Source: a virus (lineage: Duplodnaviria; Heunggongvirae; Uroviricota; Caudoviricetes). From it: a stretch of 48,662 nucleotides of DNA. Numbering within the stretch: position 1 is the first letter of the stretch; the number at the start of each line of letters is the position of its first letter. Made by a program: the position numbers and the translations under genes. The stretch lies in the IMG/VR virus record IMGVR_UViG_2547132418_000015; one strand, written 5' to 3'. Under the pieces are notes generated by a model that did no database searches, had not been told where the DNA came from, and saw nothing but the letters and a program-made list of their open reading frames with translations. Below are positions 1-48,662 of this stretch, piece after piece.

Positions 1-692
1 CAAATACGGCATCAGTTACCGTGAGCTGCAGGAGATGCTGGCTGAACGCGGAGTGAATGTCGATCACTCCACGATTTACCGCTGGGTTCAGCGTTATGCG
101 CCTGAAATGGAAAAACGGCTGCGCTGGTACTGGCGTAACCCTTCCGATCTTTGCCCGTGGCACATGGATGAAACCTACGTGAAGGTCAATGGCCGCTGGG
201 CGTATCTGTACCGGGCCGTCGACAGCCGGGGCCGCACTGTCGATTTTTATCTCTCCTCCCGTCGTAACAGCAAAGCTGCATACCGGTTTCTGGGTAAAAT
301 CCTCAACAACGTGAAGAAGTGGCAGATCCCGCGATTCATCAACACGGATAAAGCGCCCGCCTATGGTCGCGCGCTTGCTCTGCTCAAACGCGAAGGCCGG
401 TGCCCGTCTGACGTTGAACACCGACAGATTAAGTACCGGAACAACGTGATTGAATGCGATCATGGCAAACTGAAACGGATAATCGGCGCCACGCTGGGAT
501 TTAAATCCATGAAGACGGCTTACGCCACCATCAAAGGTATTGAGGTGATGCGTGCACTACGCAAAGGCCAGGCCTCAGCATTTTATTATGGTGATCCCCT
601 GGGCGAAATGCGCCTGGTAAGCAGAGTTTTTGAAATGTAAGGCCTTTGAATAAGACAAAAGGCTGCCTCATCGCTAACTTTGCAACAGTGCC
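1..692 (+). mobile_element. IS26 (IS6 family), 3' part ending with the terminal inverted repeat; the 5' part is at the window end
   Basis: IS6-family transposase ORF followed by TTTGCAACAGTGCC at 679-692, the reverse complement of GGCACTGTTGCAAA at 48309-48322; positions 1-231 are identical to 48432-48662. Confidence 0.93.
2..640 (+). CDS. tnpA: IS26 transposase, C-terminal part (N-terminus at 48372-48662)
   Basis: ORF 35..640 is open back to position 2; translation continues the 48372.. ORF (MNPFKGRHFQRDIILWAVRWY...YRAVDS | RGRTVDFYLSSRRN...). Confidence 0.93.
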   Translation, partial: KYGISYRELQEMLAERGVNVDHSTIYRWVQRYAPEMEKRLRWYWRNPSDLCPWHMDETYVKVNGRWAYLYRAVDSRGRTVDFYLSSRRNSKAAYRFLGKILNNVKKWQIPRFINTDKAPAYGRALALLKREGRCPSDVEHRQIKYRNNVIECDHGKLKRIIGATLGFKSMKTAYATIKGIEVMRALRKGQASAFYYGDPLGEMRLVSRVFEM

Positions 693-1044
693 CTTTTTTG
701 TTCAGGCTGGCATCCCAGATATCCAGATTTTCACGTGCTGTACGCTGTGCTGATGCCCCGGCAATTTTAATTTCGCTGAGGTTATTTTTTATCAGCAGCG
801 CGTTATTGCTCATAATGGCTTTAATGGACAGTGCAAGCTGGTTTAATTTTGTTTTATCCGGTTGAATACCGGCTTCTTTCAGCGTGTTTAATAACTCCGC
901 CTGCACAATATTAAACCAGTCCATGCCGGGCCATGTGATAGCATTATTCCCGTCACCTTCTGAAAACCAGCGAACGATAGCACTACGCTGGGCGGATACG
1001 GGCGGCATGACGGTTACGCCGCTGTCGTTATCAATATAAAACAT
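693..1044 (-). pseudogene. Tail fibre gene (Mu S-like), N-terminal 117 codons only, truncated by IS26
   Basis: ORF 586..1044 starts MFYIDNDSGVTVMPPVSAQRSAIVRWFSEGDG and reads into the IS26 terminal repeat after position 693; sits after the gp48-like gene as in Mu. Confidence 0.75.
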
Positions 1045-1586
1045 TAGTTATCTCCGTCATGGTAAACAAATTTATAAATCTGATGCGCGGGTTTATATTT
1101 CTCCAGTAAACATTCCAGCGCACCCGATTCATAAACACGTAACGGCGTCAGAACATTATCCAGCACCGTTGCGTTGCGATAATTTTTAATACCGTAAATA
1201 TTGACCTGCGTAACCCACTGGCCTTCTGTGGAATCCGTCAGCCTGACGGTAAAACCGTACTGCGCAGCCAGCCATTCATAAAAGCGCCGACTCAGATTGC
1301 CGGTCATACGCATTTTATTCGCGGCAGCCCGCCGGCGTTCGGACAGGGTGCCGTTTTCGCTGGTACAGTCCGGCAACCCCAGAAATGATTCCCACTCACC
1401 CAGATACCAGCGGGATGTGGACGGGAAACGCTCCCGCAGCATTTGCCGCGCATCATCCGCCGCAGTGGTAATCACGTCGCTGATGGCCTGCGCCAGCGCA
1501 GATAATTTGCTGTCGGGGCTTTTATTCCAGGCAAGCCCTGACGGCAGTAATTGCAGAAAGGCCGTCTGCCAGGGTGTTACAGCCAT
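1044..1586 (-). CDS. Mu gp48-like baseplate/tail protein
   Basis: 180-aa ORF between the baseplate J-like gene and the tail fibre gene, as in Mu. Confidence 0.7.
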   Translation of the reverse strand: MAVTPWQTAFLQLLPSGLAWNKSPDSKLSALAQAISDVITTAADDARQMLRERFPSTSRWYLGEWESFLGLPDCTSENGTLSERRRAAANKMRMTGNLSRRFYEWLAAQYGFTVRLTDSTEGQWVTQVNIYGIKNYRNATVLDNVLTPLRVYESGALECLLEKYKPAHQIYKFVYHDGDN

Positions 1587-2659
1587 TCAATTGTCCCCGG
1601 TGTTAACAGTTCCGTATTCTCCGAACGCTGGATCTCTGTCGGGAAACGCACTTCAAAATCATCCAGACCGGTAACACCTGCCACCGCACGGATAATACGG
1701 GAGGGGGCAAGTGCACCGCCCGGCGTCACCTCATTAAAAAACATGGTATTAATGGCGTGAGTAATAGCCTGTTTCAGTTCGGCTGTCTTCGGCGATATAT
1801 AAATCCGTGGATTTACCGGCTTTGCCTTTGGTGCAAATACCGTGACATTTACACCATCAGGCTGTCCGACAATCAGGCCGGTTATCGGGTCAGTATGACC
1901 GGCGATATAATCCGCCACGCGTTCCACATCTGCCGGTTGTGGAAAAATATTGCTCCGGTTATCCATAACAAACGTCACCCCGACTGTGCCACCGCCTTTC
2001 CATGTCGGAAAAGACCAGGCACGGGTAACGCCGCTGACTTCACGTGCCCAGCGAACATAATCAAACTGATTACCGCCGAACGGAGGATACTGGACACGAT
2101 ATTCCAGCCGTGACAGCAGCTCCGCTGCACTCTCAATATCAGCTCCACCGGAAAACCCTTTTACAGTGATGGCATCGGAAACAACACTGGCAACCGGGGT
2201 GATCAACGTTAAAAGGGTATTCTCACCGGTATTTCCTGCCTCACCGGCAGCCAGTGCGGTAACGGTAATTTCCGTCGTTCCTGCACGGTCAATCACAATG
2301 GCATCAGCCAGGCTGTAAACCACACCATCAGCACGCTGCCAGCGTGTACCGGCAGGAATGGTGGTCGCTGCCGATGTGGTGACAGTCAGCGGGCCGCTGG
2401 CGGCTGTCGCCTGTTTGCGGCGCACGCCCCAGAACCGGCAGTGCTCCAGCAACTCATCTTCATCTGCTGTCGACGGGATAATCTGCCGTCCAACCCATGA
2501 AATATGCTCGTGAAAACCGGCAGCAAGGCCCGCCTGAGCATAAGCAATGGCACTCAGCGTTTTTTCACGGGCCTGAGGCCAGCTACCCGGCAGGCGCTGT
2601 TCAATATTCTGTTCTGTACGGGCAATCAGCGATGATAATGTCGGTGGTGAATAAGCCAT
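1577..2659 (-). CDS. Baseplate J-like protein (Mu gp47-like)
   Basis: 360-aa ORF in the conserved baseplate cluster. Confidence 0.8.
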   Translation of the reverse strand: MAYSPPTLSSLIARTEQNIEQRLPGSWPQAREKTLSAIAYAQAGLAAGFHEHISWVGRQIIPSTADEDELLEHCRFWGVRRKQATAASGPLTVTTSAATTIPAGTRWQRADGVVYSLADAIVIDRAGTTEITVTALAAGEAGNTGENTLLTLITPVASVVSDAITVKGFSGGADIESAAELLSRLEYRVQYPPFGGNQFDYVRWAREVSGVTRAWSFPTWKGGGTVGVTFVMDNRSNIFPQPADVERVADYIAGHTDPITGLIVGQPDGVNVTVFAPKAKPVNPRIYISPKTAELKQAITHAINTMFFNEVTPGGALAPSRIIRAVAGVTGLDDFEVRFPTEIQRSENTELLTPGTIEWL

Positions 2660-3097
2660 TTAAACCCCGTTAAATGCTGCTTTAAACTCATAAGGAATAA
2701 CGGAACCATCCGGTAATGTCAGTGCAATGTAGAGGTATAACCAGCCCTGATGTAACTGTTCCGCTCTGACGTTAATCGCACTCACCCGGCCCGCTGTTTT
2801 CAGCCATTCCAGCGCCTCTTCGGCATACCCTCTGGCGCGTTCCAGCGTATCCGGTGTGGCTTTTTCACGTGATAACAGCCACAACCGCGAACCGATGGGG
2901 CGGTCGCGGTAACTGTCACCCCACCATCCACGGCGATCATCTGAACCATCCGGCAGCGTGTCAGAATCCAGCGCGCGCCGGTCGGTAAACAGGGAGATTG
3001 TCACATCGGTCGTCAGACTGTCGTCGGTCAGCATATCAATGCCATCCTGTGCAATATCGCCGCGTCCGTTCGTCCAGATAATGGCTAAATCGGTCAT
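2660..3097 (-). CDS. Baseplate wedge protein (Mu gp46-like)
   Basis: 145-aa ORF between the spike and the J-like gene. Confidence 0.7.
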   Translation of the reverse strand: MTDLAIIWTNGRGDIAQDGIDMLTDDSLTTDVTISLFTDRRALDSDTLPDGSDDRRGWWGDSYRDRPIGSRLWLLSREKATPDTLERARGYAEEALEWLKTAGRVSAINVRAEQLHQGWLYLYIALTLPDGSVIPYEFKAAFNGV

Positions 3098-3687
3098 TGC
3101 ATCGGCCCTGTGGTTCCGCCGCTGTCGCCACGGTGGATATGCTTATCCGTCGATTTGCCATTGATGATGGCATCCGGGGCAGTAATATTGCTGTCGAACT
3201 GGCTTTTACCTTTAACGCCCAGACCTTTCTGGATCTCAACGTCGCCGGTAAACGTGGTTCTGGGTGTATCAACGGTCATGCTTTCATCAGCGTAAATCTC
3301 AACCGTTTTACAGGTAATGATGCAGCGCCCGTCCTTTGTCAGCCTGATACGATGCCCCTCGTGGTGGTAAATGCCTGCATCACCCGGTTCAAGATTTGTC
3401 GGGCGGTAGCGGCGGTCTTCCACCACAACGGCAATCCCCTGATCACGTTGTGCACCCACACAGGCAATCAGCGCCTCTGCGCCCGGCAGAGGAACGCTGA
3501 AATGCCCGTAATTTTGCAGGCGCTCCACTTCATCAGATTCCTCATCATCCAGCAGACCGACCTGCAGGTTCTGAACCTTTCGCCCGTCGTTAATCACGTT
3601 AACAACGGCACGCGCAAGCATCAGACGCACACGACGCATCAGCGGTGTCAGCAGGCGGTTCATGGCGGAATCATTTACTCTTTCCAC
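3094..3687 (-). CDS. Baseplate spike/assembly protein (Mu gp45-like)
   Basis: 197-aa ORF following the gp44-like gene. Confidence 0.75.
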   Translation of the reverse strand: MERVNDSAMNRLLTPLMRRVRLMLARAVVNVINDGRKVQNLQVGLLDDEESDEVERLQNYGHFSVPLPGAEALIACVGAQRDQGIAVVVEDRRYRPTNLEPGDAGIYHHEGHRIRLTKDGRCIITCKTVEIYADESMTVDTPRTTFTGDVEIQKGLGVKGKSQFDSNITAPDAIINGKSTDKHIHRGDSGGTTGPMQ

Positions 3688-4808
3688 GGCGGCGTTTTCT
3701 CCGGGTGTCTGCGATAATAATCTTCAACCAGCGCATCAACGCCATCATTACCATCCCCTCTGGATTTGCGGTCGCTTTCAACCGGCACCAGAAAGCCTTC
3801 GCGTGGTGCAAGGCTGACGCGGGTTTTCAGCCCGTCCTGGTCATTCAGTATCAGGGTGACTTTGCTGACCAGTAATTCCGTGGTTTTGATGGCATATTTC
3901 GAGGCATCAATAGTGACCAGCAGGTTTGGCATCCAGAGTTGCCCGTCCTTGCGAGTCCATCCGTCAATTTCAGCCTCAAAGGTGATGGATTTTGCCAGTC
4001 TGCGGCGTTGCTCACGCAGGGCGCGGGCCTGTGCATCCTTCGCCGTAATTTTGCTGTCGGCAATGATGATCATCGGTCTGTAACGGGTTACATCACTGTC
4101 AGTGGCGGTCCCTTTCCGGGAGACGATACTTTTCGCATCAATATCATCACCCTCAGCGCCGTTTGCGCGGGCATAACCCTTGACAATGTATTCGCTGAAC
4201 CGGTCACGGAAATCTTCGTCAAAATCCACCGTCAGCAGATTTTTCCCGAGGATCAGCTCATCAGTGACCGTACTGGCAGCCCGGCTGAATACCAGCTCTC
4301 CGGCGGCATTGCTGGTCATCAGTACACCACGTGCGCGGGAGGCCCGCACCAGCGCTTCGTAAACCGTTTCTGAATGGTCAAGCGTAAAAGACGGAAACGA
4401 CGCTGCGCTTTCCTTGTCTGACAGCTCCCAGCGAACGGTAACGCCATAAGGGGCGCACAGGTCACGCGCAATCTGCTCCAGTGTGCGGTTTTTCCACTGT
4501 CCGCCACTGTAAACGGCAGCACAGTCAATCAGGTCAGCCGTTTTGTCACGTCCGGCGACAGTGATTTTCATACTGTCAGCGGTCATCTGGCGTCGCCGTG
4601 AATCGATATAACCGGTGCAGACAATCTGCCCCCCGATTTCGAGCGTGAACTTCTTCCCCGGAGCCAGCCCGGATAAATCCGTGCCCGGTGGCACGTTCAC
4701 CCCCAGCTCAAAATATCCGGCTACGGATTCAATCGAGCGGGTGACAGAGACTGACGTCCAGCCGGTAAAAAGCCTGCCATCCGTTCGCAGCGTGACGGTA
4801 TTACTCAT
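3675..4808 (-). CDS. Baseplate hub/tail protein (Mu P-like)
   Basis: 377-aa ORF, synteny with Mu P. Confidence 0.75.
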
Positions 4809-6288
4809 TAATCACCTCAATACTGACACCACCGGGAACAAACAACGGGTTGCTGATACCGTTCCTGCGGGCCAGCCGTTGCCAGTTCCGGCTGTTTCCT
4901 GTGTAACGGTACAGGGCCACCATTGCAGGCATCGTCTCCGGCAGACGGTGCGTTTCACTACCCGCCAGTTGCAGCCCGCGTTTTTCCAGGTCGGCAACAA
5001 CCAGCAGACGCAGTTGCGTAAGCTGAACGCTGTCTGTCGAAAAGCCCTGCTCAGATGCCGTCAGAATGACGGTATCCAGCGCAGCCCCCAGCATGGCGGC
5101 TGTTTTTCCGATATCGGACACACTTTCAAATACCGGGGGCGTGGCTGTACCACTGTCTGAAAAGGATACCTGTGAAAAGCCGCCGTCCGGGGTTATGGCA
5201 GTTAACTGTAACTGTCCCTGTGTGACGGTAGCAGATGTGCTGCTGGCCCCGCTGGCTGTGCCGGTTGTGGTGGACGGGGCATCCAGTACAGGTGCACGGG
5301 TGGCATTATCCCTCCGGCGACTGAAATCCAGTGCCGCAGTCAGTGCCTGGCTGGCAGCTTCTGCCCGGTATGTCTGCGCCGCTGCCAGCATGACGTAGTT
5401 CAGTGTGGCAATATTTTTTTCTGCAACCGGACTGTTGTACGAGGTTGTGATTGCCCCCTGTCTGCCTGCGGTGGCGGCATGGCGACGTTCGAACCGCTGC
5501 GCCAGACGGTTCCAGGTGGAAAATGCTGTCCGGGTATCGCATAACGATGAAACGCCGGATAACGCCCCCATCAGCGAGGAGGCCAGCATGGCTGGTTTAT
5601 TTATCAGGCCGGTCACAGAGCCTTTCATCGCAGAAAGCGATCCCATCAGACCGCTGACAGTCTGCGTAACCCCCAGATTGTCCACCGCATCACTGATATC
5701 ATCGATGACACCGGTTACAGCTTCCATCACGGCGGTTGCCGCCGCAGTGCCATCTTTTACGGTCTGCCAGACAGAGGACAGCGTATCTCCCAGAGAACCG
5801 GTTACAGCAACGGACTGTGCCGGTACGGCTGCACTGGTGTCTGTCTCTGCGTCCGGGGCAGTATCCTGCAACGACGGATAAACGGTAACGGTGAACGCGT
5901 AATAATTCAGTTCATCCGCTTTAGTGCGGCATTCCCATGAATCCACCATGACGGCCACAGTGCCGAAATCAGGATGTACCAGCTCACCGCTACCCGGAGC
6001 ATCAAGAGCATCCATCAGCGCACCCGCTTCATCTCTGGCAGTCTCTGCGTTGCTGTTCAGAATGCAGATGCTGAATGTGCGGGAGCGAAGCTTTTTCCCC
6101 AGGTCGTTGACCCCGCCGGTATCACGTAACGGGTACTCACGTTTAACCAGACGACGTCCGCCAGCCTGTTTTTGCTCCTCGATGACGAGAAACGGCACGT
6201 TACGGAACGTGCCTTTGCCGGTTGTTTTCCTGCCTCCACCGGTTTTATCCCGGACAGCATTAACGGCATTTAAAGCATCTTCAAACAT
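4801..6288 (-). CDS. DNA circularisation protein N-like tail protein (Mu gp43-like)
   Basis: 495-aa ORF directly downstream of the tape measure gene. Confidence 0.75.
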
Positions 6289-6292
6289 GGTT

Positions 6293-8368
6293 TTACCAGC
6301 CTGTAATGTAGTTATCGCCCGCGTAAATATTCAGCCCCATACCATCCTCGGTGACGCGGGAACTGGTCAGACGTAACCCCTCGCCAAGTTCGACGCGCAG
6401 CGAGGCTTCCGCATTCACTTTTTGCTCCTGCGGTTCCTTATCCGTGGCCGTCCACTTCTGATACAGGTCGGTTACAAAACCGCCCAGATACTCCCCGGCG
6501 ACACTGCCCAGCGTGGCACCGGCAACCGTACCCAGCGGTCCGGCAAGGCTGCCAACGGCACCGCCGAGCCATGCACCGGCTGTACTGCCAATTGCGCCTG
6601 CTTTTTCATGGGTTGACGCCTGCTCATCCATCAGGACGGGGGCAAGCTGGAGTGCCCCCATTACCGGGCCACCCAGACGTGACAACGCACGCCCCGCGCC
6701 TTTCCCCATCCAGCCCAGCGCCCCGGCACCTTTTGTCACAACCCGACCGATCGCACTGCCTGCAAGTTTGTTTCCGATACCGGAAAACCCCCCGCCAGCG
6801 GCACGCCCGGCATCAGCCAGCTTTCCGACCGCTCCCGTAACCAGTTGCCCGGCAGCACTGCCTGCAAGCCTGCTCAGAAGACCGGATTTACCGGGTAAAG
6901 GTAATGGTGCAGGCCGTGCCGTTACCGGTACGCCGGGTGGGGGTAATGCCAGAACAGGGCGTGGTGCAGGTAATGCCAGCGGCTGTGGCCCGGACAGCAA
7001 TAACGGCTGGGGGGGGAACAGGGGCGTCATGCCTTTGCCTTTCCGGGTGCGACCACCACGGCCACCGCTTCCGTAACCGCCGAACCCGTGAGGCCAGTTA
7101 GTGACAAACACACGCTGAATGCCGGTGCCCTGCAACAGCGTCTCAGACGTCATGGCATCCGGGACCGGCAGACCTGCCTGCCCACGTTTGCGGTTTCGCA
7201 TCCAGCGCCACATACGACGCCCGGTTTTAAACGGATAACTGGCAACCTGCCATGAGGGGTTTGCCACGGCCCAGCCTGCTCTCAGGGCTTTATTGGCAAG
7301 CCAGACAGACACCAGAACAGCAGCCAGTTTTTTCAGGCTGACAATATTCTGGTCAACCCATGCCAGCGCATCTTTACCCGGTTTCAGCCAGCGCCATAAT
7401 TCCTGCGCCGCGATTTTTACCTTTCTGAACGTGGTCAGGAATTTCTGACCAATGTTTTCTGCCAGTGCGTCCAGCTCCCCGGATTTATCCGCCGCATCGT
7501 GCCAGTTAAGCACCCGGCGCATCTCGTTCTTGATTTCTTCAAAGGGGCCGCTGTTTGCCACCTTCGTGCGAAACTCAAGCAGGTTGCCCTCCATCTGGGC
7601 CATCATCCCGTCCCAGGAGTTCATGGCAGCCGCCTGTGCGCCTTCTGACTGCTCCAGCAGGGTCCGGAATACCGTCAGAATGGCTTTCTTGCCCAGCTTG
7701 CCTTTTTCACCCAGCTTACGGATTTTTTTCTCATCCTTACCCGTTGCATCTGCCAGCACCTTGTAAACGTTGATACCGTAACCGGTCAGCAGGTTGGCGT
7801 CCGCCGCCGTGATTTGCTGGCGGGCAAACATCTGTTTGAACTGTAACGAAGCCCCCTGCGCGGTGGGTAAATCCCAGCCATGCATCGCGCCCTGATTCTG
7901 TAGCATGGTGATGAACTGTTTTACCTGGGCGTCAGTCATGCCAAACGCCGTTGATGTGCGGATTTCCTGCAGAACGCCGCCCAGCCCCCAGGTGGTTTCT
8001 TTTGCGTTCTGCTTCGCCCACGCCATCATGGCCTGTGCTCTGGCCTTATCGCCGTGATACAGCGAGTTCATGGCGATAATCTGCTGCTCACGCTGGGCGG
8101 CGGCACCAATAAACAGTTTATTGGCGGTGTAACCCACGCCAGCGATACCCAGCGCCCCGGCTGACAGCATTCGGAATGTACGGGTTGACAGTGAACCCAT
8201 TCTGTCAATGGCACCAGAAACGCGCACAACCTCCATACGCAGGGCACGAAGGGAACTTTGTCCGCTACGGGACAGGGCGTTTATCTGGTTCGAATACTCG
8301 CGGGAACGCCGGGAAAGATTGCCATTAAGATCAATAATGACAGACGCCTTTAAGCGTTTCCCGGTCAT
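6293..8368 (-). CDS. Tail tape measure protein
   Basis: 691-aa ORF starting MTGKRLKAS with a Gly/Ala/Pro-rich C-terminal part, between chaperone and baseplate genes. Confidence 0.85.
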
Positions 8369-8512
8369 AGAGATTTCCTGATTTAACGGTGATATTGAGA
8401 GAGGGTTTTAGCCTGCTGGCAGTGCCGGAAAAAGCGGGACAGCGGGAGAGACAAGGCCCATTCCGGGCCACTTTTCAGAATAACGCCAATCGCTGTCGCC
8501 GCTTTCTCAATA

Positions 8513-8947
8513 TCATTCCGGCACCGCAGCCACTCGCCCCCGTTCTTGCGTCAGCGATGCCGCCACAGCCATGTCGTGCATCTCTGTGGCCAGCGACAGA
8601 CGCTGGAAGTCATCGACGGACAGCTTGCGCATCAGCGCCAGCGATAACGGGCCTTTGATGCAGCCCACGCTGGCAATCTGTCGGCGCAGCATTTCCAGTC
8701 CCATCCGGGACGGGGAACTGACCAGCACCGGGCCTTCCTTGCTCATTACCAGCTTTTCAGCCGCCGCCTGGGCATCAATCAGATCGCCTGCGGTCAGTTC
8801 ACGCAGTGTCACGTCATACTGCATTTCAGTCTCGTCACCGGTGCCGAACGCCAGGCCGTCTTTCAGTTTCAGGCCACCGGACTGAAGCTCAGCCACAATA
8901 CTGTCACGCAGTTCCTGTGCTTCAGGACTTAAATTCATTTCGTCCAT
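8513..8947 (-). CDS. Tail assembly chaperone (Mu gp41-like)
   Basis: 144-aa ORF immediately upstream of the tape measure gene. Confidence 0.65.
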   Translation of the reverse strand: MDEMNLSPEAQELRDSIVAELQSGGLKLKDGLAFGTGDETEMQYDVTLRELTAGDLIDAQAAAEKLVMSKEGPVLVSSPSRMGLEMLRRQIASVGCIKGPLSLALMRKLSVDDFQRLSLATEMHDMAVAASLTQERGRVAAVPE

Positions 8948-8956
8948 TGTTTCCCC

Positions 8957-9313
8957 TTATGCAATGCGTTTGCTTTTTTTTGCCGTCAGTACCAGCGAAA
9001 TTTCGCCGCCGTCGTTTTTCGGTTCATCCGCCTGCCAGGCATTCGCCAGCATCCAGGTTTCACCGGTATCAGCCTGGAATTCGACGGTGATGTTTTCCCA
9101 GTCGATAATTTCATCCAGCCCGATGGGACCGCCCCCCGGAATTTTGCATTCCACTTTTGCGGCACGTGGTTTACCTTTCCAGCCATAAACCCGCGAGCCG
9201 GTCACTTCTTCACGGGTGGTGCCGGAAGGCGTGAAGGAGGCACCTTCCATTGATTCAAGCTCCATGCCATTGACACGGATGAACGCCACCCCCTGACGCT
9301 GATTTCCAGCCAT
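8957..9313 (-). CDS. Tail tube protein (Mu M-like)
   Basis: 118-aa ORF directly downstream of the sheath gene. Confidence 0.8.
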   Translation of the reverse strand: MAGNQRQGVAFIRVNGMELESMEGASFTPSGTTREEVTGSRVYGWKGKPRAAKVECKIPGGGPIGLDEIIDWENITVEFQADTGETWMLANAWQADEPKNDGGEISLVLTAKKSKRIA

Positions 9314-9322
9314 AAATGCTCC

Positions 9323-10822
9323 TTACAGAATGAACTGAACTTGTGCCGCGAAAATGCGGAACTGGTTAATCAGATTCGGGCCGCACAGCACATCAAGACG
9401 GTCTTTGTCGTCCTTGTTACGTGCCACATACAGCTCCTCTTTGAACGTGTCGAAATCCTCGACCAGTCCGGCGTTTTCCCATTCTTCAAACAGTGCCAGC
9501 AGCTCCGTTTTGATCACGGATGGCGTCACCACGGCCTGACCGGTGGCAAAGCGGGTGCCATCACTTGCCAGCTTGTGGTTCGGGAATTTCTGCGTGATGC
9601 GGGTTCGCAGCGAATAACGCAGATAACTCAGCGTGGCGATGGTATTCACGTTCAGATAAGACGGATCGCTGTCACCGTACTTGTTCGTGCGGTACATCGT
9701 GATCATGCGTTCAATCTGCATTTCACCACCATCATTCACGTTAAACGTGGAGATGCCGTCAAACAGCAGCGCATTACGTTCTGACCAGGTGAAACGATCC
9801 CCCACCGCAGGCGGCATTCTTCCGGGCAACGTCAGCGTCTGGAGTGGACGCGCCGGGTCGATGGAAAGCGCCTGGCTGGCAACGGCACACAGGGTGGCGG
9901 CGTACAGATATGACGGTTCCGGTGCACCGGCAATCCCCATACAGGAAATCAGATGGTCATTACGTCTGACACCAAACGTGGAAATATCCCCATACGTGCC
10001 GGACAGCACTGTCACGGCAAAGCCATCAGCCTGACTGACCGGTCCCCAGCGTTCCTGCAATTCAGTGCGTAACAGATTCAGGTTCGGTTCATCGGTATAG
10101 GGCATCACAATATATTTGTATTGCAGATCGCCCATTCCCGCGATACTTGCGCTGATATCCGGGTTGATGTATTTCCGGGATTCGGCTTTGAATGCCGTGA
10201 TAATCCCGTAAGGGGTGGTTTCACCCGCGTAATAGTTCCAGCGCACATCCACGGCAGATAATGCACCCGTAAATTTTGCAGTCAGAACTATATCTGTAGC
10301 GCCGGCATCATCCGGCGTGGTTGAGAGCAATACTGCCTTCACCGGCAAATCAGGATGACCGTTGATTCGGTCAGTCAGCAGGCCAGCCAGCTTCGATCCC
10401 TTGGTACCTGCTGCGACGGATACCGCCAGTCGCTGACCGGCAATGTAAGTCACAAGCGAGCCGTTTTCGGTTGCCGTTCCTGACAGTGTGATTAAACCGA
10501 CAGTAGTTTTAGAGATAGTATTACCGGGGTTTTTCGCCTGCGGAATACACCACAGCTCCGCCACGCGGTTAGCTTTCAGGAATGCATCTGCCATCAGTGC
10601 CAGCATGGAACCCTGACCAAACGCCGCACTGGCCTGTGAGCCGGAACGGATACGGACAGGCACGTCTGGTGCCGCACTGGCCCCCTTATTGCTTTGCCCG
10701 AACATCAGCACGCGCTGACGGGGGGCCGGTGTTCCGCTGACGGCATTACTGTTATCAAATTCGATATACGCCAGAGGAACGCGAACATCTGGCGGGATCG
10801 CGTTAAATGAAATATCGCTCAT
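9323..10822 (-). CDS. Contractile tail sheath protein (Mu L-like)
   Basis: 499-aa [19 protein letters not shown]..., myovirus sheath position. Confidence 0.88.
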
Positions 10823-10828
10823 TTCGAT

Positions 10829-11059
10829 TTACTCCGTTTTTTTCAGCGCAGCGTCGGTATCATCCGCCGTGTTTTCGGTGCTCCCGACTTCAACCACATC
10901 AGTGTTTTCGGTGCTCCCGACTTCAACCACATCACCGGCTACAAGGCGACGTATCCAGAAACTGTTACGGGGCTTTTCTTCTCCCTCAGGCGCCAGTAAT
11001 TCCATCGTGAGCGGGTCACGGATGGTTTTTCCCTCTGCGGGTTTAATTTTCAGCATCAT
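10829..11059 (-). CDS. Small tail-associated protein (Mu gp38-like) with internal 11-aa tandem duplication
   Basis: 76-aa ORF containing DVVEVGSTENT twice. Confidence 0.6.
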   Translation of the reverse strand: MMLKIKPAEGKTIRDPLTMELLAPEGEEKPRNSFWIRRLVAGDVVEVGSTENTDVVEVGSTENTADDTDAALKKTE

Positions 11060-11591
11060 TATCCTTTTCCTGATTCACATTGATATGTGCGGCAAATTCC
11101 GGGGTTTCGGCCGGGAGTTTCCAGGTCTGCCAGTGACGCTCGTAATCATCCAGCGAATCCATGTCCACCACGGACGGCAGCGGGGTAGTGCCACTCAACA
11201 GAACGCCGTAAAGCACCACGCCGGCATTGATACGGTTGTCGTCACAAAGATTTCTGACCTGCGTCAGTCTCATCCCGGTGGTCTGGCCAAACGTCTGACC
11301 GTTAACACCGGCAATCAGTCGCTCCACAATCTGATAAATACCGGGCCGGTTTACCGGTTCCCCGTTCAGCAACTCCGCCACGACAAAAAATGCCCAGCGA
11401 CTTTCAACTTCCCGACGCGTACGCCCCTCACCACAGCCCATCCATGCCAGAAATACCGATGGCGGGGCCAGAAAGAGACGGTGTACATCCTCGTTAGTCC
11501 ATGTGCCGGTAAGGGGTTCCACCTGCCGCAGGGTTGCCCCAAACAACTCACGAACGCGCGCCAGCAGTGCGGCTTCGGTTTCTTCCAGCAT
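11043..11591 (-). CDS. Tail completion/head-tail protein (Mu gp37-like)
   Basis: 182-aa ORF, synteny. Confidence 0.65.
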   Translation of the reverse strand: MLEETEAALLARVRELFGATLRQVEPLTGTWTNEDVHRLFLAPPSVFLAWMGCGEGRTRREVESRWAFFVVAELLNGEPVNRPGIYQIVERLIAGVNGQTFGQTTGMRLTQVRNLCDDNRINAGVVLYGVLLSGTTPLPSVVDMDSLDDYERHWQTWKLPAETPEFAAHINVNQEKDNDAEN

Positions 11592-12016
11592 CAGATAAAC
11601 CCCTTCTGTTTTCGTGAAAAAACAGGTGGATCAGACTGAATCTGCACAAGATCCTCTCCCTCCGGAGAGGCTGCCGTCCTGCTTTCCACACCCGGATCTG
11701 TTTTGCCATCACGTACCTGTTCCAGCCAGCGCACCGTGTCCCTGTAAGTTGCGGTGATCTGCTCGGTGGGTTGTGATTCATTCAGATAAAACCAGGCCAC
11801 CACGCAACACTGCCGTTTCAGCAGTGAGGGGACGACGGTAAGCGGCAGAACAAAGCGCGCGGCGAGATAGCCATCAATAAAGGCCGAGGCATCTGCCAGT
11901 GCCTGTTCTGCCACGGCATCATCCGGCTGCCCGTCCGCTGTTTTAGGGCGGGTGAGAATATCCAGCCGCGTACGTGTATAGCGGGCGCACAGGTCATTTA
12001 CCGTCGCGTAATTCAT
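11591..12016 (-). CDS. Head-tail connector protein (Mu gp36-like)
   Basis: 141-aa ORF, synteny. Confidence 0.65.
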   Translation of the reverse strand: MNYATVNDLCARYTRTRLDILTRPKTADGQPDDAVAEQALADASAFIDGYLAARFVLPLTVVPSLLKRQCCVVAWFYLNESQPTEQITATYRDTVRWLEQVRDGKTDPGVESRTAASPEGEDLVQIQSDPPVFSRKQKGFI

Positions 12017-12423
12017 GCATCCGCCTCAGCCAGCGCCGCTTTGATTTGCGCACTGCTCACCGGTTCCCCCAGCGCCGCACTGACGGCTTTCACTTTGGGT
12101 TCTCCCCCTGCGGTAAAGTGTTCCGGGTTTGCCTTATCCAGACCGGCAAGGGTCGCACGGATACGGGCGTTCAGATCGCCCACACCCAGAACGTCCAGCC
12201 CCCCAGCCTCAGCGAGCGTTTCTGCTGACGATGCAGATACCACAGACAGCACGCTGTCGGCACGAATGATCGCCAGTTGTTCTTCGGTGACTTCCACGGT
12301 GTTTTCGCCACGTGTAAAGGCGATTCCGGCGCGGCGGTAGACCGGACGAAGGCATTTAATAATCGCCGTGCAAGTGATGCGAGAAGTGTCCAGCCGTTGT
12401 GAATTAAGCGAAGTCCCTGACAT
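12013..12423 (-). CDS. Head-associated protein (Mu gp35-like)
   Basis: 136-aa ORF immediately downstream of the major capsid gene and its terminator. Confidence 0.6.
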   Translation of the reverse strand: MSGTSLNSQRLDTSRITCTAIIKCLRPVYRRAGIAFTRGENTVEVTEEQLAIIRADSVLSVVSASSAETLAEAGGLDVLGVGDLNARIRATLAGLDKANPEHFTAGGEPKVKAVSAALGEPVSSAQIKAALAEADA

Positions 12424-12456
12424 AACACATGCTCCTCCTTTTCCTTTATATCAGGT

Positions 12457-12481
12457 TAAAAGGCGGTCTGAACCGCCTTTT
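12457..12481 (-). terminator. Putative intrinsic terminator downstream of the major capsid gene
   Basis: AAAAGGCGGTCTGAACCGCCTTTT hairpin 8 nt after the capsid stop. Confidence 0.5.
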
Positions 12482-12489
12482 AATGACGG

Positions 12490-13407
12490 TTACAGGTAGT
12501 CAGCGACAACCAGTTGCAGCTTGCCCTTCATCTCGTTGGAGACGGTGGTATTGCCATCCGCGAACAGTTCACGGTTAAGCAGTTGCTCTGCGGCTTTTTC
12601 CAGCCCGACCGGTACAACGATATGCGTCGGCTTCAGGCCCAGCTTCTTACCGCCATCACCTTCAAAAGAGCGCATCAGTTGCCAGCCCTTCCAGAGGTTA
12701 TCCAGCGTCAGATCGCCTTTTACCGCGACAGCCATCTGCCAGAAGCCGTAACCGGCAGCACGCCGGGCGCTGGCACCAAACAGGAACTCGTTATCCATAA
12801 AAACGTGGTCGTCATCGATACGGGTACGTGCGACCAGTTCGGGTTTGCGGCGCTCCTGGAAAATCAGCGGTTTGACTGCGCGGGAGCAGTCCAGCAGATA
12901 GAACGGCAGACCACTGAAGCTGTCCTGTTCAACGATGTTAGAGGTATTCTTTACGTCGCCCGTGCCGTCCACATTCGGATATACCGGATGCTCCTTGTCG
13001 AAGAAGTTCTGACCGTCATAGCAGTGCTGGGTAAAGCCATCTTTCAGAAGTTTAAAAATCAGCTCATCCGGCTGAACTGCCGCAGAACGCCCCATCTCCT
13101 GAAAAATCGGCGCATAAATACCCAGATTGTCATCCTCGAAGTCATCACGGGAAATACCCACGGTGCCTTCAAACGTTTTATTGGCGATGGAGTAGCCATG
13201 CGCTTGCATTTGCTGAATGGTTCGCTTACCCACCCATTCTTTCAGGGTCGGGAATTTACCCAGCCAGCCATAGGTATTGCTGCGGGTGGAAGAGTTCACC
13301 GCCATTGCAATTCTGCTGTACTGCGACGGGGCGTCTTCAAGACCGCCCTGAAAATCCTTACGCCAGGAGGTCATCAGGGCTTTAATGGATGCCGGGGTGA
13401 CAATCAT
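12490..13407 (-). CDS. Major capsid protein (Mu T-like)
   Basis: 305-aa ORF after the protease/scaffold gene. Confidence 0.88.
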   Translation of the reverse strand: MIVTPASIKALMTSWRKDFQGGLEDAPSQYSRIAMAVNSSTRSNTYGWLGKFPTLKEWVGKRTIQQMQAHGYSIANKTFEGTVGISRDDFEDDNLGIYAPIFQEMGRSAAVQPDELIFKLLKDGFTQHCYDGQNFFDKEHPVYPNVDGTGDVKNTSNIVEQDSFSGLPFYLLDCSRAVKPLIFQERRKPELVARTRIDDDHVFMDNEFLFGASARRAAGYGFWQMAVAVKGDLTLDNLWKGWQLMRSFEGDGGKKLGLKPTHIVVPVGLEKAAEQLLNRELFADGNTTVSNEMKGKLQLVVADYL

Positions 13408-14489
13408 TTTTCTTGTTCCTGTTTCATTTTCAGATACTCAGCCTCAGTAATGCCGAGCGCCTTCACTGCTGCCTGTTCATCAGCAGACAGCACCGCCACC
13501 GCCGGTTTTTCCTGTGACGGTTTTTTCGCTGTGGTGGTCTGCATGGCAGATAACGCAGCGATGGGCTGTTTTTCCTCAAGCTGTGCCGACAGTGCCGCCA
13601 CGCCAATCTGACCGCCAAGCTGTTCCAGGTAAGTGCGTTCGCTTTTGAAAATGCGGCCTTCCTGTTCCGCCTTGTCCAGAACGGCGCTCAGGCTGGCTGC
13701 GGCGCTTTGTGCAGTCGCCTGTGCCAGTTCATCACGCAGGGCGTTGTAGCTTTCCACCGGGACGTATTTCGTCAGGTCAACGGCGGCTTTCTGTGCCTTT
13801 TCCAGTTCGGCGGATAACGACGCCACTTTTCCGGCATCTGTTTCGAGTGCATCAAGCGCACTCAGGGCCGCACTGGCCTGTTCATCGGTGATGTCTGCAT
13901 TTTCGGGGACCGTCACTCCAAGACGCGCAAGCAGCTTGCGCAGCGTTTCATTCATGGGTTTGTTCTCCTGTTGAAGGATGTCGGGAAGGTCTGCCGCCAG
14001 TGCGGTCAGCTTTTTCATGCCGGTGGCACCGGGGTCATTGGTCAGCGCAGCAAGGCGGATTTGCAGCACCGCACCGGTGGCGGTGTCATACGGAAAAACC
14101 GCAGAGAGATAACCAAATTCGCCGTCATCGATGCGCTGCTGCGCCGCCGCCGTCCAGCGTGGGTGGATAAATAATCCTTCCCCTTCACGCCACTGCATTT
14201 CATCGGCGTTAAACCAGCCAGCCGCGACGAGTTGTTCCGGGGGTAATCCTTTGTCCTTACGTAGCTGGTTATGCTCGTAATCAATCAGTACGTCCTGGTT
14301 GAGCGCGCGAACGCCTTCAACCAGACGCCCGGCAATCTCACCGTCGATGAACCACCCCTGACCACCTGTCACATCAAACGGGCGACCATCACGGGCACTG
14401 AAATGACCGGCAGGCAATAGCTGGCACCAGCCGTCATCGTCAATGGACAGCGCACTCAGTGCGGCAATGCCAATCGCGTGTTTTTTCAT
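13404..14489 (-). CDS. Head maturation protease/scaffold (Mu I-like)
   Basis: 361-aa ORF with Ala/Glu/Gln-rich coiled-coil-like C-terminus. Confidence 0.85.
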   Translation of the reverse strand: MKKHAIGIAALSALSIDDDGWCQLLPAGHFSARDGRPFDVTGGQGWFIDGEIAGRLVEGVRALNQDVLIDYEHNQLRKDKGLPPEQLVAAGWFNADEMQWREGEGLFIHPRWTAAAQQRIDDGEFGYLSAVFPYDTATGAVLQIRLAALTNDPGATGMKKLTALAADLPDILQQENKPMNETLRKLLARLGVTVPENADITDEQASAALSALDALETDAGKVASLSAELEKAQKAAVDLTKYVPVESYNALRDELAQATAQSAAASLSAVLDKAEQEGRIFKSERTYLEQLGGQIGVAALSAQLEEKQPIAALSAMQTTTAKKPSQEKPAVAVLSADEQAAVKALGITEAEYLKMKQEQEK

Positions 14490-14685
14490 GTCCTGCTGCT
14501 CATCATGGTTTGTGAGCAGTCAGTTTGCGGGAGGTGCGGGAAAATCTGGGGTTATGCTATTTGAGTACTGGAGAAAGAAAGTGGAAGGAAGATAAAACGG
14601 GATTCATACACCGTTAAATACCGGTTTAAAAATCCCGTGGCGCGTTTTAAAAAATCTGTGCAGCTGATTTTATGCCTGATTCTGT
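14490..14685. promoter_or_regulatory. G-I intergenic region: hairpin terminator after G, likely late promoter for I, possible strong gyrase site
   Basis: 196-bp non-coding gap about 18.05 kb from the prophage left end; stem CGGGATT...AATCCCG followed by T-run on the minus strand. Confidence 0.4.
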
Positions 14686-15156
14686 TTATTGCCTCAGAGC
14701 GGCGCTGACGCGTTTTCTGATGGCATCAAAAATTTCCTGTTCCCCGGTCTTATCCAGCCCCATATAAGGACGCGCAGGAACGCCTGCCGGGCGGGGTGCC
14801 ATATCGGGTGTACCGCCCCACTGATGAATGGCAGCATAAATTTTTGGCGAACCAATCAGGGCATAATCCTGTCCATAATCGGTGGTAATACTGCGTGCCA
14901 GATCGCCATGCAGGGTAAGAATACTGCCCGGAACAAAACCATGATCCTGACGCCATGCCTGCCACGAATCGCTCCATGCTTCCCAGCCTTTCCCTGTATC
15001 CGGATCTGCCTGCCGTTCAAATGCCTGTTCCGTGGATGACAGCAGCGCCGCAGACATCACACGGGGAATGGCGCGGTCACGTGTGACGGTTCCCAGTTCA
15101 TCCAGCGCAAGCTGAATACGTCGCACATCCACGGCAACGTTCATATCAAGACTCAC
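14686..15156 (-). CDS. Virion morphogenesis protein (Mu G-like)
   Basis: 156-aa ORF following the F-like gene. Confidence 0.8.
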   Translation of the reverse strand: MSLDMNVAVDVRRIQLALDELGTVTRDRAIPRVMSAALLSSTEQAFERQADPDTGKGWEAWSDSWQAWRQDHGFVPGSILTLHGDLARSITTDYGQDYALIGSPKIYAAIHQWGGTPDMAPRPAGVPARPYMGLDKTGEQEIFDAIRKRVSAALRQ

Positions 15157-16472
15157 TTATTCACCTCCACATGCCCCTCCAGTACGTCAATCATCCCGTC
15201 AGCAATCGCGGCTTCAAGCGACTGTGCAGATACGCGGCTGATACTGACCAGCACATCCGCCCGGTCATTCTGTTTGCTGACAGCCTGCGATGTTCTGACC
15301 ACAACTTTTGCAGTGCCGTCGCGGGTTGCCACAACATACAGCAACTGGTGGTTCTCCCTGTCCCACAATACCGCCTGTGGTTTTGCCATCAGCGACGGCA
15401 GACGCTGTAAATCTTCCGGTTTCAGGGCGGCATCAGCAGTGGTCGCCAGACTTTTCCCGTTCATCACAAGCAGACGGGCTGGCATATTCCCGGTGCGCTG
15501 ATGTACGGCTTCAGCCACGGATCCCGTCATAAAACCCAGCGCCCGGATTTCATGACCGGTCTGACGTGATCCTGCCAGGCGTTTAAGCCAGAGGGAAAAA
15601 GCAAGCTGACGCTCCCGGCTGTTATTCAGCGTCTGCACAACCTGCTCACGCAGCTGCGCGTCGTGAATTTCCACCAGTTTTCGAATCAGTGCCTGATCCG
15701 TACCAAATGCTGCCGAACCGGGGTTATATGACCAGCCCACATCCGGCGTCATTTTTACCTGACCGTTGTCAAACGTGGTTGACGATGTGCGGAAAATCTC
15801 GCCGGTGCTTTCATCCGTACCGGCATCCACTTCGCGGGTATTCATGAATGACGCACCATAACTGACCTGTAGCCCCAGTTCTTTCATGCGGGCCGCAGAC
15901 AGCGCCCGGACGCGACAGCGGCAGCGCCAGCCGTTCGGCGGGTAATGCGTCTGCCAGAAAATGTCGTCATACCGGAAAACCACATTGTGCAGCCGCGCAT
16001 GTTCCGGGCGCGTTCTGCTGTCCATAACGGCGACATACTGCCAGTACGGATACAGGTCCGCCGTGTTCATCATCTGCGCATAACGTCCCGCCGCATATGC
16101 TGTACGGGTGTTGACGTCATAAATGGTTGCCAGACGACGCGGACTGCCCAGCTCAATTTTCTTCGCGTTTCCGTCTGTATCCACGATGATTTGTTTTCCC
16201 CACCATCCGAGTTTTTGCAGCCGGGGGGCCAGTGTGCGGGTAAATTCCTCACGGGTGATACCTTCACTGACAGCCCGCTCCACTTCCTCACGGATTGTGG
16301 TCAGTACATCCATCCGGGTGGCTTTGGCAACGGTAAAGGCGCGGGCGTGCGCGTCTGCCAGTTGTTCGTACCAGTTCCAGGTGATGTTGTAGCCTTTGGC
16401 GCGGAAATACGCGACAGCCTCCTTTGGCGGGAGGCGTGCGGCATACGCCAGATCAATGGTCTGCTGCGGCAT
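15153..16472 (-). CDS. Head morphogenesis protein (Mu F-like)
   Basis: ORF 15153..16508; ATG at 16472 (MPQQTIDLAYAA...) has a GGGGG ribosome-binding site; the 16508 start is GTG. Confidence 0.82.
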   Translation of the reverse strand: MPQQTIDLAYAARLPPKEAVAYFRAKGYNITWNWYEQLADAHARAFTVAKATRMDVLTTIREEVERAVSEGITREEFTRTLAPRLQKLGWWGKQIIVDTDGNAKKIELGSPRRLATIYDVNTRTAYAAGRYAQMMNTADLYPYWQYVAVMDSRTRPEHARLHNVVFRYDDIFWQTHYPPNGWRCRCRVRALSAARMKELGLQVSYGASFMNTREVDAGTDESTGEIFRTSSTTFDNGQVKMTPDVGWSYNPGSAAFGTDQALIRKLVEIHDAQLREQVVQTLNNSRERQLAFSLWLKRLAGSRQTGHEIRALGFMTGSVAEAVHQRTGNMPARLLVMNGKSLATTADAALKPEDLQRLPSLMAKPQAVLWDRENHQLLYVVATRDGTAKVVVRTSQAVSKQNDRADVLVSISRVSAQSLEAAIADGMIDVLEGHVEVNK

Positions 16473-17991
16473 CCAGACGCCCCCATATATCGGCAACAAA
16501 AATGGCACGGGTCAGCATGTCGATAAGTTCTGCATCATCCATCTGCGGATATAATGAAGCGGCTTTGTTCATGGCGGCTTCCGGGCCATCTTTCAGCACA
16601 GAAAAAATGACGGGTTTCAGCAGGGGATCAACCGAACGCTGCCAGTCTTCCGGTGACACGCCCATCCGGTCGATATCATCCTCCTGCGGGATATCTTCAG
16701 CGGATAATGCGGCTTCTTTCTGCGGACCGTTATCCGGGACAACCGGTTGAGCAGTAAACACGGCTTCGTCACCGACCGGCTGTGGAATATGGAGTTTTTC
16801 CTGTATCCAGGAGACCGGAATACGCATTCCCGCCGCCAGTTTCGGAATGGCGTCAGACAGTGCCGTAATATCACCCGCTTCACTGGTATCAAACACAATG
16901 CCCGGCAGGCGGTTAATATCAATGGTGCTGTCACTGTTCAGTGCCAGCAGGGGATAAATCAGGTCACGGTTAATACTGCGGGCAAGCTGGCCCACATCCG
17001 CGTTACGGATTTCCCGGCGAACCTCATCATGCACTTCACCCAGCGACCGTGCACCTTTATCGCCGGCCTCTGTGGTCAGGGTGCCGCCCAGAATGGCTTT
17101 TGAAATCGCTTTTTCTGCCCAGCCAATCATCGCCATAAAGGGGTCTGACTGACCATCTGCGGCGCTCTGAAAATCCAGCGTCATCCCCATCGGAATAATG
17201 CCACCGGCACGTCGCCCGATATCCATCACGGCCTGCATCAGCGTGGCTTTCTCACGGTTCGTGGAGCCGGTCGGATATTTACCGACGCGCATGGGGAGTC
17301 CGTAAATTTCCAGAAACTCTGCAAAATCACGCACGGAATAGTTTTTAAAAATAAAAGGCCAGATAAGCGTGCGCACAAGGCCATTGGTGCCAACGTACCC
17401 GGTGCGGGATTTGGCCCGGTGCATAAACCAGCCGAACGGTTGCAGCTCCAGCCCGTGATAAGACGCATCACACAGGCGTAATTCGTTCAGATTGTCGGGG
17501 TTCGCACAGAACAGCGCCGGATCGCGATGATGCAGCGCCACCGGCACGCGCATTTTGCCCAGCCATCCCCATTCAATCTCCTGCATGGAATAACCCTTGA
17601 GAATGGCATCACCGGCATCAAACAGGGCATCTTCAAACCACGCCGCATCATGCAGATATTCATTCAGCATGTCGGCGTCTTTTTTCTCCTGTGCGCTGGC
17701 ATCACGTGCCGGAGCGATGCGCCATTCCAGCGCCTGAATGGCAAGCCGGCGTTTGCTCAGTTCGGAAAAAAGGTGGGTGTCCTTTTCTTCCATATCAAAG
17801 GCCAGGTCAGCCTGTGCGGTCAGATCACCGCGTTCGGCATCACGCAGCATCTGCGCGGCCCGGTTCGGCGTCACACCACTGGAAGGATGCTCCTGCGTAC
17901 GCTTCATGACCATTGCCAGCTCATCGCTGCGGGTCTGCATTTCATCGTCAAAATCAAACGGCTGCCCGGAAATATCCAGAATACGGCCCAT
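16453..17991 (-). CDS. Portal protein (Mu H-like)
   Basis: 512-aa ORF directly downstream of the large terminase. Confidence 0.88.
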   Translation of the reverse strand: MGRILDISGQPFDFDDEMQTRSDELAMVMKRTQEHPSSGVTPNRAAQMLRDAERGDLTAQADLAFDMEEKDTHLFSELSKRRLAIQALEWRIAPARDASAQEKKDADMLNEYLHDAAWFEDALFDAGDAILKGYSMQEIEWGWLGKMRVPVALHHRDPALFCANPDNLNELRLCDASYHGLELQPFGWFMHRAKSRTGYVGTNGLVRTLIWPFIFKNYSVRDFAEFLEIYGLPMRVGKYPTGSTNREKATLMQAVMDIGRRAGGIIPMGMTLDFQSAADGQSDPFMAMIGWAEKAISKAILGGTLTTEAGDKGARSLGEVHDEVRREIRNADVGQLARSINRDLIYPLLALNSDSTIDINRLPGIVFDTSEAGDITALSDAIPKLAAGMRIPVSWIQEKLHIPQPVGDEAVFTAQPVVPDNGPQKEAALSAEDIPQEDDIDRMGVSPEDWQRSVDPLLKPVIFSVLKDGPEAAMNKAASLYPQMDDAELIDMLTRAIFVADIWGRLDAAADH

Positions 17992-19646
17992 TACCAGCCC
18001 CCTCGTTCAAACTGGTGATAATCATCAAAATCATCGTTATCAACATCATCACCACGGTGGCGTGGTGGTAGCGGACGAACGCTGTCCTCGTCGATAACAA
18101 AACCATTCATATAAGACGCCCTGACAGCCATACAGAGCGCCACGGCAAAGTCGCCATGTCGTCGGCCTTTACCACCTTCATCTTTTGTGCGCCCCTTATC
18201 AATCTGCGGAATACCTTTGTCCACCTTGATGTGGAGCAGGTCATCAAGTGTGGTCTGGTGCCGGGCAATCGTGATGTTCTGCGCCTCAAACTCGCCTTTC
18301 AGTTTGGGCATCCACTCCTGATACCAGGATGCGGTCAGATTCACACAGTCGATCATCTCCGGGCCATAAATCAGACGGGCGGCTTCTGCCAGATAACCGC
18401 CGTTACCGGTGGCATCAAATGCAGCGCCGGTAAAACGGGGCAAACGGGACAGAATGAATAAAAGGATTTGTCGCTGCTGGTCATAGGTCACATTACGCAG
18501 CTCCACGCGGAAACATTCGCGTTTGCGTAAGTCAGGCGTGATGGCAAGCGGCACAAACACCGTCAGGTCGCCACGGCGTGCAAAGTCTTCGCCCAGTACG
18601 TGTTTATTGAGCGGCGACAGCGCATCGAGCAACGGGAGCAGCTCCTGTTCACACCAGTCCTGAACGATGCCGTGGCGCATTTGTGGTGTCAGCGATTCAA
18701 AATCGTCCGGGGCTTCAAAACGCAGAACCGGGATATCCCGCGCGGGTGTCATGGCAGCTTCAATCAGCACGCGTGACAGATAAGCGCCCCCGGATTTTTT
18801 AGGAATGCAGCCGTATTCCTCGTCGGCGCTCTCTTTATTCGGCGCATTCCGGTACAGGCCATCACGCCAGGCTTTTTCCGCTTCCGGCGACCACGGCTGA
18901 TTCGTGACGTAACAGATACGCCGGTACAACCCGTCAGCGATGGCATCATCCAGCGTGATGCGGTGAACGCTGTAATCCTTGCGCCCCTCGCGCGCATCCT
19001 GAATGTACTGGTTAAACAGGTTATCGACGCCGTTATGTGTCGATATGATGCGCACGCTGGCACCCCACATGTTTAGTGCAAAGGCCGCTTTCAGCAGTTC
19101 GTCCAGGGCTTCATGGAATGCCGCCTCATCAATCACCACGTCCCCCTGCAAACCACGCAGGTTAGACGGACGGCTTGACAGCGCCTGTATCTTAAATCCG
19201 CTGTTCGGAAAGCGGATCATGTAGGTGAGGATTTCTTCTTTTTTGTCGCTGTCCCAGAAGGTCTGCTCCCAGACGTCAGCCTTTGCCAGCTGGTTAAAGG
19301 CGCGGGCAAACAGGGCACAGGCGGCGATGTATTCCAGCGCCATTTCCTGACGGGAACCCACATAAAAGACGTTGCGACCACCGCGACGCTTCGGCTTTGC
19401 GGCCGTCATGACATTGCGGCCCGCTTCAGCCCATGTCAGACCGGTACGACGGGATTTTTCAGCGATGCAAATCTGGCTTTCATCCTCAAACCAGCGGCGC
19501 TGATAGCCCAGAAAAACCGGTTCATTGCGGGGCTGTGCTTCCCCGATATCGGTCACGATATTCACGCCGAGCAGTCCGGCTTCCTCACGCAGGTTGATTT
19601 TGCGGGGCGCATGAAGGGCTTTAAGATTGTTTTCTCTGGTGTTCAT
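17991..19646 (-). CDS. Terminase large subunit
   Basis: ORF 17991..19838; start placed at ATG 19646 (MNTRENNLKALHAPRK...) to avoid overlap with the small subunit. Confidence 0.88.
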   Translation of the reverse strand: MNTRENNLKALHAPRKINLREEAGLLGVNIVTDIGEAQPRNEPVFLGYQRRWFEDESQICIAEKSRRTGLTWAEAGRNVMTAAKPKRRGGRNVFYVGSRQEMALEYIAACALFARAFNQLAKADVWEQTFWDSDKKEEILTYMIRFPNSGFKIQALSSRPSNLRGLQGDVVIDEAAFHEALDELLKAAFALNMWGASVRIISTHNGVDNLFNQYIQDAREGRKDYSVHRITLDDAIADGLYRRICYVTNQPWSPEAEKAWRDGLYRNAPNKESADEEYGCIPKKSGGAYLSRVLIEAAMTPARDIPVLRFEAPDDFESLTPQMRHGIVQDWCEQELLPLLDALSPLNKHVLGEDFARRGDLTVFVPLAITPDLRKRECFRVELRNVTYDQQRQILLFILSRLPRFTGAAFDATGNGGYLAEAARLIYGPEMIDCVNLTASWYQEWMPKLKGEFEAQNITIARHQTTLDDLLHIKVDKGIPQIDKGRTKDEGGKGRRHGDFAVALCMAVRASYMNGFVIDEDSVRPLPPRHRGDDVDNDDFDDYHQFERGGW

Positions 19647-19653
19647 AACCCTC

Positions 19654-20244
19654 TCATGCCTTACCCAGCAGCACATCACGGATACGCTGCTCCAGCTCTT
19701 CGCTGATGCCATCCTGCCCGCGCAGTTCTTCACTGACGGCGTTTGCCGCTTCTTCTGCGAATGCCTGGCGGATTTCTTTCTCGCGCCGGTGGCTGGACAT
19801 TGCCGTGGATTCCAGACGCTGTGCCGCCAGCATGGCATTTTTCAGCAGGTCAATATCCACGTCAGATTCCGGGTTTTCGATTTGCCGCATCATGGCCTTA
19901 AAAAGCTGGCTGCGGGCCATTTCCAGAATCAGCTTTGTGGTTTCTCCCATTGGCTTGTCGCCAAGTTCTGCGGTCAGTGCTGACGTCATTTCACGCATCT
20001 GTCGCAGGTTATGGCCTACCTGCTCGACGTTCGTCGCGTAACGGTTCAGACCGGAACGGGAGAGTTTCATCTCATCCGGCAGGCCTGCGTCTTCAATCAG
20101 TGCGTTAATTTCTTCCAGAATGCGGGCCTGTGGGATCGCTTTATCACGCAGCATTTCATGCAGCGTTTTACGTACGTTTTCCGGCAGTAAATCCACTTTT
20201 GAAGCCCGGCCCCGTGTTTTCCTGTCCATCACGCCTCCTGTCAT
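19654..20244 (-). CDS. Terminase small subunit-like protein (Mu gp27-like)
   Basis: 196-aa ORF immediately upstream of the large terminase. Confidence 0.75.
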   Translation of the reverse strand: MTGGVMDRKTRGRASKVDLLPENVRKTLHEMLRDKAIPQARILEEINALIEDAGLPDEMKLSRSGLNRYATNVEQVGHNLRQMREMTSALTAELGDKPMGETTKLILEMARSQLFKAMMRQIENPESDVDIDLLKNAMLAAQRLESTAMSSHRREKEIRQAFAEEAANAVSEELRGQDGISEELEQRIRDVLLGKA

Positions 20245-20531
20245 GCACGGGGACGAGGACGCTTGACACCGGCAACGCGGGCACGACCTTCTGCCACATC
20301 CTGACCCCGGGAAGTCAGCGTTACGACATAAAAGCCGCGCAGGTTTTCCACGGTGACCAGTTGCTGCTCTGCCAGCCAGTCAATCTGGCCGCGAACCACA
20401 TCGCGGGAAACGTTGTGTCCGTATGCATCCAGACAGTCCTGAAGGATGGATTCGTTGGCTTCGTTATTGCAGTCCATCAGGGAACGCAGGATGACCAGAC
20501 GACGGTCTTCGGTCAGAATATCGTTAATCAT
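20241..20531 (-). CDS. Mu gp26-like protein
   Basis: 96-aa ORF, translationally coupled to neighbours. Confidence 0.55.
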   Translation of the reverse strand: MINDILTEDRRLVILRSLMDCNNEANESILQDCLDAYGHNVSRDVVRGQIDWLAEQQLVTVENLRGFYVVTLTSRGQDVAEGRARVAGVKRPRPRA

Positions 20532-20845
20532 GAATTACTCCGGTTTACTGCGTTTTCAAGCAGCAGCTCCAGTTGATGGGAAAATGACTGCACCCGCTGG
20601 GACAGCACCCGGATATCACCGGACAGCTCTGCAATTCGCAGGCGCATTTCGTGTACATCTTCTGTGCCGGGGATGCTGGCGTAGCGGGTTTCCATTTCGG
20701 TCATCCGGTTTTCAAGACGCTCCACACGCTCGGTGCTGGCAAAACTACGACGCATCGCCCAGACGGCCCCCCCGGCCACAACAGGCAACAGGTAAGGCCA
20801 TAACGCTAAAACTGAAATCAAATCCATTATTCTGCTCCACGGCAC
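20528..20845 (-). CDS. Membrane protein with coiled-coil region, lysis-cassette associated
   Basis: 105-aa ORF with N-terminal hydrophobic segment ISVLALWPYLLPVVAGGAVWAM. Confidence 0.5.
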   Translation of the reverse strand: MPWSRIMDLISVLALWPYLLPVVAGGAVWAMRRSFASTERVERLENRMTEMETRYASIPGTEDVHEMRLRIAELSGDIRVLSQRVQSFSHQLELLLENAVNRSNS

Positions 20846-21021
20846 CAGTGGCAGTAGTTCGCCATCGGCTGCTGTCTCAGCACATCAGGCCGCAGCTCAC
20901 GACCGCAACCGGCACACAATACAGGCGGGTCATACGCCGCCGGGCGGGGAATATCACGGGTATCCCCCTGCCAGAGTTCAGCGAGCAGCAGCGCCAGCGC
21001 CCGGTTCTGGTCTTCGTTCAT
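20827..21021 (-). CDS. Small Cys-containing protein, possible zinc ribbon
   Basis: 64-aa ORF with CAGCG...CHWC. Confidence 0.45.
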   Translation of the reverse strand: MNEDQNRALALLLAELWQGDTRDIPRPAAYDPPVLCAGCGRELRPDVLRQQPMANYCHWCRGAE

Positions 21022-21319
21022 AAATTTCTTTCCTTCGGGTCTCCTGTTCCCGGACTGATGCCTTGTCGCGGTTGCACTGCCCGAGCGCCATCAACAGGTC
21101 AGCATTCCAGAGAAGGGATGCTCCCCACGTCAGGGGCTGTGGCATGGGCGGAACGGGCGTTGCTTCCGTCAGTTCTGCATCAGTTTCGGGCTGGAGCACC
21201 ACCGATGGCACGGGTGCGTTTTTCGAGTTCCCGCAACCTGTCAGCAGCAACGGCAGGCACAGGACGAGTGCTGCAATTGTCACCGGTAATGGCGGTTGTA
21301 ATTTTTTGTTTTGCATCAT
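20978..21319 (-). CDS. Outer-membrane spanin lipoprotein (Rz1-like)
   Basis: Starts MMQNKKLQPPLPVTIAALVLCLPLLLTGC (signal peptide plus lipobox LTGC); overlaps the i-spanin 3' end in another frame. Confidence 0.65.
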   Translation of the reverse strand: MMQNKKLQPPLPVTIAALVLCLPLLLTGCGNSKNAPVPSVVLQPETDAELTEATPVPPMPQPLTWGASLLWNADLLMALGQCNRDKASVREQETRRKEIYERRPEPGAGAAAR

Positions 21320-21566
21320 GATGTTCTGTCTCGTCTGCCAGCCGTGCGGCACGATTTGCGGCACGGATAGCGGAAAATACCTGCATCGTCTGTTCCTGAC
21401 CGTGTAACAACCATTCAGCAGTGTGGCGGGCCTGTTGCTCCGTCTGTAATTCACGGCGCAGCGTCTGGTTATCGTGGCGGGTGCTGTCCAGCCTGTGCCA
21501 CAACACCCCGGACAGAACGGCGGCAAACACGGCAGCCAGCAGTAAACTTTTACTGGCGAAGGTCAT
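21180..21566 (-). CDS. Inner-membrane spanin (Rz-like)
   Basis: 128-aa ORF with N-terminal transmembrane segment and charged coiled-coil region, directly downstream of the endolysin. Confidence 0.65.
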   Translation of the reverse strand: MTFASKSLLLAAVFAAVLSGVLWHRLDSTRHDNQTLRRELQTEQQARHTAEWLLHGQEQTMQVFSAIRAANRAARLADETEHHDAKQKITTAITGDNCSTRPVPAVAADRLRELEKRTRAIGGAPARN

Positions 21567-22068
21567 CCGCCCCCCTGATATTCCAGATAGCCATTTCCAC
21601 TTCGCGACGGTTCATCAGTCCTTTCCATTTATGGCCTGCGGCAAACACCCAGCGGGCCATCTGGTCACGCGCTCCGGCGTAATCACCGGCATTGAGTTTT
21701 TTCAGCAGCGTTGATTTACTGAATGCGGTAACACCGGTGTTGAAAATAAACGTTGCCAGCGCCGTTTTCTGATATGGCGTCAGCGGCACCCTGACAAGAC
21801 GATCGATTGCCGCATAAACCGGTTTTAAATCACTGTCGAGAAGAGCCATACACTCCGCATGGCTGTAACGGCGCATTTCGATATCCGGCCCGGTATGTCC
21901 CACACAGACCGTAAGCACACCGGCAATATCGCGGTAAGGCATATAAGCGATATTTTCCAGATGGATCAGAGACTGACGGGTCATTTCCTGATAACCACCC
22001 ACACCGCCACCGGCAATCGTTGCCGCCAGCAGTGCGGCTTTCAGTTTTTTTGGTATCCCCGCCATCAT
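21550..22068 (-). CDS. lys: Endolysin with N-terminal signal-anchor-release region (Mu Lys-like)
   Basis: 172-aa ORF with hydrophobic N-terminus LKAALLAATIAGGGVGGY followed by a lysozyme-like domain. Confidence 0.82.
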   Translation of the reverse strand: MMAGIPKKLKAALLAATIAGGGVGGYQEMTRQSLIHLENIAYMPYRDIAGVLTVCVGHTGPDIEMRRYSHAECMALLDSDLKPVYAAIDRLVRVPLTPYQKTALATFIFNTGVTAFSKSTLLKKLNAGDYAGARDQMARWVFAAGHKWKGLMNRREVEMAIWNIRGADDLRQ

Positions 22069-22140
22069 GCTTCCCTGAAAAAATGCGCTGATGGCAGTCT
22101 AAAAAATCAGATGGCAGGTGCGGGATTATGGTGACAGGAA

Positions 22141-22163
22141 ATAACCGGCAGGATGCCGGTTAT
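22141..22163 (-). terminator. Hairpin at the 3' end of the C gene
   Basis: ATAACCGGCAGGATGCCGGTTAT inverted repeat overlapping the C stop codon; U-tract is weak. Confidence 0.35.
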
Positions 22164-22582
22164 TTTGGGCTTTCAGGTGAGAACAGATCAGGCTGATGAC
22201 GTCGTGTATGCAGCTTTCTCTGGCGGGCAATAATCTGGTAGATCTGCGGCTGGGACAGGCGATACTGGCGACGCAGTTCTTCCATGTTACGACCATTGAA
22301 CTGGCAGTAAAGCAAATCGTCGCGTAACGCGGTCAGGATCGTATCGCCGCAGGGGATGTAAAACTGCCGCCCGCCCAGAAAACAGGACAGGGCAACGGCC
22401 TGTTTACGGGCAAGCTCACGGGGATTGCTGACGTTCTGGCGTTTCAGTTCGTTTTCCAGAATATCAATCAGATCAACCACTGAACGGGGCCAGCGTGATT
22501 CCAGTTCCGGGGCCGGGATGTTATCAATATGCCCGATTAACTGGCGAATTGCCGGATCGTGTTCAAATAAATCATGCTGCAT
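22160..22582 (-). CDS. C: Late transcription activator C (Mor/C family)
   Basis: 140-aa ORF paralogous to the upstream 129-aa Mor-like ORF; located just before lys as in Mu. Confidence 0.85.
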   Translation of the reverse strand: MQHDLFEHDPAIRQLIGHIDNIPAPELESRWPRSVVDLIDILENELKRQNVSNPRELARKQAVALSCFLGGRQFYIPCGDTILTALRDDLLYCQFNGRNMEELRRQYRLSQPQIYQIIARQRKLHTRRHQPDLFSPESPK

Positions 22583-22594
22583 ATTTTCCCCCGG

Positions 22595-22714
22595 TTAACA
22601 GACAAAAAGATACACCACGGCACTGATGGTTATCAGAACCACAAGGGCAATCACTTTTATCGCATTAATCAGCGTGGACGGCCCGAAACATTCATCACTG
22701 AATTTTCTGTACAT
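22595..22714 (-). CDS. Possible 39-aa hydrophobic peptide
   Basis: MYRKFSDECFGPSTLINAIKVIALVVLITISAVVYLFVC with AAAGGGG ribosome-binding site; ends 12 nt before the C start; not in the ORF track. Confidence 0.3.
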   Translation of the reverse strand: MYRKFSDECFGPSTLINAIKVIALVVLITISAVVYLFVC

Positions 22715-22723
22715 GGTGCCCCT

Positions 22724-23086
22724 TTACCCGAACAGACGAGCGCGAAAACGAAAGGAGAGCCAGAACGTCAGCAATCCGGCCAGCGCCCAGATGACATACT
22801 CAGGACCCGTTTTCAGTTGAGACGTTGCCATCACGGCTAATCCCAGCCCGGACAGCCCCCCCAGCCAGGTCAGAGGCCAGACGAACCGGGCAAAATGTTC
22901 AGGCACCCGGCAGCTCATTATCAGCGCATCCAGATAATCACCGGCAACACATAAAGCAACACTGAAAACCGAGGCACAGCAAAACATCAGCGCGCGCCAG
23001 CCACAAAACAGACTTATCCACAATAACAGCGCCAGTAATACCACCGATAAAAAATCAGGCCACTGACGAGCAGAACGCTCAGACAT
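22724..23086 (-). CDS. Integral membrane protein
   Basis: ORF 22724..23137; start at ATG 23086 (MSERSARQWPDFLSVVLLALLLWISLF...) with AGGGAG ribosome-binding site; several hydrophobic segments. Confidence 0.6.
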   Translation of the reverse strand: MSERSARQWPDFLSVVLLALLLWISLFCGWRALMFCCASVFSVALCVAGDYLDALIMSCRVPEHFARFVWPLTWLGGLSGLGLAVMATSQLKTGPEYVIWALAGLLTFWLSFRFRARLFG

Positions 23087-23297
23087 AATGTTTCTCCCTG
23101 TAAAGCAGGCAATGATGAAGAATTTCCGGCATATCAACTGACTGCCAGCCTTTCATGTAATAACTGCCGTGGGTGCCATCATGACCGGTATAGTCGCGGG
23201 GCGCAGGACGTGGCCCACCGGCGACACGGCGCAAAACCTCCTGACGCAGCCGCTCACGTCTGCCAAGATGAAAGGATGCATTCCAGCCTTTACCCAT
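23079..23297 (-). CDS. Hypothetical 72-aa protein
   Basis: ORF with GGGGA ribosome-binding site, overlapping the next gene start by 8 nt. Confidence 0.4.
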   Translation of the reverse strand: MGKGWNASFHLGRRERLRQEVLRRVAGGPRPAPRDYTGHDGTHGSYYMKGWQSVDMPEILHHCLLYREKHYV

Positions 23298-23374
23298 GAT
23301 GATTTTCCCCGGTACGGTTATTCATCACAGGATATTGAGGACGTAAAAAAAGCCGGATTAACCGGCTTTACTGT

Positions 23375-23764
23375 TTACAGAAGTGAGGGCTGGTACTGGC
23401 GGTATTTCAGCCGTCGCATCCGGCGAATGGCTTTGTACACCGTATTGAAAGTGACACCATAACGGGTGGTCAGTTCGCTGACGTTGCGACCGTTAAAATC
23501 ATTCCAGATACGCAAATCCCGAATCAGCGAGTCCAGAACCTGACCGCGTGGAATGTAGACCTGGCCGCCGCCCAGATGCTTACAGATAGCCACAACAATC
23601 TCCAGTGAATGGGCAGGATCAACACCCAGCCGGGACAATTCCCCGCGTAGTAAATCGTTCAGCTCCGCCAGCAGTGCCGGAAAGCGTGACGTATCCTCTG
23701 CGGGATTGTCAAGATGTGCCAGGATGGTGTCATCCTGCAAATCACCAAATAAATCTTCCGTCAT
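23375..23764 (-). CDS. mor: Middle operon regulator Mor (Mor/C family)
   Basis: 129-aa ORF immediately downstream of the GemA-like gene. Confidence 0.85.
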   Translation of the reverse strand: MTEDLFGDLQDDTILAHLDNPAEDTSRFPALLAELNDLLRGELSRLGVDPAHSLEIVVAICKHLGGGQVYIPRGQVLDSLIRDLRIWNDFNGRNVSELTTRYGVTFNTVYKAIRRMRRLKYRQYQPSLL

Positions 23765-24312
23765 TGTGCCATCCTCCGCGTCTTTCTGGCATGGGCATAA
23801 GCCGCCGTCATGGCATCATAGCCGCGCAGTTCACGCCCGGACGGACTGACCGGCAATGGAAGCCCGTGACGGGAAAAGGCTTCACGAATACAGCGGATGT
23901 GCCACTGTTTCAGGGTTTCAAGCACAACCTGCAACGATTCTCCGTGGCACCACGCCAGTGTGGAAACCCCCTGTCCGCCGTTGCGTTTCGCTGTCAGGCG
24001 CTGAACATATTTATCCAGCGCCACATCACCGCCATCGGTAATAAAACCGTCTTCTGCCATCTGCTGCCAGACTTTGTATACCTTCTCGCGGGGAGTGGCA
24101 TACCCCTTAAAGCGGCGACGTGGATGTTTATTCAGCTTCTTAAAGCCGCGTTCTTTCATGGCATCGAGCACCTGTTCCAGTTGCGTGACCGTCAGCTCGC
24201 GGCAACTGGTTTTGCCCGTTTTCTGCATCAGAAAAGCGCGGTAAGTGTCGTCGTCGAGTTGTAGCTCCCGACGGGCGACATGGATTAATTTAATCAGGGA
24301 TGTGCGATTCAT
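23761..24312 (-). CDS. gemA: GemA-like regulatory protein (Mu gp16)
   Basis: ORF 23761..24480; start placed at ATG 24312 (MNRTSLIKLIHVARRELQLDDDTYRAF...) with GAGGTG ribosome-binding site. Confidence 0.8.
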   Translation of the reverse strand: MNRTSLIKLIHVARRELQLDDDTYRAFLMQKTGKTSCRELTVTQLEQVLDAMKERGFKKLNKHPRRRFKGYATPREKVYKVWQQMAEDGFITDGGDVALDKYVQRLTAKRNGGQGVSTLAWCHGESLQVVLETLKQWHIRCIREAFSRHGLPLPVSPSGRELRGYDAMTAAYAHARKTRRMAQ

Positions 24313-24342
24313 TTGCTCACCTCTCATATTAAGGAATGAGAT

Positions 24343-24759
24343 ATGAAAATTGATTATGACGAGATAGCCAGAATATTTGATGTTTTTCTGGAGGCCGACA
24401 CCGCATTCATTCGACTGGAAGATGTCGGCTGGGATTGTTCTCAGCGGCACAGCGACAGCCATCAGAAGCTGGTTTTCCATCTTCTGTTGCTGGTTGAAAA
24501 TGGTTTTATCAGCAACAGATATCTGGAAACAGGCACCGCAAAAAGCATTGGTCTCACCCCAACAAGCCTCGGATATTCATATTCAGGCACCAGTGTCAGA
24601 CTTACACAAGATGGTCATGATTTTGCGAAAGCACTACATCAAAAACCCATTCTTGAGCGCATAAAACAGGACCTTGCCGACGCCCCGATGACGCTCGTAA
24701 CAGACGTCGGCAAACAGTGGTTAACCTCGTTTCTTAAAAAGAAACTCGGGATTGAATAG
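24343..24759 (+). CDS. Hypothetical 138-aa protein on the opposite strand inside the phage early region
   Basis: ATG with AAGGAA ribosome-binding site; diverges from gemA across a 30-bp gap; 3' end overlaps the 24721..25032 gene by 39 nt. Confidence 0.55.
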   Translation: MKIDYDEIARIFDVFLEADTAFIRLEDVGWDCSQRHSDSHQKLVFHLLLLVENGFISNRYLETGTAKSIGLTPTSLGYSYSGTSVRLTQDGHDFAKALHQKPILERIKQDLADAPMTLVTDVGKQWLTSFLKKKLGIE

Positions 24760-25032
24760 TTCCCTGTTCATACGTTGCAGCGCATCAAGGGCGGCGACAG
24801 CCGCCACTTTATTGTTACCATCAGCAATAGTGCGGAGATTTTCAATAATCCAGTGAGGACTCAGTGACTCAGCAATAATGCCAAACCGGTACGCCATGAC
24901 TTCATCAATAGCTTTTTCATGAGACGACTCATATACAAAACTCACAAAGTCATGCACTTCTTTTTTCGGCAAACCACCGGCAATCAGCAGGGCGGCAAGC
25001 TCTTCTGATTTTGAAAATACACCATTATTCAT
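24721..25032 (-). CDS. Hypothetical early-region protein
   Basis: ORF 24721..25047 (GTG); ATG at 25032 with AAGGTG ribosome-binding site is the likely start. Confidence 0.55.
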   Translation of the reverse strand: MNNGVFSKSEELAALLIAGGLPKKEVHDFVSFVYESSHEKAIDEVMAYRFGIIAESLSPHWIIENLRTIADGNNKVAAVAALDALQRMNRELFNPEFLFKKRG

Positions 25033-25033
25033 A

Positions 25034-25727
25034 TCACTCACCTTCACAATTCATGCACGCCGTGTCATCGCCCATATCGCAGTGGTTGCATTTCTGCCCA
25101 CCACAATGAGGGCACTCTTTCAGATATTCAGGGTTTTCATTACCGCAGGTCGGGCATTCCTGTTTCACCGTGGTGAATGTCCCCAGCCACGAATACGAAT
25201 TTTCACCGACTGTCTTTTTCCCCGTTATTTCTGAATCAGAACTAATACAGTGTTTTTCAACCCATGCCACACGTGCTGAATTCAGGTGGCATCTGGCCAA
25301 TTTGCTTTCGTTTCTGTAATGTTTGCTGTCCCGGTTAAATGGCAATTTCTCATTCAGCCCTGCTGAGATAAAGTCCGCATGTAATTGTTCTAATGCGGCT
25401 TCACTGTCTGCACCGGTTGATTCAAAATAATCGTAAGCATTGGCACATAATCCGGCAGCCCGGGTAAATACATCATCGCCCGTCTCCATTGCCCCATTCT
25501 TTAACCATCGGTTGTAGGCTGTATAAAAACTATAAAGTTGCTTTCTGATACAGGTAGTGGCAGTTCCGCCATTAACTGACGCTGGCGTAACATAGCCAGC
25601 TCTGCATAAAGCAGAACGAAGTATATCCAGAACCTGCCAGGCATCTTCTCCTTCAATCACGCTACAGTTTTTGTACACCAGGACGTCCCGGCCACAACTT
25701 TTATCAATACCCCAGTCTTCAAATTTC
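25034..25727 (-). CDS. Hypothetical protein with C-terminal Cys-rich (zinc-ribbon-like) tail
   Basis: ORF 25034..25792; likely GTG start at about 25727 with GGAGG ribosome-binding site overlapping the upstream stop; C-terminus CPTCGNENPEYLKECPHCGGQKCNHCDMGDDTACMNCEGE. Confidence 0.55.
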
Positions 25728-26258
25728 ACAACCAGCCTCCTGCACCACACCCGGTGCTGATGAAAAATCAATGATGAGATAACGCAGTACATGGTCGGTG
25801 ATATTCCAGGCGCTGGAACTGCAAATAAACCGCCCCAGCCGGATATCGATATAAGCCATCACAAAACGGGGCATTCCCTGTTTGCACATCTCGTCATCCA
25901 CTTCTGCAACGATGTGAACGGACTCACAGGTCAGTACGCCTGTCGCAAACTCTTTTGCCAGTGCGGGGATGGTATTACCTTCCACCCAGGGTAATGAGCG
26001 ACGCCAGTTGCACCACACCGCATCATCAACAGCAGGCTGCTCAGTTGCGTTTCGTCTTACCGGCGGCGTCTGACGCGGGCGCGGAACGTCATAAAATCCG
26101 TTGCATTCGGTGAGCACTCCGGCATCAACCGCATCACGCAGGAAATACACCATTGCGGAGGGTGGCATCTGCATTTTTTCAGCCAGAACCCCGCAGGTCA
26201 GGCGTCCGTAAGCCCGTAATAATGTGCTGACACCATTCAGAATTTTTGCATCAACCAT
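25719..26258 (-). CDS. Hypothetical early-region protein
   Basis: 179-aa ORF with GAGGA ribosome-binding site. Confidence 0.6.
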   Translation of the reverse strand: MVDAKILNGVSTLLRAYGRLTCGVLAEKMQMPPSAMVYFLRDAVDAGVLTECNGFYDVPRPRQTPPVRRNATEQPAVDDAVWCNWRRSLPWVEGNTIPALAKEFATGVLTCESVHIVAEVDDEMCKQGMPRFVMAYIDIRLGRFICSSSAWNITDHVLRYLIIDFSSAPGVVQEAGCEI

Positions 26259-26356
26259 GTTTTATTCCTCAGTAATCTGTTTCAGGCGCGAGCAATCCCC
26301 TGACGCATCGCGCCATAATTAAAAGAATGTGAATTAATTAAATATTAATGGTGGTA

Positions 26357-26881
26357 TTAAATACCGGCTTCCTGTTCAAACGGAATAATGGAAAAATCTT
26401 CAATTCCCGATTTAACCGTAATTCCGGCAACACCTGCGACGGCTTTTGGTTCCAGTAAAATCGCCTCCTTGTTGATTTCCTGCTTCGTGCGAATAAAGCG
26501 TTGCAGGCCAAGACGCTCCAGCGTTTCCATCACTGCATCCATACCACGAATACTTACTGATGGTGGACGGCCCCGCCACGATACATCACCGGTGACAAGA
26601 TTCGCCGTCTTCACTTTGCCGCCGTTCGTCAGTTCGTCGCGGTTCGCTTCACACCATCCCTGAACGCCTTTTGAAAGGGTTTCAATATCGGTTTTAATCG
26701 GTGCAATCCGGGCCGCAAATTTCTCCGTAATTTCCGCGATGGCATCATTCATTTCCGTTTCCAGACGTGATGCTTCGCGCTGTAAATCCCCGATGCGTTT
26801 AATATCGGTAATCACCGCATCGCGGTTTTGTGGCACATAAGCCGCTGCGGCACTCTTGATACGTTTTGCTGGTTTAGCCAT
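26357..26881 (-). CDS. gam: Gam-like host-nuclease inhibitor
   Basis: 174-aa ORF MAKPAKRIKSAAAAYVPQNRDAVITDIKRIGDLQREASRLETEMNDAIAEI..., same length and position as Mu Gam. Confidence 0.85.
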   Translation of the reverse strand: MAKPAKRIKSAAAAYVPQNRDAVITDIKRIGDLQREASRLETEMNDAIAEITEKFAARIAPIKTDIETLSKGVQGWCEANRDELTNGGKVKTANLVTGDVSWRGRPPSVSIRGMDAVMETLERLGLQRFIRTKQEINKEAILLEPKAVAGVAGITVKSGIEDFSIIPFEQEAGI

Positions 26882-26900
26882 AAATTAAAGCTCCTGTTAA

Positions 26901-27200
26901 TTAATATCCGCTGTATACAATGCTGGATACAGCTCGATTGCTTAATTCCATCTTTCGGGCAATGACATGAATATCCAGCCCTTCTTTATAAAGTTCACGA
27001 CATAAATATTTGTCGTGTTCACTGATTCGGTATACACACAATGATATTCCGTGCCTTCTGGCATGTGCCCGGAGGGCGGTTGTGGCGACTTTCAGTTTTT
27101 CCGCCATTTCTTCAACGGTCATTTTCCCGACGTTGGCTTCGATAAATTCCCGGTCTTCGCGTGACCAGCGCTTACGATTACACTTCATGTCAGCCACCAT
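26901..27200 (-). CDS. Hypothetical early-region protein, possible helix-turn-helix
   Basis: 99-aa ORF in the semi-essential region. Confidence 0.5.
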   Translation of the reverse strand: MVADMKCNRKRWSREDREFIEANVGKMTVEEMAEKLKVATTALRAHARRHGISLCVYRISEHDKYLCRELYKEGLDIHVIARKMELSNRAVSSIVYSGY

Positions 27201-27620
27201 TCAGTACAGCAGAGGCTCGCGCAGTGATGCCGGAATATGCCGCAGCGATAACTGAACCGCTTTCAGGGCAAGCGAGGAATAACAGCAGCGCGCCCAGCCT
27301 TTTGCCATTAACCGGTAATCGCGCCAGATACGCTGCCACATTTCACGGGCCTCAGGGTCTGATGCGCAGATGTATTCCCGGTCCATGACGTACTCCCATA
27401 AATCCACGTTGAACGCACCGCCAAATGCAATGGCGCGGGATATGCTTTCGCCGCAATAACGCGCACAAATGCTGTAATGGTCGAAAGCAATCAGGTAAGT
27501 CTTTTCACCACAATCATCAACTTTCCGGGCGCAAATAAACTCGCGTAATTCACCACCGTTGTTATTGCGTTCCTGAATTCGGATTAATGCCTGAATTTCA
27601 TTTCGGATTTTGACGTTCAT
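27201..27620 (-). CDS. Hypothetical early-region protein
   Basis: 139-aa ORF. Confidence 0.5.
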   Translation of the reverse strand: MNVKIRNEIQALIRIQERNNNGGELREFICARKVDDCGEKTYLIAFDHYSICARYCGESISRAIAFGGAFNVDLWEYVMDREYICASDPEAREMWQRIWRDYRLMAKGWARCCYSSLALKAVQLSLRHIPASLREPLLY

Positions 27621-27640
27621 TGTCAGCGTTCCTTTGCGAA

Positions 27641-27910
27641 TTAATGTCTGGCTGTATTCGGGTTATAGCTGAATAATTCCCCCTCGGCTTCCAGCCCAAG
27701 CTCCCTGGCTGATTTCAACAACTCCTCGGTCGCTTTTTTAATGATTTCAGGAGCCATGCTCTTGATGATGCCTGCCATTACATCATGTGGCCCGGTCTGG
27801 TCCTCAGGTGAGGATTCTTCCAGTCGCACATTCATATTTACGGCAAAACCTCCATTTTCCTGAAACTCAATATTTCTTGTATTGTTAAATTCAAAGATTA
27901 CTTTTGCCAT
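27641..27910 (-). CDS. Hypothetical early-region protein
   Basis: 89-aa ORF. Confidence 0.5.
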   Translation of the reverse strand: MAKVIFEFNNTRNIEFQENGGFAVNMNVRLEESSPEDQTGPHDVMAGIIKSMAPEIIKKATEELLKSARELGLEAEGELFSYNPNTARH

Positions 27911-27930
27911 TTTTCTTCTCCTTATTGATT

Positions 27931-28176
27931 CTAAATAACTGCGCTGGCTTTTACCTTCGCGCCTTTTACCTGCTTAAAGAAAACTGCGCTGCACCACGGA
28001 CAACATGTCAGGGAATCCCAAATTTCCTTTTCGTGTGAGCATTGCGTCATAATCTGTTCACCGCATCCGGGGCATTTATATGTCGTCAGCGGCACCCCGT
28101 GGCACTGACAGTGTTTAACCCATTCAATATATTTTTCAGCTTTAATACACATCGTTATCTCCAGATAATCTGACAA
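27931..28176 (-). CDS. Hypothetical Cys-rich small protein
   Basis: 81-aa ORF with CQCHG...CPGCG...CCPWC motifs. Confidence 0.5.
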
Positions 28177-28382
28177 CCATTAAGACGGGCCGTCCATACA
28201 GAACGGGCCACCCCGGACTTATGCTCCATAATCCTGACCGCGTTTTTTACCAGTTCCACCGGTGGGTAAGTGATTTCAAGAATCGGACGCGCCACGCCGA
28301 GATATGATTCATTTACATGACTCCCGCGCGCCTGTAACCAGTTCTGCGCATCCGTTGCCATTTTTATATTTCGGGCCATCAT
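28155..28382 (-). CDS. kil: Kil-like protein
   Basis: 75-aa ORF immediately downstream of B, the position of Mu kil. Confidence 0.6.
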
Positions 28383-28397
28383 AATTTCTTCTCCTTC

Positions 28398-29336
28398 TTA
28401 ATTACGCAGCAGCGTTGAAATATCAACGTCCAGGTCTAATTCACGGAAAGCCTGACGCAGATAATCTTCGTTAACACGCTCACCTTTACCGTGAGCCGTC
28501 ATGGCGGCAAGGCGAAGTGAATGATTCAGAATGCGAAGCGCACCTGGTTTCTGCGCAATCTGCTGTAATAACTCCAGTTCATTTTCGCCGTTAATCTGCC
28601 AGGCATCCGCAATAGCTTTTACATCGGCTTTTTTGGTTTTATTAATTGCAGTGCGCTTTGCAATACGGGAAAACAGACGGGCAAATTCAACCGTTCTGTT
28701 ACCCCCCGTCATATTTGAATAAACCCGGTGATTTCCCATCAGCACAAGGCCAGTGCGGGTTGATTCCTGTAACAGGCGGAGTTCTTCCAGAACTTCGGCA
28801 CCAAGATGATCAGCTTCGTCGATGATAACCAGCCCCTGTGTACCTTCAAGGCGACGTCGCAGGGCGCGGGAGAGCGGCCCTTTACGGCGTGGTGCGTCAT
28901 TCATTCCCAGCTCAAACGCCAGTTCAGTAAGACATTCCAGAACGCTGGCACAGGATGGCGTAATGGTGATCATCCAGACATTGTTATTGGTGCGGCGATA
29001 TTCACGGGCCGCTTCGGTTTTGCCCACACCAGGATTGCCACATACAACAGCAATACTTTCAGTCAGGCTGGCAAAACGCATACTTGTCCAGATTTGTTTT
29101 ACCGTCTGCGTTTCCACAAAGCGGGGCGGTTCAGGTAGTTCTGCCACTGCATGATATTTTTCCAGCCAGCGTTGCAGCATTTGTGAAACACGCTCGTTAT
29201 CCCCGTTGTACTTATCATTGATAAAACTACTGATAGTTCCGGTAGAAAGTCCGCTCTCAAGAGCAATTTGTTTAAAGGTGGTTTCTTCATTTTCTACAAG
29301 CGTGCGCAGTCCTGCGCGAATATCGGAAATATTCAT
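28398..29336 (-). CDS. B: Transposition ATPase B
   Basis: 312-aa ORF with Walker A GNPGVGKT, directly downstream of the transposase. Confidence 0.9.
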   Translation of the reverse strand: MNISDIRAGLRTLVENEETTFKQIALESGLSTGTISSFINDKYNGDNERVSQMLQRWLEKYHAVAELPEPPRFVETQTVKQIWTSMRFASLTESIAVVCGNPGVGKTEAAREYRRTNNNVWMITITPSCASVLECLTELAFELGMNDAPRRKGPLSRALRRRLEGTQGLVIIDEADHLGAEVLEELRLLQESTRTGLVLMGNHRVYSNMTGGNRTVEFARLFSRIAKRTAINKTKKADVKAIADAWQINGENELELLQQIAQKPGALRILNHSLRLAAMTAHGKGERVNEDYLRQAFRELDLDVDISTLLRN

Positions 29337-29374
29337 CTGAATAACCTCGTAATTAAATTTTGTTTAAACGTTAA

Positions 29375-31363
29375 TTAAATGGCTTTTTTACGTCTGTTCT
29401 GTTCCAGAATATCCAGCGAATGATTCAGATATTCATCACGCTCAGTTTCGTATTCATCATCACGCTCCTGATTCTTCACCCGTTCCGTATTACCGGAAGG
29501 CCGGAAAATGCCGACAATTCGTGATTCTGGTGCTTCAGGTTCGGCTATCTGCGGCAGCAGCTCTGCCACTTCCAGTGCATCCATTTGTTTCTGTGCCTTA
29601 ATCGCTGCTTTCGTCGCAGATTTCAGTTGTTTCTGGCGGCGGCGATATTCACGGCCTGCCGCAGCATCATTAAACGCAACAGGTGCCAGACATTCCGCTT
29701 CACAGATAAACCGACCGTCCAGGGTGTAACAATAAACCGTGCTGTGTAGCTGCTGCGGATCAAACCTGACCACAACTTTTTTCACGCCGGCATTCATTAA
29801 TGCCATGTTGTAATAAACGTTTTTCGCGCCTTTAAGGGAGCCGCCAACTTTAAGCGTAAACTCGCCTTTGCGTGAAACGTTCACCGCCTCGGCAGGCAGT
29901 AACAGCATCCGTTTTTGTTCTTCGGTTGGCTTACGCACAATCGTTCTGGCGTATTCACGCTCGAAAACATCATCAAACGAGAGTTTGCCCCCGCACATTT
30001 CTGTTTCACGGCCTGTTCTGGCATTGAACATCGCCACACCTTCGGCAAGGTTTTTCAGAAACAGCTCTGCATCAACAGCGCGGTTGCCATAGTTATCAGG
30101 TTTTGCCTGCGGATTTGGCCCCGTATATGCGCCAGCCAGTGCCGGATGCTTATCAACGTATTCCTCAAGCCCACCAACACCGAAAGCACGTTCAACAGGT
30201 TTTGCCTGGCCCCAGCCTTTACCGGCAACAACGCTTGTCCAGTGCATTTTCGCACCCATCAGTAAAAACAATCCCTTTGGATCGTCTTCTTTCACCTTAA
30301 AGCGGTAGCGATTGGGCGCGCCTCCCGTCAGCCATTTATTCGCAGCACCACGGGTGTTATCAATGGTGATGTGAAAATCCTCCGGGATACCGTAGCGAGT
30401 CACAACATCCATGAACGAGAGGCGAATTGAATCAATGTTCTCGCTCACATCGCAGCGCCAGCCCAGAATTTTTCGGGTTTTCACATCCTGCCAGAACCAT
30501 GTTTTCGGGCGGATCACATCACCGTTAAACCAGCGTACAAAGACGTTATGCAGATAACCGTCGCCGTTGATCCACTGCATGGCGTCCAGGTGTTCCACAG
30601 TTCGCTGCTGTGCCGGTATCAGATGCATCAGTGCATGTTCACCTTCACGACAGGCAACAACCATTGCCTCGTCCAGTTGCTGAATCCGGCGAAAGGCCGT
30701 GGCACGGGAGGGAATCCTCCAGCCATGCTCGCGGGCTGCCAGTTCCAGACGCTCATAACATTTGCGGAAGGCGGGTTTTTCCGGTCGCAGATAATCTGCA
30801 ATCAGAAACTGCCAGGCATCCTCGTCAAATTCACTTTTGTGAACATTGCGACGGGATGCACCACGTCCATCAACAAGTGCAGCCGCCCAGTCAGGCTTCG
30901 CAAACTTCTGTACCTGGTAATACTTGTCCCGCAAAGTGGATGCGCTGACCTGGTAATGCCCTGCAACGGTCGCAAAAGCCGTTTTCGTTGAAATCCCCTG
31001 GTTCAGCATTTCGTCTGCAGCCTGAACCGCAGGCAACCATTTTTCAGCAAGTCTGCGCTGGGAATCGCTGGCTTTATCCCATTTGCTCCACAGCACCTCA
31101 CGATCATAATCATGGGCTTCCAGCGTGGGGCGGGCGATTTCAAAACGGCCCAGGCTTGTTTCAATTCTCCCTTGTTGCAACAGAATTTCAGCACGTAATG
31201 CGACAGGGAATGATTTGATATTGAATTCAAATGATACACCTTTAGTCCCTGCAACCTGTCTGAACTCCCAGCCTTCTCTTTGTGCCTTACGTGTAATGTT
31301 AGTGGCTTGCTTTGGTAAACCTGCCAAACCGAGCAACTCTTTTGCTGTATACCATTCTTTCAT
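29375..31363 (-). CDS. A: DDE transposase A
   Basis: 662-aa ORF, Mu A-like over most of its length with a divergent N-terminal DNA-binding region. Confidence 0.93.
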
Positions 31364-31370
31364 AGCGCAC

Positions 31371-31592
31371 CTAGTATCGAGACGGCCAAATATCTTGCGG
31401 TGTCATTCCCAGTGCATCTGCAATGATTTTCTCCGCTTTCGGATATCTCTTATCCAAAGCATTTTTTAATGTTGAAGACGAAAGATGATTAGATCTTCCC
31501 AATTCAGCTAGTGACATATTGCGTTTTCGTAGCTCTGCAACGATGTCAGCTCTGTGCCAATCTTGGCGGTTAGTTCTTTTATTCATATGCAT
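31371..31592 (-). CDS. ner: Ner-like early transcriptional regulator
   Basis: 73-aa ORF ending ...[14 protein letters not shown], first gene of the early operon. Confidence 0.85.
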
Positions 31593-31777
31593 TTCATGTA
31601 ATCCTTTCAGATTCCCCCGCGAGCTACGCTATAAAGTAGCTCACGGCATATCGTGCAATGTAGTGTGGAATCACTTTCAAATCAATAGTGATTTGAAAGG
31701 ATTTGCCATGATTTCATATAACAGCATGATTTTTATATGAATTTATTTTGTCTCTATTGAAATCACTAGGATTTTAA
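31593..31777. promoter_or_regulatory. Divergent early/repressor promoter and operator region
   Basis: Between divergent ner and c; palindromes AGCTACGCTATAAAGTAGCT (31622-31641) and CTTTCAAATCA-ATAG-TGATTTGAAAG (31674-31699). Confidence 0.7.
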
Positions 31778-32302
31778 ATGATGTCTTTTGAAATCAAAGA
31801 ATGGTTTAATGCGAAAGAGCTGGAAGGGATGCCTGGTGTACCAAAGTTGGCGACTAACATTACCAGGAAAGCTGTGGCGGAAGATTGGGTAAAACGTCAG
31901 CGTCACGGTGGGAAAGGTGTCGCTTATGAGTATCACATCAACAGTCTGCCAGAAGAAACACGCAGGGCCATTAAAGGAGCCTCACTTTCTGATAAACCAG
32001 TGCATACATCAATCGCCCATACAGTTGATGAGAGGCTAATTTATGCAATGAGCTTCTTAACACCAGATGAGCAGGCCGCAGCTGTGGAGATCATTCGTGT
32101 GGCAGGGATTAAAGGACTTATGCCTACAATTGTCAGTAAAGATAAGGCATTAGAGGCATTAGGGATTACTGTGGAGCAACAGAAAACCCTGCAAACTCTT
32201 CAGGCATTACCACCGGAAAAAGTGAGAGAGATTTTGTCTCAGTATGAAGGCAAAGAACATAATTTCCCTGTAAGAGAAAACGATGTAAAGAAAGCTGTAT
32301 AA
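31778..32302 (+). CDS. c: Repressor c (Mu/D108 family)
   Basis: 174-aa ORF with AGGA ribosome-binding site; C-terminus ...KVREILSQYEG...KKAV as in Mu-type repressors; divergent from ner. Confidence 0.85.
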   Translation: MMSFEIKEWFNAKELEGMPGVPKLATNITRKAVAEDWVKRQRHGGKGVAYEYHINSLPEETRRAIKGASLSDKPVHTSIAHTVDERLIYAMSFLTPDEQAAAVEIIRVAGIKGLMPTIVSKDKALEALGITVEQQKTLQTLQALPPEKVREILSQYEGKEHNFPVRENDVKKAV

Positions 32303-32641
32303 CAACCAGGTAATAGCTAAGACATAAACTTCACTCCAGGCAATTACATATGTAAGATACCCAAACAGTGATGATTGTTTTTGACACACATCACTTGCTG
32401 AAAGCCTGGTTGTTACCGTTTTTGAAGCATTTTTGAAGCTGTACTTGAAATGATGCGTGAAGTAATTGCTTTTCGTGTCTTTAATGAATCAAAAGCTGTT
32501 TCCAACAATCTTTCGCGTTTCAAGATGTAACGGCTAAAATCTGTCCTACAGGCTTGCAAGCCCCACTAAATCTAATCCCGCCAAATCCCGAATAATCCAA
32601 TGTCCTCCCGGTTTTTTTCGTACTTCAAGTGAATCAATACA
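32303..32641 (-). other. Prophage left end with transposase binding sites; terminus at 32641
   Basis: Minus strand from 32641 reads TGTATTGATTCACTTGAAGTACGAAAAAAACCGGGAGGACATTGG...; repeated TTTTCGT-type motifs. Confidence 0.85.
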
Positions 32642-32654
32642 GTGCTGATTTATG

Positions 32655-32957
32655 TCAGACGGGATTTTGCTTATCAATTATTGAGAACAGAAATTTTCCT
32701 GAATCATCAATACTATACTTAGCAAGTAAAGGTGTTTTCTCATTTATCTGCTTGAGTGCAGGATCAAGGAAAGATCGTTTCAACTCTGCCAAGTTCTTCT
32801 GCTGGGATTCCGGTAAGACGAAACGGTCATTTAACCAAGCATGAGTAGTAACCCATAAGCCTGAAGATTTGAATTGAGCAAGACTTTCATAAAGGCGGAT
32901 CGTCCGGGGATTTCGAAGACTGCCACAATCGCGGAGCGAGTAGGTGGTGAACTGGTT
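32655..32957 (-). pseudogene. Remnant of a second Rep_3-family initiator gene (C-terminal about 99 codons)
   Basis: Minus-strand translation QFTTYSLRDCGSLRNPRTIRLYESLAQFKSSGLWVTTHAWL...INEKTPLL...DKQNPV aligns with the C-terminus of the rep gene at 40612-41334; cut by IS1 at 32957/32958. Confidence 0.75.
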
Positions 32958-32972
32958 GGTAATGACTCCAAC

Positions 32973-33476
32973 TTACTGATAGTGTTTTATGTTCAGATAA
33001 TGCCCGATGACTTTGTCATGCAGCGCCACCGATTTTGAGAACGACAGTGACTTCCTGCCCAGCCTTGCCAGATGCTGCCTCAGATTCTGGTTATGCCGCT
33101 CAATTCGCTGCGTATATCGCTTGCTGATAACGTGCAGTTCTCCCTTCAGGCGGGATTCATAAAGCGGCCAGCCATCCGTCATCCATACCACGACCTCAAA
33201 GGCCGACAGCAGGCCCGGAAGACGCTCCAGCGTGGCCAGAGTACGCTCACCAAAGACGCGTGCCACCACCGTCCTGCACATCCTGCCATAGGCGTAAAAT
33301 AACCAGCGCTGACGTGATTTAGCCCCGACGTAGCCCCACTGTTCGTCCATTTCCGCGCAGACAATGACGTCACTGCCCGGTTGTATGCGTGAGGTTACCG
33401 ACTGCGGTCTGAGTTTTTTAAGTGACGTAAAATCGTGTTGAGGCCAACGCCCATAATGCGGGCGGTTGCCCGGCAT
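32973..33476 (-). CDS. insB: IS1 InsB (transposase frame, made as InsAB' by frameshifting)
   Basis: 167-aa ORF ...[22 protein letters not shown]... Confidence 0.88.
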
Positions 33477-33670
33477 CCAACGCCATTCATGGCCATATCA
33501 ATGATTTTCTGGTGCGTACCGGGCTGAGAGGCGGTGTAAGTGAACTGTAGCTGCCATGTTTTACGGCAGTGAGAGCAGAGATAGCGCTGATGTCCGGCAG
33601 TACTTTTACCGTTACGCACCACGCCTTCAGTAGCTGAGCAGGAGGGACAACTGATGGAGATGGAAGCCAC
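33395..33670 (-). CDS. insA: IS1 InsA
   Basis: 91-aa [46 protein letters not shown]... Confidence 0.9.
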
Positions 33671-33729
33671 TGGAGCACCTCAAAGACACCATCGTACACT
33701 AAATCAGTAAGTTGGCACCATTATCCGGC

Positions 33730-35650
33730 AGGCGATCTGGATTATCGTCACGCTGTTAAATATGTCGCGGTAGGGATACCCGTTACCGGATACCCCCCGC
33801 ACAGATCCCGGCGTGCGCGATTTACGCACCGGGCTCCTGCCTCGGGTGTCTGGCGGTGAACCGCTCCACAGGCCATGGATGAAGAACCCGAACCCTTGGT
33901 AGCCATGCGGCTGCCAGTTTGTTTGCTTTCGTCCAGGTCGTATCATCCTTCTGGCTCCTGCGCCTGAGCGCCCGGCGCCAGAGGTTTGTTACGTGTGTCC
34001 TGAACTTCTGCATGGTGGGGAAGTTGCCCGGTACCGAGTGATAGTTCAGGTATCCCTGAACCACTCTCCTGAGCCATTTTCCCTGTTCGGGGATTGAGTA
34101 ATGCCAGCGCCTTCGCAGACCGTCTTTGATGGCTTTCAGAGTTGCCGTCATCCGATCCCGGCGGGTCTTTCGTATCAGCATGAACCTGCCGTTGCGATCT
34201 TTCCCGCTGATGTGCGTGAACCCGAGGAAGTTGAACGTTTCTGGTTTGCCTTTTCCCCTGATGGCACGGTTTTCGGCAGCGAAGCGGCCGAACTCCATCA
34301 GACGGGTTTTCTCCGGGTGAACCGTGAGTCCGAACTCCCTCAGTCTGCGCTGCATGGCTATACGGAAGCGCCGGGCATCGTATCGTTTGTCGAACCCGAT
34401 GACGATGTCATCGGCGTATCTGACCATTACCACATTGCCTGTGGCATAGCGACGTCGCCACTGATGCGCCCACAGATCGAAGACGTAGTGGAGGTATATG
34501 TTTGCCAGCAGCGGTGAGATGACCGCACCCTGTGGGGTGCCTTCCTCCGTTGCTCGCCATTGACCCTCCTCCAACGTCCCGGCTGTGAGCCACTTACGTA
34601 TGAGCCTGATTACGCTCCGGTCGCCGATCCGATGCTCTGTGAACCTGATCAGCCATTCGTGGCTCACCCTGTCGAAGAACTGACTGATGTCGGCATCCAG
34701 TACCCAGTTTACGTTAGTGCGTACCAGCCCTGTGGCCAGTGCGTCCAGTGCATCGTGCTGGCTTCGCCCGGGTCTGAACCCGTATGAGAACCCCATAAAG
34801 TCGTTTTCATAGACTGCGTTCAGGATTTTCACCAGCGCATACTGGACGATCTTGTCCTCCAGCGAGGCGATGCCGAGCGGGCGTTGTTTTCCATCCGCTT
34901 TTGGGATGTAGTGACGCCTGCCGGGCTGCGCCCTGTAGCTGCCCTAATGTAGCCTCCGGTGCAGATCTGTTATGTTGTTCTTCATGTTTCCGGCGTAGTC
35001 CATCCACCTGATGCCATCCACTCCGGCGGCCGCTTTCCTGCTCAGGGAGAGGAATGCGGCTTCCAGTGCTTCGACTGTCAGCAGGTGGAACAATGCTGTA
35101 AACCGTTCTTTCTTCCGCTGCTTCGCAGCTTCCCGCACGCGTGACAGCCTCTGTGACATGCTTTCCCGGCTCTGTGTCCGGCGCATGTGTGGCTGTTCCG
35201 CGTTCCCCTTGGCCCCGCTCCTTCGCTCCACTGACTCCGCTCCTTTCGGGTTGTTCGCCTGCTTCGCCGCTACTATGAGCGAGTCCGACTTCTCCTCTCC
35301 GTACATCACCGGCTATGACTCCTCGTCTTCCCGGTGCGGGCCGTCTCCGACACTGGCAGATGGTCAGAGGGGAGATCTCCCGGTTCCCGCGTAGAGATCG
35401 TATTGACATGCCAGGGTCTCAGACCCCGCCGGGTCCATGTGGCACTCGCAGTATCGCACCCTATGATGTTGCCTTCCGTTAACAGTACAACGTCGGCACC
35501 CGGTAATTTAATATACATTTCGTGGCTCAATGGCTGGCCTGTCAACACCCCTGTCAACGCTTCGCCCCATACCTCGCGGTATGCAACGCATGACTCGGGG
35601 ACCTTGTGGATTGCTGGTCCTTCAATGGTCGGGGACTTTCACCCCTTGAT
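33730..35650 (-). mobile_element. Group II intron 1, boundaries approximate, 5' end possibly truncated
   Basis: Reverse transcriptase ORF; domain V-like GAGCCCGGTGCGTAAATCGCGCACGCCGGGATCT on the minus strand at about 33803-33836. Confidence 0.6.
33822..35309 (-). pseudogene. Group II intron reverse transcriptase/maturase interrupted by an in-frame TAG
   Basis: ORFs 34944..35309 and 33822..34832 are in the same frame, separated only by TAG at 34944-34946; motifs AAGVDG, FRPGRSQHDA, YADD. Confidence 0.8.
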
Positions 35651-35674
35651 CTCTACCGGTCTCCCGGTGAGCAC

Positions 35675-35690
35675 TGTATGTATAACCAGT
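35675..35690 (+). promoter_or_regulatory. LexA (SOS) box upstream of the umuD-like gene
   Basis: CTGTATGTATAACCAG fits CTG-N10-CAG, 26 bp upstream of the ATG. Confidence 0.75.
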
Positions 35691-35715
35691 AAAATTAGAG
35701 TGTCAGGAGGAAAGA

Positions 35716-36146
35716 TGAAACTACAACTTTTCAGCACCGGGAAAGAACTCCCGCCACAGGCCCATCCATTGTTTGCCGATCTGGCCAGCTGCGGTTTTCC
35801 CAGCCCTGCTGCTGACTATGTCGAGTCCGATCTGGATCTCCATGATTACTGCATACGGCATCCGAGCGCGACGTACTACCTGCGTGCCAGCGGAGACAGC
35901 ATGGCCGACGGCAGTCTGTACAATGGCGATCTGCTGGTTGTGGACAGTGCTGAAAAGCCGCGGCACGGCGATATCGTTGTCGCCAGCATGCAGGGGGAGT
36001 TTACGGTGAAACGGCTTCTGCTGACGCCGCGACTGACGCTGCAGCCCATGAATGCCTCCTGGTCGCCGATTTATCCTGATCCCGACGAGCTGGATATCTT
36101 TGGCGTCGTCACGCATATCATCCACCGCCCGAGGGAGATGTACTGA
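35716..36146 (+). CDS. UmuD-like translesion polymerase accessory protein
   Basis: 143-aa [37 protein letters not shown]... with Cys-Gly cleavage site; track ORF 35334..36146 is a spurious upstream extension. Confidence 0.88.
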
Positions 36147-37417
36147 TGTTTGCCCTGGCCGATGTGAACAGCTTCTATGCCAGCTGTGAACGTGTTTTCC
36201 GCCCGGATTTGAAAGGAAAGCCGATAGTCGTCCTGAGCAACAACGACGGGAATGTAATCGCTCGCAGTGCCGAGGCGAAGCCCTGGATCAAAATGGAAAC
36301 TCCGTGGTTTCAGATAAAAAACGAAAGATACCCGGAAAAAATATATGCGTTTTCAAGTAACTATGAACTTTATGCCTCGATGTTGGCGCGCGTGATGAAC
36401 AGCCTGGAGGAACTGGCCCCCAGAGTGGAACAGTATTCAATTGATGAGATGTTCCTCGATTTGACCGGCGTGGAGCACTGTATGGAGCTTGAGGACTTCG
36501 GCCGGCAGCTGCGTCAGCACGTGTATGACTGTACCCACCTGACCATTGGCGTGGGCGCCGGACCAACGAAGACCCTCGCAAAATCAGCCCAGTGGGCCTC
36601 AAAAGAGTGGAAACAGTTTCGTGGCGTACTTGCTCTGACCAGGGGAAATCCGCAGAGAACGCGGAAACTGCTTTCACTGCAGCCGGTTGAAGAAATCTGG
36701 GGGGTGGGTAACCGTATTGCACGCAAGCTGAATGTACTGGGCATTAAGACCGCGCTCGATCTCGCCCTGACGAACCCGGCCTTCATCCGCAAAAATTTTT
36801 CTGTGGTCCTTGAGCGAACGGTACGGGAACTGAACGGGGAAAGCTGCCTTTCGCTTGAGGAAGCCCCTCCGACGAAACAGCAAATTGTCTGCAGCCGCAG
36901 TTTTGGCGTGAAGATCACGGAGTACGAGTCACTCCGTCAGGCTATCTGTCAGCACGCAGAGCGGGCCTCTGAAAAACTGCGTAAAGAGCACCAGTATTGC
37001 CGGCATATTTCCGTTTTCATCAAAACGTCTCCGTTCGCCATTAAAGAGCCTTACTACGGCAACGTGGCTACGGAAAAACTTCTTACACCCACTCAGGACA
37101 CCAGGGACATCATTGCAGCCGCTACAACGGCTCTGGAGCGTATCTGGAGGGATGGGCACCGGTATGCCAAAGCCGGAGTTATGCTGAATGACTTCACCGG
37201 CTCCGGCGTTTCGCAGCTGCAGCTGTTCGACGAACGCCCGCCACGCCCTTACAGTGCTGAGCTGATGAAGGTTCTGGACGGGATCAACAACTCAGGGCTG
37301 GGTAAAGTATGGTTTGCGGGGCGGGGTATTGCCCCGGAATGGCAGATGAAACGGGAGATGCTTTCTCCTGCTTATACGACACGATGGTCAGATATTCCTT
37401 CAGCGAAACTGGCGTAA
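36146..37417 (+). CDS. UmuC-like error-prone DNA polymerase V catalytic subunit
   Basis: 423-aa [22 protein letters not shown]...SNNDG..., Y-family polymerase; start overlaps the umuD-like stop. Confidence 0.9.
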
Positions 37418-37419
37418 AA

Positions 37420-37498
37420 CTTTGGCGATTTCACCTTGAAATTCTCAGCCTAAACTGCCTAATTACAATAAGTTAGATGTGAAATCGCCATGGCGAAA
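37420..37498. other. P1-type partition site parS
   Basis: ATTTCAC/GTGAAAT heptamers and TCGCCA/TGGCGA hexamers flanking an AT-rich segment, immediately downstream of parB. Confidence 0.7.
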
Positions 37499-38476
37499 TT
37501 ATTGACTCAAATTTCTGTCAAGGACCTCGTTGATAGCCTTGTCCAGTTCATCCTGAATCACTTTTGACATACGGCTAAACTCATAAGTCAGCGTACGCCC
37601 TTTCACACGCTTACGCGCGAACTTGTCCTTTTCTTCAAAAGACCAGAGTGGGGAAACCACTGACTTTTCCTTGGGAGATGGATCTATCAATGCCTGAGAT
37701 GCCTGAGAAATCAGCTTCAGTATACTGGCTTTCTGTTCGTCTTCTGGTCGCTCGCCTTCACTCAAAATTGCATCGAGCTGAGCTGATACAGACTGAATGA
37801 GTTCTTCAGGCGTTAATCCCTTTTCACTGAGTTTTTCATTAACTTCTAAAAGAAGTTTATAGTCACTAAACGATAGCTCCGACTGAACCGGGAACAGAGA
37901 AATCAAGTCTTGCGGTACGGCCGCCGCCTGCAGCGCCCTGGTAACTTTAGCTTGAGATAACCCCTCCAGTTCAGCAATTTCCTTTTGATTAAATCCGGAC
38001 TCTTTAAGAGCGATCAATCTCAGGCCAATCTCCCGAAGATTATGTTCTTTAGCTGTCTGGATATCTTTAGCCAGTTGGCGAGCTTCATCAGCTGATAAAT
38101 GCTCTTCGGTAACCATTACATCAAGGCCTGTACGGACAAAAATTGCTGAGGCTCGCCGTCTTGAACCATCCAGTATCTCAATCCTTTCACTTTGCTTAAT
38201 ACCAATACAGGGAAAGAACTGCTGAAACTTAATCGTCTGGATAATGGATTTCAGGGATTCCCTGGTCAGTGCAAGTTGATCTCTTCCGTTGTTTTCCTGG
38301 TTTACGAAGGTCTTACTTTCAACTTCAGATGCAGGCACCCGAACAAACCTGAACGTTACCTTCCTGCCGGTTTTTAAGGTAAATACCTGGCTTCTACCGG
38401 TGTCCGTCATTTCCGCAATTGACGCCTGGGTATTTAACTGTCTGCCGATGGTTTTTCTTTTCTCATTCGACATCAC
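37499..38476 (-). CDS. parB: Partition protein ParB (P1 type)
   Basis: 325-aa ORF with ...IEILDGSRRRASAI... and GLSQAKVTRALQAA motifs. Confidence 0.9.
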   Translation of the reverse strand: MMSNEKRKTIGRQLNTQASIAEMTDTGRSQVFTLKTGRKVTFRFVRVPASEVESKTFVNQENNGRDQLALTRESLKSIIQTIKFQQFFPCIGIKQSERIEILDGSRRRASAIFVRTGLDVMVTEEHLSADEARQLAKDIQTAKEHNLREIGLRLIALKESGFNQKEIAELEGLSQAKVTRALQAAAVPQDLISLFPVQSELSFSDYKLLLEVNEKLSEKGLTPEELIQSVSAQLDAILSEGERPEDEQKASILKLISQASQALIDPSPKEKSVVSPLWSFEEKDKFARKRVKGRTLTYEFSRMSKVIQDELDKAINEVLDRNLSQ

Positions 38477-39678
38477 ATACCTCCGTTAGTACGAATGAAC
38501 TCGATGCGATCAAAGACTGCCTTCGCAAAGTCTTCCGCTGCTGATTTTGCGCTTTTTAGTGCCTCTGTACTTCCATCATAGGTTGCTGGATTTGCTGAAA
38601 TAACTGTGTCAAAAGTCTCCCCACAACGTTCGAAACCATCCAGTCTTGGCAGAACCATGTCTAGCATATCGGCACCGAAAACCTCTTTGGCCTGACTATG
38701 GCAAATTTTGTGATCAGACTTGTTCAGGATCTTGGACATGAAGCCGACATTACCGATGAGATTGCAGGTGTGCCCATCCATTTCGATGGAATCTATGAGG
38801 GCAGGGAGGCTGGCCACAAACTTCAGGGAAGAATGAAAATCAACCGTCGCCGGTGGAAGAGGGGTCAACATCAGGTCTGCCGCCCCAATGCAGTTTTTCA
38901 GGAACGCATCAAGGTGAGGACCACTATCAAGGAAAATAAAGTCGTAGTCATGCTGGAGCTTGTCGATAATGTTCTCTTTAAGCACCGCATGAATATTTTT
39001 CCCTGGCAGATGTTCTTCACACAATCCCTTCCAGCCTTCAGCAAGGAATGCATCGTCAATGGAAGCGGGGATTACATCAACACCAGGGATAATAGACGGT
39101 ACTATAAAATCGGAAAGTAATTCTTCACGAGACACGTTCTGGAGCATGGCCTGAGCAGCCGTATTTTCAACCAAGCCCACTGAATTCTCATGGCTCAGGA
39201 ACATTGTCAGAGATGCCTGCGGATCGAAATCGATGGCCAGAATACGCAGGTCTTCGAACAGAAGCTGAGGATGAGCTCGAAAAGCATGTGATAATGAAGC
39301 GGTAGAAACTGTCTTGGAACCACCACCTTTAAGATTACATACAAAAATCGTAAAGGCTTTATCGAAGCGATCCCTGTACTTCGGTACTTTACGATGGTTA
39401 TACAGATCGATGACATTCTGAATCGTCATCGCGTATTTCATCGTATTACCAGAAGGTTTCTTTTTAAAAATGTAGCCACCGGCTTCCATTTCGGACACAG
39501 CATACTCAACACTGCCTTTACTGAGCTTAGGCAGCTTATACAGAGCGGCTTTGCTGTATTCCTGATAGAACTCGGTAAGCTTCAATTCCTCTTTTTGCTG
39601 TCGGATACTTTCGCTCAAAGATGTCAGAAGCTTACCTGCACGTGTAGCGACTTTCCGTAACTGCTCAATATTGTCCAT
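38473..39678 (-). CDS. parA: Partition ATPase ParA (type Ia, P1 type)
   Basis: 401-aa ORF with deviant Walker A CNLKGGGSKT and an N-terminal DNA-binding extension. Confidence 0.9.
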   Translation of the reverse strand: MDNIEQLRKVATRAGKLLTSLSESIRQQKEELKLTEFYQEYSKAALYKLPKLSKGSVEYAVSEMEAGGYIFKKKPSGNTMKYAMTIQNVIDLYNHRKVPKYRDRFDKAFTIFVCNLKGGGSKTVSTASLSHAFRAHPQLLFEDLRILAIDFDPQASLTMFLSHENSVGLVENTAAQAMLQNVSREELLSDFIVPSIIPGVDVIPASIDDAFLAEGWKGLCEEHLPGKNIHAVLKENIIDKLQHDYDFIFLDSGPHLDAFLKNCIGAADLMLTPLPPATVDFHSSLKFVASLPALIDSIEMDGHTCNLIGNVGFMSKILNKSDHKICHSQAKEVFGADMLDMVLPRLDGFERCGETFDTVISANPATYDGSTEALKSAKSAAEDFAKAVFDRIEFIRTNGGM

Positions 39679-39684
39679 TTATCA

Positions 39685-39730
39685 CCTCATGACGTTTTTT
39701 GTCATTTTGAACAAAAAGTGTCATGTTGCA
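39685..39730. promoter_or_regulatory. par promoter/operator with inverted repeats
   Basis: ATGACGTTTTTTGTCAT palindrome (39689-39705) immediately upstream of the parA ribosome-binding site. Confidence 0.55.
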
Positions 39731-40070
39731 AGAAAAAAAATCATATTGTTTTGATTTCGCTCTCAACAGAAGGGGGATGAAGCTCGACGGGCGTGCTACT
39801 AAATCACACTGCAGCAACACGCAGACGCACTTTTGACCATCAACAGCAACTCATACAAAAGGGCTTTGAGAAAGGTATTCAACTTGCAAGACAGGAGAGT
39901 CATTCAGAAGGATTCTGATTTTAGTTACGACCAGTGCAATGCTGAGCCTTATGTATCAGCGCTCGCCGCAGCCATGTAACCGAGCGTAGCGAGCGAACTG
40001 GCGAGGAAGCGAAGAGGAACCGTTCCGGCAGATAGCTCTTACGCTCAGCACAAGAAGAGTTTTCCATCCT

Positions 40071-40565
40071 CTGTGGGAAACAGGTCAACTTTAATGGACG
40101 CTCCGGACTATGGGAAACAGGTCAACTTCGCGGACGGCCCGGACTATGGGAAACAGGTCAACTTCACGGGCGGCCGGGAGTGTGGGGAACAGGTCAACTT
40201 CGCGGACGGCCCGGACTATGGGAAACAGGTCAACTTCACGGGCGGCCGGGAGTGTGGGGAACAGGTCAACTTCGCGGACGGCCCGGATTATGGGAAACAG
40301 GTCAACTTCGCGGGCGGCCGGGACTGTGGGAAACAGGTCAACTTTGCAGACGGCCCGGACTGTGGGAAACAGGTCAACTTCGCGGGCGGCCGGGAGTGTG
40401 GGGAACAGGTCAACTTCGCGGACGGCCCGGACTAAGGGAAACAGGTCAGCTTCTCGGACGGCCCGGACTATGGGAAACAGGTCAACTTCTCGGACGGTCG
40501 GGAGTGTGGGAAACAGGTCAAGTTAGGCAAGCACTATGGGAAACACAGCAAGTTCAGTATCCCCC
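40071..40565. repeat. Array of 13 direct 36-bp iterons plus one degenerate unit, downstream of rep
   Basis: Unit TGGGAAACAGGTCAACTTCGCGGACGGCCCGGACTA repeated at 36-37-bp period. Confidence 0.9.
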
Positions 40566-40611
40566 CATATGTCAGCAACAAACTAAGGGGGGAGGAAATA
40601 AAAATTACAGA

Positions 40612-41334
40612 CTATTGTTTTTTATCAAGAAAATTAAACAGCAAGCGACCATCTTCTTCAGTGGTATATGTTACCTTTAATGGCGTCTTCTCATTAATTT
40701 TCTTCAGAGCAGGTTCCAGGAAGGTACGCTTCATTTCAGCAATATTGTTTTTCTGCGAGGCAGGGAGCATAAACCTTTCACATAACCAGTCATGTGTGGT
40801 GATCCAGACACCAGTGCTCCGGAACTGACACAGGCTTTCATAAAGCCGGATGACACGAACACTATTAAGCTGGCCACAGTCATAGAGAGAATAGGTAGTG
40901 AACTGGGAGGTTAAGCCGACCAGGAATGGCATGACCTTGTAGTTAAATTCAATCTGCCAGGAACCCCGGCCTCGCTTCATTCCTGCTTCAGCCAGCCACG
41001 GACGTTTAACTTCTTCAAACTCACCTTCTTTTGGATAAAAGGTAACCGTTGATTCGCCCAGAGCATTTACCCCAGCCTTCACATCACGACTGGCGACAGA
41101 CGTAGCGACATTGAAGTATTTGACGTAATCGGAAACGCTGATTTTGAAGAGCGGCAATACGTCAGAGTCATCTTCCTGGCTGTCATTAAAATAGGCCTGC
41201 ATGAGGCATAACCACAGCACACGTTTTGCCTGAAGAGGCAGGTAATATGCAGCTTCGGTCAATTCGTTAGATTGCTTTATACTGGCGCGTTTTTTAAACG
41301 TTTTAGTAGCTGGCAAGAGTGCTTGAGTATCCAT
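40612..41334 (-). CDS. rep: Rep_3/RepE-family replication initiator
   Basis: ORF 40612..41493; start placed at ATG 41334 (MDTQALLPATKTFKKRASIKQSNELTEAAYYL...) because upstream codons overlap origin iterons; RLYESLCQFR motif. Confidence 0.82.
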   Translation of the reverse strand: MDTQALLPATKTFKKRASIKQSNELTEAAYYLPLQAKRVLWLCLMQAYFNDSQEDDSDVLPLFKISVSDYVKYFNVATSVASRDVKAGVNALGESTVTFYPKEGEFEEVKRPWLAEAGMKRGRGSWQIEFNYKVMPFLVGLTSQFTTYSLYDCGQLNSVRVIRLYESLCQFRSTGVWITTHDWLCERFMLPASQKNNIAEMKRTFLEPALKKINEKTPLKVTYTTEEDGRLLFNFLDKKQ

Positions 41335-41399
41335 TTCAATGCCTATGGGTAAATTTTTACCCACCCATAATGACAGTGAAAACAGAAATTGCAAGCTAT

Positions 41400-41690
41400 C
41401 GCGATACTTATCCACCGGAAAAATCTGCACTTTATCCACAAGTGGATAATTGAGAACTGAACTTGACCTCTTTCCCATAGCTTGTTGATGCATATCCCAT
41501 AGCTTGTTGACACAAAACCCACTGATACGTGATTAATTTCCCATATTATGTTTACCAGTTGCCCATACAGGCCCCCTCTCAGGCCGCACTGTACGCGGCT
41601 TTCAGGCTCCCTAAAAGATGTAAAATAAAGAAAAAGAATAAAAAAGTACTTTATAAAAATATGCCCGTGGATAAGTGGATAACCCCGAGG
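41400..41690. other. Vegetative replication origin: DnaA boxes, four spaced iteron cores, AT-rich segment
   Basis: TTATCCACAAGTGGATAA (41433-41450), GTGGATAAGTGGATAA (41666-41681), CCCATA cores at about 41475, 41497, 41541, 41563, AT-rich 41600-41660. Confidence 0.7.
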
Positions 41691-42025
41691 GGAGGTGATT
41701 TTTCAGGCATTGAGCGTAAGCAGAATTTATAAGTTTTGTTCCCTGGTGCTTCCTCGCTCACTCGGGGCTTCGCCCTGTCGCTCGACTGCGGCGAGCACTG
41801 CTGGCTCGATCATATCCGTGGCCGGAAGATACTACTCCTCCCCCGAGTCGCTCTCCAGAGCCGGCTACAGCGAGACAACCCGCACGAAGATTTCTATCGT
41901 CCCTGCAGACATATTCGAATCGTTTTTATTAACCCTGGCTTCCGTCGTGACAGAACACTACGTCCTGTAAAAGGGGGACTAAGGCCCCTGAATCACACAC
42001 CTGAATAATGCGGAGTTTTACGATA

Positions 42026-42112
42026 ATGTCATTGCTGGAAACTTTCCTGACCGCTTCTCAGGGGGCAACAATCCTGTTCCTTGCCATGCTGATTTACTGG
42101 CAAAAGCGATAA
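42026..42112 (+). CDS. Possible 28-aa hydrophobic peptide
   Basis: MSLLETFLTASQGATILFLAMLIYWQKR with GGAG upstream, followed by palindrome GCTGGCCTTTGGCCAGC; not in the ORF track. Confidence 0.25.
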   Translation: MSLLETFLTASQGATILFLAMLIYWQKR

Positions 42113-42240
42113 ATCCAAGCGGGCTGGCCTTTGGCCAGCTTCGCTGTATAAGGGGAAAAATGCGGCATATCCAGACATTTCACTAGGCAATTTGAATTCA
42201 GATATCTATGCTTGGGATCCGGTCAACAGGAGGTAACAAG

Positions 42241-42498
42241 ATGAAACTTGAAACTATACAGATAGATAATACCGTAAGGAGTGGTCTTAATTCTTTCACT
42301 GACGGGGTGATTATTCGTGATACAAAGGTATTGATCACGCTCAATCTCCCGGATGGACAGAAAACCACTATTGAGGGGGAATGGCGGCATATGTCGGACG
42401 CCAACAGGTTGTCAGAACGTATTACGATGCTTCAGCATGCGATCTATGAGCAGTATGAAGAATACAGAGCAGATATTCCCGTCAGCTGGTCCAGATAA
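42241..42498 (+). CDS. Hypothetical 85-aa protein
   Basis: ORF 42208..42498; ATG at 42241 (MKLETIQIDNTVRSG...) with AGGAGG ribosome-binding site. Confidence 0.55.
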   Translation: MKLETIQIDNTVRSGLNSFTDGVIIRDTKVLITLNLPDGQKTTIEGEWRHMSDANRLSERITMLQHAIYEQYEEYRADIPVSWSR

Positions 42499-42555
42499 CG
42501 TCTGACAGACCTCCCCGGCGAGCAGGACGTTCGCCAGCATCATTCTCCTAAGTAC

Positions 42556-43332
42556 TTAAATATTCCCTTTCAGCATGGCTACCGCATCCGCTTCGGGCAT
42601 CTGAAACTGAACTCGATGCCGCGCAGCAACATCAAGTGCGAACACCTTCGTATAGACTTCCGTCGAGCTAATCGATTTGTGGCCCATCAGGCTCTGCAAA
42701 ACCTTCAGTGGTATGCCGGCATACAGCATATGCATCGCGTAGGAGTGGCGGAACGTATGCGGGGTGACCGGCACCGAGAATGTCCCCCCGTCGACGGCGG
42801 CCGCTTCAACCGCTTCGCCAATCCAGGTCCGTACTGTCCGGTCGGTGATGTCCCAGATGCGGGCTTTCTCTGTTCTGCCGGTACGCTTGTTGCGTCTTTC
42901 CAGCGGAATTTTCAGGGTGGCCACCATCATCTGCAGCTGGCTGACGTAGTGGTGATCGGAAAGCGGAACCAGACGATGAGCCTGGCTACCGGCGGGAGCT
43001 CGGCCGGCTGTCCTGGCCGCTTTTTCGGTGCGCTGCTTAAGCGTGGCCAGCTGCACGAACGGATACGGTGGCACCAGCGAAAAATCCCCCCGGGTCAGCG
43101 CCAGCGCCTCGTTGATACGTGCGCCGGTGTTCCAGAGGGTTGCCAGCAGCATCTTGCGGTGCAAATCGGGCACATAATGGAGCAGGGCGCTGACTTCCGG
43201 TGCCAGCAGGTATTTCGGTAGTTCATCTTGAACGAGCGCCATCTGGCGCAGGGCCAGCGCGGCGGGATAGTCAATGGCCACCGGCATTTGCGCCGGCTGC
43301 TGCGGGTGAGAATATGATAAGAGGCCGCTCAT
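42556..43332 (-). CDS. Tyrosine site-specific recombinase, likely plasmid multimer resolvase
   Basis: 258-aa ORF with ...HTFRHSYAMHMLYAGIPLKVLQSLMGHKSISSTEVYTKV... (R-H-R-Y active-site pattern). Confidence 0.85.
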   Translation of the reverse strand: MSGLLSYSHPQQPAQMPVAIDYPAALALRQMALVQDELPKYLLAPEVSALLHYVPDLHRKMLLATLWNTGARINEALALTRGDFSLVPPYPFVQLATLKQRTEKAARTAGRAPAGSQAHRLVPLSDHHYVSQLQMMVATLKIPLERRNKRTGRTEKARIWDITDRTVRTWIGEAVEAAAVDGGTFSVPVTPHTFRHSYAMHMLYAGIPLKVLQSLMGHKSISSTEVYTKVFALDVAARHRVQFQMPEADAVAMLKGNI

Positions 43333-44072
43333 TGGTTTGACATTCCATCAGGTATCACTAATTGATTCCACTCCCTGTTGCGGGTAGCTTCAGCAGCGCG
43401 CAGGGCTCTTTCGCGCCTCCAGACTTTACGAAACACGGAAACTGCAGACCATTCATCATGACCTGTAAGACGTGTTTCGGGCATCCCGGTTGCCTTGCGC
43501 AGACGGACGGCAAGAATGACAGCGTTGATGCCCAAGCGCGTGAACTGATACTGCCGTTCCCTGAAATAGTCCTTATGCCAAGGAGGGTCGGAGTATTCGG
43601 CGGCATATGCAATTGCCCTGTGGGCCTCATCCTGGAGCACCGGCAGTTCACGGATGCGATACATAAGACGTGGCTCTAAAGTCCGCCAGTCACCGGAGAC
43701 ATCGATCAGATTCAGTTCAGGGTAATTCGTGACAGCTTTTCTCTCAGGCTGGGGGGCATCATCATCCTGGCCGTCATCCGTCACAACCCGGAAACAACCC
43801 TCAGCATACCGTTCAAGCATGAATACCAACTCGGTGGCAATGTAATGCAGTTCCTTTTTCATTTTATCTTCTGACGCCTGTCTCTCACGCTTAAGCGTGA
43901 AATAATGTGTCAGCCAGATGCCAGTGAGTGTTATACCCCCAGTAAGCAGGCCAGTGATAAGCCCGGTTGCCACGTTTCCCCAGATCCCCGCCCCTTGATT
44001 AATCAGCTGTACGGAAACCGGATGGGATGTCGCAGCAACTATACTCTCAGTTGCGGCCTGTATATCAGTCAT
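43329..44072 (-). CDS. Hypothetical membrane-anchored protein, stop overlaps the recombinase start
   Basis: 247-aa ORF with N-terminal hydrophobic segment GNVATGLITGLLTGGITLTGIWLTHYF; 4-nt overlap with 42556..43332. Confidence 0.6.
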   Translation of the reverse strand: MTDIQAATESIVAATSHPVSVQLINQGAGIWGNVATGLITGLLTGGITLTGIWLTHYFTLKRERQASEDKMKKELHYIATELVFMLERYAEGCFRVVTDDGQDDDAPQPERKAVTNYPELNLIDVSGDWRTLEPRLMYRIRELPVLQDEAHRAIAYAAEYSDPPWHKDYFRERQYQFTRLGINAVILAVRLRKATGMPETRLTGHDEWSAVSVFRKVWRRERALRAAEATRNREWNQLVIPDGMSNQ

Positions 44073-44122
44073 TGATCATTTACCCCTTTATATTCCTGAG
44101 AAATCCCGCCCTCTGTCCGTAG

Positions 44123-44473
44123 TCAGCGGCCGGCAGCCAGCTCTTCAGCCAGTTTCACAAACCTTTTGTGCTCAGTCTGCAGGTAATGGCTGTAAATCCG
44201 GGCATCACGTTCTGTCAGTCCGGATGGATTGCCGGTGAAGTAACGTTGCAGCACCGCAATACAGTGATTGTAGGTATCGAGATCATATTCCCAGTTTCCC
44301 AGCTCACCGGCCGCATCCAGTTCCTGGCGAAACTGCTCGTATTTACGGAGCAGAATGCCAAGACCTAATTCTGTTGCAGCATAAAGATTATTTTCTCCTG
44401 GCGCGGAAATCGCATTACGGATTTTTTCAAAAGCATAACTGAAATCATTTCTCTCATTGAATGCAGTAAACAT
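44123..44473 (-). CDS. Hypothetical 116-aa protein, first gene of the recombinase operon
   Basis: ORF 50 bp upstream of the membrane-protein gene, same strand. Confidence 0.55.
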   Translation of the reverse strand: MFTAFNERNDFSYAFEKIRNAISAPGENNLYAATELGLGILLRKYEQFRQELDAAGELGNWEYDLDTYNHCIAVLQRYFTGNPSGLTERDARIYSHYLQTEHKRFVKLAEELAAGR

Positions 44474-44549
44474 GTCCTTTCCTCAGTTGAATAGTTAGCC
44501 GTGCAATTTTACCACACCTCAATCATCGTCAGATGAGTGCCACTCTGTC

Positions 44550-44585
44550 GTGACAGTGACTTTCACTAGAGTGATTTTCACATAC
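44550..44585. promoter_or_regulatory. Two short palindromes upstream of the 116-aa gene
   Basis: AGTGA-CTT-TCACT (44555-44567) and GTGA-TTT-TCAC (44571-44581). Confidence 0.4.
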
Positions 44586-44879
44586 TAAAATAATAAGCAG
44601 CCATATAACAACGTAATTAAATTACCTGACGGCCGCTCTGGCCGGATCCGACTTTTATGTTATTCCACAGTTTCCGGAAGTGTACCACGCACACGGAATA
44701 ACCACAGCGCCCTTTCAGGGTGGTGAGCGGCCGGTCACGGGGCAGGGGAGGGACACAACATATATGGTCACTGACAGCTGGAAACACCGCTACATCTTGT
44801 GTTTCCGGGCCGCTGCGCGCCGGCGGGGCTGAATCAGATCCGGAACTGCCTTTTTTCGGATCTGAGCGGGAAAAGTGAG

Positions 44880-45046
44880 AAACCAACATAGGTGTAACAT
44901 ATCCATATGCCGGGCATCTGCATAGGCAAAGCATACGCATATACCTACCATCTGCATATGTAACACCTATACAAGCCGGGCTTGCAGGCATATACTTCAC
45001 CTATGCGGGAATACTCCCTGGCACACTCAGCATATGAGGAAAAACC
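44880..45046. promoter_or_regulatory. Repeat-rich region upstream of vapB
   Basis: Inverted repeat ATAGGTGTAACATAT / ATATGTAACACCTAT; palindromes ATGCCGGGCAT and CAAGCCGGGCTTG; AGGAAAAACC ribosome-binding site before ATG 45047. Confidence 0.4.
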
Positions 45047-45277
45047 ATGCGCACAGTTTCGATATTTAAAAACGGCAATAACCGCGCCATCCGTCTGCCC
45101 CGGGACCTGGATTTTGACGGCGTCAGCGAGCTGGAGATCGTCCGGGAAGGGGACAGCATCATTCTGCGTCCCGTCCGGCCGACCTGGGGCTCGTTCGCGC
45201 AGCTGGACAGGGCCGATCCGGACTTTATGGCGGAGCGTGAGGATGTGGTCAGCGATGAAGGACGTTTTGAGCCATGA
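45047..45277 (+). CDS. vapB: VapB-type antitoxin (AbrB/SpoVT fold)
   Basis: 76-aa MRTVSIFKNGNNRAIRLPRDLDFDGVSELEIVREGDSIILRPV...; stop overlaps the vapC start. Confidence 0.85.
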   Translation: MRTVSIFKNGNNRAIRLPRDLDFDGVSELEIVREGDSIILRPVRPTWGSFAQLDRADPDFMAEREDVVSDEGRFEP

Positions 45278-45690
45278 AGAAAACCTGGATGCTCGATACT
45301 AACATCTGCTCGTTCATCATGCGCGAGCAGCCGGCAGCGGTGCTGAAGCGCCTGGAGCAGGCGGTGCTGCGCGGTGATCGCATCGTGGTCTCGGCCGTGA
45401 CATATGCCGAGATGCGCTTCGGCGCCACCGGCCCGAAGGCCTCGCCGCGCCATATTCAGCTGGTCGACGCGTTCTGCGCGCGCCTCGATGCCGTCCTGCC
45501 CTGGGACCGCGCCGCGGTGGACGCCACGACGGACATCCGGGTGGCGCTGCGCCTAGCCGGGACGCCGATCGGCCCGAATGACACGGCCATTGCCGGGCAC
45601 GCCATCGCGGCGGGCGCCATCCTGGTGACGAACAATGTGAGAGAGTTTGCGCGGGTCCCGGGCCTGGTGCTGGAAGACTGGGTGAAATAA
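45274..45690 (+). CDS. vapC: VapC-type PIN-domain toxin
   Basis: 138-aa MKKTWMLDTNICSFIMREQ... with conserved acidic residues. Confidence 0.85.
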   Translation: MKKTWMLDTNICSFIMREQPAAVLKRLEQAVLRGDRIVVSAVTYAEMRFGATGPKASPRHIQLVDAFCARLDAVLPWDRAAVDATTDIRVALRLAGTPIGPNDTAIAGHAIAAGAILVTNNVREFARVPGLVLEDWVK

Positions 45691-45834
45691 TCCCGTAATA
45701 ATTTCCGTGACGGAGACGACAGACATGAATGGGCTTTGTTGAATAAATCGAACTTTTGCTGAGTTGAAGGATCAGATCACGCATCCTCCCGACTGGATTT
45801 GCCCCTATATTTCCAGACACCTGTTATCACTTAA

Positions 45835-45914
45835 TGGAGTGACCCCGAGCCCGTAGACAAATCTGCCCTATAGTTGGAGTGACCCCGAGCCCGTAGACAA
45901 ATCTGCCCTATAGT
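45835..45914 (+). repeat. Perfect 40-bp tandem duplication between the IS end and orfA
   Basis: TGGAGTGACCCCGAGCCCGTAGACAAATCTGCCCTATAGT at 45835-45874 and again at 45875-45914. Confidence 0.95.
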
Positions 45915-45933
45915 TTGAGCATAGGAGGAGTCT

Positions 45934-46218
45934 ATGGGCACATCACGTTTTACCCCTGAATTTAAGGAAGAGGCCGTCCGCCAGATCACCGAGCGGGGCT
46001 ATTCTATTGCTGAAGTATCTGAACGGCTCGGCGTGTCGGCGCACAGCCTATATAAATGGCTCCGGGCTGTTAAGCCTGACAACAGTGGACAGCAGGCACA
46101 GGATTTACTGGATGCCAGAACAGAAATTCTCAGGCTGAAAGCACAGCTTAAACGCACTGAGGAAGAGCGGGATATTCTGAAAAAGGCAGCGCGGTACTTT
46201 GCAAGGGAGCCCGACTGA
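45934..46218 (+). CDS. IS3-family transposase OrfA
   Basis: 94-aa ORF with helix-turn-helix and leucine-zipper-like C-terminus ending ...DILKKAARYFAREPD; AGGAGG ribosome-binding site. Confidence 0.85.
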   Translation: MGTSRFTPEFKEEAVRQITERGYSIAEVSERLGVSAHSLYKWLRAVKPDNSGQQAQDLLDARTEILRLKAQLKRTEEERDILKKAARYFAREPD

Positions 46219-46265
46219 AGTATCGCTTTATCAACGATCACCGTGAAATCTGGTCGATCGTTACA

Positions 46266-46620
46266 ATGTGTCGGGTCCTTAAGGTTGCCCGTGCCGGATT
46301 TTATGTCTGGCTCCATAACCCTGTATCTGCCGGAGAAAAGGATAACCAGCGACTGCTGGAACTCATCCGCGACTCCTATACGCTGAGTGGTGGAGTTTAC
46401 GGTTATCGCAGGGTTCATGGCGATCTTCGCGAAATTGGCGAAGTGTGCAGCAGAAACCGGGTTGCCAAAATCATGAGGAAAAACAGGATTCAGGCTATAC
46501 ATGGTTATAAAGTGCCACGCGGGAGCCGGGGACGACCGTCACTGATAGCGCCTAATCACGTGCGGCGTGAATTTACTGTAGTGAAGCCCAATCAGGTGTG
46601 GGTCACCGACATCACCTACA
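46266..46620 (+). pseudogene. IS3-family transposase OrfB, N-terminal part, interrupted by a group II intron
   Basis: Ends ...NQVWVTDITY, then the reading frame enters intron sequence beginning GTGTG at 46621. Confidence 0.8.
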
Positions 46621-48308
46621 GTGTGCCCGGAGTTCAGGGCGGGCATGGATGCTTAAATGAACCGCGAGTCTGTCTGGAATATTGAACCGGTAACTCACGA
46701 TGAGAAACCCAACAATCCCACCGGGTGTGACGGTGGAGAACCTGAGCGGCAGTGACCTGCGGCATGCCCGCAGGGTGATGTAACCCGCTGACAACGGGGA
46801 TTGAGGCGAGATCACTAAGCCGAGATGATCCTCAAGGTTAAGTACTGAAAGGCTGAAGAACATGAACCCGTTAATCCGCCTCTGTGGGTTGAAAACGTCA
46901 CCACGGCCTACGTGATCTGACAGGCCGTGCAGGAGGAACTGGCAGTGATACGTAAGCACTGCCGGTCGAAGGTGTTTTGACATGTATGCGAAACACCGGG
47001 GCAGCAGCGTCTATCACGCTTGCGTTGCTGACTTCTGCCAACTTGCGGCAAGCAAGGATAAAGAGTGCGACGGGCAGCCTCCTCAGTATGCCTGAGTCCA
47101 GGCAGGTAAACCGGGGAAGGTCAGCGACGGATGTTAAGGGGGCATGGCTCCGATGACGCGCTGGCTGGCGGAGCTTCCGTAGTAGTCCGCGATGGGGAAA
47201 GCCCATTACATGGCGAAGGGAAGCAGTTTGAATGTGTTTGCGACGTGAATTAACTGACCTAACGAGGTGAAGACCTTTGATAATCAGCGAAATGCAACGC
47301 AAGCTTGCCACATGGGCAGCCACCGATCCGTCCCTACGGATTCAACGGCTGCTGCGTCTGATAACACAACCAGAATGGCTGGCTGAAGCGGCGCGGATCA
47401 CGCTTTCATCAAAGGGGGCGCATACCCCCGGCGTTGATGGCGTGAACAAAACAATGCTACAGGCCAGACTGGCTGTTGAGCTGCAAATCCTCAGGGATGA
47501 ATTACTCTCAGGCCACTACCAGCCCTTGCCCGCCAGACGGGTTTACATCCCTAAAAGCAACGGCAAACTGCGACCACTGGGTATCCCCGCGTTGCGGGAT
47601 CGTATTGTTCAGCGGGCCATGCTGATGGCGATGGAGCCGATATGGGAGAGTGATTTTCATACGCTCTCATATGGCTTCCGGCCTGAGCGCAGTGTCCACC
47701 ACGCGATCCGCACGGTGAAATTACAGCTCACAGACTGCGGTGAAACCCGGGGACGCTGGGTGATTGAAGGCGACCTGTCCAGTTACTTCGACACCGTACA
47801 TCATCGACTGCTGATGAAGGCTGTACGCCGCAGGATCAGTGACGCACGTTTCATGACTCTGCTGTGGAAAACCATCAAGGCGGGACATATCGATGTCGGT
47901 CTCTTTCGGGCGGCCAGTGAAGGTGTGCCACAGGGCGGTGTTATATCGCCGCTATTATCGAACATCATGCTGAATGAGTTCGATCAATACCTGCATGAGC
48001 GCTACCTGAGCGGGAAAGCCAGAAAAGATCGGTGGTACTGGAATAACAGTATCCAACGGGGCCGAAGTACGGCGGTCAGAGAAAACTGGCAGTGGAAACC
48101 CGCGGTGGCGTACTGCCGCTATGCCGATGATTTTGTCCCCATCGTCAAAGGCACCAAAGCACAGGCGGAAGCCATCAGGGAGGAGTGTCGGGGTGTGCTC
48201 GAAGGCAGTCTGAAACTCAGGCTGAACATGGATAAGACTAAAATCACCCATGTTAATGACGGCTTTATCTTTCTGGGGCACAGGATCATTCGCAAACGCA
48301 GTCGTTAT
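46621..48308 (+). mobile_element. Group II intron 2 (5' part), inserted in IS3-family orfB and truncated by IS26
   Basis: Starts GTGTGCCCGG; about 656 nt of structured 5' region, then a reverse transcriptase ORF that runs into the IS26 terminal repeat at 48309. Confidence 0.8.
47277..48308 (+). pseudogene. Group II intron reverse transcriptase/maturase, C-terminally truncated by IS26
   Basis: ORF 47277..48335 with HTPGVDGVNK, YIPKSNGKLRPLG, YCRYADDFV motifs; last residues are read from the IS26 terminal repeat. Confidence 0.85.
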
Positions 48309-48662
48309 GGCACTGTTGCAAATAGTCGGTGGTGATAAACTTATCATCCCCTTTTGCTGATGGAGCTGCACATGAACCCATTCAAAGGCCGGCATTTTCA
48401 GCGTGACATCATTCTGTGGGCCGTACGCTGGTACTGCAAATACGGCATCAGTTACCGTGAGCTGCAGGAGATGCTGGCTGAACGCGGAGTGAATGTCGAT
48501 CACTCCACGATTTACCGCTGGGTTCAGCGTTATGCGCCTGAAATGGAAAAACGGCTGCGCTGGTACTGGCGTAACCCTTCCGATCTTTGCCCGTGGCACA
48601 TGGATGAAACCTACGTGAAGGTCAATGGCCGCTGGGCGTATCTGTACCGGGCCGTCGACAGC
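48309..48662 (+). mobile_element. IS26, 5' part beginning with terminal repeat GGCACTGTTGCAAA
   Basis: Terminal repeat at 48309-48322, transposase start at 48372; 48432-48662 is identical to 1-231. Confidence 0.93.
48372..48662 (+). CDS. tnpA: IS26 transposase, N-terminal part
   Basis: MNPFKGRHFQRDIILWAVRWYCKYGISYRELQEMLAERGVNVDHSTIYRWVQRYAPEMEKRLRWYWRNPSDLCPWHMDETYVKVNGRWAYLYRAVDS. Confidence 0.93.
   Translation, partial: MNPFKGRHFQRDIILWAVRWYCKYGISYRELQEMLAERGVNVDHSTIYRWVQRYAPEMEKRLRWYWRNPSDLCPWHMDETYVKVNGRWAYLYRAVDS

Follow-up and report, generated by a model that had tools for sequence, protein, structure and literature searches.

Results

A Muvirus prophage in an IncR plasmid backbone

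The window, the whole stretch of 48,662 bp analysed here, is an entire draft contig (APZN01000103.1), and both of its ends lie inside IS26. Sequence comparison confirmed that positions 693-32641 (minus strand) are a Mu/D108-type prophage of the genus Muvirus. Alignment of positions 692-24312 (gemA to gp48) with Mu (AF083977, 8233-31810) and D108 (GQ357916, 8282-31859), a check that an earlier, sequence-only reading of this DNA had called for, gave 96.6-96.7% identity for both phages; positions 25736-32641 were 98.4% identical to D108 1-6906. Judged by these alignments, the early region is D108-type, and Mu and D108 are equally near from gemA/mor through the late genes. From c to gp48, the D108 proteins were all recovered at full length, uninterrupted by stops or frameshifts, except for gp12 and gp14, in whose place the window prophage carries other genes. 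From gemA to gp48, each D108 protein was present and full length, and the order was kept. This comparison substantiated the Mu gene order that the earlier reading had followed down to codon 117 of the tail-fibre gene S.

The DNA at 32642-48308 is colinear with IncR plasmids (typed by MOB-suite, e.g. NZ_CP039605.1) at 98.8-99.7% identity; together with the phage alignments, this upheld the proposal that a Mu-type prophage with D108 immunity lies in a plasmid backbone. Next to the prophage is the remnant of a Rep3-family initiator gene (32642-32957, minus strand), encoding a 45-amino-acid C-terminal fragment at 32655-32792 and cut on its 5' side by an IS1-like element (32958-33725, minus strand). 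The IncR backbone proper spans 33726-48308. It begins with a group II intron (IEP ORFs at 33822-35409, ribozyme D1-D4 at 35414-35639), followed by umuD (35715-36146), umuC (36146-37417), parB (37499-38476), parA (38473-39678), 36-bp iterons (40024-40596), repB (40612-41493), a resolvase/integrase gene (42556-43332), vapBC (about 45050-45690, the vapB start being approximate) and a second group II RT gene, ltrA', cut by IS26 (47277-48308). The IncR repB with its iterons, parAB, umuDC, the resolvase gene and vapBC thus stand in their conserved order. The backbone left of the Mu target, which in related plasmids carries a repeat array, IS5 and stbA, is absent from the window.

The left end and the junction with the plasmid

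The left end (attL) with its MuA-binding sites occupies 32382-32641 (minus strand) and matches D108 1-260 at 259 of 260 nucleotides, so that the intact Mu-type left end claimed at 32641 is real. The terminal sequence 5'-TGTATTGATTCAC... stops exactly at 32641, which is the position of the terminal TG of Mu, and it is flanked by the target pentamer GTGCT (32642-32646, plus strand). Related IncR plasmids read straight through this position (...CATGT|GTGCTGATTT). With the junction falling precisely on the terminal Mu nucleotide and the relatives unbroken there, this is a genuine Mu transposition junction. The Rep3 remnant has its stop codon 13 bp away from the Mu end. The pentamer GTGCT departs from the target consensus favoured by Mu, N-Y-(G/C)-R-N, which speaks against such an insertion, although the consensus is a preference only. 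For the 5-bp target duplication expected of Mu, the contig supplies the left flank (GTGCT), the right junction falling outside it.

The early region and immunity

The D108-type early region (25736-32641, minus strand) comprises gp11, gam, gp9-gp6, kil, B, A, ner, the operators, c and attL. B (28398-29336, minus strand) encodes a 312-amino-acid protein 100% identical to that of D108; MuB is the target-activating ATPase. A (29375-31363, minus strand) encodes the DDE transposase MuA, with 662 residues and 98.8% identity to D108, and neither gene contains stops. The ner product (31374-31592, minus strand) is 100% identical to that of D108, and c (31778-32302, plus strand) differs from its D108 counterpart at two residues. 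The operator region shows 5 mismatches in 185 nucleotides against D108, whereas the immunity region is only ~80% identical to that of Mu, and the divergent c/ner arrangement is accordingly that of D108. The claim that the prophage still carries c, ner, A, B and the lysis genes was borne out, each being intact when compared with the D108 proteins. Moreover, a protein look-up retrieved the c allele from more than 4,000 collection blocks, and such a wide spread is consistent with a functional repressor.

Between the early region and gemA lies a variable part of the early operon (24313-25735, minus strand), matching neither Mu nor D108 DNA except for a gp13-like stretch of 183 bp at 25023-25205. 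It contains ORFs of 231 and 103 amino acids and an antisense ORF of 138 amino acids (24343-24759, plus strand). Pfam and PADLOC searches of these ORFs gave no meaningful domain or defence match; the genes of this block also occur in chromosomal Mu-like prophages of E. coli.

The late genes and the break in the tail-fibre gene

All genes of the middle and late region, from gemA and mor to gp48 (1044-24312, minus strand), are intact, and they include C, the lysis genes and those for terminase, portal, head, sheath, tube, tape measure and baseplate. S starts at 1044 and is truncated (S', 693-1044, minus strand) after 117 codons and 1-2 nucleotides, the last Mu position being 693 (692 is ambiguous). 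The break at codon 117/118 directly adjoins the inverted repeat of IS26 at 692, in agreement with the earlier statement that IS26 cuts S at codon 117. The truncated gene runs into IS26 as a fusion ORF of 152 amino acids (586-1044), for which the exact-protein look-up returned no record.

Neither U, U', S', gin, com, mom and gp56 nor the right end had a match in the entire 48.6-kb window, and the same was true of D108 31860-37235 and Mu 31811-36717. The window contig thus holds no complete S/U fibre with an invertible G segment and gin, and no right terminus (attR) on the same molecule as attL. The sequence-only reading had described the right side as absent and replaced by IS26. This description goes further than the window allows: the right side is missing from the window, but the contig ends inside IS26 on both sides, leaves whatever follows IS26 out of view and cannot by itself establish a genome-wide loss of the right part of Mu.

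The IS26 copies bounding the segment

Positions 1-692 (plus strand) are the 3' part of IS26 (nucleotides 129-820), and positions 35-640 encode the C-terminal 201 codons of tnp26. A second copy at the other end (48309-48662, plus strand) is the 5' part (nucleotides 1-354) and has the same orientation as the left copy. The 14-bp inverted repeat GGCACTGTTGCAAA is found at 679-692, as the right repeat, and at 48309-48322. The left copy is 100% identical to the corresponding part of a full IS26 on a closely related draft contig from a sibling genome (IMG 2534681703). That element measures 820 bp and encodes a Tnp26 of 234 amino acids, which identifies it as IS26 of the IS6 family. The flanks of the IS26 copies differ (CAGTCGTTAT versus CTTTTTTG), with no 8-bp duplication. 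The ltrA'-IS26 junction at 48308/48309 is already present in related plasmids.

Positions 48437-48662 are identical to positions 1-226, and this 226-bp end identity suggested a circle of 48,436 bp with a single IS26. Such a circle was rejected: in the sibling contig the IS26 adjacent to the truncated S has a different flank on its left and differs by 1 nucleotide from the right copy of the window.

The sibling contig (49,238 bp), an independent one, holds both the Mu-plasmid and the S-IS26 junctions, and only 5 of 16,288 nucleotides distinguish it from the window. The earlier reading had named an alternative assembly, in which the right end and the tail-fibre/invertible region adjoin position 693, as what would overturn it. 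The sibling instead crosses the whole 820-bp IS26 and, in place of distal S, enters a fragment of an IS110-family transposase gene. This transposase gene occurs on E. coli plasmids. The sibling being itself a draft assembly, its passage through IS26 could reflect wrong repeat resolution. Nevertheless, the transposase gene beyond IS26 makes a simple insertion unlikely and favours a real rearrangement, and in combination with the unlike flanks it fits a deletion or cointegrate rather than simple insertion. The closest intact copy of the prophage, in ERR164833, shows 4 mismatches in 10,207 nucleotides, and its S gene runs past the breakpoint.

Distribution of the prophage and its junctions

The transposase gene of the prophage was found in 102 copies among 5,426 complete E. 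coli genomes, none of them (0/102) on plasmids, and no Mu-type prophage in an IncR backbone was found among 72,556 PLSDB plasmids. Prophages of this lineage are common on E. coli chromosomes and rare on plasmids. Look-ups of the gp48, c and 231-amino-acid alleles returned only long chromosomal contigs, and the rarer MuA, tape-measure and N alleles matched the window contig and its siblings. Searches of genome_contigs and metagenome_contigs recovered neither junction sequence, and neither is present in PLSDB or in the complete E. coli genomes; the junction of the IS110-family transposase gene with IS26 had no PLSDB record. Our literature search found no paper on this element or its accession prefixes.

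Discussion

Origin and present state of the element

We consider it probable that Mu transposed into an IncR plasmid, that IS26 then broke the prophage in S, and that a grounded prophage resulted. The left junction shows that a wild Muvirus of E. coli, whose immunity and early region are of the D108 type, entered the plasmid through ordinary MuA transposition, landing 13 bp downstream of the Rep3-gene remnant. An IS26-mediated event would subsequently have broken the prophage at codon 117/118 of S; the junction is observed, and the mechanism may have been either intramolecular replicative transposition that deleted adjacent DNA, or formation of a cointegrate and then recombination between two IS26 copies. 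The break would have placed the truncated S against an IS26 that on its other side borders the IS110-family transposase fragment, thereby parting the segment from distal S, U, the G segment, gin, com/mom, attR and the backbone left of the target. All of these were most likely deleted. The right-end junction would be expected to show ...CAGGCTCATGTGTGCT and then the right end of Mu, with GTGCT as the duplication.

Not every reading of the same junctions entails loss of the right side. An IS26 cointegrate or inversion may have opened the IncR::Mu plasmid within S, so that distal S, the G segment, gin, mom and attR persist near another IS26, and both Mu ends could even share one molecule, flanking an enlarged Mu. 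Direct IS26 copies without matching 8-bp flanks are also the geometry of a cointegrate, the contig ends in IS26 with other contigs unseen, and the backbone left of the Mu target is missing too, as if it travelled with the right end. Nevertheless, no search gave a positive sign of a right end, and the distal-S sequence occurs in six IMG/VR contigs, none from the sibling genome, an argument that is weak because short fragments may be unlisted. We therefore regard a split prophage as unlikely, though to be taken seriously. Far less credible is a simple insertion of IS26 in S, with the rest of Mu lying just beyond a contig break at the repeat: the window does start inside IS26, which routinely breaks draft assemblies, yet the sibling contig reads through the complete element into the IS110-family gene and not into S.

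The exclusively chromosomal location of the 102 complete-genome copies might also suggest that the assembly fused a chromosomal Mu prophage with plasmid DNA. However, the join falls precisely on the terminal nucleotide of Mu, at a position where the IncR relatives read without a break, and it contains no repeat for an assembler to collapse; moreover, both junctions recur, a few SNPs apart, on one contig of a second assembly. A chimera is thus extremely improbable.

If transposition followed by an IS26 break is the correct history, established Mu biology allows the state of the element to be predicted. With attL alone, MuA and MuB could not assemble an L-R transpososome, which would preclude replicative transposition, and a prophage without complete S and U would form no infective particles. 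The c repressor, the operators and ner are intact, so the plasmid would be expected to silence the early operon (kil, A, B) and to confer superinfection immunity of the D108 type. The element is therefore most likely grounded, predicted still to confer immunity but neither to transpose nor to form infective particles. The earlier claim that the prophage cannot transpose replicatively or build complete tail fibres agrees with the absence of the right side from the window, and depends on the right end being really lost. The remaining 31.9 kb would be passenger DNA, open to recombination with incoming Mu-like phages.

It is also conceivable, but in our opinion improbable, that the prophage is kept because it is useful, either as a plasmid-carried D108-type immunity module that shields plasmid hosts against Mu-like phages or as a helper-dependent transducing module. 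In the latter case, a derepressed prophage might package headfuls from attL across IS26 into the adjoining plasmid DNA; intact pac/attL, terminase, head and tail genes beside IS26-bounded plasmid DNA are the basis of this idea.

All together, the window offers a rare natural case of Mu-type transposition into a clinical-type plasmid backbone, and of one mobile element disabling another, IS26 having cut the phage and left its repressor and most of its structural genes on the plasmid. It also carries a caution for annotation, since a contig ending in IS26 is no proof that an element's missing portion has been lost genome-wide. The location is unusual for Mu, and the prophage is otherwise an ordinary defective one; beyond these points, no new principle emerges and no new biological question is opened.

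Comparison with known systems

D108 and Mu share with the window prophage the gene order from c to S, the left end with its MuA-binding sites, and the strong-gyrase-site region, kept here at about 14490-14690. The sheath protein is 90% and the tape measure 92% identical to those of D108/Mu, and gp38 has 76 amino acids compared with 68 in D108, with an alignment gap of 11 residues. Unlike either phage, the window prophage is plasmid-borne and lacks distal S, U, U'/S', gin, com, mom, gp56 and attR.

Its wild relatives include chromosomal Mu-like prophages of E. coli (W, E24377A and many drafts), with SfMu and the Yersinia vB_YpM phages in addition. Many of the chromosomal prophages encode identical gp48, c and variable-region proteins. 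The wild chromosomal prophages are complete and have both ends; the retrieved examples lie on chromosomes or beside chromosomal genes, whereas the window prophage is on a plasmid and cut by IS26. Mu-type early genes also occur on two plasmid-labelled records. CP088505.1, for which no plasmid replicon type is listed, carries a complete Mu within a lambdoid prophage fragment, and NZ_CP012497.1, typed IncY, carries a distant Mu-like prophage (about 85% identity). In contrast to the window, neither is in an IncR backbone, and no IS26 cut is annotated in the examined region of either.

As to IS26, adjacent deletions and cointegrates of this IS6-family element typically leave foreign DNA against an IS26 end without an 8-bp duplication, and IS26-mediated plasmid reshuffling yields segments bounded by several direct copies, both of which are seen in the window. 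The mechanism is thus not unusual here; only its victim, a transposable phage, is uncommon.

A D108-like prophage with an intact left end

The best megablast matches among phage records were Mu and D108 (window 692-24312 at 96.8%), with D108 as the top match for the left 8.6 kb. The sequence-only reading had placed a Mu-type prophage here, with an intact left end at 32641, and had proposed alignment to the Mu and D108 genomes as a check. Direct alignment gave 96.6-98.4% identity over the aligned segments: window 25736-32641 corresponds to D108 1-6906 (98.4%), and window 692-24312 corresponds to D108 8282-31859 (96.6%) and to Mu 8233-31810 (96.7%). Identity of the immunity region to Mu was only about 80%. 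Position 32641 is where the left terminus (TGTATTGATTCAC...) ends; its first 260 nt, covering the positions annotated as MuA-binding sites in the D108 record, match D108 at 259 of 260 positions, confirming the left end. The strong-gyrase-site region between G and I is kept, with two substitutions relative to Mu.

Gene integrity was assessed with the 56 D108 proteins, all used as queries in translated searches. From c through gp48, each protein was found at full length, without stops or frameshifts, except gp12 and gp14, which had no match in the window because other genes replace that block. Ner, B, Kil and Lys are 100% identical to D108, and c and A differ by 2 and 8 substitutions, respectively. 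The predicted Mu gene order down to the tail-fibre gene S, with c, ner, A, B and the lysis genes carried, was thus upheld.

The early-operon block at 24313-25735 is unlike Mu and D108, a gp13-like stretch excepted. Its ORFs (231 aa, 103 aa and, on the opposite strand at 24343-24759, 138 aa) matched no family in Pfam or PADLOC. An equivalent of one of them is annotated DUF2513 in CP088505.1, and the block is also present in chromosomal E. coli Mu-like prophages. Some tail proteins (6293-8368, 9323-10822 and 10838-11059) are further from D108 than the other proteins. The sheath is 90% identical to D108, gp38 (76 aa here, 68 aa in D108) shows an 11-residue alignment gap, and the present contig was the sole find for its tape-measure allele. 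These patterns suggest that the tail module underwent mosaic exchange.

Insertion into an IncR plasmid backbone

The region 32642-48308 is colinear with many IncR-typed plasmids of Klebsiella, E. coli and Salmonella at 98.8-99.7% identity, in agreement with the plasmid backbone recognized earlier. In order, it carries a Rep3-gene remnant, IS1 (32958-33725), a group II intron, umuDC, parBA, 36-bp repeats, repB, resolvase, vapBC and a second group II reverse-transcriptase (RT) gene. The intron (33822-35639, minus strand) contains the Rfam D1-D4 ribozyme domain (35414-35639, 186 bits); D5-D6 had no match at the Rfam gathering threshold. Its RT gene, downstream of the ribozyme, is apparently split (ORFs 34807-35409 and 33822-34832) and stops 96 bp short of IS1. 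About 16 copies of the 36-bp direct repeat (40024-40596) adjoin repB and presumably serve as IncR iterons; the 113-aa ORF predicted within them is probably spurious. A 40-bp unit is perfectly duplicated in tandem at 45835-45914, where the related IncR plasmid NZ_CP039605.1 apparently has one copy.

At the Mu junction, the IncR relatives read uninterrupted (...CAGGCTCATGT|GTGCTGATTTATG...), and the terminal Mu nucleotide in the window directly abuts GTGCTGATTT, 13 bp beyond the stop codon that ends the Rep3 remnant. Since the Mu terminus is joined exactly at a site continuous in the relatives, insertion of the phage into the plasmid is genuine, and the junction is the expected product of MuA transposition. 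To the left of the target, related IncR plasmids carry a tandem array of about 720 bp, in units of roughly 37 bp (5240-5960 in NZ_CP010149.1), then IS5 and stbA. None of these was found in the window, so they would have been lost or moved along with the Mu right end.

S is cut at IS26

A translated search with the D108 protein aligned S over residues 1-118 only. S starts at 1044 and Mu sequence ends at 693, base 692 being an ambiguous G/C common to the IS26 inverted repeat; 117 codons plus 1-2 nt remain, which matches the earlier count of 117 codons, and the frame runs on into IS26 as a 152-aa fusion ORF. No DNA of the right 5 kb of Mu/D108 (distal S, U, U', S', gin, com, mom, gp56, attR) was found anywhere in the contig. 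The right side is thus absent from the contig, but the claim that IS26 replaced it is broader than a contig unreadable past IS26 can support.

An exact-protein look-up of the MuA allele showed that the window is an entire draft contig, APZN01000103.1 (assembly GCA_000358145.2, 48,662 bp), with both termini in IS26. The left part (1-692, right inverted repeat at 679-692) is IS26 nt 129-820, and the right part (48309-48662, same orientation) is nt 1-354; 1-226 and 48437-48662 are 100% identical over 226 bp, both being IS26 nt 129-354 in the same orientation. The assembler therefore broke the contig at a multi-copy repeat, and sequence past IS26 is unreadable from the window alone. The right-hand IS26 interrupts the second RT gene (RVT_1, 47277-48308). 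This ltrA'-IS26 junction (48308/48309) pre-exists in the E. coli plasmid NZ_CP010149.1, where mef(B), sul3, qacL, aadA1 and cmlA1 come after IS26.

A second assembly (GCA_000355295.1) contains a sibling contig, AQEY01000006.1 (49,238 bp), which we treated as the same contig as IMG/VR UViG_2534681703_000016, also 49,238 bp. Over 16,288 aligned bases, it has 5 differences from the window. Because it has both junctions, IS26 with truncated S and the Mu left end with IncR, an assembly chimera is very unlikely; the junction sequences themselves had no match in genome or metagenome collections. Beyond S, the sibling contig spans a complete 820-bp IS26 and then, instead of distal S, 74 bp of a transposase gene of the IS110 family that E. 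coli plasmids are known to carry. This IS26 differs from the right-hand copy of the window by one base, within nt 1-128. The read-through and the base difference together rule out a 48.4-kb circle with a single IS26 and make it improbable that IS26 simply inserted into S. The two visible IS26 ends have no 8-bp duplication in common in their flanking sequence. In IMG/VR, where short fragments may be unlisted, no contig of the sibling genome matched distal S.

A common phage in an unusual place

The phage is a member of a common wild lineage. Exact copies of gp48, c and the variable-region proteins occur in many draft and complete E. coli genomes, and the complete prophages retrieved with these alleles have chromosomal genes on their flanks. 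Of the intact copies found, Logan contig ERR164833_59 is the nearest, with 4 mismatches in 10.2 kb; its S extends beyond the breakpoint as far as the G-segment repeat. In two more draft contigs, AQCM01000023.1 and APWZ01000114.1, the MuA protein is identical, with DNA only 99.6% identical to the window; the left end in AQCM01000023.1 adjoins aldo-keto reductase and LysR genes, so a related prophage is inserted in the chromosome there.

It is unusual to find such a phage on a plasmid. Among 5,426 complete E. coli genomes, 89 have a MuA gene of the present type, at 102 places in total, all chromosomal, although 0 of 102 on plasmids would not be a strong depletion, because plasmids are only a few percent of genome DNA. 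In PLSDB there were just two cases, CP088505.1 and an IncY plasmid with a distant Mu-like prophage. CP088505.1 (pE16EC1016-8, 52 kb, labelled plasmid) has a complete Mu-like prophage within a lambdoid fragment (integrase, RecT, adenine methylase), and its record gives no replicon type. It is probably not a plasmid but a prophage circle, either excised or misassigned. We found no literature on the present element.

Proposed origin and properties

The sequence shows that Mu transposed into the IncR backbone. It also shows an IS26 junction within S that does not look like a simple insertion. IS26 replicative transposition and IS26xIS26 recombination are both well established, and one or the other probably made this junction. 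The right-hand portion of Mu, together with the backbone next to it, would then have been deleted, or parted from the segment by cointegrate formation or inversion.

Mu transposition requires attL and attR, inverted on one supercoiled molecule, plus the enhancer; an element with attL only would thus be unable to replicate by transposition. Without S and U, adsorbing particles would not be expected. The element should stay repressed and confer D108-type immunity, because its c allele is widespread and its operators are nearly identical to those of D108. That the plasmid retains it as an immunity or packaging module seems highly doubtful.

The constituent elements and the cutting process are all known; the particular combination and its location are new. 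In every testable feature apart from those of the right-hand side, the element agrees with Muvirus, and it lies as a Muvirus prophage between a standard IS26 on one side and a standard IncR backbone on the other.

Follow-up and report, generated by a model that had tools for sequence, protein, structure and literature searches.

Copies of IS26 on plasmids commonly lack flanking duplications, and intramolecular transposition of the element in cis deletes the adjacent DNA and leaves no duplication behind (PMC4471558). None of the IS26 copies examined in clinical plasmids had flanking duplications (PMC4471558; He et al. 2015, mBio), and IncR plasmids that contain six to nine copies of IS26 behave likewise (PMC11047700). 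An IS26 element that lies between truncated genes without a target-site duplication is the norm on enterobacterial plasmids and carries little biological weight. The copy described here abuts the tail-fibre gene S of a Mu-family prophage in an IncR plasmid, and this prophage was probably cut by a secondary IS26 event, either an adjacent deletion or a recombination between two IS26 copies.

The window, which is the whole stretch of DNA that was analysed (48,662 bp), represents the entire draft contig APZN01000103.1 (NCBI GCA_000358145.2). This contig was matched via an exact-protein look-up of the cut reverse transcriptase, and its last 11,371 bases are those of the window. The window is composed of a 47.6-kb unique segment with IS26 sequence at both ends in the same orientation. 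The parts of the element and the bases next to it are as follows:

48309 to 48662, plus strand: positions 1-354 of IS26, which take in the left inverted repeat (48309-48322) and the tnp26 5' part; here the contig breaks off within the element
1 to 692, plus strand: positions 129-820 of IS26, which take in the tnp26 3' part and, at 679-692, the right inverted repeat; the contig opens within the element, and the sequence equals the IS26 of NZ_CP024857.1
48301 to 48308, no strand: the 8 bp outside the left repeat, GTCGTTAT, which are the final intron bases; the intact intron goes on with GGCGAGATG
693 to 700, no strand: the 8 bp outside the right repeat, CTTTTTTG, which belong to S itself; in intact copies of S, GAACGAG(G/T)C is directly followed by CTTTTTTGTTCAGG

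Merging of the two window ends over a 226-bp overlap yields exactly 820 bp; the element is bounded by perfect 14-bp terminal inverted repeats (GGCACTGTTGCAAA) and shows 0 differences from the canonical IS26 of NZ_CP024857.1. The merged element encodes a single DDE transposase of the IS6 family, Tnp26 (234 amino acids plus stop). The window contains one left repeat (GGCACTGTTGCAAA, 48309-48322) and one right repeat (679-692), and no further IS26 terminal repeats were found in it with two mismatches allowed. Both junctions fall to the base on the IS26 termini, which points to ends made by the transposase. The sequence-only reading had placed the ends of IS26 at 48309 and 692 and had described the outside 8-mers as different; coordinates and sequences are both borne out, GTCGTTAT and CTTTTTTG being the same at only two of eight positions. 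No 8-bp direct repeat flanks the element in a near-identical sibling contig (AQEY01000006.1) either, where TCCAGCTC stands against CTTTTTTG. The S-side IS26 is thus without a matching 8-bp repeat whether its left neighbour is the intron, as in the window, or an IS110-family gene, as in the sibling, and the claim that there is no target-site duplication stands under either layout.

A search for further IS26 copies and for matching 8-mers had also been proposed from the sequence, and within the window it came to nothing: no second copy is present, and the recurring 8-mers lie away from IS26 ends. The extra copies of the two 8-mers (1024 and, as reverse complement, 13814; 19238 and 28628) occur at about chance frequency and touch no IS26 end. 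One of them, GTCGTTAT at 1024-1031, is found 332 bp from the right end of IS26 and near the start of S, and about 0.7 occurrences per strand are expected.

The two flanks of IS26 were correctly recognized as truncated genes, namely Mu S, which is cut after codon 117 of 504, and a group II intron reverse-transcriptase gene, which is cut after about 339 of 502 codons. A simple insertion of IS26, the 8-bp duplication of which has since mutated or been masked by sequencing error, would account for the presence of a complete IS26 but for nothing else. The chance of such an origin is negligible. The flanks come from unrelated genes (the intron or an IS110-family transposase gene on one side and Mu S on the other), each of which continues differently in intact copies; the 8-mers match at two of eight positions, and the intact S and intron sequences already refute this explanation. 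The rejection of simple insertion in the sequence-only reading is upheld by the two unrelated truncated flanks and by junctions placed exactly at the IS26 termini.

The left flank of IS26 in the window is the following feature:

46622 to 48308, plus strand: the 5' 1.69 kb of a group II intron, with GTGTG at 46622 and a reverse-transcriptase gene that starts at 47292 and is cut at 48308

The cut reverse-transcriptase gene retains a recognizable RVT_1 domain (E=1e-33), and the cut intron is 99.8% identical to intact copies annotated as ltrA. The reverse-transcriptase reading frame and the 5' GUGYG motif of group II introns are present. Domain V/VI is absent from the window, and an intact copy has it just past the gene (RF00029, 64.9 bits); the intron is therefore truncated. 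The Rfam D1-D4 models gave no match in the 5' part of the cut intron, and its identity rests on the 99.8% match to the annotated copies. The intron sits within the orfB of an IS3-family transposase (46560-46625), the translation of which reads VWVTDITY up to the GTGTG. A second intact intron copy in NZ_CP024857.1 is preceded by the same 14-15 bp, in keeping with homing into an IS3-family element.

The junction of GTCGTTAT with GGCACTG, the first bases of IS26, is identical in E. coli D6 plasmid A, which is the sole contiguous case in PLSDB. The identical intron-IS26 junction is also present in the draft contigs L017-L020, in which delta-mefB-sul3 and a class 1 integron follow directly on the IS26 right end, and in the draft contig L023, in which this end meets delta-Tn2 tnpA-tnpR-blaTEM. 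One flank of the element is thus ancestral and shared, and the other is variable (delta-mefB-sul3, delta-Tn2 and, if the contig is continuous through IS26, Mu S), as is found after adjacent deletion. The reciprocal half of the insertion into the intron (the right end of IS26, GTCGTTAT and the intron remainder) had no contiguous match in PLSDB. Since the intron-IS26 junction recurs with other right-hand neighbours, the IS26-S junction is a later, separate event. Comparison with related plasmids, which had been proposed as a check on the element as a whole, therefore bears on the two junctions differently: the intron-IS26 junction is inherited, and the IS26-S junction arose separately and later.

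The intron forms the end of a plasmid backbone:

32642 to 48308, no strand: IncR plasmid backbone, 99.6% collinear with NZ_CP024857.1 (to about 48311)

The order of the elements in this backbone is IS1, the retA intron, umuC, parBA, 36-bp iterons, repB, resD, vapBC, an IS3 remnant and the cut intron. A Rep_3 initiator with an iteron array, parAB, resD, vapBC, umuC and retA are all present in IncR order, and the collinear record is typed as IncR in PLSDB. The iteron array (40074-40521) contains 12.4 copies of the 36-bp unit and is 72 bp, or two units, shorter in AQEY01000006.1; the difference could be a real variation in copy number or an assembly collapse. The IS1 copy (32958-33725, 768 bp, IS1X3-like) lacks a 9-bp target duplication, with the flanks GAACTGGTT and CGGCAGGCG. 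The same arrangement of IS1 is found in NZ_CP024857.1 and is therefore ancestral to the IncR backbone. The second group II intron, the IncR 'retA' element, occupies 33822-35639 on the minus strand and scores 186.6 bits against the Rfam D1-D4-6 model (35414-35639). The reverse transcriptase of this intron is spread over two open reading frames (34807-35409 and 33822-34832), suggestive of a frameshift or of decay.

The remainder of the unique segment is a prophage, to which the cut tail-fibre gene belongs:

693 to 32641, minus strand: Mu-family transposable prophage, collinear with Mu from about 31809 down to 1, with the last 4.9 kb absent
693 to 1044, minus strand: Mu tail-fibre gene S, of which the 5' part remains (the first 117 of 504 codons); the product shares 97% identity with residues 1-118 of Mu gpS
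32612 to 32641, minus strand: intact Mu left end (TGTATTGATTCACTTGAAGTACGAAAAAAA), which abuts IncR DNA, with the target pentamer GTGCT at 32642-32646

The prophage DNA is 96-98% identical to Mu over most of its length, and Pfam matches include MuA, MuB, a repressor and the gp44-48 baseplate proteins. The Mu left-end terminus, MuA, MuB and the Mu-collinear gene order are those of a Muvirus. The right end is not in the window, and of the 5-bp target duplication GTGCT alone is seen, at the left end. The repressor/ner region is divergent; the stretch 31175-32641 contains this region without DNA-level alignment to Mu, and the 360 bp of the left end are only about 80% identical. As judged from this divergence, the prophage probably resembles D108 in being heteroimmune to Mu. 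An assignment of the tail-fibre gene to a phage-plasmid was considered and rejected, the gene being part of a prophage of the Mu family that entered an IncR plasmid by transposition.

A Mu-free empty site is present in NZ_CP024857.1, where aggctcatgt is directly followed by GTGCTGATTT. The Mu left end lies precisely against IncR DNA in the window, and together with the empty site this means that a Mu relative came into the IncR backbone by its own transposition, so that the same plasmid must at one time have contained the right end. A total of 4,908 bp of Mu (31810-36717) is absent from the window, which comprises the 3' part of S, U, U', S', gin, com, mom and the right end. No Mu right end (terminus CGTGAAACGCTTTCGCGTTTTTCGTGCGCCGCTTCA) was found in this contig with 3 mismatches allowed.

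The left boundary of the invertible G segment lies 157 bp beyond the cut in S, and all relatives examined have an uninterrupted S at the cut site. The open frame of S continues into IS26 to 586, and the resulting S-IS26 fusion matched no record on exact-protein look-up. The junction on the S side is exact to the IS26 terminus, and Tnp26 is therefore implicated, not Mu or random recombination. Mu replicative transposition is able to cause adjacent deletions, and the prophage might have been truncated by such an event, or else by illegitimate or homologous recombination in which IS26 took no part, with IS26 merely nearby. Such a history is highly improbable. Deletions made by Mu retain both Mu ends and the right end is missing here, and the breakpoint coincides with the IS26 terminus to the base.

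The IS26-S junction is known only from the window contig and from the sibling AQEY01000006.1, which was the sole match among viral contigs. It was not found in PLSDB or in the metagenome and species-representative genome collections, the latter two of which were scanned by exact pattern. Among 5,426 complete E. coli genomes, 45 contain this Mu lineage and 0 have IS26 in S. In PLSDB the right flank had a sole match, CP088505.1, in which S is intact. The complementary junction, in which the 3' part of S (GAACGAGGCCTTTTTTG) and CTTTTTTG would be joined to the left end of IS26 (GGCACTGTTGCAAA), was absent from the viral, metagenome and species-representative collections, which exclude the other contigs of GCA_000358145.2 and GCA_000355295.1. 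No Mu right end from the sibling genome was found in IMG/VR. The contig L026 was considered as a source of the sibling's Mu right end and was rejected, as it represents a different Mu insertion in another genome with the S site intact. No literature relevant to these assembly accessions or to Mu in IncR plasmids was found.

The continuity of the window through IS26 depends on the ends of the contig. APZN01000103.1 opens at IS26 position 129 and closes at IS26 position 354, and the first 226 bases of the window are the same as its last 226. This overlap is wholly internal to the repeat and therefore does not prove a circle with one IS26, which is an assumption. Contigs that open and close inside one insertion sequence can mimic circles, here by 226 bp, and such false circles can enter catalogues as complete viruses or phage-plasmids. 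The sibling contig AQEY01000006.1 (GCA_000355295.1; 49,238 bp) is listed in IMG/VR as a viral genome (IMGVR_UViG_2534681703_000016), though one third of it is an IncR replicon and its phage has no right end.

In the parts compared, AQEY01000006.1 differs from the window by one substitution (window position 42785) and by the 72 bp in the IncR iteron array. On the intron side this contig likewise stops in IS26. On the S side it contains a complete IS26 and then 74 bp of an IS110-family transposase gene (positions 1-74), with the flank TCCAGCTC, and its two IS26 copies differ at IS26 position 42. The ends of the contig are of low quality, with two 1-base deletions near one end. The truncated IS110-family gene directly adjoins this complete IS26, the copy that cuts S, at its left end. 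Of 54 places with an intact copy of the gene, 47 are on E. coli plasmids, among them plasmids from human isolates, one of which came from Mali (p204446_92). The contig AQDV01000034.1, from an assembly with a neighbouring accession, reads straight through IS26. IS26 is most probably present in multiple copies in the APZN and AQEY genomes, because two independent assemblies break within the same 820 bp while AQDV01000034.1 runs through. The statement in the sequence-only reading that one IS26 joins the tail-fibre gene to the intron depends on closing a draft contig through a repeat; it is not sustained, the sibling having an IS110-family gene as the left neighbour.

These observations bear on a further explanation, by which the window ends belong to two different IS26 copies with more DNA between them, such as a resistance region ending in the cut IS110 or a cointegrate replicon, and Mu may be undeleted. 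This layout, the main rival, is rather unlikely. Another IS26, with a matching CTTTTTTG, would then adjoin the rest of S and the Mu right end, in a composite insertion or an unresolved cointegrate, an arrangement to which we give the same rather low probability. The window contig and the sibling contig each begin and end inside IS26, the sibling has the layout truncated IS110, IS26, truncated S with a base difference at position 42 between its IS26 copies, and AQDV01000034.1 crosses IS26, so that the breaks here point to a repeat and not to a random cut of a circle. The lack of a complementary junction in the viral, metagenome and species-representative collections argues weakly against it, and the 74-bp IS110 end of the sibling could be a mis-extension through the repeat, the contig ends being of low quality.

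The 47.6-kb segment and one IS26 might also constitute a 48.4-kb IS26 'translocatable unit' that contains the whole IncR replicon and the Mu prophage without its right end. Such a unit would alternate between a free circle (intron, IS26, S) and a form integrated beside IS26 in another plasmid (truncated IS110, IS26, S). Its existence is doubtful; if true, it would explain the different left neighbours in the two sibling assemblies.

The favoured origin, a secondary IS26 event in the Mu prophage, involves two junctions. The intron-IS26 junction is the older one and was inherited from plasmids of the IncR-sul3 type. In a later, lineage-specific step, Tnp26 would have joined an IS26 end into codon 118 of Mu S. 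The likeliest route would be intramolecular replicative transposition in cis, an adjacent deletion, from the resident IS26 into S, which would leave no duplication. An equivalent route would be for a second IS26 to insert and for the two direct copies then to recombine. Both routes would delete what follows the cut in S, together with U, the G segment, gin, com, mom, the Mu right end and plasmid DNA on its far side. The two junctions stem from separate events, and the outside 8-mers therefore need not match. The outcome would be an IncR-borne Mu prophage that has no right end in the contig and is unable to make tail fibres.

The two junctions themselves, the identification of Mu and IncR, the empty site and the recurrence of the intron junction are directly observed; we infer the deletion mechanism, and likewise which left flank the S-side IS26 has. 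The location of both ends of the draft contig inside IS26 and the IS110-family gene to the left of the S-side IS26 in the sibling count against a deletion, and searches for an excised product or intermediate turned up none. The explanation of the locus by IS26-mediated deletion or cointegrate resolution, as first offered from the sequence, is consequently retained in part: the event was not a simple insertion, but a deletion, an unresolved cointegrate and a composite insertion are indistinguishable from this contig.

This locus is a natural case in which a Mu-family phage moved by transposition into a plasmid of a kind on record from several enterobacterial genera; IS26 may later have immobilised it there. 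Provided that the deletion is real, the prophage would lack the right end and the tail-fibre, invertase and mom genes and should neither transpose nor form infectious particles. It would then persist as cargo on an IncR replicon that contains rep, par and toxin-antitoxin genes.

Several plasmids resemble parts of the locus. E. coli D6 plasmid A (NZ_CP010149.1) and the IncR-sul3 contigs L017-L020 share the IncR backbone and the intron-IS26 junction (100% over 3 kb), whereas they contain no Mu, and the right end of their IS26 abuts delta-mefB-sul3 and the class 1 integron with the flank CATTTATG. The IS26 of D6 plasmid A (8010-8829) has AA for GG at positions 613-614, which changes Gly184 to Asn. 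This difference was considered as an arbiter between deletion and IS26-IS26 recombination and is uninformative, the variant of the ancestor not being known. NZ_CP024857.1 likewise has no Mu, and beyond its complete intron lie a different IS110-family element and a BREX locus.

The prophage shares the left-end terminus, MuA, MuB and the head and tail genes with phage Mu (NC_000929.1), PhiR68_1, SfMu and D108. In contrast to Mu and its relatives, it is plasmid-borne, lacks the region corresponding to Mu 31810-36717 and has a divergent repressor/ner region. Plasmid pE16EC1016-8 (CP088505.1) is the only PLSDB plasmid with this Mu lineage and is 98.2% identical over the baseplate region. Unlike the window, it contains a complete prophage (S, U, invertible segment, invertase and mom) with no IS26 in S, and it is not an IncR plasmid. 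The combination of Mu and IncR is uncommon, because this Mu lineage occurs in only one PLSDB plasmid and is complete there.

IS26 adjacent deletions and cointegrates in resistance plasmids (PMC4471558; IS6-family review PMC7986276) are the closest described events, and they share with this locus the 820-bp IS26, the lack of an 8-bp duplication, the truncated neighbours, and one conserved and one variable flank. The locus differs from them in that a Mu-family tail-fibre gene, and not a resistance or backbone gene, is cut, and in that its continuity is unproven in a draft contig. The behaviour of IS26 at this locus is already known; it does not depart from that of the described systems and does not represent a new kind of system.

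Follow-up and report, generated by a model that had tools for sequence, protein, structure and literature searches.

A conserved hairpin directly after the major capsid gene of a Mu-type prophage as a candidate leaky terminator

A strong and perfectly paired hairpin stands directly downstream of the major head gene T in a Mu-type prophage, at a position that transcription has to pass before it can reach the structural genes that follow. The analysis shows its structure, its exceptional strength, its position and its covarying conservation on the sense strand, and it shows that read-through is needed. The explanation that we favour, and hold to be probable rather than assured, is that this hairpin serves as a leaky intrinsic (Rho-independent) terminator in the Mu late P_I operon and also leaves the I-Z-T message with a stem-loop that shields its 3′ end. 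By way of the hairpin, capsid mRNA would most likely outnumber the messages for downstream head-completion and tail genes. Such an arrangement could let a single late promoter yield capsid, scaffold and protease messages in excess of those for head completion and tail, with no extra regulator.

The hairpin and its place in the late operon

As judged from DNA identity, the window (the whole stretch of 48,662 nt that was analysed) holds a Mu-type prophage in reverse orientation. The segment in the window is 97.5% identical to phage Mu at the DNA level, with D108, SfMu and several Yersinia phages as close relatives. Colinearity with Mu extends down to window position 692 (Mu 31810), the left end of the prophage lies near 32641, and the immunity region has diverged from that of Mu. 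The features on which the analysis depends, in order of transcription from the after-G hairpin to gene 35, are as follows.

14598-14637, minus strand: hairpin after gene G, with the tail UUUUAUCUUCC; annotated in Mu (17908-17953) as a predicted terminator and used here as an internal comparator
14502-14568, minus strand: late promoter P_I, C-activated, placed by colinear alignment from the Mu annotation (17977-18043); drives I, Z and T and on to gene N
12490-13407, minus strand: major head (capsid) gene T, 305 aa, with the stop codon TAA at 12490-12492; counterpart of Mu_34, with homologues that carry Pfam PF10124 (Mu-like_gpT)
12482-12489, minus strand: linker of 8 nt, CCGUCAUU, that separates the T stop codon from the first paired base, read from the sequence
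12458-12481, minus strand: hairpin, with 5′ arm AAAAGGCGGU (12481-12472), loop UCAG (12471-12468) and 3′ arm ACCGCCUUUU (12467-12458)
12424-12457, minus strand: A/U-rich spacer and ribosome-binding site (RBS) of gene 35, AACCUGAUAUAAAGGAAAAGGAGGAGCAUGUGUU, whose Shine-Dalgarno, GGAGGA, lies at 12439-12434; RBS annotated in Mu at 20106-20111
12013-12423, minus strand: gene 35, head-to-tail connector of the HI1506/FluMu_N family, from the open reading frame, the Mu annotation and Pfam PF17891 (E = 1.8e-10)

A first-pass annotation of this DNA had reported a strong hairpin directly after the major capsid gene, beginning 8 nt beyond the capsid stop codon. The hairpin is present with the sequence and coordinates given there, and the distance is exact, with positions 12482-12489 lying between stop and stem in a spacer of 66 nt from the T stop to the gene 35 start. 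On the plus strand, the letters at 12458-12481 read aaaaggcggt ctga accgcctttt. The stem is perfect, with 10 bp closed by a loop of 4 nt, and reaches 12 bp (12456-12483) when one extra T/A pair on each side is counted. Its GC core, GGCGGU/ACCGCC, accounts for 6 bp and is lengthened by four A-U pairs, whose four terminal U (12461-12458) also act as a short U-tract and are followed by AACC. Two features expected of an intrinsic terminator are thus present, a G+C-rich stem-loop with a short loop and a place on the sense strand of the minus-strand gene T just 3′ of its stop codon.

Stems of this quality are rare in the surrounding DNA. Perfect stems of at least 10 bp occur at only three sites in the 48.6-kb window, against a mean of 0.22 scan hits (maximum 2) in 50 mononucleotide shuffles, and these three strong palindromes share no sequence likeness. 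The 86-nt region around the hairpin folds at -26.6 kcal/mol (z = -2.87), and the RNAfold optimum that contains the hairpin and four outer pairs lies at -18.6 kcal/mol; the opposite strand of this near-palindrome folds almost equally well. Searches of Rfam with the spacer yielded no match at the gathering threshold, and a permissive scan returned only generic hairpin matches, with 9.6-16.3 bits vs gathering scores of 40-229.

The hairpin is not new, because the GenBank record of Mu marks exactly the same one. In that curated record (AF083977.1), positions 20068-20087 carry the feature “terminator, predicted by TransTermHP”, which is a prediction and not an experiment, and the element is thus already known as a predicted terminator. 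The window hairpin is identical to Mu 20064-20087, phage D108 has the identical hairpin sequence with the same predicted-terminator feature, and in phage Tongde the hairpin and almost the entire spacer are the same as in Mu, though its T gene is only ~81% identical overall. Close to the hairpin, the window differs from Mu by a T-to-A change 9 nt downstream of the stem (GAUAUAAAGG in the window, GAUUUAAAGG in Mu), and gene 35 differs by one synonymous change in codon 3. A second helix between the sequence after the hairpin and the AUG of gene 35 was considered and rejected, as it forms only in the window’s variant of this SNP and is absent from Mu and from other clades.

The promoter map sets an upper limit on what the hairpin can do. 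Mu late genes are transcribed by the host RNA polymerase with sigma-70 and the activator C (PMC2582627; PMC12867686), and the late promoters described for Mu are P_lys, P_I, P_P and P_mom (PMC2582627). The next annotated promoter after P_I is P_P (Mu 27287-27353), which lies inside gene N, 7 kb downstream of the hairpin, and P_I is the sole annotated promoter for genes 35, J, K, 38, L, M, 41, Y and N. Most of the genes from 35 to N are essential morphogenetic genes. Since P_I is the only promoter that serves them, transcription must pass the hairpin and termination there can be only partial, so that a full terminator at this site is excluded. Gene 35 is the first gene that depends on this read-through.

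Terminator strength and the nearby stop codon

Terminator strength was compared by a d’Aubenton-Carafa-type score with modern energy parameters, whose zero threshold is uncalibrated, so that the values serve as a relative ranking only. The hairpin after T (d = -2.5) ranks beside the hairpins after C, directly before P_lys (-5.7), and after G, directly before P_I (-2.6), both of which are annotated as predicted terminators in Mu. The strong early terminator t9.2 scores +24, and sixty random 66-nt windows of Mu average -67 and reach -30 at most. By Mu’s own standards, the hairpin after T would therefore rank as terminator-grade. Its tail is short in Mu (UUUUAACC), with a tail weight nT of 3.2 vs 3.1-4.8 for the other Mu terminators, and its T-tail is the weakest of the Mu set, bar an intragenic prediction within gene 14. 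A simple terminator scan did not list the hairpin because its tail, TTTTAACC, has four T and the rule asks for five T in eight; we take this as a limit of the rule and not as absence of a terminator. TransTermHP accepted the same tail in the Mu record.

The stop codon of T is expected to influence how often polymerase terminates. [quoted passage not shown] For the terminator tR2, the efficiency in vivo fell from ~90% to <10% with a stop codon 5 bp upstream (Li et al. 2016; PMC4824070); full efficiency required more than ~27-30 nt from the stop, and a ribosome at the stop codon blocks folding of the hairpin (PMC4824070). At the 8-nt distance seen here, a ribosome ending T could block folding of the 5′ arm, which would make the terminator leaky. 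The Mu hairpin should then terminate only those polymerases that have no ribosome close behind, and under coupled translation the short distance could suppress termination almost completely.

In the explanation that we favour, host RNA polymerase would begin at P_I and transcribe the protease gene I, the scaffold gene Z and the major head gene T. On reaching the hairpin and its UUUU, some polymerases would release their RNA, and the released I-Z-T message would end in a stable stem-loop cap that shields it against 3′ exonucleases, while other polymerases would continue into 35, J, K, 38, L, M, 41, Y and N. The outcome would be more mRNA for capsid, scaffold and protease than for head-completion/connector and tail proteins, with leakiness built in by the short U-tract (four U, then AACC) and by the stop codon 8 nt upstream. 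We infer, from the structure and its setting, that termination occurs, how efficient it would be, that the ribosome affects it and that the message is stabilised.

The first-pass annotation had gone on to propose that a terminator or attenuator at this site would raise capsid transcript levels relative to those of downstream genes. A terminator or attenuator is indeed the best-supported reading of the hairpin, and this part of the proposal gains from the TransTermHP annotation, from a score like those of other Mu terminators and from the conserved, covarying structure. The support is partial, as the need for read-through speaks against a full terminator, and the short U-tract, the 8-nt distance to the stop codon and a T-tail that is not conserved weigh on the same side. 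A literature search, with the classical Mu transcript papers outside its reach, found no Mu RNA-seq, transcript 3′-end or termination measurements, and a 2026 PNAS paper on MuC and the sliding clamp (PMC12867686) has nothing on the site after T.

Conservation across Mu-like loci and rival explanations

T protein and a 20-sequence alignment served as queries against viral contigs and bacterial genomes, and conservation was assessed in the ~170 Mu-like loci so obtained; their T homologues are 49-100% identical, and each stop codon was located. A hairpin of -12 kcal/mol or stronger that starts no more than 35 nt from the T stop is present in 105 of 127 distinct spacers. The best hairpin has a median of -16.7 kcal/mol, vs -10.3 and -12.2 in windows of equal length within the T coding sequence, but the terminator-type score of the spacer exceeds that of a four-times-longer coding control in only 49 of 74 representative loci. 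Phages and prophages with a hairpin at the same position have hosts among Enterobacterales, Pasteurellaceae, Aeromonas and marine gammaproteobacteria. Their stem sequences follow clade and are unrelated between clades: the Mu, Citrobacter and Erwinia types have GGCGG, Photorhabdus and Xenorhabdus have CGGGG, Yersinia and Erwinia have CAGGG, Pasteurellaceae have GUGCGG, Edwardsiella has GCCGGGC, and there are further variants.

Covariation within the stem gives information on the strand. When 19 enteric-type hairpins are aligned without gaps, pairing holds in 93% of cells, vs 25-61% after the partners are slid, and two-sided changes are found at 4 of the 12 pairs (CG/GC 11:8, GC/CG 11:8, GC/AU 17:2 and UA/AU 15:1). 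The closing pair is U-A in nine of these hairpins, U-G in nine and unpaired in one. A U-G pair exists only in the RNA of the sense strand; the opposite strand has a C-A mismatch in its place, as does a DNA palindrome. The sense fold is the better one in 64 of 100 distinct hairpins and the antisense fold in 34; the hairpins compared share kinship, so p-values are not strict. Because the stems differ between clades, carry compensatory changes and include U-G pairs on the sense strand, we take the hairpin after T to be a selected RNA structure on the coding strand, on which several independent clades agree.

The tail does not share this conservation, with a mean of 3.0 T in the 8-nt tail vs 2.6 A in the lead, which is not significant. 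Symmetric flanks, TTAAA-stem-TTTAA, are seen in the enteric, Photorhabdus and Pasteurellaceae types. Canonical T6-7 tails occur in a marine subset (L160, L079, L046 and L075 among them), whereas Pseudoalteromonas, Edwardsiella, Pelagibaca P1 and Vibrio 1.136.O have GC hairpins that lack a T-tail. What the whole family has in common is the stem-loop. Termination proper is plausible in Mu and in the clades with canonical tails, it cannot be the whole story, and protection of the mRNA 3′ end may be as important as termination.

The main rival explanation makes the hairpin a pure RNA-stability or processing element. Termination would be negligible, the stem would be a barrier to 3′-to-5′ exonucleases, and the P_I transcript would be cut in the A/U-rich stretch past the hairpin, or degraded from its 3′ end, so that I-Z-T outlives the downstream segment. 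We regard this as possible, at a clearly lower probability than the leaky terminator. It would account for a family in which the hairpin is conserved and the T-tail is not, with many relatives that have strong GC hairpins and no U-tract, and for a stop codon 8 nt upstream, which should repress termination if translation is coupled. RNase E-type cleavage prefers RAUUW, and the GAUUU of Mu, in the A/U-rich unpaired stretch after the stem, fits this preference; the SNP has however removed the motif from the window’s variant. Termination is in turn favoured by the four U right after the GC stem of Mu and the A-tract before it, by a d score that matches those of the predicted terminators after C and after G, and by the canonical T6-7 tails that several relatives have at this position. 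Processing by RNase III, which needs a stem longer than 12 bp, was rejected, as the 12-bp stem is too short.

A separate set of observations concerns the pentamer TTTAA, which also stands at the base of the stem. In T-35 spacers its enrichment is 11-fold, with two or more copies in 30 of 70 representative spacers (0.27 in shuffles), mostly 11 nt apart and otherwise 22 or 33-35 nt apart. The 81 representative loci (354 kb) hold 61 phased pairs where 1.1 would be expected, and 54 of the 61 fall at two sites: 30 lie no more than 100 nt past the T stop, and the G-I spacer has the other 24. Mu itself has six phased pairs vs 0.06 expected, which lie in the A-B and T-35 spacers, inside the hairpin after G and at the 46/47 junction, and only one pair of the reverse motif TTAAA; at the 46/47 junction, a Photorhabdus prophage retains three copies of TTTAA, one of them in a different codon frame. 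Within 8-45 nt upstream of Mu start codons, TTTAA occurs 10 times vs 2.9 (p = 5e-4), with clusters before B, 35 and 47, and four of five control pentamers are not enriched there, the fifth, ATTTA, being marginal (p = 0.04). The Photorhabdus terminator after G shares the core of its 5′ arm, TTAAACGGGG, with the hairpin after T, but has a long T-rich tail; this comparison of tails after G and after T draws on examples from Mu, Photorhabdus and Yersinia.

The hairpin could belong to a strand-specific “punctuation” module in Mu-like phages, in which a G+C stem footed by TTAAA/TTTAA is joined by TTTAA copies phased at ~11 nt. We put this forward tentatively and consider it doubtful; our search found no earlier description of such a module. 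If real, it could be more than a U-tract and be read by a specific factor, such as ribosomal protein S1, a standby ribosome, an RNase or a phage RNA-binding protein, or, at the DNA level, through gyrase wrapping like that at the strong gyrase site nearby. The phased TTTAA signal is the only part of the present results possibly worth new work.

The TTTAA motif is also central to a second rival, in which the hairpin organises translation initiation at gene 35. By locking the sequence beside the T stop, the stem would keep the A/U-rich TTTAA stretch and the Shine-Dalgarno single-stranded as a ribosome-loading platform, gene 35 would not be translationally coupled to T, and the TTTAA that borders the stem would be part of this signal instead of a U-tract. 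The enrichment of the motif in T-35 spacers, where the last copy often adjoins the Shine-Dalgarno as TTTAAAGGAG, its enrichment upstream of Mu start codons and its strand specificity in Mu all agree with this, and the TTTAA after T may be both a short U-tract and part of an A/U-rich ribosome-loading region. As the main function of the hairpin, however, such a role is unlikely: it leaves the strong, covarying GC stem unexplained, and clades without TTTAA still keep the hairpin. The motif is also found in the G-I spacer, ~120 nt before gene I and inside the hairpin after G, which is no RBS context, and the second TTTAA has been lost in the window.

We consider it very improbable that the element acts as a DNA-level palindrome, either to bind a dimeric protein (such as a Mor/C-type activator at a fifth late promoter) or as a gyrase-type wrapping site. 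The inverted repeat is perfect, co-variation of half-sites would also seem compensatory, and phased TTTAA copies lie 35-50 bp from an annotated strong gyrase cut site in the G-I spacer. The U-G closing pairs in 9 of the 19 enteric-type hairpins, vs a single C-A, nevertheless break the DNA symmetry while pairing is kept in the sense RNA only, and only four late promoters are described for Mu (PMC2582627). A scan of the T-35 spacer found no promoter-like site. A fifth C-dependent promoter was considered separately and rejected: C sites are 16-bp dyads centred at -43.5 (PMC2582627), a dyad centre at 12469.5 would put the -10 hexamer on the GGAGGA Shine-Dalgarno (12434-12439), and the C-site region of P_I (ATAACCCC...) is unlike the spacer in sequence.

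The close relatives (Mu, D108, SfMu and Yersinia phages) are uninformative on selection, because the hairpin is invariant among 18 Mu-type loci, for which the synonymous rate predicts only ~1.8 changes. Neither the spacer nor the hairpin is present in D3112, H72 and FP_Mushu, so the element is dispensable in some Mu-like phages. Both observations would suit a palindrome without function, kept by chance or hitch-hiking through recent common ancestry, and we give this reading hardly any credence given a position kept across distant hosts with unrelated stems and compensatory changes.

Comparison with known systems

The design proposed here is ordinary and well known in phages. In T7, the terminator T-phi stands after the capsid gene, the capsid message is raised and later genes are reached by read-through. 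A terminator immediately downstream of the capsid gene has been described for both T7 and LUZ100 (PMC10134795). The likeness to Mu is a stem-loop right after the major capsid gene that would also in Mu raise capsid message, with later structural genes in need of read-through. By position and promoter map, the hairpin after T has the same arrangement. In T7-like phages the terminator stops the phage’s own RNA polymerase, and a local promoter serves the capsid gene, whereas Mu uses the host sigma-70 polymerase, activated by C at P_I, and its capsid gene shares that promoter with protease and scaffold. The Mu hairpin would not act on a phage-encoded single-subunit RNA polymerase, as T-phi does, and the analogy is one of design only.

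Lambda tR2 near a stop codon (PMC4824070) resembles the Mu hairpin as an intrinsic terminator a few nucleotides after a translated gene. The tR2 case is an engineered reporter with a strong terminator, whereas the Mu case is natural, its terminator is weaker, and the effect of stop distance is one that we infer. Other examples are the malE-malF REP, papBA and puf hairpins and the terminator after gene VIII of filamentous phage. In these intercistronic hairpins and in the gene VIII terminator, a stem-loop likewise follows the most highly expressed cistron and makes expression differ along the operon, by 3′ protection, partial termination or both. REP elements are multi-copy and the Mu hairpin is single-copy: a 271-nt query matched Mu-type prophages only, in 45 of 5,426 E. 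coli genomes, at a median of one place per genome. A REP/BIME-type extragenic palindrome was rejected, as dispersed host copies are absent from these 5,426 genomes. What the present analysis adds for Mu to these known designs is the covarying conservation of the hairpin in very distant Mu-like prophages, a T-tail that is not conserved, and a proximity to the stop codon that should make termination dependent on translation.

Natural variants of the spacer between T and gene 35

The spacer between the major head gene T and the next gene, 35, carries a single SNP relative to phage Mu, a T-to-A change on the minus strand at window position 12447. This substitution removes the second TTTAA of the spacer, generates TGATATAAA, an extended -10-like element lacking the final T, and closes a 10-bp predicted helix between the sequence following the after-T hairpin and the gene 35 start codon (12415-12457). 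The predicted probability that the gene 35 AUG is paired is 0.97 in the window versus 0.01 in Mu. The same variant was also found in two IMG/VR loci.

Another natural variant of this spacer was observed in the Mu-like locus L007 (IMGVR_UViG_2531839192_000008), where the hairpin unit is tandemly duplicated (41 nt), yielding two consecutive hairpins, the first with an enlarged loop. The edges of the duplication are TTTAAAGG repeats, which suggests slippage or recombination between the copies of this sequence.

Phased TTTAA motifs and the hairpin after gene C

Copies of TTTAA phased 10-12 nt apart were observed on the sense strand at several sites in the window:

~12424-12461, sense strand, spacer between T and gene 35
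~14618-14630, sense strand, spacer between genes G and I
~29357-29379, sense strand, spacer between genes A and B
~2664-2686, sense strand, gene 46/47 junction

Such motifs were also seen in L174, L182 and among the loci L003-L173. Mu contains six phased pairs (0.06 expected), and 61 pairs were counted across 81 representative Mu-like loci (1.1 expected). Of these 61, 54 fall in only two places, the stretch following T and the G-I spacer. At the gene 46/47 junction, Photorhabdus retains one TTTAA copy in a different codon frame. The phased motifs may serve as a translational enhancer, a processing site or a DNA-wrapping signal.

The window holds one other perfect 12-bp hairpin:

22139-22165, read on the plus strand, AAATAACCGGCAGGATGCCGGTTATTT

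This hairpin is the counterpart of Mu 10383-10406, the terminator annotated after gene C, which in Mu immediately precedes P_lys.

Flanking DNA, prophage ends and the immunity region

A group II intron was observed in the DNA flanking the prophage, ~1.2-3 kb beyond the Mu left end, with the open reading frame following the RNA match on the same strand:

35414-35639, minus strand, group II intron RNA (Rfam RF02005, D1-D4; 186.6 bits)
33825-34832, minus strand, open reading frame encoding a reverse transcriptase domain (RVT_1; E = 1.6e-39)

Colinearity with Mu stops at window 692 (Mu 31810), within the tail-fibre gene S; the prophage's tail-fibre end (window 1-692) either is unlike that of Mu or is truncated by the window edge.

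Within the diverged immunity and early-promoter region lies a perfect 11-bp inverted repeat, which could be an operator for the prophage's own repressor or a Ner-type protein:

31674-31699, CTTTCAAATCA-ATAG-TGATTTGAAAG

Judged by sequence, the prophage appears to be heteroimmune to Mu. The counterpart of Mu 360-1518 (repressor c, operators and ner; window 31176-32281) has no detectable DNA similarity to Mu, the left end (window 32282-32641) matches at only 79.6%, and the prophage outside these two regions is 95-98% identical to Mu.

Follow-up and report, generated by a model that had tools for sequence, protein, structure and literature searches.

[quoted passage not shown] Its known properties are quinolone-induced cleavage with a 4-bp stagger, a long-lived complex and processive supercoiling (PMC6379681, PMC11626157). 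The site is cut in vivo at single-nucleotide precision even when placed at an ectopic chromosomal position (PMC6379681), and gyrase binding can therefore be regarded as a property of the DNA itself. Processive supercoiling from this central site helps the two ends of Mu to synapse (PMC10052514, PMC3820752). The SGS has a role both in end synapsis and in the prophage domain (PMC3820752), and its deletion delays replication by about 100 minutes and disrupts that domain (PMC10052514, PMC3820752). Other DNAs, such as pSC101 par and the pBR322 site at 990, are likewise preferred gyrase binding and cleavage sites of about 130–150 bp, with no sequence relation to the Mu site. According to a review, plasmid gyrase sites of this kind were unable to replace the Mu SGS for Mu replication; only the site of the Mu-like prophage of E. 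coli O157 Sakai could (PMC10052514).

In the GenBank record of Mu, the interval homologous to the one examined here holds the gyrase cut site (17879^17880), a terminator called by TransTermHP (17908–17953) and the late promoter P_I (17977–18043). The phage activator C acts at isomerisation at P_I, as opposed to polymerase recruitment at Pmom (PMC4461284). In the Pseudomonas Mu-like phages JBD30, D3112 and DMS3, an anti-CRISPR locus is found between the G homologue and the protease/scaffold gene, and Mu is without it (PMC3993853).

We analysed a stretch of 48,662 nucleotides, hereafter the window, from the IMG/VR virus record IMGVR_UViG_2547132418_000015. An earlier note, made from its sequence alone, had singled out an intergenic gap of a Mu-like prophage. 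We are highly confident that this gap is a G–I control region in which three known elements overlap, namely the SGS, a hairpin followed by a T-run, and P_I. The feature as such is already known: it is the well-studied control region of Mu, in a near letter-for-letter match.

Results

Prophage Identity and Setting

Window positions 693–32641, on the minus strand, are a Mu/D108-type transposable prophage. One of its ends was located with the Mu left-end sequence TGTATTGATTCACTTGAAGTACG, which has a single exact match in the window, where none would be expected by chance:

Prophage left end (attL terminus), 32619–32641, minus strand: exact and unique match; position 1 of D108 aligns here.

The prophage is represented by 31.9 kb, at 96–98% identity to Mu/D108, with no sign of decay in A, B, C, mor or the late promoters. 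D108 is the closest relative over 24 kb (97.5%, in an alignment that begins at D108 position 1). The first ~1.5 kb of the prophage (window 31176–32641), comprising the ends, the repressor, ner and the start of A, is D108-like and not Mu-like: Mu 1–359 is only 79.6% identical to the left-end region of the window, and Mu 360–1518 is unmatched. Around the gap, a 601-bp query was 99.2% identical to phage Mu and 98.2–99.2% identical to 12 other Muvirus records; the 13 phage records covering at least 80% of this query were all Mu-type (98.2–99.2%). The prophage is a mosaic. The semi-essential early region (window 24313–27877) also contains segments without a match between Mu and the window, corresponding to Mu 4817–5046, 6947–7488 and 7665–8232.

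Coordinates around the gap convert as Mu = 32545 − window. As the left-end match is unique, the gap can be placed 17,957–18,152 bp from the prophage left end, in agreement with the ~18.0 kb from position 32641 proposed in the earlier note, and the cleavage centre described below lies 17,974 bp from that end. The same note had put the gap at the centre of the prophage. This can be inferred only from relatives of 36.7–37.2 kb: if the prophage were about 37 kb long, as they are, the site would fall at about 48% of its length. Centrality itself, which the Mu SGS needs to function optimally, is beyond demonstration here, since the prophage is broken by IS26 and its right end lies outside the window. 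A partial IS26 occupies window positions 1–692 and its inverted repeat TTTGCAACAGTGCC terminates at 692. At the 692/693 junction it adjoins Mu-like DNA equivalent to Mu 31810, within the tail-fibre gene S, at 31.9 kb from the left end. The prophage right end was not found within the window, which terminates inside IS26. At this junction the prophage is either interrupted or truncated.

The DNA past the left end (window 32642–48662) is plasmid backbone, colinear at 99.7–99.8% with plasmid unnamed4 of E. coli ET826 (NZ_CP100905.1). This flank contains a truncated rep pseudogene, IS1X3, the group II intron ltrA, umuDC, parAB, repB, vapBC and ISEc15. We take its layout to be of the IncR type. Upstream of the plasmid repB, at 40071–40521, are tandem repeats with many offset self-matches (85–90%), which are probably iterons. 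The Mu region occurred 48 times in 5,426 complete E. coli genomes, each time on the chromosome, and PLSDB gave one plasmid match only, a distant one (81%); a plasmid-borne Mu-type prophage therefore looks rare.

Such a setting invites the reading that the site is intact in sequence and biologically idle, sitting in a truncated plasmid-borne remnant, where it may still bind gyrase with no role in end synapsis or replication. The junction of IS26 with Mu 31810 inside S and the lack of right-end sequence in the window fit this reading, as does the other flank, a plasmid backbone with IS1, a group II intron and IS26-rich relatives. However, since the window ends in IS26, it is just as possible that IS26 simply inserted here and that the prophage continues on its other side. 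The closeness of the 31.9 kb to Mu/D108 and the lack of decay in the genes and promoters listed above also speak against a remnant, and gyrase binding is independent of prophage integrity. We regard an idle remnant as possible, if somewhat unlikely; should the right end have been lost, the end-synapsis role of the site would be moot in this prophage.

The G–I Gap and Its Strong Gyrase Site

The gap, at 14490–14685, measures exactly 196 bp and separates two open reading frames on the minus strand:

Gene G, 14686–15156, minus strand: virion morphogenesis/neck protein of 156 aa; matches Mu gene 31 (G), Mu 17389–17859.
Gene I, 13404–14489, minus strand: head protease/scaffold of 361 aa; matches Mu gene 32, Mu 18056–19141.

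G closes the lys late operon, and I opens the operon that P_I drives. Compared with Mu 17860–18055, the gap is identical at 194 of 196 positions. The two mismatches are C>T at Mu 17883 (window 14662) and T>C at Mu 17961 (window 14584); the latter, a C at the +84 edge of the right arm, is common to the window and D108. Moving the Mu annotations to the window places the cut site at 14665/14666, the terminator at 14592–14637 and P_I at 14502–14568.

The earlier note had proposed a strong gyrase site in this gap, to be checked by alignment with that of Mu, and the alignment bears it out: the 150-bp SGS matches Mu 17813–17962 at 149 of 150 positions, and the GenBank cut site falls in the homologous interval. 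By this comparison, the gap and the 3′ end of G together carry the Mu SGS at 14583–14732. The site is not confined to the gap, as it extends 47 bp into gene G, whose 3′ end holds the left arm. Its parts are the following:

SGS left arm, 14693–14732: −65 to −26 (Mu 17813–17852), inside G; identical to Mu; limits of PMC6463007, by coordinate transfer.
SGS core or gate segment, 14643–14692: −25 to +25 (Mu 17853–17902); 49/50 identical to Mu, with the difference at 14662; limits of PMC6463007.
SGS right arm, 14583–14642: +26 to +85 (Mu 17903–17962); 59/60 identical to Mu, with the difference at 14584.
Predicted 4-bp gyrase cleavage stagger, 14666–14669: plus strand 5′-GCT^GATT, minus strand 5′-ATAA^AATC; Mu 17876–17879, by coordinate transfer.
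Single difference from Mu in the SGS core, 14662: Mu 17883 C>T (A on the window plus strand); +8 from the nick, −4 on the other strand.

The stagger was positioned from cryo-EM, in which the scissile bonds are A/A on one strand and 5′-T/GATTT on the other (PMC11626157); these correspond to Mu 17876–17879 and agree with the +7G/+8C numbering of PMC6463007. We also considered the GenBank cut 17879^17880 as the cut of the top strand, which would bring the variant inside the stagger, and rejected it, since this is the bottom-strand bond according to PMC11626157 and PMC6463007. The likeness to the Mu SGS thus covers the G–I position, the cleavage tetranucleotide (AATC/GATT) and the whole right arm bar one base at its edge. 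The site differs from that of Mu in having T, not C, at Mu 17883, and in being part of a prophage interrupted by IS26 and located in plasmid DNA.

The right arm bears phased A/T versus G/C bending signals. With respect to A/T–G/C periodicity of 10–11.5 bp, positions 14587–14636 take third place among the independent 50-bp segments of the window (quantile 0.9999 at 50 bp, falling to 0.945–0.995 at segment lengths of 60–80 bp). Gyrase binding and supercoiling have been assayed on a 133-bp Mu SGS fragment, and this fragment can be aligned to the window through the cleavage site and the right arm. The strongest 10–11-bp A/T–G/C periodicity of the window is found elsewhere, at 26661–26740 within the gam coding sequence. 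We rejected this segment as another gyrase site candidate, as its signal is probably protein-coding periodicity.

Variation among Relatives and the +8 Allele

For comparison we used 23 IMG/VR loci and 2 genome loci encoding relatives of G. The gap is 196 bp long in 18 of 19 close relatives. Variation among these 19 is uneven: 7 of 17 columns vary from the G stop to the cut (16 bp), as against 1 of 27 in the stagger and right half of the core, 2 of 61 in the right arm and 3 of 70 in P_I. The hotspot is window 14671–14683, which includes Mu 17870 (G/A) and 17874 (A/G), with each base at roughly half frequency. This distribution fits a dispensable, tolerant left side and an essential, constrained right side of the SGS. 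The SGS alleles of D108, SfMu and other Muvirus records share with the window the 196-bp gap, an invariant right arm and an invariant P_I. The D108-type alleles are changed at three positions to the left of the cut (Mu 17862, 17870 and 17874), whereas the window has a Mu-type left side and its own T at +8. The early and immunity region of the window is D108-like.

In more diverged Mu-like prophages, whose G is 54–69% identical, the gap still measures about 200 bp and TTTTGAA-type repeats recur in it with a phasing of ~11 bp; a CATAACCC-like box is also retained, and usually a hairpin with a T-run. One locus of the set, L024 (IMGVR_UViG_2531839192_000008, positions 1971–2173), combines an I that is 99% identical to that of the window with a G of only 84% and a strongly diverged gap. 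The latter keeps phased TTTTTGAAGG repeats, a GC-rich hairpin with a T-run and a GATAACCCC box, and L024 looks like a recombinant with a second SGS type.

The T allele at 14662 is present in 4 of the 19 close relatives. Two of the three T-bearing IMG/VR loci (L008 and L009) are almost identical to the window, and the third (L018) is only 95.9% identical over 3.4 kb. Given its occurrence in these three loci, T is a real minority natural allele. It was found in none of the 41 complete E. coli genomes carrying the region and in none of the 13 phage records.

Gyrase prefers −4G/+8C in the core of its site, with an isoleucine inserted between +8 and +9 (PMC12324340, PMC2094056), and +8C, adjoining this intercalating residue, is one of the three strongest preferences of the cleavage core (PMC2094056, PMC12324340). 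The variant at 14662 removes the preferred +8C next to the intercalation point, so the strength of this SGS could differ from that of Mu. The two alleles were judged by the published consensus string and by qualitative preferences only.

On these grounds one may hypothesize that the C>T change makes a functionally different SGS allele, probably with weaker core affinity, or alternatively a stronger one, like the nuB up-mutations. The change affects one of the most significant core preferences, at the very step where isoleucine intercalates, and in the other half-site −4G is missing even from Mu (A at 17872), which leaves the preferred base in neither half here. Single-base changes near the cut (nuB1 and nuB103, placed at +3 and −3 from the cleavage centre; PMC6463007) are also known to alter SGS strength. 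However, 14662 coincides with none of the reported nuB positions (+3/−3 from the centre; +4 in the pMP1000-derived fragment), the activity of the SGS is credited chiefly to the right arm, which is unchanged here, and the presence of T in at least two genetic backgrounds (the lineage of the window, L008 and L009, and that of L018) indicates that it is tolerated. All considered, we find a functional difference unlikely.

That the window variant might itself be a nuB up-mutation was rejected, since its change, at Mu 17883, is not at a position reported for nuB, although the sources on nuB are mutually inconsistent. The descriptions in PMC6463007 disagree internally (nuB101 versus nuB103, and G-A versus the base actually present), and the pMP1000-derived 133-bp “Mu SGS” fragment (PMC6379681, supplementary table S2) has G>C relative to the Mu reference at 17881.

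The Hairpin as a Putative Terminator

The second element of the gap was characterized by folding the minus strand:

Hairpin with T-run, 14592–14638, minus strand: putative intrinsic terminator of the lys-to-G operon, from the fold and from TransTermHP in Mu (17908–17953).

The structure lies 48 nt past the stop of G. In its 9-bp outer stem, ACGGGAUUU (14638–14630) pairs with GAAUCCCGU (14605–14597), and the UUUUAUCUU T-run follows on the 3′ side; the inner stem has 4 bp (ACCG/CGGU). Its folding energy is −19.8 kcal/mol (z = −3.4), and none of 200 shuffles was as stable. The hairpin, which has an interrupted stem and no more than four T in a row, was not called in a simple consensus terminator scan of 14300–14900, a result that says little about an interrupted structure of this kind.

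In the earlier note, the hairpin was said to be likely to terminate the upstream unit. The hairpin and the T-run are indeed there, and the termination is a reading of the sequence: the lys-to-G late transcript probably ends here, as suggested by the TransTermHP prediction and the fold. The structure is not separate from the SGS, since it lies wholly inside the essential right arm, and it could be a mere by-product of the phased A/T and G/C blocks of that arm, in which case the lys transcript would read into I. Its interrupted stem, long loop region and short U-run (UUUUAUCUU), together with the silence of the consensus scan, are in keeping with this idea. Against it, the fold is more stable than all 200 shuffles and TransTermHP calls the hairpin in Mu. 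In diverged relatives, moreover, the phased repeats and the hairpin with its T-run are separate, adjacent elements (AAAAUGGAUC...GAUCCAUUUU in the L007 gap, z = −4.1), which suggests that both functions are kept, and the existence of a distinct C-dependent promoter just downstream is readily understood if transcription from upstream stops. We consider the by-product explanation improbable and retain the hairpin as a probable terminator.

The Late Promoter P_I and Its Activator

The third element is a late promoter, and the window also encodes what it needs in trans:

Late promoter P_I, 14502–14568, minus strand: 67/67 identical to Mu 17977–18043.
Gene C, 22163–22582, minus strand: trans-acting activator needed by P_I; 98.6% to Mu C over 140 aa in tblastn.
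Plys, 22076–22142: C-dependent late promoter, present in the window.
P_P, 5143–5209: C-dependent late promoter, present in the window.

The middle promoter Pm is present as well. Within P_I, the conserved box CATAACCCC lies at 14548–14556 and a −10-like hexamer, CAAACT, at 14522–14527, in register with the −10 of the other late promoters; there is no −35. An 86-nt I-promoter oligonucleotide, from which C-dependent transcription was obtained in vitro (PMC4461284), has an exact match at 14495–14580. With this match and the full identity of P_I, the candidate late promoter of the earlier note can be given its name. No sigma-70 consensus promoter was found on either strand of 14300–14900 in a simple scan, as expected for a promoter that depends on an activator (PMC2582627). 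P_I has in common with Plys, P_P and Pmom a weak −10, a CATAA(C/T)CC box some 25 bp further upstream and the lack of a −35; it differs from these promoters in being located directly downstream of the SGS and the hairpin.

Further Readings and Coding Capacity of the Gap

It is tempting to bring the +8 allele and the plasmid setting together, and to see in the C>T change a naturally selected tuning of the SGS, with the site serving as a supercoiling or stability element of the plasmid, in the manner of pSC101 par and independently of phage biology. If true, the change would alter cleavage-core affinity by the intercalating isoleucine, in a copy carried on a resistance-plasmid backbone. We hold this to be very unlikely.

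The gap contains no phage-sense open reading frame longer than 19 aa with an ATG, GTG or TTG start. Five frames of at least 20 aa overlap it, all of them antisense and mutually overlapping, and no Rfam family matched within it. The slot is the same one that holds the anti-CRISPR locus of JBD30, D3112 and DMS3; unlike in those phages, in the window, as in Mu, it carries no gene, just cis-acting DNA. Hence, the statement of the earlier note that the gap is free of cargo and of anti-CRISPR-like genes stands, and its remark that other Mu-like phages have such cargo at this place, and Mu has not, agrees with the literature (PMC3993853). The notion that the gap encodes a small protein like the 42-aa “gp31.5” of D108, annotated as a CDS at 17914–18042 of the homologous gap (GQ357916) and with its matching reading frame open in the window, was rejected as extremely improbable, because that CDS starts with ATC and crosses the hairpin, no ATG, GTG or TTG start yields more than 19 aa in the window, Mu records are without the annotation, and no equivalent frame is kept in diverged relatives, one of which (L027) is without any of at least 15 aa.

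Discussion

What the window shows directly is its sequence identity to Mu, the genes on either side of the gap, the hairpin fold, the gene for C and a gap devoid of genes. From them, and by analogy with Mu, a working model of the region can be drawn. Host gyrase would bind about 150 bp (14583–14732) and cut with a 4-bp stagger at 14666–14669. The phased right arm (14583–14642) would wrap round one GyrA C-terminal domain, which would allow highly processive negative supercoiling. In Mu, such supercoiling forms a loop with the SGS at its apex, so that the two prophage ends meet, the transpososome assembles and replicative transposition proceeds fast. For the present prophage, binding and cutting by gyrase, the part played in end synapsis and the dependence of transcription on C are all inferred from Mu experiments on near-identical DNA.

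On the transcriptional side, the hairpin and T-run (14592–14638, minus strand) would probably end the lys-to-G late transcript. P_I (14502–14568), with its weak −10 and no −35, would fire only when activator C binds the box upstream, and would then drive I, T and the downstream head and tail genes. It is worth stressing that gene G and the putative terminator both share sequence with the gyrase site, G through its 3′ end.

Taken together, these results make the gap a clean positive control: one of the best-characterised cis-acting sites known in phages was found from raw sequence, and comparison base by base confirmed it. For annotation, the cleavage stagger, the two arms, the hairpin and P_I can now all be given exact positions in the window. 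Some research value may also lie in the minority +8 allele, which can be compared with the reference site in gyrase assays, and in the unusual setting of a Mu-type prophage in plasmid DNA beside IS26.

Follow-up and report, generated by a model that had tools for sequence, protein, structure and literature searches.

The middle operon of bacteriophage Mu is transcribed from Pm, a promoter that has been characterised experimentally (Mu 9163-9233) and that combines a dyad centred at -43.5 with a -10 element, without a -35 element (PMC4390567, PMC4287176). A single Mor-dependent mRNA that ends after C is described in the literature cited in PMC4287176 and PMC9239132. GenBank annotates gp18, gp19 and gp20 in both Mu and D108, so the gene cluster itself is already known, and all three genes have been reported to be dispensable, with gp19 and gp20 not needed for plaque formation and lysis in the laboratory (PMC9239132). 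A holin/antiholin role for gp19 and gp20 was put forward by Samanta et al. 2021 (as cited in PMC9239132). In a test with DNP treatment by Chamblee et al. 2022, neither gp19 nor gp20 nor the pair killed cells on induction, in contrast to lambda S105 and phage 21 S68 (PMC9239132).

The window analysed here, a stretch of DNA 48,662 nt in length, is a Mu/D108-type prophage whose early region is D108-like with additional accessory genes. From mor to C it is 98.6% identical in nucleotide sequence to Mu and 98.2% identical to D108 (GQ357916), and the order mor, Pm, gp18, gp19, gp20, C and lys on one strand is that of Mu. A preliminary description made from the letters alone had placed three ORFs of 72, 120 and 39 aa in this stretch, the smallest ending 12 nt before C, and all three were found where it put them, on the minus strand. 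The comparison to Mu gp18-gp20 that it proposed gave protein identities of 98.6%, 96.7% and 97.4%, indicating that these are the same genes. The 72-, 120- and 39-aa ORFs are, as judged by sequence, gp18 (E18), gp19 (E19) and gp20 (Mup20) of bacteriophage Mu. They differ from their Mu counterparts by six amino acid substitutions, which are H23R as the only change in gp18, A49G, C51Y, S77G and H97Y in gp19 (seven nucleotide differences), and S37F in gp20. Genes, order, overlaps and spacing are the same as in Mu (AF083977 / NC_000929) and D108, and Pm is identical.

All features of the region lie on the minus strand. The gene for the Pm activator, mor (gp17; 23375..23764), encodes 129 aa, matches Pfam PF08765 Mor (E = 4.1e-33), is annotated in AF083977 as "middle operon regulator" and differs from Mu Mor by a single residue (A76V). 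The first middle-operon gene is gp18 (23079..23297; 72 aa; phrog_2121, E = 5.5e-36), followed by gp19 (22724..23086), which encodes a 120-aa membrane protein with four predicted helices (phrog_4975, E = 7.3e-73), and gp20 (22595..22714), which encodes a 39-aa single-pass membrane peptide (phrog_19823, E = 2.6e-30); the PHROG matches of all three are full-length. The last middle-operon gene, encoding the late-gene activator C (gp21; 22160..22582, with its ATG at 22582), matches the Pfam Mor family (E = 2.4e-33), is annotated in AF083977 and differs from Mu C at two residues. The gp18 and gp19 frames overlap by 8 nt (ATGTCTGA) and the gp20 stop is separated from the C ATG by 12 nt, both as in Mu. 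The length of 120 aa is counted from ATG; a 137-aa ORF started at TTG is only a mechanical upstream extension. A Shine-Dalgarno (SD)-like G-run is present 6-12 nt 5' of each of gp18, gp19 and gp20. That the ORFs exceed chance follows, on sequence grounds, from the PHROG matches and from retention of the 39-aa ORF in 28/28 Mu-type loci, in one of which it is 38% identical. This small ORF had been called unannotated, which holds for RefSeq/PGAP records (E. coli LY180) but not for the GenBank entries of Mu (AF083977, NC_000929) and D108, where it is gp20. PGAP systematically leaves gp20 out, which is a small annotation gap.

Pm was located at 23312..23382 by transfer of the AF083977 feature 9163-9233 ("middle promoter, activated by Mor"). 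Between positions 23231 and 23537 the window shows zero nucleotide differences from Mu, and its Pm matches the annotated one of Mu letter for letter. The Mor-binding dyad AGTAA-AGCCGG-TTAAT, with its position of -51 to -36 taken from PMC4287176, is at 23357-23372; from the annotated feature and the published dyad numbers, the -10 hexamer TATCCT would be at 23329-23334 and +1 near 23321. These dyad and -10 positions are in line with PMC4287176 and PMC4390567. A terminator-like hairpin (AAAGCCGG/CCGGCTTT) with a T-run at 23349-23369 overlaps Pm. In 95 of the 98 related loci, the Pm core, 70-90 nt 5' of the gene that opens the operon, is conserved at 22/25 positions or more. Since Pm lies between mor and gp18 and is not displaced, gp18-gp19-gp20-C constitutes a Mor-activated middle operon. 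The ORFs are catalogued non-essential Mu genes downstream of Pm, and the finding is therefore ordinary; as originally stated it adds little, with the promoter where the literature puts Pm and the holin idea tested and rejected.

The region had also been described as a membrane-protein cluster. This fits gp19 and gp20, two small inner-membrane products, but not gp18, for which Kyte-Doolittle windows gave no strong hydrophobic segment. gp18 is soluble, basic (net charge +5) and three-helical, with an AlphaFold2 model at pLDDT 85.5. The multi-pass character proposed for the 120-aa ORF and the hydrophobicity of the 39-aa ORF were both borne out by hydropathy. gp19 has several hydrophobic segments, its GenBank note gives an N-in/C-in topology with 4 TM, and its AlphaFold2 model contains four helices at low confidence (pLDDT 58.5). 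gp20 has one strong hydrophobic segment (residues 21-39, mean 2.96), and its GenBank note records a clean TM in N-in/C-out orientation as the prediction of both Phobius and TMHMM.

Scans of gp18, gp19 and gp20 against Pfam, NCBIfam and PADLOC were empty even at E <= 10 or <= 1 (PADLOC, E <= 1), so that no match naming a function was found in these three collections, and a literature search on Mup18/19/20 and E18/E19 returned unrelated papers only. The Pfam copy scanned with gp18 did not include PF26867, a family that appears in precomputed annotation of gp18 homologues. A PDB sequence search with the gp18 profile gave no match at E <= 10, and a fold search of its model against PDB and BFVD gave nothing at E <= 0.001; the best fold matches (RNA polymerase omega and uncharacterised phage proteins) had TM values of 0.2-0.58 and were not significant. 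gp19 is nearly an orphan, with 5 matches among 1.84 billion representatives.

The genes differ in their rates of change. Between the Mu-type sequences and the divergent locus L033, dN/dS was 0.05 for gp18, indicating strong conservation, 0.07 for mor, 0.11 for C and 0.40 for gp20, while gp19 is 36% identical to its L033 counterpart with dS saturated. The conservation of gp18 equals that of the regulators Mor and C. The presence of gp19 among phages is patchy, and the full cluster was found in 20 of 41 positive E. coli genomes.

For the comparison we used a set of 98 loci, all of which were found through gp18, and the apparent universality of gp18 is therefore partly an ascertainment effect. 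About 70 of them have the arrangement GH108-gp18-(4TM)-p201-TraR-DUF2730 without C, 11 have GH108-gp18-(gp19)-gp20-C-lys22, and 17 are Mu or SfMu forms. The GH108 + PG_binding_3, TraR and DUF2730 assignments were confirmed by Pfam. The 201-aa protein, p201, gave repeated sub-threshold matches to GTA_holin_3TM (E = 3e-4 to 0.08) and a weak PHROG holin match. A complete phage genome of the GH108/p201 type carries one Mor/C-family gene and has no gp19, gp20 or gp22. The Mu-like prophages of Klebsiella, Raoultella, Pluralibacter, Kluyvera, Serratia and Brenneria (e.g. Kp4866-3, OK490420) share with Mu the gemA-mor backbone and a Pm-like core, followed by a gp18 orthologue 58-68% identical to gp18, a 4-helix membrane gene and, further 3', TraR and DUF2730 genes like Mu gp24 and gp25. 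They differ from Mu in having a GH108 endolysin gene 5' of gp18 and the 201-aa holin-like protein after the 4-TM gene, and in lacking gp20, C and the gp22 SAR lysozyme. The phrog_2121 profile covers both gp18 and p201, and a gp18–p201 fusion was therefore considered as a candidate; no clean fusion was present among the loci and it remains a hint. In "Type A-prime" loci a 380-nt gap persists with no fusion, and the gp18–p201 arrangement of L016 is probably a frameshifted MAG.

The membrane gene after gp18 needs separate consideration. The proteins encoded at the gp19 position are 115-136 aa long with several hydrophobic segments, and gp19 and the 135-aa 4-TM family (phrog_12596) of the GH108-type cassettes have in common their genomic position, a start overlapping gp18 and a four-helix topology. 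The 8-nt overlap between the ATG of this gene and the gp18 stop, as found in Mu, recurs in five of the distant loci examined; a GTG is found there in two, and three are arranged otherwise. hhalign of gp19 with phrog_12596 gave a probability of 1.8% (E = 0.027) and the two belong to separate PHROGs, so that homology between them was rejected as unproven and the link depends on position and topology. gp19 is most likely a dispensable membrane partner, and gp18 most likely acts in the cytoplasm, as an accessory or regulatory factor in the envelope/lysis programme.

The Muviruses of the SfMu, PhiR68_1 and Yersinia vB_YpM types share with Mu the backbone mor-Pm-gp18 ... gp20-C-lys, with gp18 82-92% and gp20 92-97% identical, and differ in the absence of gp19. 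In these phages, gp20 starts at the would-be gp19 start and overlaps a gp18 that is 4 residues longer. gp20 was found in 14/14 Muvirus records, and in 28/28 loci it lies directly 5' of C. The spacing is 10-12 nt in 27 of these; the remaining one, L030, is a natural variant with a 3' frameshift in gp20 that runs into C. Descent of gp20 from the 201-aa holin-like protein as a remnant was also considered and was rejected on negative hmmsearch scores.

In bacterial and phage operons generally, translation of an upstream ORF can unmask the ribosome-binding site of the gene that follows, which couples the two. The gp20–C junction resembles such cases in that gp20 ends shortly before C and the predicted partners of its last ~8 codons, in a candidate coupling hairpin (22574..22618, minus strand), are the SD and AUG of C; it differs from them in being a prediction without covariation support. 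The 81-nt local fold at this hairpin has -24.2 kcal/mol (z = -2.5), with 3/200 shuffles folding equally well, and the stability of a larger 181-nt fold was no better than that of shuffles (z = -0.06). The predicted probability that the C AUG is unpaired was 0.03-0.04 in five of six Mu-type sequence variants, 0.37 in the frameshift variant L030 and 0.83 in L033, where the SD alone is partly paired. The predicted masking of C is thus seen among near-identical sequences and is not reproduced in L033. gp20 may possibly couple C translation; an obligatory coupling role is argued against.

The best explanation of the cluster as a whole, which we hold with moderate confidence, is that gp18-gp20 are Mu middle-operon genes of accessory character that derive from a lysis cassette, with gp20 possibly coupling C. 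Pm, dependent on Mor, would drive co-transcription of gp18, gp19 and gp20 with the late activator C, and the close packing or overlap of the genes makes translation in series probable. gp18 is a small, strongly conserved cytoplasmic three-helix protein, and gp19 (four helices) and gp20 (one helix) are fast-evolving, laboratory-dispensable inner-membrane proteins that are not holins. The ancestral Pm operon in this phage group may have been a lysis cassette consisting of GH108 endolysin, gp18, a 4-TM protein, the GTA-holin-like 201-aa protein, TraR and the DUF2730 releasin. On the branch leading to Mu, the holin-like gene would have given way to a single module comprising gp20, C, gp22 (the SAR lysozyme) and the spanins; loss of the GH108 gene would have followed, leaving gp18 and gp19 as surviving cassette members. 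Translation of gp20 may open the hairpin that would mask the ribosome-binding site and start codon of C. The cassette origin is suggested by the comparison of loci, which is unrooted, and we infer the direction of the changes from it.

Other readings of the cluster fare less well against this evidence. That the promoter for C lies inside or just 5' of the 39-aa ORF, which would then merely overlap it, has next to no chance of being correct. The idea arose solely because the ORF lies so near C, and we found no support for it. Pm with its dyad and -10 element, annotated and characterised, lies ~600 nt 5' of gp20 and before gp18; no sigma-70-like or Mor-dyad-like site was found within gp20 (22595-22714); and the 12-nt gp20–C gap contains the C SD alone. 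With Pm 5' of gp18, the preliminary suggestions that the ORFs occupy the place of the Mu middle promoter and that the small ORF overlaps it are both incorrect. A further reading makes gp19 and gp20 the holin/antiholin pair of Mu, timing lysis by making the inner membrane permeable to the endolysin. We regard it as very improbable, and it is already largely refuted. As with lambda S105/S107 and phage 21 S68/S71, the products are small, sit in the inner membrane and have their genes close to that of an endolysin. One or more transmembrane domains are predicted for each of gp19 and gp20 (hydropathy, the GenBank notes and, for gp19, the AlphaFold2 model), in class-like topologies of 4 TM and 1 TM; the proposal of Samanta et al. 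and the place of the relatives' gp19 position inside the lysis cassette also favour a holin pair. Unlike those holins, gp19 and gp20 are encoded by middle rather than late genes, which belong to the Pm operon and precede both C and the late promoter Plys instead of forming part of a late lysis cassette (as in PMC9239132). They are reported to be dispensable for lysis (PMC9239132), and they match no holin family in Pfam, PHROG-lysis or NCBIfam, nor does gp20 match the p201 family. In the published test, gp19, gp20, both, or all candidates jointly were non-lethal with DNP, and DNP delays Mu lysis and does not trigger it (PMC9239132). In addition, SfMu-type phages naturally lack gp19 yet form plaques, and Mu relies on the SAR endolysin and the gp25 releasin. 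The suggested holin/antiholin role thus fails the published DNP test, and what survives of it is a lysis-type context in comparative form, with gp18 and the gp19-position 4-TM gene of relatives placed between the GH108 endolysin and the holin-like protein.

Two readings concern the membrane proteins and gp20 in particular. gp19 and/or gp20 could be superinfection-exclusion or anti-defence membrane proteins of the lytic phase, which, while Mu replicates, would keep the DNA of competing phages out of the cell or counter membrane-acting abortive infection. Fast evolution, patchiness, narrow distribution and laboratory non-essentiality are typical of accessory conflict genes. gp19 and gp20 are small and fast-evolving (36-38% identical between Mu-type and L033 where neighbouring genes are 70-88% identical) and non-essential in the laboratory (PMC9239132), and the patchy occurrence and very narrow distribution of gp19 point the same way. 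Against this, PADLOC and the other family searches gave no match, the conserved lysis-cassette position suggests otherwise, and expression depends on Mor and Pm with no internal promoter found, so the genes would be silent in lysogens, where exclusion usually matters; dependence on a Mor-activated lytic promoter disfavours exclusion in the lysogenic state. On balance an exclusion or anti-defence role is improbable. Slightly less so, and still unlikely, is that gp20 is not a functional protein and is instead a short upstream ORF or accidental frame kept for C expression or as a recombination junction. Its close spacing to C and the predicted masking of the C SD and AUG would fit this, as would the frameshift in L030 and the fact that a random 39-codon frame is open ~15% of the time, (61/64)^39. 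The differences among close variants are few and almost all non-synonymous, so that purifying selection on the peptide is weak or unproven, and the first 27 nt are 25/27 identical between Mu-type and L033 without a synonymous change while the rest has diverged, which argues for constraint at the nucleotide level. However, start codon, length (40 aa), the N-terminal motif MYR[KR]FS[DN]EC and the hydrophobic helix have all been retained in the 38%-identical L033 orthologue, dN/dS is below 1, the SD (AAGGGG) is good, the TM prediction is clean, and the hairpin is not conserved in L033. A homologue search with this 40-aa orthologue yielded only 3 close clusters.

Returning to the derivation from a lysis cassette, a bolder version of it is possible but doubtful in our judgement. 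Insertion of gp20, C, the SAR lysozyme and the spanins into an older Pm lysis cassette would have given rise to both the holin-less lysis and the three-tier cascade of Mu, gp18 would be a functional envelope/lysis regulator, and gp20 would act both as a membrane peptide and as an ORF gating C translation. The occurrence of gp18 and a gp19-position membrane gene in a GH108/holin-type cassette of most relatives offers a starting point on the holin-free lysis of Mu as well as on the roles of its "non-essential" middle genes. In the Yersinia Muviruses vB_YpM_5 and vB_YpM_6, Pm and gp18 are separated by an extra gene for an endolysin of the GH108 + PG_binding_3 kind.

The three open reading frames lie on the minus strand at 23079-23297 (gp18, 72 aa), 22724-23086 (gp19, 120 aa counted from its ATG) and 22595-22714 (gp20, 39 aa), where the preliminary description had placed them; a 137-aa form of gp19 in the ORF list is a mere TTG-started upstream extension. 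gp18 and gp19 overlap by 8 nt (ATGTCTGA), gp20 starts 9 nt past the gp19 stop, with 12 nt separating its end from the ATG of C, and a G-rich Shine-Dalgarno-like run precedes the ATG of all three. The suggested comparison with Mu gp18-gp20 showed that these are the same genes: 22100-23800 aligns ungapped with bacteriophage Mu (AF083977, NC_000929) at 98.6% identity (24 differences in 1701 nt), and with D108 at 98.2%. The encoded proteins differ from those of Mu by H23R in gp18, A49G, C51Y, S77G and H97Y in gp19, and S37F in gp20; Mor carries A76V and C carries V41I and T138S. The curated Mu record lists the genes as Mu_18 ("also known as E18"), Mu_19 (E19; N-in/C-in, four transmembrane domains) and Mu_20 (N-in/C-out, one transmembrane domain), flanked by mor (Mu_17) and by C (Mu_21) and then the SAR endolysin gene gp22, and the D108 record annotates genes 18, 19 and 20 likewise. 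All three matched PHROG families over their full length (E = 5.5e-36, 7.3e-73 and 2.6e-30 for gp18, gp19 and gp20) and had no match in Pfam, NCBIfam or PADLOC. Hydropathy gave one strong hydrophobic segment in gp20, several in gp19 and none in gp18, which bears out the hydrophobic 39-aa frame and multi-pass 120-aa protein described earlier; both gp19 and gp20 are predicted to be membrane proteins. The cluster is therefore Mu gp18-gp19-gp20, downstream of an intact middle promoter Pm and upstream of C, a known feature that had been annotated earlier. At gp18 codon 23 (23229-23231) the window has Arg, an allele common to four IMG/VR contigs, where Mu, D108 and eight of eight more distant aligned homologues have His.

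The 39-aa frame had been called unannotated, which holds for RefSeq/PGAP and the 1991 left-end record M64097 but not for the GenBank Mu and D108 records; the description probably arose because the former lack gene 20. The omission by PGAP from E. coli Mu prophages, for example LY180, is a systematic small-ORF annotation gap. An instance among the E. coli RefSeq genomes is the gp20 ORF at 1189-1329 of L099 (NC_022364).

The cluster had further been supposed to occupy the place of the Mu middle promoter, with the small ORF possibly just overlapping it. The Mu record maps the "middle promoter, activated by Mor" to 9163-9233, which corresponds to 23382-23312 in the window, between the mor stop codon (23375-23377) and the gp18 ATG (23297), and from 23231 to 23537 there is not one nucleotide difference from Mu. 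Since Pm is upstream of gp18 and identical to that of Mu, the promoter premise was wrong. Pm lacks a -35 element but has a recognizable -10 hexamer, and its 16-bp Mor-binding element at -51 to -36 consists of two 5-bp inverted repeats, contacted by a Mor dimer, flanking a G/C-rich hexamer (PMC4390567, PMC4287176). AGTAA-AGCCGG-TTAAT at 23372-23357 matches this published description, and by coordinate transfer TATCCT (23334-23329) would span -13 to -8, with +1 near 23321. Overlapping this site, at 23369-23349, is a terminator-like hairpin plus T-run. No sigma-70-like site or Mor-type dyad was found within or beside the gp20 ORF. Promoter overlap is effectively refuted; gp18-gp20 are downstream of Pm and form the middle operon together with C.

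The other interpretation, a holin/antiholin function, has a published counterpart. In Mu, transmembrane domains are confined to the products of genes 19, 20, 23 and 25 (Chamblee et al. 2022, PMC9239132), and gp19/gp20 were proposed as a holin/antiholin pair by Samanta et al. 2021, as cited there. Cells in which gp19, gp20, both, or the whole candidate set were induced with arabinose stayed viable after DNP, whereas lambda S105 and phage 21 S68 killed them (PMC9239132). Chamblee et al. 2022 concluded that Mu has no holin and that its SAR endolysin is freed via the gp25 "releasin" (DUF2730), and according to this literature gp18-gp20 are dispensable and are not holins (PMC9239132). Proposed in 2021 and tested negative in 2022, the holin/antiholin reading is thus a published, unsupported hypothesis, and it is effectively refuted. 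A lytic-phase exclusion or anti-defence role is a rival candidate.

The distribution of the genes was examined by sequence searches. A search of 5.8 billion proteins returned six gp19 clusters at 65-97% identity, and exhaustive HMMER against 1.84 billion representatives gave five matches, just one of them distant (36% identity, E = 5e-5); gp19 is almost an orphan. The range of gp18 is wider, with homologues of 58-68% identity in Enterobacter, Pluralibacter, Citrobacter, Klebsiella, Raoultella, Kluyvera, Trabulsiella, Serratia and Brenneria. Among complete E. coli genomes, 41 of 5,426 contain the region, 20 of them in the full gp18-gp19-gp20 form. Architecture was assigned by tblastn in 98 loci, each with a gp18 homologue. 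About 64 loci, a count that includes truncated ones, have the order gemA-mor-...-GH108-gp18-4TM-p201-TraR-DUF2730 without C (4TM, a four-helix membrane gene; p201, a 201-aa holin-like protein), and six more share this GH108-type architecture, except that the gene occupying the 4-TM slot went undetected. The remaining forms are gp18-gp19-gp20-C-lys22 as in Mu (11 loci), gp18-gp20-C-lys22 as in SfMu (6), GH108-gp18-gp20-C-lys22 (8) and GH108-gp18-gp19(-like)-gp20-C-lys22 (3); gp19 and GH108 are thus patchy. A Pm-core element (AAGCCGGTNAATCCGGCTTTTTTTA, at least 22/25) is located 70-90 nt upstream of the first operon gene, gp18 or GH108, in 95 of the 98 loci; the other three lack a comparable match, and one of them, L012, is a contig fragment of 943 bp. 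In one of the gp19-like pair L033 and L034, the Pm core hairpin is partly duplicated in tandem (...GCCGGTTAATCCGGGAATCCGGCTTTTTTTACGCCCTCAATGCCGGTTAATCCGGCTTTTTTTA) in the interval from mor to the GH108 gene. Directly after mor and ahead of the Pm-like element, L006-L018 have a hypervariable slot (e.g. L006 1325-1822, L010 1488-1817) for small, mutually unrelated proteins, secreted or membrane-bound and 109-171 aa long, that vary by prophage and look like moron-type cargo.

In the GH108-type cassette, Pfam assigned the 186-193-aa protein to Glyco_hydro_108 plus PG_binding_3, the 76-aa protein to zf-dskA_traR and the 100-aa protein to DUF2730. p201 (phrog_1544) had a weak PHROG holin match and repeatedly fell below threshold against PF11351 GTA_holin_3TM (E = 3.2e-4, 0.022 and 0.08; best score 21.6 bits, cut-off 24.8). 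In five distant loci the 4-TM gene begins 8 nt ahead of the gp18 stop, exactly the gp19 arrangement in Mu; two further loci have a GTG at this position, and three (L015, L017, L018) are arranged otherwise. Profile-profile comparison detected no homology between gp19 and the 4-TM family (probability 1.8%). The complete 33-kb Klebsiella phage Kp4866-3 (L100) has the GH108 form with a single Mor/C-family gene and no homologue of gp19, gp20 or gp22. This phage and about 70 GH108-type loci have one Mor/C-family gene each, with no C homologue between the lysis and head genes, and spanin genes were not recognised in the lysis cassettes. A single Mor/C-family gene without C implies a two-tier rather than three-tier transcription cascade in GH108-type phages. 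We infer that in this phage group the Pm operon began as a lysis cassette; gp18 and the gene in the gp19 position would be its remnants in Mu, and the gp20-C-gp22(-spanin) block would be peculiar to the Mu lineage. This context is a modest addition to known, annotated genes.

Rates were compared between L019, identical to the window, and L033, the most divergent Mu-type locus. Amino-acid identity and dN/dS were 88% and 0.07 for mor, 83% and 0.05 for gp18, 70% and 0.11 for C, and 38% and 0.40 for gp20; gp19 was 36% identical with dS saturated. gp18 is therefore as constrained as the two regulators, and gp19 and gp20 are fast-evolving. In the IMG/VR contig L021, which does not otherwise differ from the window, the gp19 match at 2712-3072 is split between two reading frames, which suggests a frameshifted, possibly decaying gene and would fit weak constraint on gp19. 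AlphaFold2 modelled gp18 as three helices (pLDDT 85.5, pTM 0.72; 9-sequence alignment, two of five models confident), with no significant structural neighbour in PDB or BFVD and no sequence relative in PDB, and gp19 as four helices at low confidence (pLDDT 58.5). gp18 probably retains an envelope- or lysis-related regulatory role.

Among the 98 loci, gp20 was found only where C is present and directly upstream of it (28/28), with 10-12 nt from its stop to the C ATG in 27; the exception is a frameshift variant running into C. Almost every change among close gp20 variants is non-synonymous, and a 3' frameshift occurs in one of them. The L033 orthologue retains the start codon, a 40-aa length, the N-terminal MYR[KR]FS[DN]EC and the hydrophobic helix. 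Its first 27 nt (3092-3118) match those of Mu-type gp20 (22688-22714) at 25 positions with zero synonymous changes, against only about 38% protein identity over the remainder of the ORF, which points either to constraint on the nucleotide sequence or to a recombination junction. These 27 nt double as coding sequence for the gp18 C-terminal tail in SfMu-type phages. The last ~8 gp20 codons are predicted to pair with the Shine-Dalgarno and AUG of C (22618-22574; -24.2 kcal/mol, z = -2.5, equalled in stability by 3 of 200 shuffles), leaving the AUG with an unpaired probability of 0.03-0.04 in five of six Mu-type variants, whose near-identity means that this recurrence is not independent evidence. 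The predicted L033 fold differs, with the Shine-Dalgarno partly paired and the AUG open, and over a 181-nt context the stability did not exceed that of shuffles. That C is translationally coupled to gp20 is therefore a reasonable but unproven idea, and gp20 may help gate C translation.

Elsewhere in the window, a block at 24343-26258, upstream of gemA within the semi-essential early region, is at least in part without counterpart in Mu/D108 (query coverage 63% and 49%). It contains four ORFs of unknown function: 138 aa on the opposite, plus strand (24343-24759; phrog_585), 108 aa (phrog_1988), a Cys-rich 252 aa (25034-25792; phrog_6418) and 179 aa with the Mu Gp11 C-terminal domain (PF25754). 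The prophage left end is near 32641, equivalent to D108 coordinate 1. The match to D108 begins at position 1 and that to Mu only at ~1519: the repressor/early region is D108-like, not Mu-like, which makes the element a Mu/D108 mosaic. Past the left end are ~16 kb of non-phage flank.

Follow-up and report, generated by a model that had tools for sequence, protein, structure and literature searches.

Morons, as described by Hendrix and colleagues, are independent transcription units inserted in phage operons. In the immI region of phage P22, mnt is divergent from arc-ant, and beside mnt lies sieA, the gene of a membrane protein. Mu is a model phage, yet its semi-essential early region is still mostly annotated as 'hypothetical'. 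For Fc02, a Mu-like transposable phage of Pseudomonas, overlapping opposite-strand genes and prophage-expressed superinfection exclusion are reported; these genes lie beside the repressor gene, and both their proteins and the type of their overlap differ from those of the pair described below (PMC9936078).

Here we analyzed a stretch of viral DNA of 48,662 nucleotides (the window), in which a small plus-strand gene and its convergent neighbour lie upstream of gemA. The region is part of an E. coli prophage that resembles Mu. In a DNA comparison of window positions 23300–26300, 52–65% of the segment is covered by matches to Mu, D108, SfMu and Mu-like phages of Yersinia, with 93–96% identity in the matched parts. 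The early operon is carried by the minus strand and runs from the transposase genes through gam and gemA to mor. The features of the locus are given below.

24343–24759, plus strand: gene of a 138-aa acidic winged-helix protein (phrog_585; divergent DUF2513/YjcQ relative), from ORF, profile match and predicted fold
24331–24336, plus strand: Shine-Dalgarno-like AAGGAA with the ATG 6 nt downstream, from the window letters; the upstream sequence is identical in relatives L006 and L007
24313–24342, no strand: divergent spacer of 30 bp with both ribosome-binding sites and without a GC hairpin, from the window letters
23761–24312, minus strand: gemA, the divergent neighbour (context)
24721–25032, minus strand: partner gene (phrog_1988), in the direction of the early operon, encoding an all-helical protein of 103 aa
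24721–24759, no strand: tail-to-tail coding overlap of 39 nt, holding the palindrome GTTTCTT-AAA-AAGAAAC (24729–24745)
24790–24805, plus strand: GC hairpin GGCGGC-GACA-GCCGCC, then ACTTTATTGT, candidate terminator of the plus-strand transcript
24659–24714, minus strand: early-strand hairpin with a 13-bp stem at 24673–24714, then GUCCUGUUUUAUG, candidate terminator or attenuator ahead of gemA

The gemA gene matches Pfam GemA (E 1.4e-31) and is annotated by PGAP as a gene of 552 nt in near-identical prophages; as it starts at 24312, the divergent spacer is 30 bp. For the partner gene, the ATG start agrees with SfMu gp14 and with PGAP, and an alternative GTG at 25047 would give a protein of 108 aa. 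The layout reported by the sequence-only reading holds at every coordinate, that is, a plus-strand ORF of 138 aa with an AAGGAA ribosome-binding site, diverging from gemA by 30 bp and overlapping the 3′ end of the 24721–25032 gene by 39 nt. Its statement that this is the sole plus-strand gene of the early region is true according to PGAP in a prophage that is 99.2% identical over a 501-nt query (24300–24800); the PGAP annotation of E. coli 22KM0354, which has a cassette with 99.2% identity, shows the 138-aa gene as the sole plus-strand gene from the Ner-like gene to mor. Like a moron, the 138-aa gene varies in its presence between otherwise syntenic phages, lies antisense to the operon that it interrupts and is followed by a hairpin; unlike morons, the cassette is a pair, the second member of which is on the strand of the host operon. 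What this analysis adds is the conserved pair and its mobility, the finding that an antisense slot recurs before gemA, and the hairpins embedded in coding sequence.

The ORF at 24343–24759 is a real gene, already annotated and uncharacterised. Its product matches phrog_585 over the full length (E 5.5e-31; residues 1–137 on profile positions 1–127 of 128), and 29 homologues of 30–99% identity were found in Escherichia, Salmonella, Enterobacter, Serratia, Pantoea, Cedecea and Oceanisphaera. The profile of these homologues retrieved 450 clusters (50% identity) at E<=1e-3, nearly all of which are stand-alone proteins of 130–145 aa. In the comparison with E. coli SE11, seven of the eight differences fall in third codon positions of the plus frame (dN/dS 0.09), and gene pairs with 47–62% protein identity gave dN/dS values of 0.17–0.24. 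PGAP gives the name 'DUF2513 domain-containing protein' to this gene in five complete E. coli genomes, including SE11 and 22KM0354. A chance ORF or mis-annotation, the region being in truth a non-coding spacer or a minus-strand gene, would have some precedent in one re-annotation of Mu, in which the opposite-strand gp15 was replaced by a small early-strand ORF. This reading is excluded by the full-length family matches, the purifying selection in the plus frame, the confident fold and the lack of any competing minus-strand ORF, and we give it practically no probability. The minus strand of 24313–24720 holds just one ORF, of 42 aa, along with a spurious upstream extension of gemA, and the minus-strand Mu homologue that the sequence-only reading had named as evidence against its view is absent from this interval. 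At the DNA level, phage records gave no match to window positions 24300–24782.

Structure prediction, which had been proposed earlier for both proteins, gave a globular model for the 138-aa protein, with an acidic winged-helix domain and then three helices, and an all-helical model without a recognisable fold for the 103-aa partner. Against Pfam DUF2513 (PF10711) the 138-aa protein scores 15.8 bits (E 0.018), which does not reach the gathering threshold of 29.6 bits; DUF2513 is weakly matched by 22 of its 24 relatives (best E 3e-6), and two distant family members, P0143 (48.4 bits) and P0201 (34.5 bits), lie over the threshold. For these reasons the protein is filed as a divergent relative of DUF2513 and not as a strict member. 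A core made up of a hydrophobic helix ending in 'L.ENG.I', a wing and 'RLT..GH[DE]F' is shared by DUF2513, YjcQ (PF09639) and the 138-aa protein, and the winged-helix core with the 'LT..GH[DE]F' segment beyond the wing, by which DUF2513 is recognised, is present in the 138-aa protein. A further difference from DUF2513 is about 45 additional helical residues at the C-terminus of the 138-aa protein. To our knowledge DUF2513 has no known function; in the literature search the name was found just as a marker gene, and PF10711 was not found at all.

The likeness of the 138-aa protein to MarR and PadR is at the level of the fold (Foldseek E >= 0.05, TM 0.3–0.4), and no Pfam match to MarR or PadR family profiles was obtained. 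The pI of the protein is 5.9 and the median of the family is 5.4. The would-be recognition helix at residues 38–52 (DSHQKLVFHLLLLVE) is hydrophobic and acidic with a net charge of -1, and because of this helix and the acidic family DNA binding by the winged-helix protein is not to be assumed. Arg86, in the strand beyond the wing, is nearly invariant across the family. A transmembrane segment was found neither in the 138-aa protein (maximum 19-residue Kyte-Doolittle mean 1.08) nor in the partner (0.91). NCBIfam gave no match, the PDB sequence search gave no significant match for either family, and domain fusions in the distant relatives of the 138-aa protein were not informative. PADLOC defence models run on both families gave no consistent match; the assignment of the partner as PDC-M42B was also set aside, being a lone weak PADLOC match that is absent in the partner's relatives.

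The partner protein matches phrog_1988 over the full length (E 1e-50) and is a homologue of SfMu gp14 with 83% identity. DNA identity with SfMu starts only at 24783, which places an exchange point inside the 3′ end of the partner gene. By profile search 34 relatives of 92–104 aa were collected. The model of the partner (pLDDT 74) had no significant neighbour in structural search, no Pfam family was assigned, and the resemblance of the N-terminus to the LuxR/GerE helix-turn-helix in the PDB sequence search (E 0.17) is below significance.

The slot upstream of gemA was compared in the related phages, and the 138-aa gene is absent from it in Mu, D108, SfMu and vB_YpM_3. In Mu and SfMu the slot holds opposite-strand genes, gp15 (88 aa) and gp16 respectively, which begin about 70 nt away from gemA and overlap the 3′ end of gp14; in one later annotation of Mu, gp15 gives way to an early-strand ORF of 55 aa together with a 'semi-early promoter'. 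D108 has an unannotated opposite-strand ORF of 119 aa in the same layout (L084, 1383–1742), and in vB_YpM_3 the slot has no gene. Mu gp15 and the D108 ORF both match phrog_32893 and are therefore related to each other. The 138-aa protein matches phrog_585 only and not the Mu gp15 family (phrog_8747/phrog_32893), and hhalign gave a probability of 0.4% with Mu gp15 and 1.4% with the D108 ORF, so that neither these two nor Mu gp14, for which no homology was found either, are homologues of the pair. The question of an equivalent gene in Mu and D108, raised by the sequence-only reading, thus has a divided answer: both phages have a positional equivalent (gp15 and the 119-aa ORF) and neither is homologous. 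As in the window, the ORFs of Mu, SfMu and D108 are on the opposite strand and overlap the 3′ end of the preceding early gene; the convergent neighbour of Mu gp15 and the D108 ORF belongs to phrog_6075 and that of the 138-aa gene to phrog_1988. The layout of a small early-strand gene and a convergent antisense gene before gemA recurs with differing contents in Mu/SfMu, D108 and the window. A literature search for 'Mup15' gave unrelated matches only.

For the distribution of the pair, near-full-length relatives of the 138-aa gene were gathered from metagenomes, genomes and viral contigs; the 66 obtained were grouped in 26 clusters at 90% identity. A convergent partner of phrog_1988 type accompanies 49 of the 66 genes (14 of the 26 clusters), with stop-codon spacings of -39, -30, -18, -15, 0, +2 or +3 nt in the paired clusters and with partner identity going down to 17–30% in some of them. 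The genes at 24343–24759 and 24721–25032 are a conserved tail-to-tail pair, and the pairing is non-obligatory: the partner occurs without the winged-helix gene in SfMu and vB_YpM_3, the winged-helix gene occurs without the partner in L030–32 and in marine genomic islands, and relatives of the 143-aa marine type stand alone in Alcanivorax, Hydrogenovibrio and Sulfurimonas.

The cassette was found in at least five kinds of position. It lies immediately upstream of gemA in Mu-like phages of E. coli, Salmonella and Citrobacter; between mor and gemA in Kluyvera (L054, L090); amid baseplate genes in Providencia prophages (L047, L052, L080); in an immI-like region in the Salmonella prophages L082/83, with a similar arrangement in L050 and L030; and in other Mu-like phages with gemA-like genes farther off (L028, L038). 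At each paired locus examined, the partner has the orientation of the lytic operon around it, and the winged-helix gene runs antisense to that operon. The early genes that flank this cassette in E. coli differ between the window, SE11 and 22KM0354. In L082/83 an Arc/Mnt-like gene is followed after 10 nt by the start of the winged-helix gene; the two form one transcription unit, from which arc and a P22-type antirepressor gene diverge. Compared with the P22 immI region, the winged-helix gene thereby occupies the position directly downstream of the Arc/Mnt-like gene, which is typical of lysogen-expressed exclusion genes; the differences are that SieA is a membrane protein and the winged-helix protein is soluble, and that the window itself has no immI region. 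These placements show the pair to be a mobile accessory cassette that several kinds of enterobacterial prophage carry.

The sequence-only reading had regarded the layout as typical of independently regulated cargo. The cargo part agrees with the absence of the gene from Mu, D108, SfMu and vB_YpM_3, with the occurrence of the pair in unrelated positions and with the transcription unit that the 138-aa gene shares with an Mnt-like repressor gene in immI-like regions. The part on independent regulation did not gain the same support, as consensus scans for a sigma-70-like promoter of the plus-strand gene in the window and three relatives were not above chance (in the window, no plus-strand site was obtained). 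By eye nothing convincing was seen in 24240–24342 either, and with a spacer of 30 bp any promoter of this gene would lie inside gemA. An Rfam scan of 23000–26500 returned just two sub-threshold chance matches.

Both candidate transcription ends lie within coding sequence. The plus-strand hairpin at 24790–24805 is 31 nt past the stop of the 138-aa gene, within the conserved AAVAAL codons of the partner, and its U-tract is weak; it recurs in diverged loci, though inside conserved partner codons. The minus-strand hairpin begins 7 nt past the partner stop and is embedded in codons 110–123 (LADAP...DVGK) of the plus-strand gene, its stem being built of codons 110–113 (LADA) and 120–123 (DVGK); its U-tract is weak in the window. 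Much of the conservation of the two hairpins is explained by constraint on the proteins, since each hairpin coincides with a conserved peptide motif. For the stretch at the embedded minus-strand hairpin, the window lineage as well as L007/25/26, L027, L037, L028, L029, L038 and L054 give dG values of -21 to -27 kcal/mol, and the stretch is usually more stable by 4–8 kcal/mol as minus-strand than as plus-strand RNA.

The 24313–24342 spacer of the window differs in this respect from that of other phages, since Mu, SfMu, D108, vB_YpM_3 and the Salmonella-type carriers L008 and L033/34, as well as L041, have a GC hairpin and a U-rich tract in a spacer of 51–71 nt before the gemA ribosome-binding site (the hairpin of L041 differs from that of the others). 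Among the DUF-carrying lineages the two kinds of hairpin follow an either/or pattern, four lineages against three with no exceptions: the embedded hairpin is intact in lineages with a hairpin-free gemA spacer of 30 or 58 nt (window/L006, L007, L027, L037) and degenerate where a spacer of 64–71 nt has a GC hairpin and U-run (L008, L033/34, L040/41). In L054 the residues at the site of the embedded hairpin differ (AQEAPVALLR), yet a 10-bp palindrome is present, then UUCUUCUUU. Covariation over 26 distinct family sequences was marginal, with 63.6% of cells paired against 61.7% in shuffles and 37 of 500 shuffles as high; at two base pairs U-A alternates with C-G or G-C with A-U. Because of this marginal covariation the claim rests on the either/or pattern and on L054, and the embedded hairpin is called a candidate terminator or attenuator. 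On these comparisons, the embedded early-strand hairpin appears to replace the GC hairpin that other Mu-like phages have just upstream of gemA.

The best explanation of the locus, which we hold to be on balance probable, is a mobile two-gene cassette of moron type, in which the 138-aa gene would be expressed from the prophage and the candidate terminators would be mutually embedded. The soluble acidic winged-helix protein would most likely be transcribed from the prophage on its own, in the manner of a moron, as its place behind the Mnt-like gene in L082/83 suggests, and accessory loci are reported to be often expressed in lysogens (PMC7067206). It may serve the lysogen, for example by modulating the host or by protecting against other phages. 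The partner would be transcribed with the lytic operon, which in the window is the early operon of Mu type, and may work with or counteract the winged-helix protein once the phage turns lytic. The two transcription units would end inside each other, the plus-strand hairpin in the codons of the partner and the minus-strand hairpin in those of the 138-aa gene, if both hairpins act as terminators. A more specific version is considerably less probable, and we put it forward as rather doubtful: an undescribed prophage module in which a lysogen-expressed winged-helix exclusion or defence protein is held in check during lytic growth by the partner from the lytic operon, with plus-strand codons 110–123 doubling as an opposite-strand terminator or attenuator between early transcription and gemA-mor. 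If this were true, one DNA stretch would be under selection for protein and for RNA structure on opposite strands.

The value of the locus lies in the slot upstream of gemA, which is regularly filled by an opposite-strand gene and which in the window is occupied by a version common to unrelated prophages; the cassette may carry a terminator that the operon needs at this point. The two small proteins are offered as candidates for lysogenic conversion or phage exclusion, and the locus is a clean case of convergent, mutually embedded candidate transcription ends. Its importance would rise if the pair serves in exclusion or self-immunity, or if the embedded hairpin does terminate transcription; should no function emerge, the gene would be an ordinary accessory gene correctly annotated as DUF.

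Other functions were weighed against the moron-type cassette, and each of them fits some facts and is contradicted by context, strand or co-occurrence. The sequence-only reading had named superinfection exclusion, anti-defence and toxin-antitoxin-like pairs as typical of such a layout, and none of the three was confirmed. An exclusion protein of membrane type (SieA, SieB or Imm-like) is disfavoured by the absence of a transmembrane segment. The winged-helix protein could also be a local regulator that binds the DNA upstream of gemA and controls gemA-mor as a semi-early unit, and hence the switch to middle transcription; this would suit its fold, which is that of MarR and PadR regulators, the near-invariant Arg86 beyond the wing, the divergence of the gene from gemA in most Mu-like carriers and the 'semi-early promoter' annotated in Mu at this spacer. 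We regard such a role as unlikely, because the cassette is found also amid baseplate genes and in immI-like regions where gemA is not nearby, the family is acidic with a hydrophobic and acidic would-be recognition helix, and viable Mu-like phages either have no gene in the slot (vB_YpM_3) or have unrelated ORFs there (Mu, D108).

Just as improbable is a role in counter-defence or host takeover, by which a small acidic protein made during infection would block a host immune or repair factor in the manner of Gam. The semi-essential early region is rich in genes of host interaction (Gam, Kil) and the 138-aa protein is acidic, but the gene is antisense to the early operon, so that the early transcript cannot yield the protein, and in immI-like regions its transcription unit also includes the gene of an Mnt-like maintenance repressor. 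Slightly less probable again is a toxin-antitoxin or abortive-infection pair, in which the toxic product of one gene is neutralised by that of the other: the genes are small, conserved as a pair and carried on mobile elements, and the convergent 3′ overlap would permit control by antisense RNA. A classical pair of this kind is disfavoured because the genes are convergent in every locus and do not form a co-directional operon, domains of toxins or antitoxins were not detected by Pfam, NCBIfam or PADLOC, and each gene is solitary in some intact phages or prophages; some lineages, moreover, have no overlap (gap of 0 to +3 nt). The adjacency of a Cap15-like effector gene to marine relatives, which would speak for counter-defence, was rejected as a general link, as it is found in one marine cluster only and is absent in Alcanivorax, Hydrogenovibrio and Sulfurimonas.

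The early region of the window was surveyed around the antisense winged-helix gene and its convergent partner, the SfMu gp14 homologue. Upstream of the partner, the following gene was recorded.

Window 25034-25792, minus strand: phrog_6418 gene, a 252-aa ORF

Mu and E. coli 22KM0354 have gp12/gp13 in place of this gene, and the early region shows a further mosaic joint here. The profile match begins at residue 22 of the ORF, which shares about 70 nt with the gp11-like gene, and the encoded protein has a Cys-rich, zinc ribbon-like C-terminus.

The 39-nt overlap of the winged-helix and partner genes contains a palindrome, GTTTCTT-AAA-AAGAAAC (24729-24745), and because of it the two proteins have mirror-like C-terminal peptides, FLKKK for the plus-strand protein and FLFKK for the minus-strand one. 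Split or partial copies of the winged-helix gene were also seen. In L056 (1683-2140) the gene is divided between two frames beside an intact partner, and it is apparently a frameshifted pseudogene. Eight IMG/VR contigs (L058-L065, about 4001-4162) keep the C-terminal third only, corresponding to residues 81-135 at 61-63% identity, and no partner gene was found near this fragment in any of the eight; the piece appears to be either what is left of a truncated gene or a product of recombination.

The region upstream of gemA was analyzed in the relatives, and two features were found there.

L001 (Mu) about 2530-2555, early strand: GC hairpin and U-rich tract; also in L002, L084 (D108) and L003, and at 5950-5970 of L008 (a Salmonella Mu-like carrier)
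L084 (phage D108, NC_013594) 1383-1742, plus in the locus, which is the reverse strand of the record: unannotated ORF of 119 aa

The hairpin, GGCGGTG-N4-6-CACCGCC on the early strand followed by the U-rich tract, lies immediately 5′ of the gemA ribosome-binding site and is carried by Mu, SfMu, D108, vB_YpM_3 and Salmonella Mu-like phages; the Salmonella copies, with U6-8, look like a canonical intrinsic terminator. It is absent from window 24313-24342: 27 nt are deleted there in the window lineage. The D108 ORF lies on the opposite strand in the 376-nt gap between gene 14 and gemA, which is "empty" in the annotation, and overlaps the 3′ end of gene 14 by 53 nt. It matches phrog_38610 over its full length (E 8e-83) and shares phrog_32893 with Mu gp15.

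Further antisense genes are present in other prophages.

L011 4982-5386, plus strand: second gene on the opposite strand, encoding 134 aa and placed between mor and gemA of one Salmonella Mu-like prophage
L080/L081 3841-4191, minus strand, and L047 2067-2417: second antisense gene of Providencia prophages, 116 aa

The 134-aa protein has no Pfam or PHROG match. The Providencia gene is two genes off from the winged-helix/partner pair, and its protein, whose N-terminus resembles a signal peptide, has a Pfam "Microcin" hit (PF03526) among the precomputed annotations.

In the marine metagenome contigs L012-L014 (about 2900-5100), a gene for a Cap15-like effector, consisting of a TM segment and a cyclic-dinucleotide receptor domain, lies directly downstream of the 143-aa relative and co-oriented with it, and next comes a gene whose 337-aa product shows a faint match to a nucleotidyltransferase. 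This set looks like a CBASS-like module of unusual gene order, and the surrounding island holds toxin-antitoxin and transposase genes.

Follow-up and report, generated by a model that had tools for sequence, protein, structure and literature searches.

A 5'-truncated IncN1 repA gene between IS1X3 and a D108-like prophage in a circular IncR plasmid

The locus occupies positions 32642-32957 of a 48,662-bp stretch of DNA, referred to here as the window, and consists of the 3' end of a replication initiator gene together with the 13 nt that follow its stop codon. It is held between the left end of a Mu-type prophage on one side and an IS1 element on the other, with a group II intron beyond the IS1 (Table 1). 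Bases 1-226 of the window are repeated as 48437-48662, so that the molecule forms a closed circle of 48,436 bp. The right of the window carries a typical IncR backbone, comprising a group II intron (retA/ltrA), umuDC, parBA, iterons, repB, a resD-like integrase and vapBC/vagCD, of which vagCD/resD and repB match records typed as IncR. Both domains of the resident repB product are complete in Pfam searches (Rep3_N, 1.9e-31; Rep3_C, 2.4e-13). Iterons of 36 bp have been reported for IncR plasmids (PMC9412624), and the array in the window agrees with that description. The molecule is classed on these grounds as a circular IncR plasmid of ~48.4 kb, which is predicted to replicate from its own IncR repB and 36-bp iterons, with repB as the working initiator. 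No antibiotic-resistance region was noticed in the window, though such regions are common in IncR plasmids. On one side the single IS26 truncates a second RT-like sequence of group II intron type and on the other the interior of the prophage, and its flanks GTCGTTAT and CTTTTTTG are unrelated, so that a target duplication is absent.

Table 1. Features of the window discussed in the text.
Feature	Position	Strand	Remarks or basis
IS26 (single, 820 bp)	48309-48662 + 227-692; 3' 692 bp = 1..692	plus	Abuts prophage interior
D108-like (Mu-type) transposable prophage, ~31.9 kb	693..32641	minus	Left end (attL, D108 nt 1) at 32641
Transposase A	29375-31363	minus	ORF list
ner	31371-31592	minus	ORF list
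Repressor c	31778-32302	plus	ORF list
IncN sequence 3' of repA stop, 13 nt	32642..32654	minus	CATAAATCAGCAC on coding strand; comparison with pEFER and pZS50
delta-repA(IncN1)	32655..32957	minus	Codons 140-239 and TGA of IncN1 initiator RepA; WH2 domain and WH1 tail
IS1X3-type IS1, 768 bp	32958..33725	minus	Sequence; identical annotated element in pEFER and p101EVA-1; insA/insB ORFs
Group II intron of IncR backbone (retA/ltrA)	33726..35639	minus	RT ORF 33822-35309
IncR iteron array, 36 bp x 12.4, downstream of repB	40074..40521		TRF
IncR repB, intact, 288 aa as annotated in relatives	40612..41478	minus	Annotation in CP010149.1

Translation of the fragment gives 100 sense codons followed by TGA (32655-32657). 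An earlier, sequence-only reading of this DNA had described about 99 C-terminal residues on the minus strand, akin to the C-terminus of the resident rep, with the 5' part ending at IS1 and the prophage end lying 14 bp past the stop. These observations hold: there are 100 residues with 61% identity, IS1 starts exactly at 32958, and 13 nt separate the stop from the prophage, whose first base is the 14th. Aligned by BLASTP with the intact rep ORF (40612-41493, minus strand), the fragment shows 59/97 identities and 82% positives without gaps (E = 7e-46), corresponds end-to-end to residues 196-292 of the 293 in the resident protein. Pfam recognizes the Rep3_C domain (WH2, PF21205) over fragment residues 39-89, at 39.7 bits against a cut-off of 21.1 (E = 6e-10). 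Of the Rep3_N domain (WH1, PF01051) only profile positions 116-140 of 141 are matched, at 20.0 bits, below the cut-off of 22.4. Similarity to Rep_3 initiators is therefore evident from both the alignment and the Rep3_C match. The fragment is a piece of a Rep_3 (Rep3_N WH1 plus Rep3_C WH2) initiator gene and not a functional member of the family.

The closest counterpart of the fragment is found outside the plasmid. pZS50 (NC_019082.1) is typed as IncN and MOBF/MPF_T and encodes a RepA of 239 aa; the fragment is identical to residues 140-239 of this protein at 99/100 positions and to pZS50 repA at 298/303 nt (98.3%), as against only 62% nucleotide identity to the resident IncR repB. Compared with the full 239-aa RepA, the fragment has lost its first 139 codons. 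The 13 nt past the stop are also identical between the window and pZS50. A DNA search of 72,556 plasmids matched the 316-bp stretch formed by the fragment and this tail in 1,943 records. The matches comprise one class that is 100% identical and usually lacks annotation, and a second that is ~98% identical, is annotated 'replication initiation protein' and often stands at the start of plasmid records of ~38-100 kb or larger. Given the nucleotide identities of 98.3% to IncN1 repA and 62% to the resident rep, the fragment is thus identified as the 3' 303 bp of IncN1 repA (codons 140-239 plus the stop), and not as the in-plasmid rep paralogue that the sequence-only reading had proposed; nothing found contradicts this identification. 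The resemblance on which that proposal drew is itself genuine, because IncN RepA and the resident initiator are true homologs (57% identity between IncN RepA and IncR RepB over their full length), both with downstream iterons.

The IS1 sequence begins at 32958 with GGTAATGACTCC... and links delta-repA(IncN) with the group II intron that belongs to the IncR backbone. The target duplication of 8-9 bp is absent, as the flanking 9-mers GAACTGGTT and CGGCAGGCG differ; the junction is therefore attributed to deletion or recombination and not to a simple insertion. A 70-bp probe centred on the IS1/delta-repA junction was searched in PLSDB and found the junction, at a coverage of at least 80%, in 680 plasmids, with 643 of 695 matching records at least 99% identical. 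The host bacteria include Klebsiella, Escherichia, Enterobacter, Citrobacter, Salmonella and other genera. In the IncR plasmid pEFER of E. fergusonii, the DNA corresponding to window 32642-34622 is 100% identical and that corresponding to 35415-39897 is 98.6% identical; pEFER lacks window 34623-35414. Since so many plasmids share the same junction, the IS1 truncation is old and inherited, and is not an event that occurred in this plasmid. The arrangement corresponds to a segment described as 'region N' in pST1023, where IS903B, IS1X3, a repA remnant and 37-bp x 24.3 iterons lie just upstream of retA, and which has been tied to the IncR backbone in 74 sequences (PMC9412624). [quoted passage not shown] The sequence-only reading had seen here a former two-replicon plasmid, one replicon of which was destroyed. 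The remnant of a second Rep_3 initiator bears this out in part, but the IS1 cut is common to the 680 plasmids and is not local. A functional two-replicon ancestor can only be inferred from such a remnant, and the IncN piece may have arrived already incomplete. In the IncR plasmid p101EVA-1 (L002, 5014-5956) a second IS1, of the IS1A type and 91% identical to IS1X3, lies inside the delta-repA stub and leaves an 83-aa piece annotated as 'replication initiation protein', showing that the stub tolerates further disruption.

The group II intron next to IS1 is itself damaged. Its RT ORF carries a nonsense codon, Q122*, at 34944-34946 in comparison with the otherwise identical 495-aa protein of p101EVA-1, and the intron-encoded protein is therefore inactivated here. 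Rfam models place intron RNA domains D1-D4 at 35414-35639 on the minus strand. Domains D5/D6 were not found in the 96 nt that separate the RT stop from IS1 (33726-33821), even at E <= 1. This suggests, though it does not prove, that the IS1 event that cut repA may also have clipped the 3' end of the intron.

On the other side of the fragment, relatives with iterons indicate what once lay beyond the repA stop. pEFER carries 15.5 copies of a 37-bp iteron, the end of the array lying 47 bp from the stop, and pZS50, in which the IncN1 repA is intact, carries 36.5 copies of the 37-bp iteron in the same place. Of the 47-bp spacer between the stop and this iteron array (array I), the 13 nt in the window are all that is left. 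The iterons of the relatives do lie on the side where the prophage end had been taken to occupy their site, but the end falls within the spacer and not within the array itself. Neither the 37-bp IncN iteron nor the 34-bp spacer that follows the stop in pEFER has a match anywhere in the window with up to three mismatches; the iterons have therefore not been relocated elsewhere in the molecule. Their loss would be accounted for by IS26, which is taken to have removed the far end of the prophage and whatever lay beyond it. The IncR 36-bp iteron TGGGAAACAGGTCAACTTCGCGGACGGCCCGGACTA (40074-40521) can be compared with the IncN 37-bp iteron TGGGAATCCGCCCACCTTGCCGGGCGCCGGTGCCGTG (L001, 5394-5966). Both consensus units start with TGGGAA, and a hand alignment of the TRF consensus units shares ~58% of positions. 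Cross-recognition between the IncN and IncR replicons is conceivable from this likeness.

No in-frame ATG or GTG is present within the fragment; as possible starts the frame offers just two TTGs, at codons 56 and 59, the first of which would yield 45 aa. Upstream, the frame is that of the end of IS1 insB, whose stop lies five codons before the junction, and none of those five IS1 codons is a start codon. Neither sigma-70-like promoter sites nor terminator-like sites were found in 32500-33150. The stub is unannotated in most RefSeq records, while a few call a 'hypothetical protein' or a short 'replication initiation protein'. Since it has no WH1 domain, promoter or start codon and is preceded by an in-frame IS1 stop, the stub is read as a pseudogene that is very probably untranslated and inert.

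It has nonetheless to be considered that the stub is functional and was retained for that reason, a WH2-only RepA' or the DNA itself interfering with IncN plasmids or modulating the IncR replicon. Hundreds of plasmids carry the sequence without change, a CDS has been assigned to it by a few annotators, and both the 57% identity of the IncN and IncR initiators and the partly shared iterons could accommodate such an effect. The lack of an in-frame ATG or GTG, the 45-aa limit on any product from the first TTG, the in-frame IS1 stop five codons upstream and the want of a promoter-like site all argue against it, and the iterons that could titrate RepA are absent from this plasmid. Conservation is uninformative about selection here because 100% identity extends into the flanking IS1 and non-coding DNA, as recent common descent explains. 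A functional stub is accordingly very unlikely. The broader notion that the IncN relic is not neutral, acting through a WH2-only peptide or through the stub and iteron array I together as an incompatibility or copy-number module against IncN or IncR, has an equally slim chance of being correct. If it were correct, Mu insertion and IS26 deletion would have made the present plasmid a natural 'iteron-minus' variant whose compatibility with IncN is altered. From the pCU1 work of Krishnan and Iyer in 1990 and of Papp and Iyer in 1995, any residual incompatibility role would reportedly be expected of the iterons and not of the stub.

The prophage that now closes the locus resembles the transposable phages D108 and Mu. 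It is 98.3% identical to D108 over nt 1-12594 (the early region) and ~96% identical to Mu/D108 in the late region, and the homology to Mu stops at ~nt 31810 of 36717. The right ~4.9 kb is missing, attR included, and the boundary coincides with the IS26 terminus at window 692/693. Without attR and this right part, the prophage would therefore be capable neither of transposition nor of giving rise to a complete phage. At the opposite end, homology to pEFER and pZS50 ceases 13 nt past the repA stop and is followed by TGTATTGATTCACTTGAAGTACG..., the D108/Mu left terminus. Read on the phage strand the sequence is TGTATTGATTCAC..., and D108 nt 1 coincides with window 32641, the exact terminus (5'-TG...). 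Many E. coli chromosomes, whose flanking DNA varies, carry a prophage left end that terminates at this base. The 5-bp target duplication of Mu is predicted to be GTGCT (32642-32646).

Neither the Mu/delta-repA junction nor an intact insertion was found in PLSDB, complete E. coli genomes, GTDB representative genomes or JGI metagenomes, and comparable Mu DNA occurs in only one of 72,556 PLSDB records (CP088505.1, 94.5% identity). The rarity of Mu-type DNA on plasmids and the unmatched junction raise the question of an artefact of assembly, such as the false joining of a chromosomal Mu prophage and an IncR contig via repeats. Misassembly would, however, be expected to join sequences at a shared repeat, whereas here the phage sequence ends precisely at its terminus and the plasmid side is unique, non-repeated DNA, as transposition would yield. 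At its other boundary the prophage meets IS26 cleanly at the IS26 terminus, and the two ends of the contig overlap by 226 bp to close the circle. An artefact is therefore considered highly improbable, and the adjacency is taken to reflect transposition of the phage into the plasmid.

Scarcely credible at all is an origin of the fragment by internal duplication of IncR repB, followed by divergence and truncation by IS1 in this plasmid: the fragment's orientation, shared with the resident rep, and its 61% aa identity to the C-terminus of the rep product might suggest it, and downstream 36/37-bp iteron arrays are normal for both genes, but this reading is rejected on nucleotide identity (62% to resident repB, 98.3% to IncN1 repA), and the identical junction in 680 other plasmids and the IncN-specific 13-nt tail after the stop, exactly as in pZS50, also speak against it.

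With the fragment taken as IncN1 repA, the junctions can be arranged into a putative history. An ancestor of the IncR lineage would first have gained IncN replicon DNA, whether through a cointegrate or through capture mediated by an IS. Deletion or recombination associated with IS1X3 would then have taken repA codons 1-139 and everything upstream, so that IS1 came to lie between delta-repA and the intron with no target duplication; adjacent deletion by IS1 and recombination between two IS1 copies are both candidate mechanisms for the junction observed. The resulting delta-repA/IS1X3 structure has spread with IncR plasmids, among which it is now found. In this plasmid, a D108-like Mu appears to have transposed into the 47-bp repA-iteron spacer, 13 nt past the stop, where its terminus now lies. 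On the far side of such a simple insertion the Mu right end would have been joined to ...CATGTGTGCT, followed by the IncN iterons, with GTGCT duplicated. Later, an IS26-mediated deletion may have removed the right 4.9 kb of the phage, the IncN iterons, IS903B and any adjacent accessory DNA, all of which are absent from the molecule. The order and mechanism of these events are inferred from the junctions alone. The explanation as a whole, namely an inert IncN1 repA pseudogene within region N, subsequent Mu insertion and then IS26 deletion, is nonetheless held with high confidence.

Taken alone, the stub is of little importance, being an already catalogued scar of IncN/IncR recombination. For annotation, it should be labelled delta-repA(IncN1), and neither a second replicon nor a paralogue; partial hits in IncN typing are possible. 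The IS1X3 junction, present in 680 plasmids, provides a precise lineage marker. The less ordinary item here is the prophage, a rare natural case of a transposable phage on a clinically widespread plasmid type, and one that would document the order of events, with Mu insertion first and IS26 deletion after.

Several known systems offer points of comparison. D108 and Mu share with the prophage the left end, c, ner, A, B and the late genes at 96-98% identity, with the terminus at D108 nt 1; the prophage differs in residing on a plasmid and in lacking the right ~4.9 kb (the tail-fibre/G-segment/gin/mom region and attR). The IncN1 basic replicon, as in pCU1, R46 and pZS50, consists of a Rep_3 initiator gene with arrays I and II of 37-bp iterons and has in common with the locus the final 303 bp of repA as well as the 13 nt beyond the stop codon. 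Codons 1-139, which encode most of WH1, are missing from the stub, as are the promoter and the upstream iteron region II, and here also the downstream array I; the stub is not a replicon. The relics in F33:A-:B- plasmids (PMC6052338) are likewise 5'-truncated IncN1 repA genes that an insertion sequence has left behind in a plasmid of a different type, but they differ in the element involved (IS26, not IS1X3), the point of truncation and the host backbone. The nearest counterpart is region N of pST1023, pEFER and many other plasmids, in which IS903B, IncN iteron I, delta-repA(IncN) and IS1X3 follow in that order just upstream of retA. The present locus differs from it in being cut 13 nt past the repA stop by the D108-like prophage end and in the absence of the iteron array and IS903B from the whole molecule, and shares with it delta-repA, the IS1X3 junction, IS1X3 itself and the adjacent group II intron, with complete identity to pEFER over 32642-34622. 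The locus is thus a truncated derivative of the IncR region N, a feature already known from the literature.
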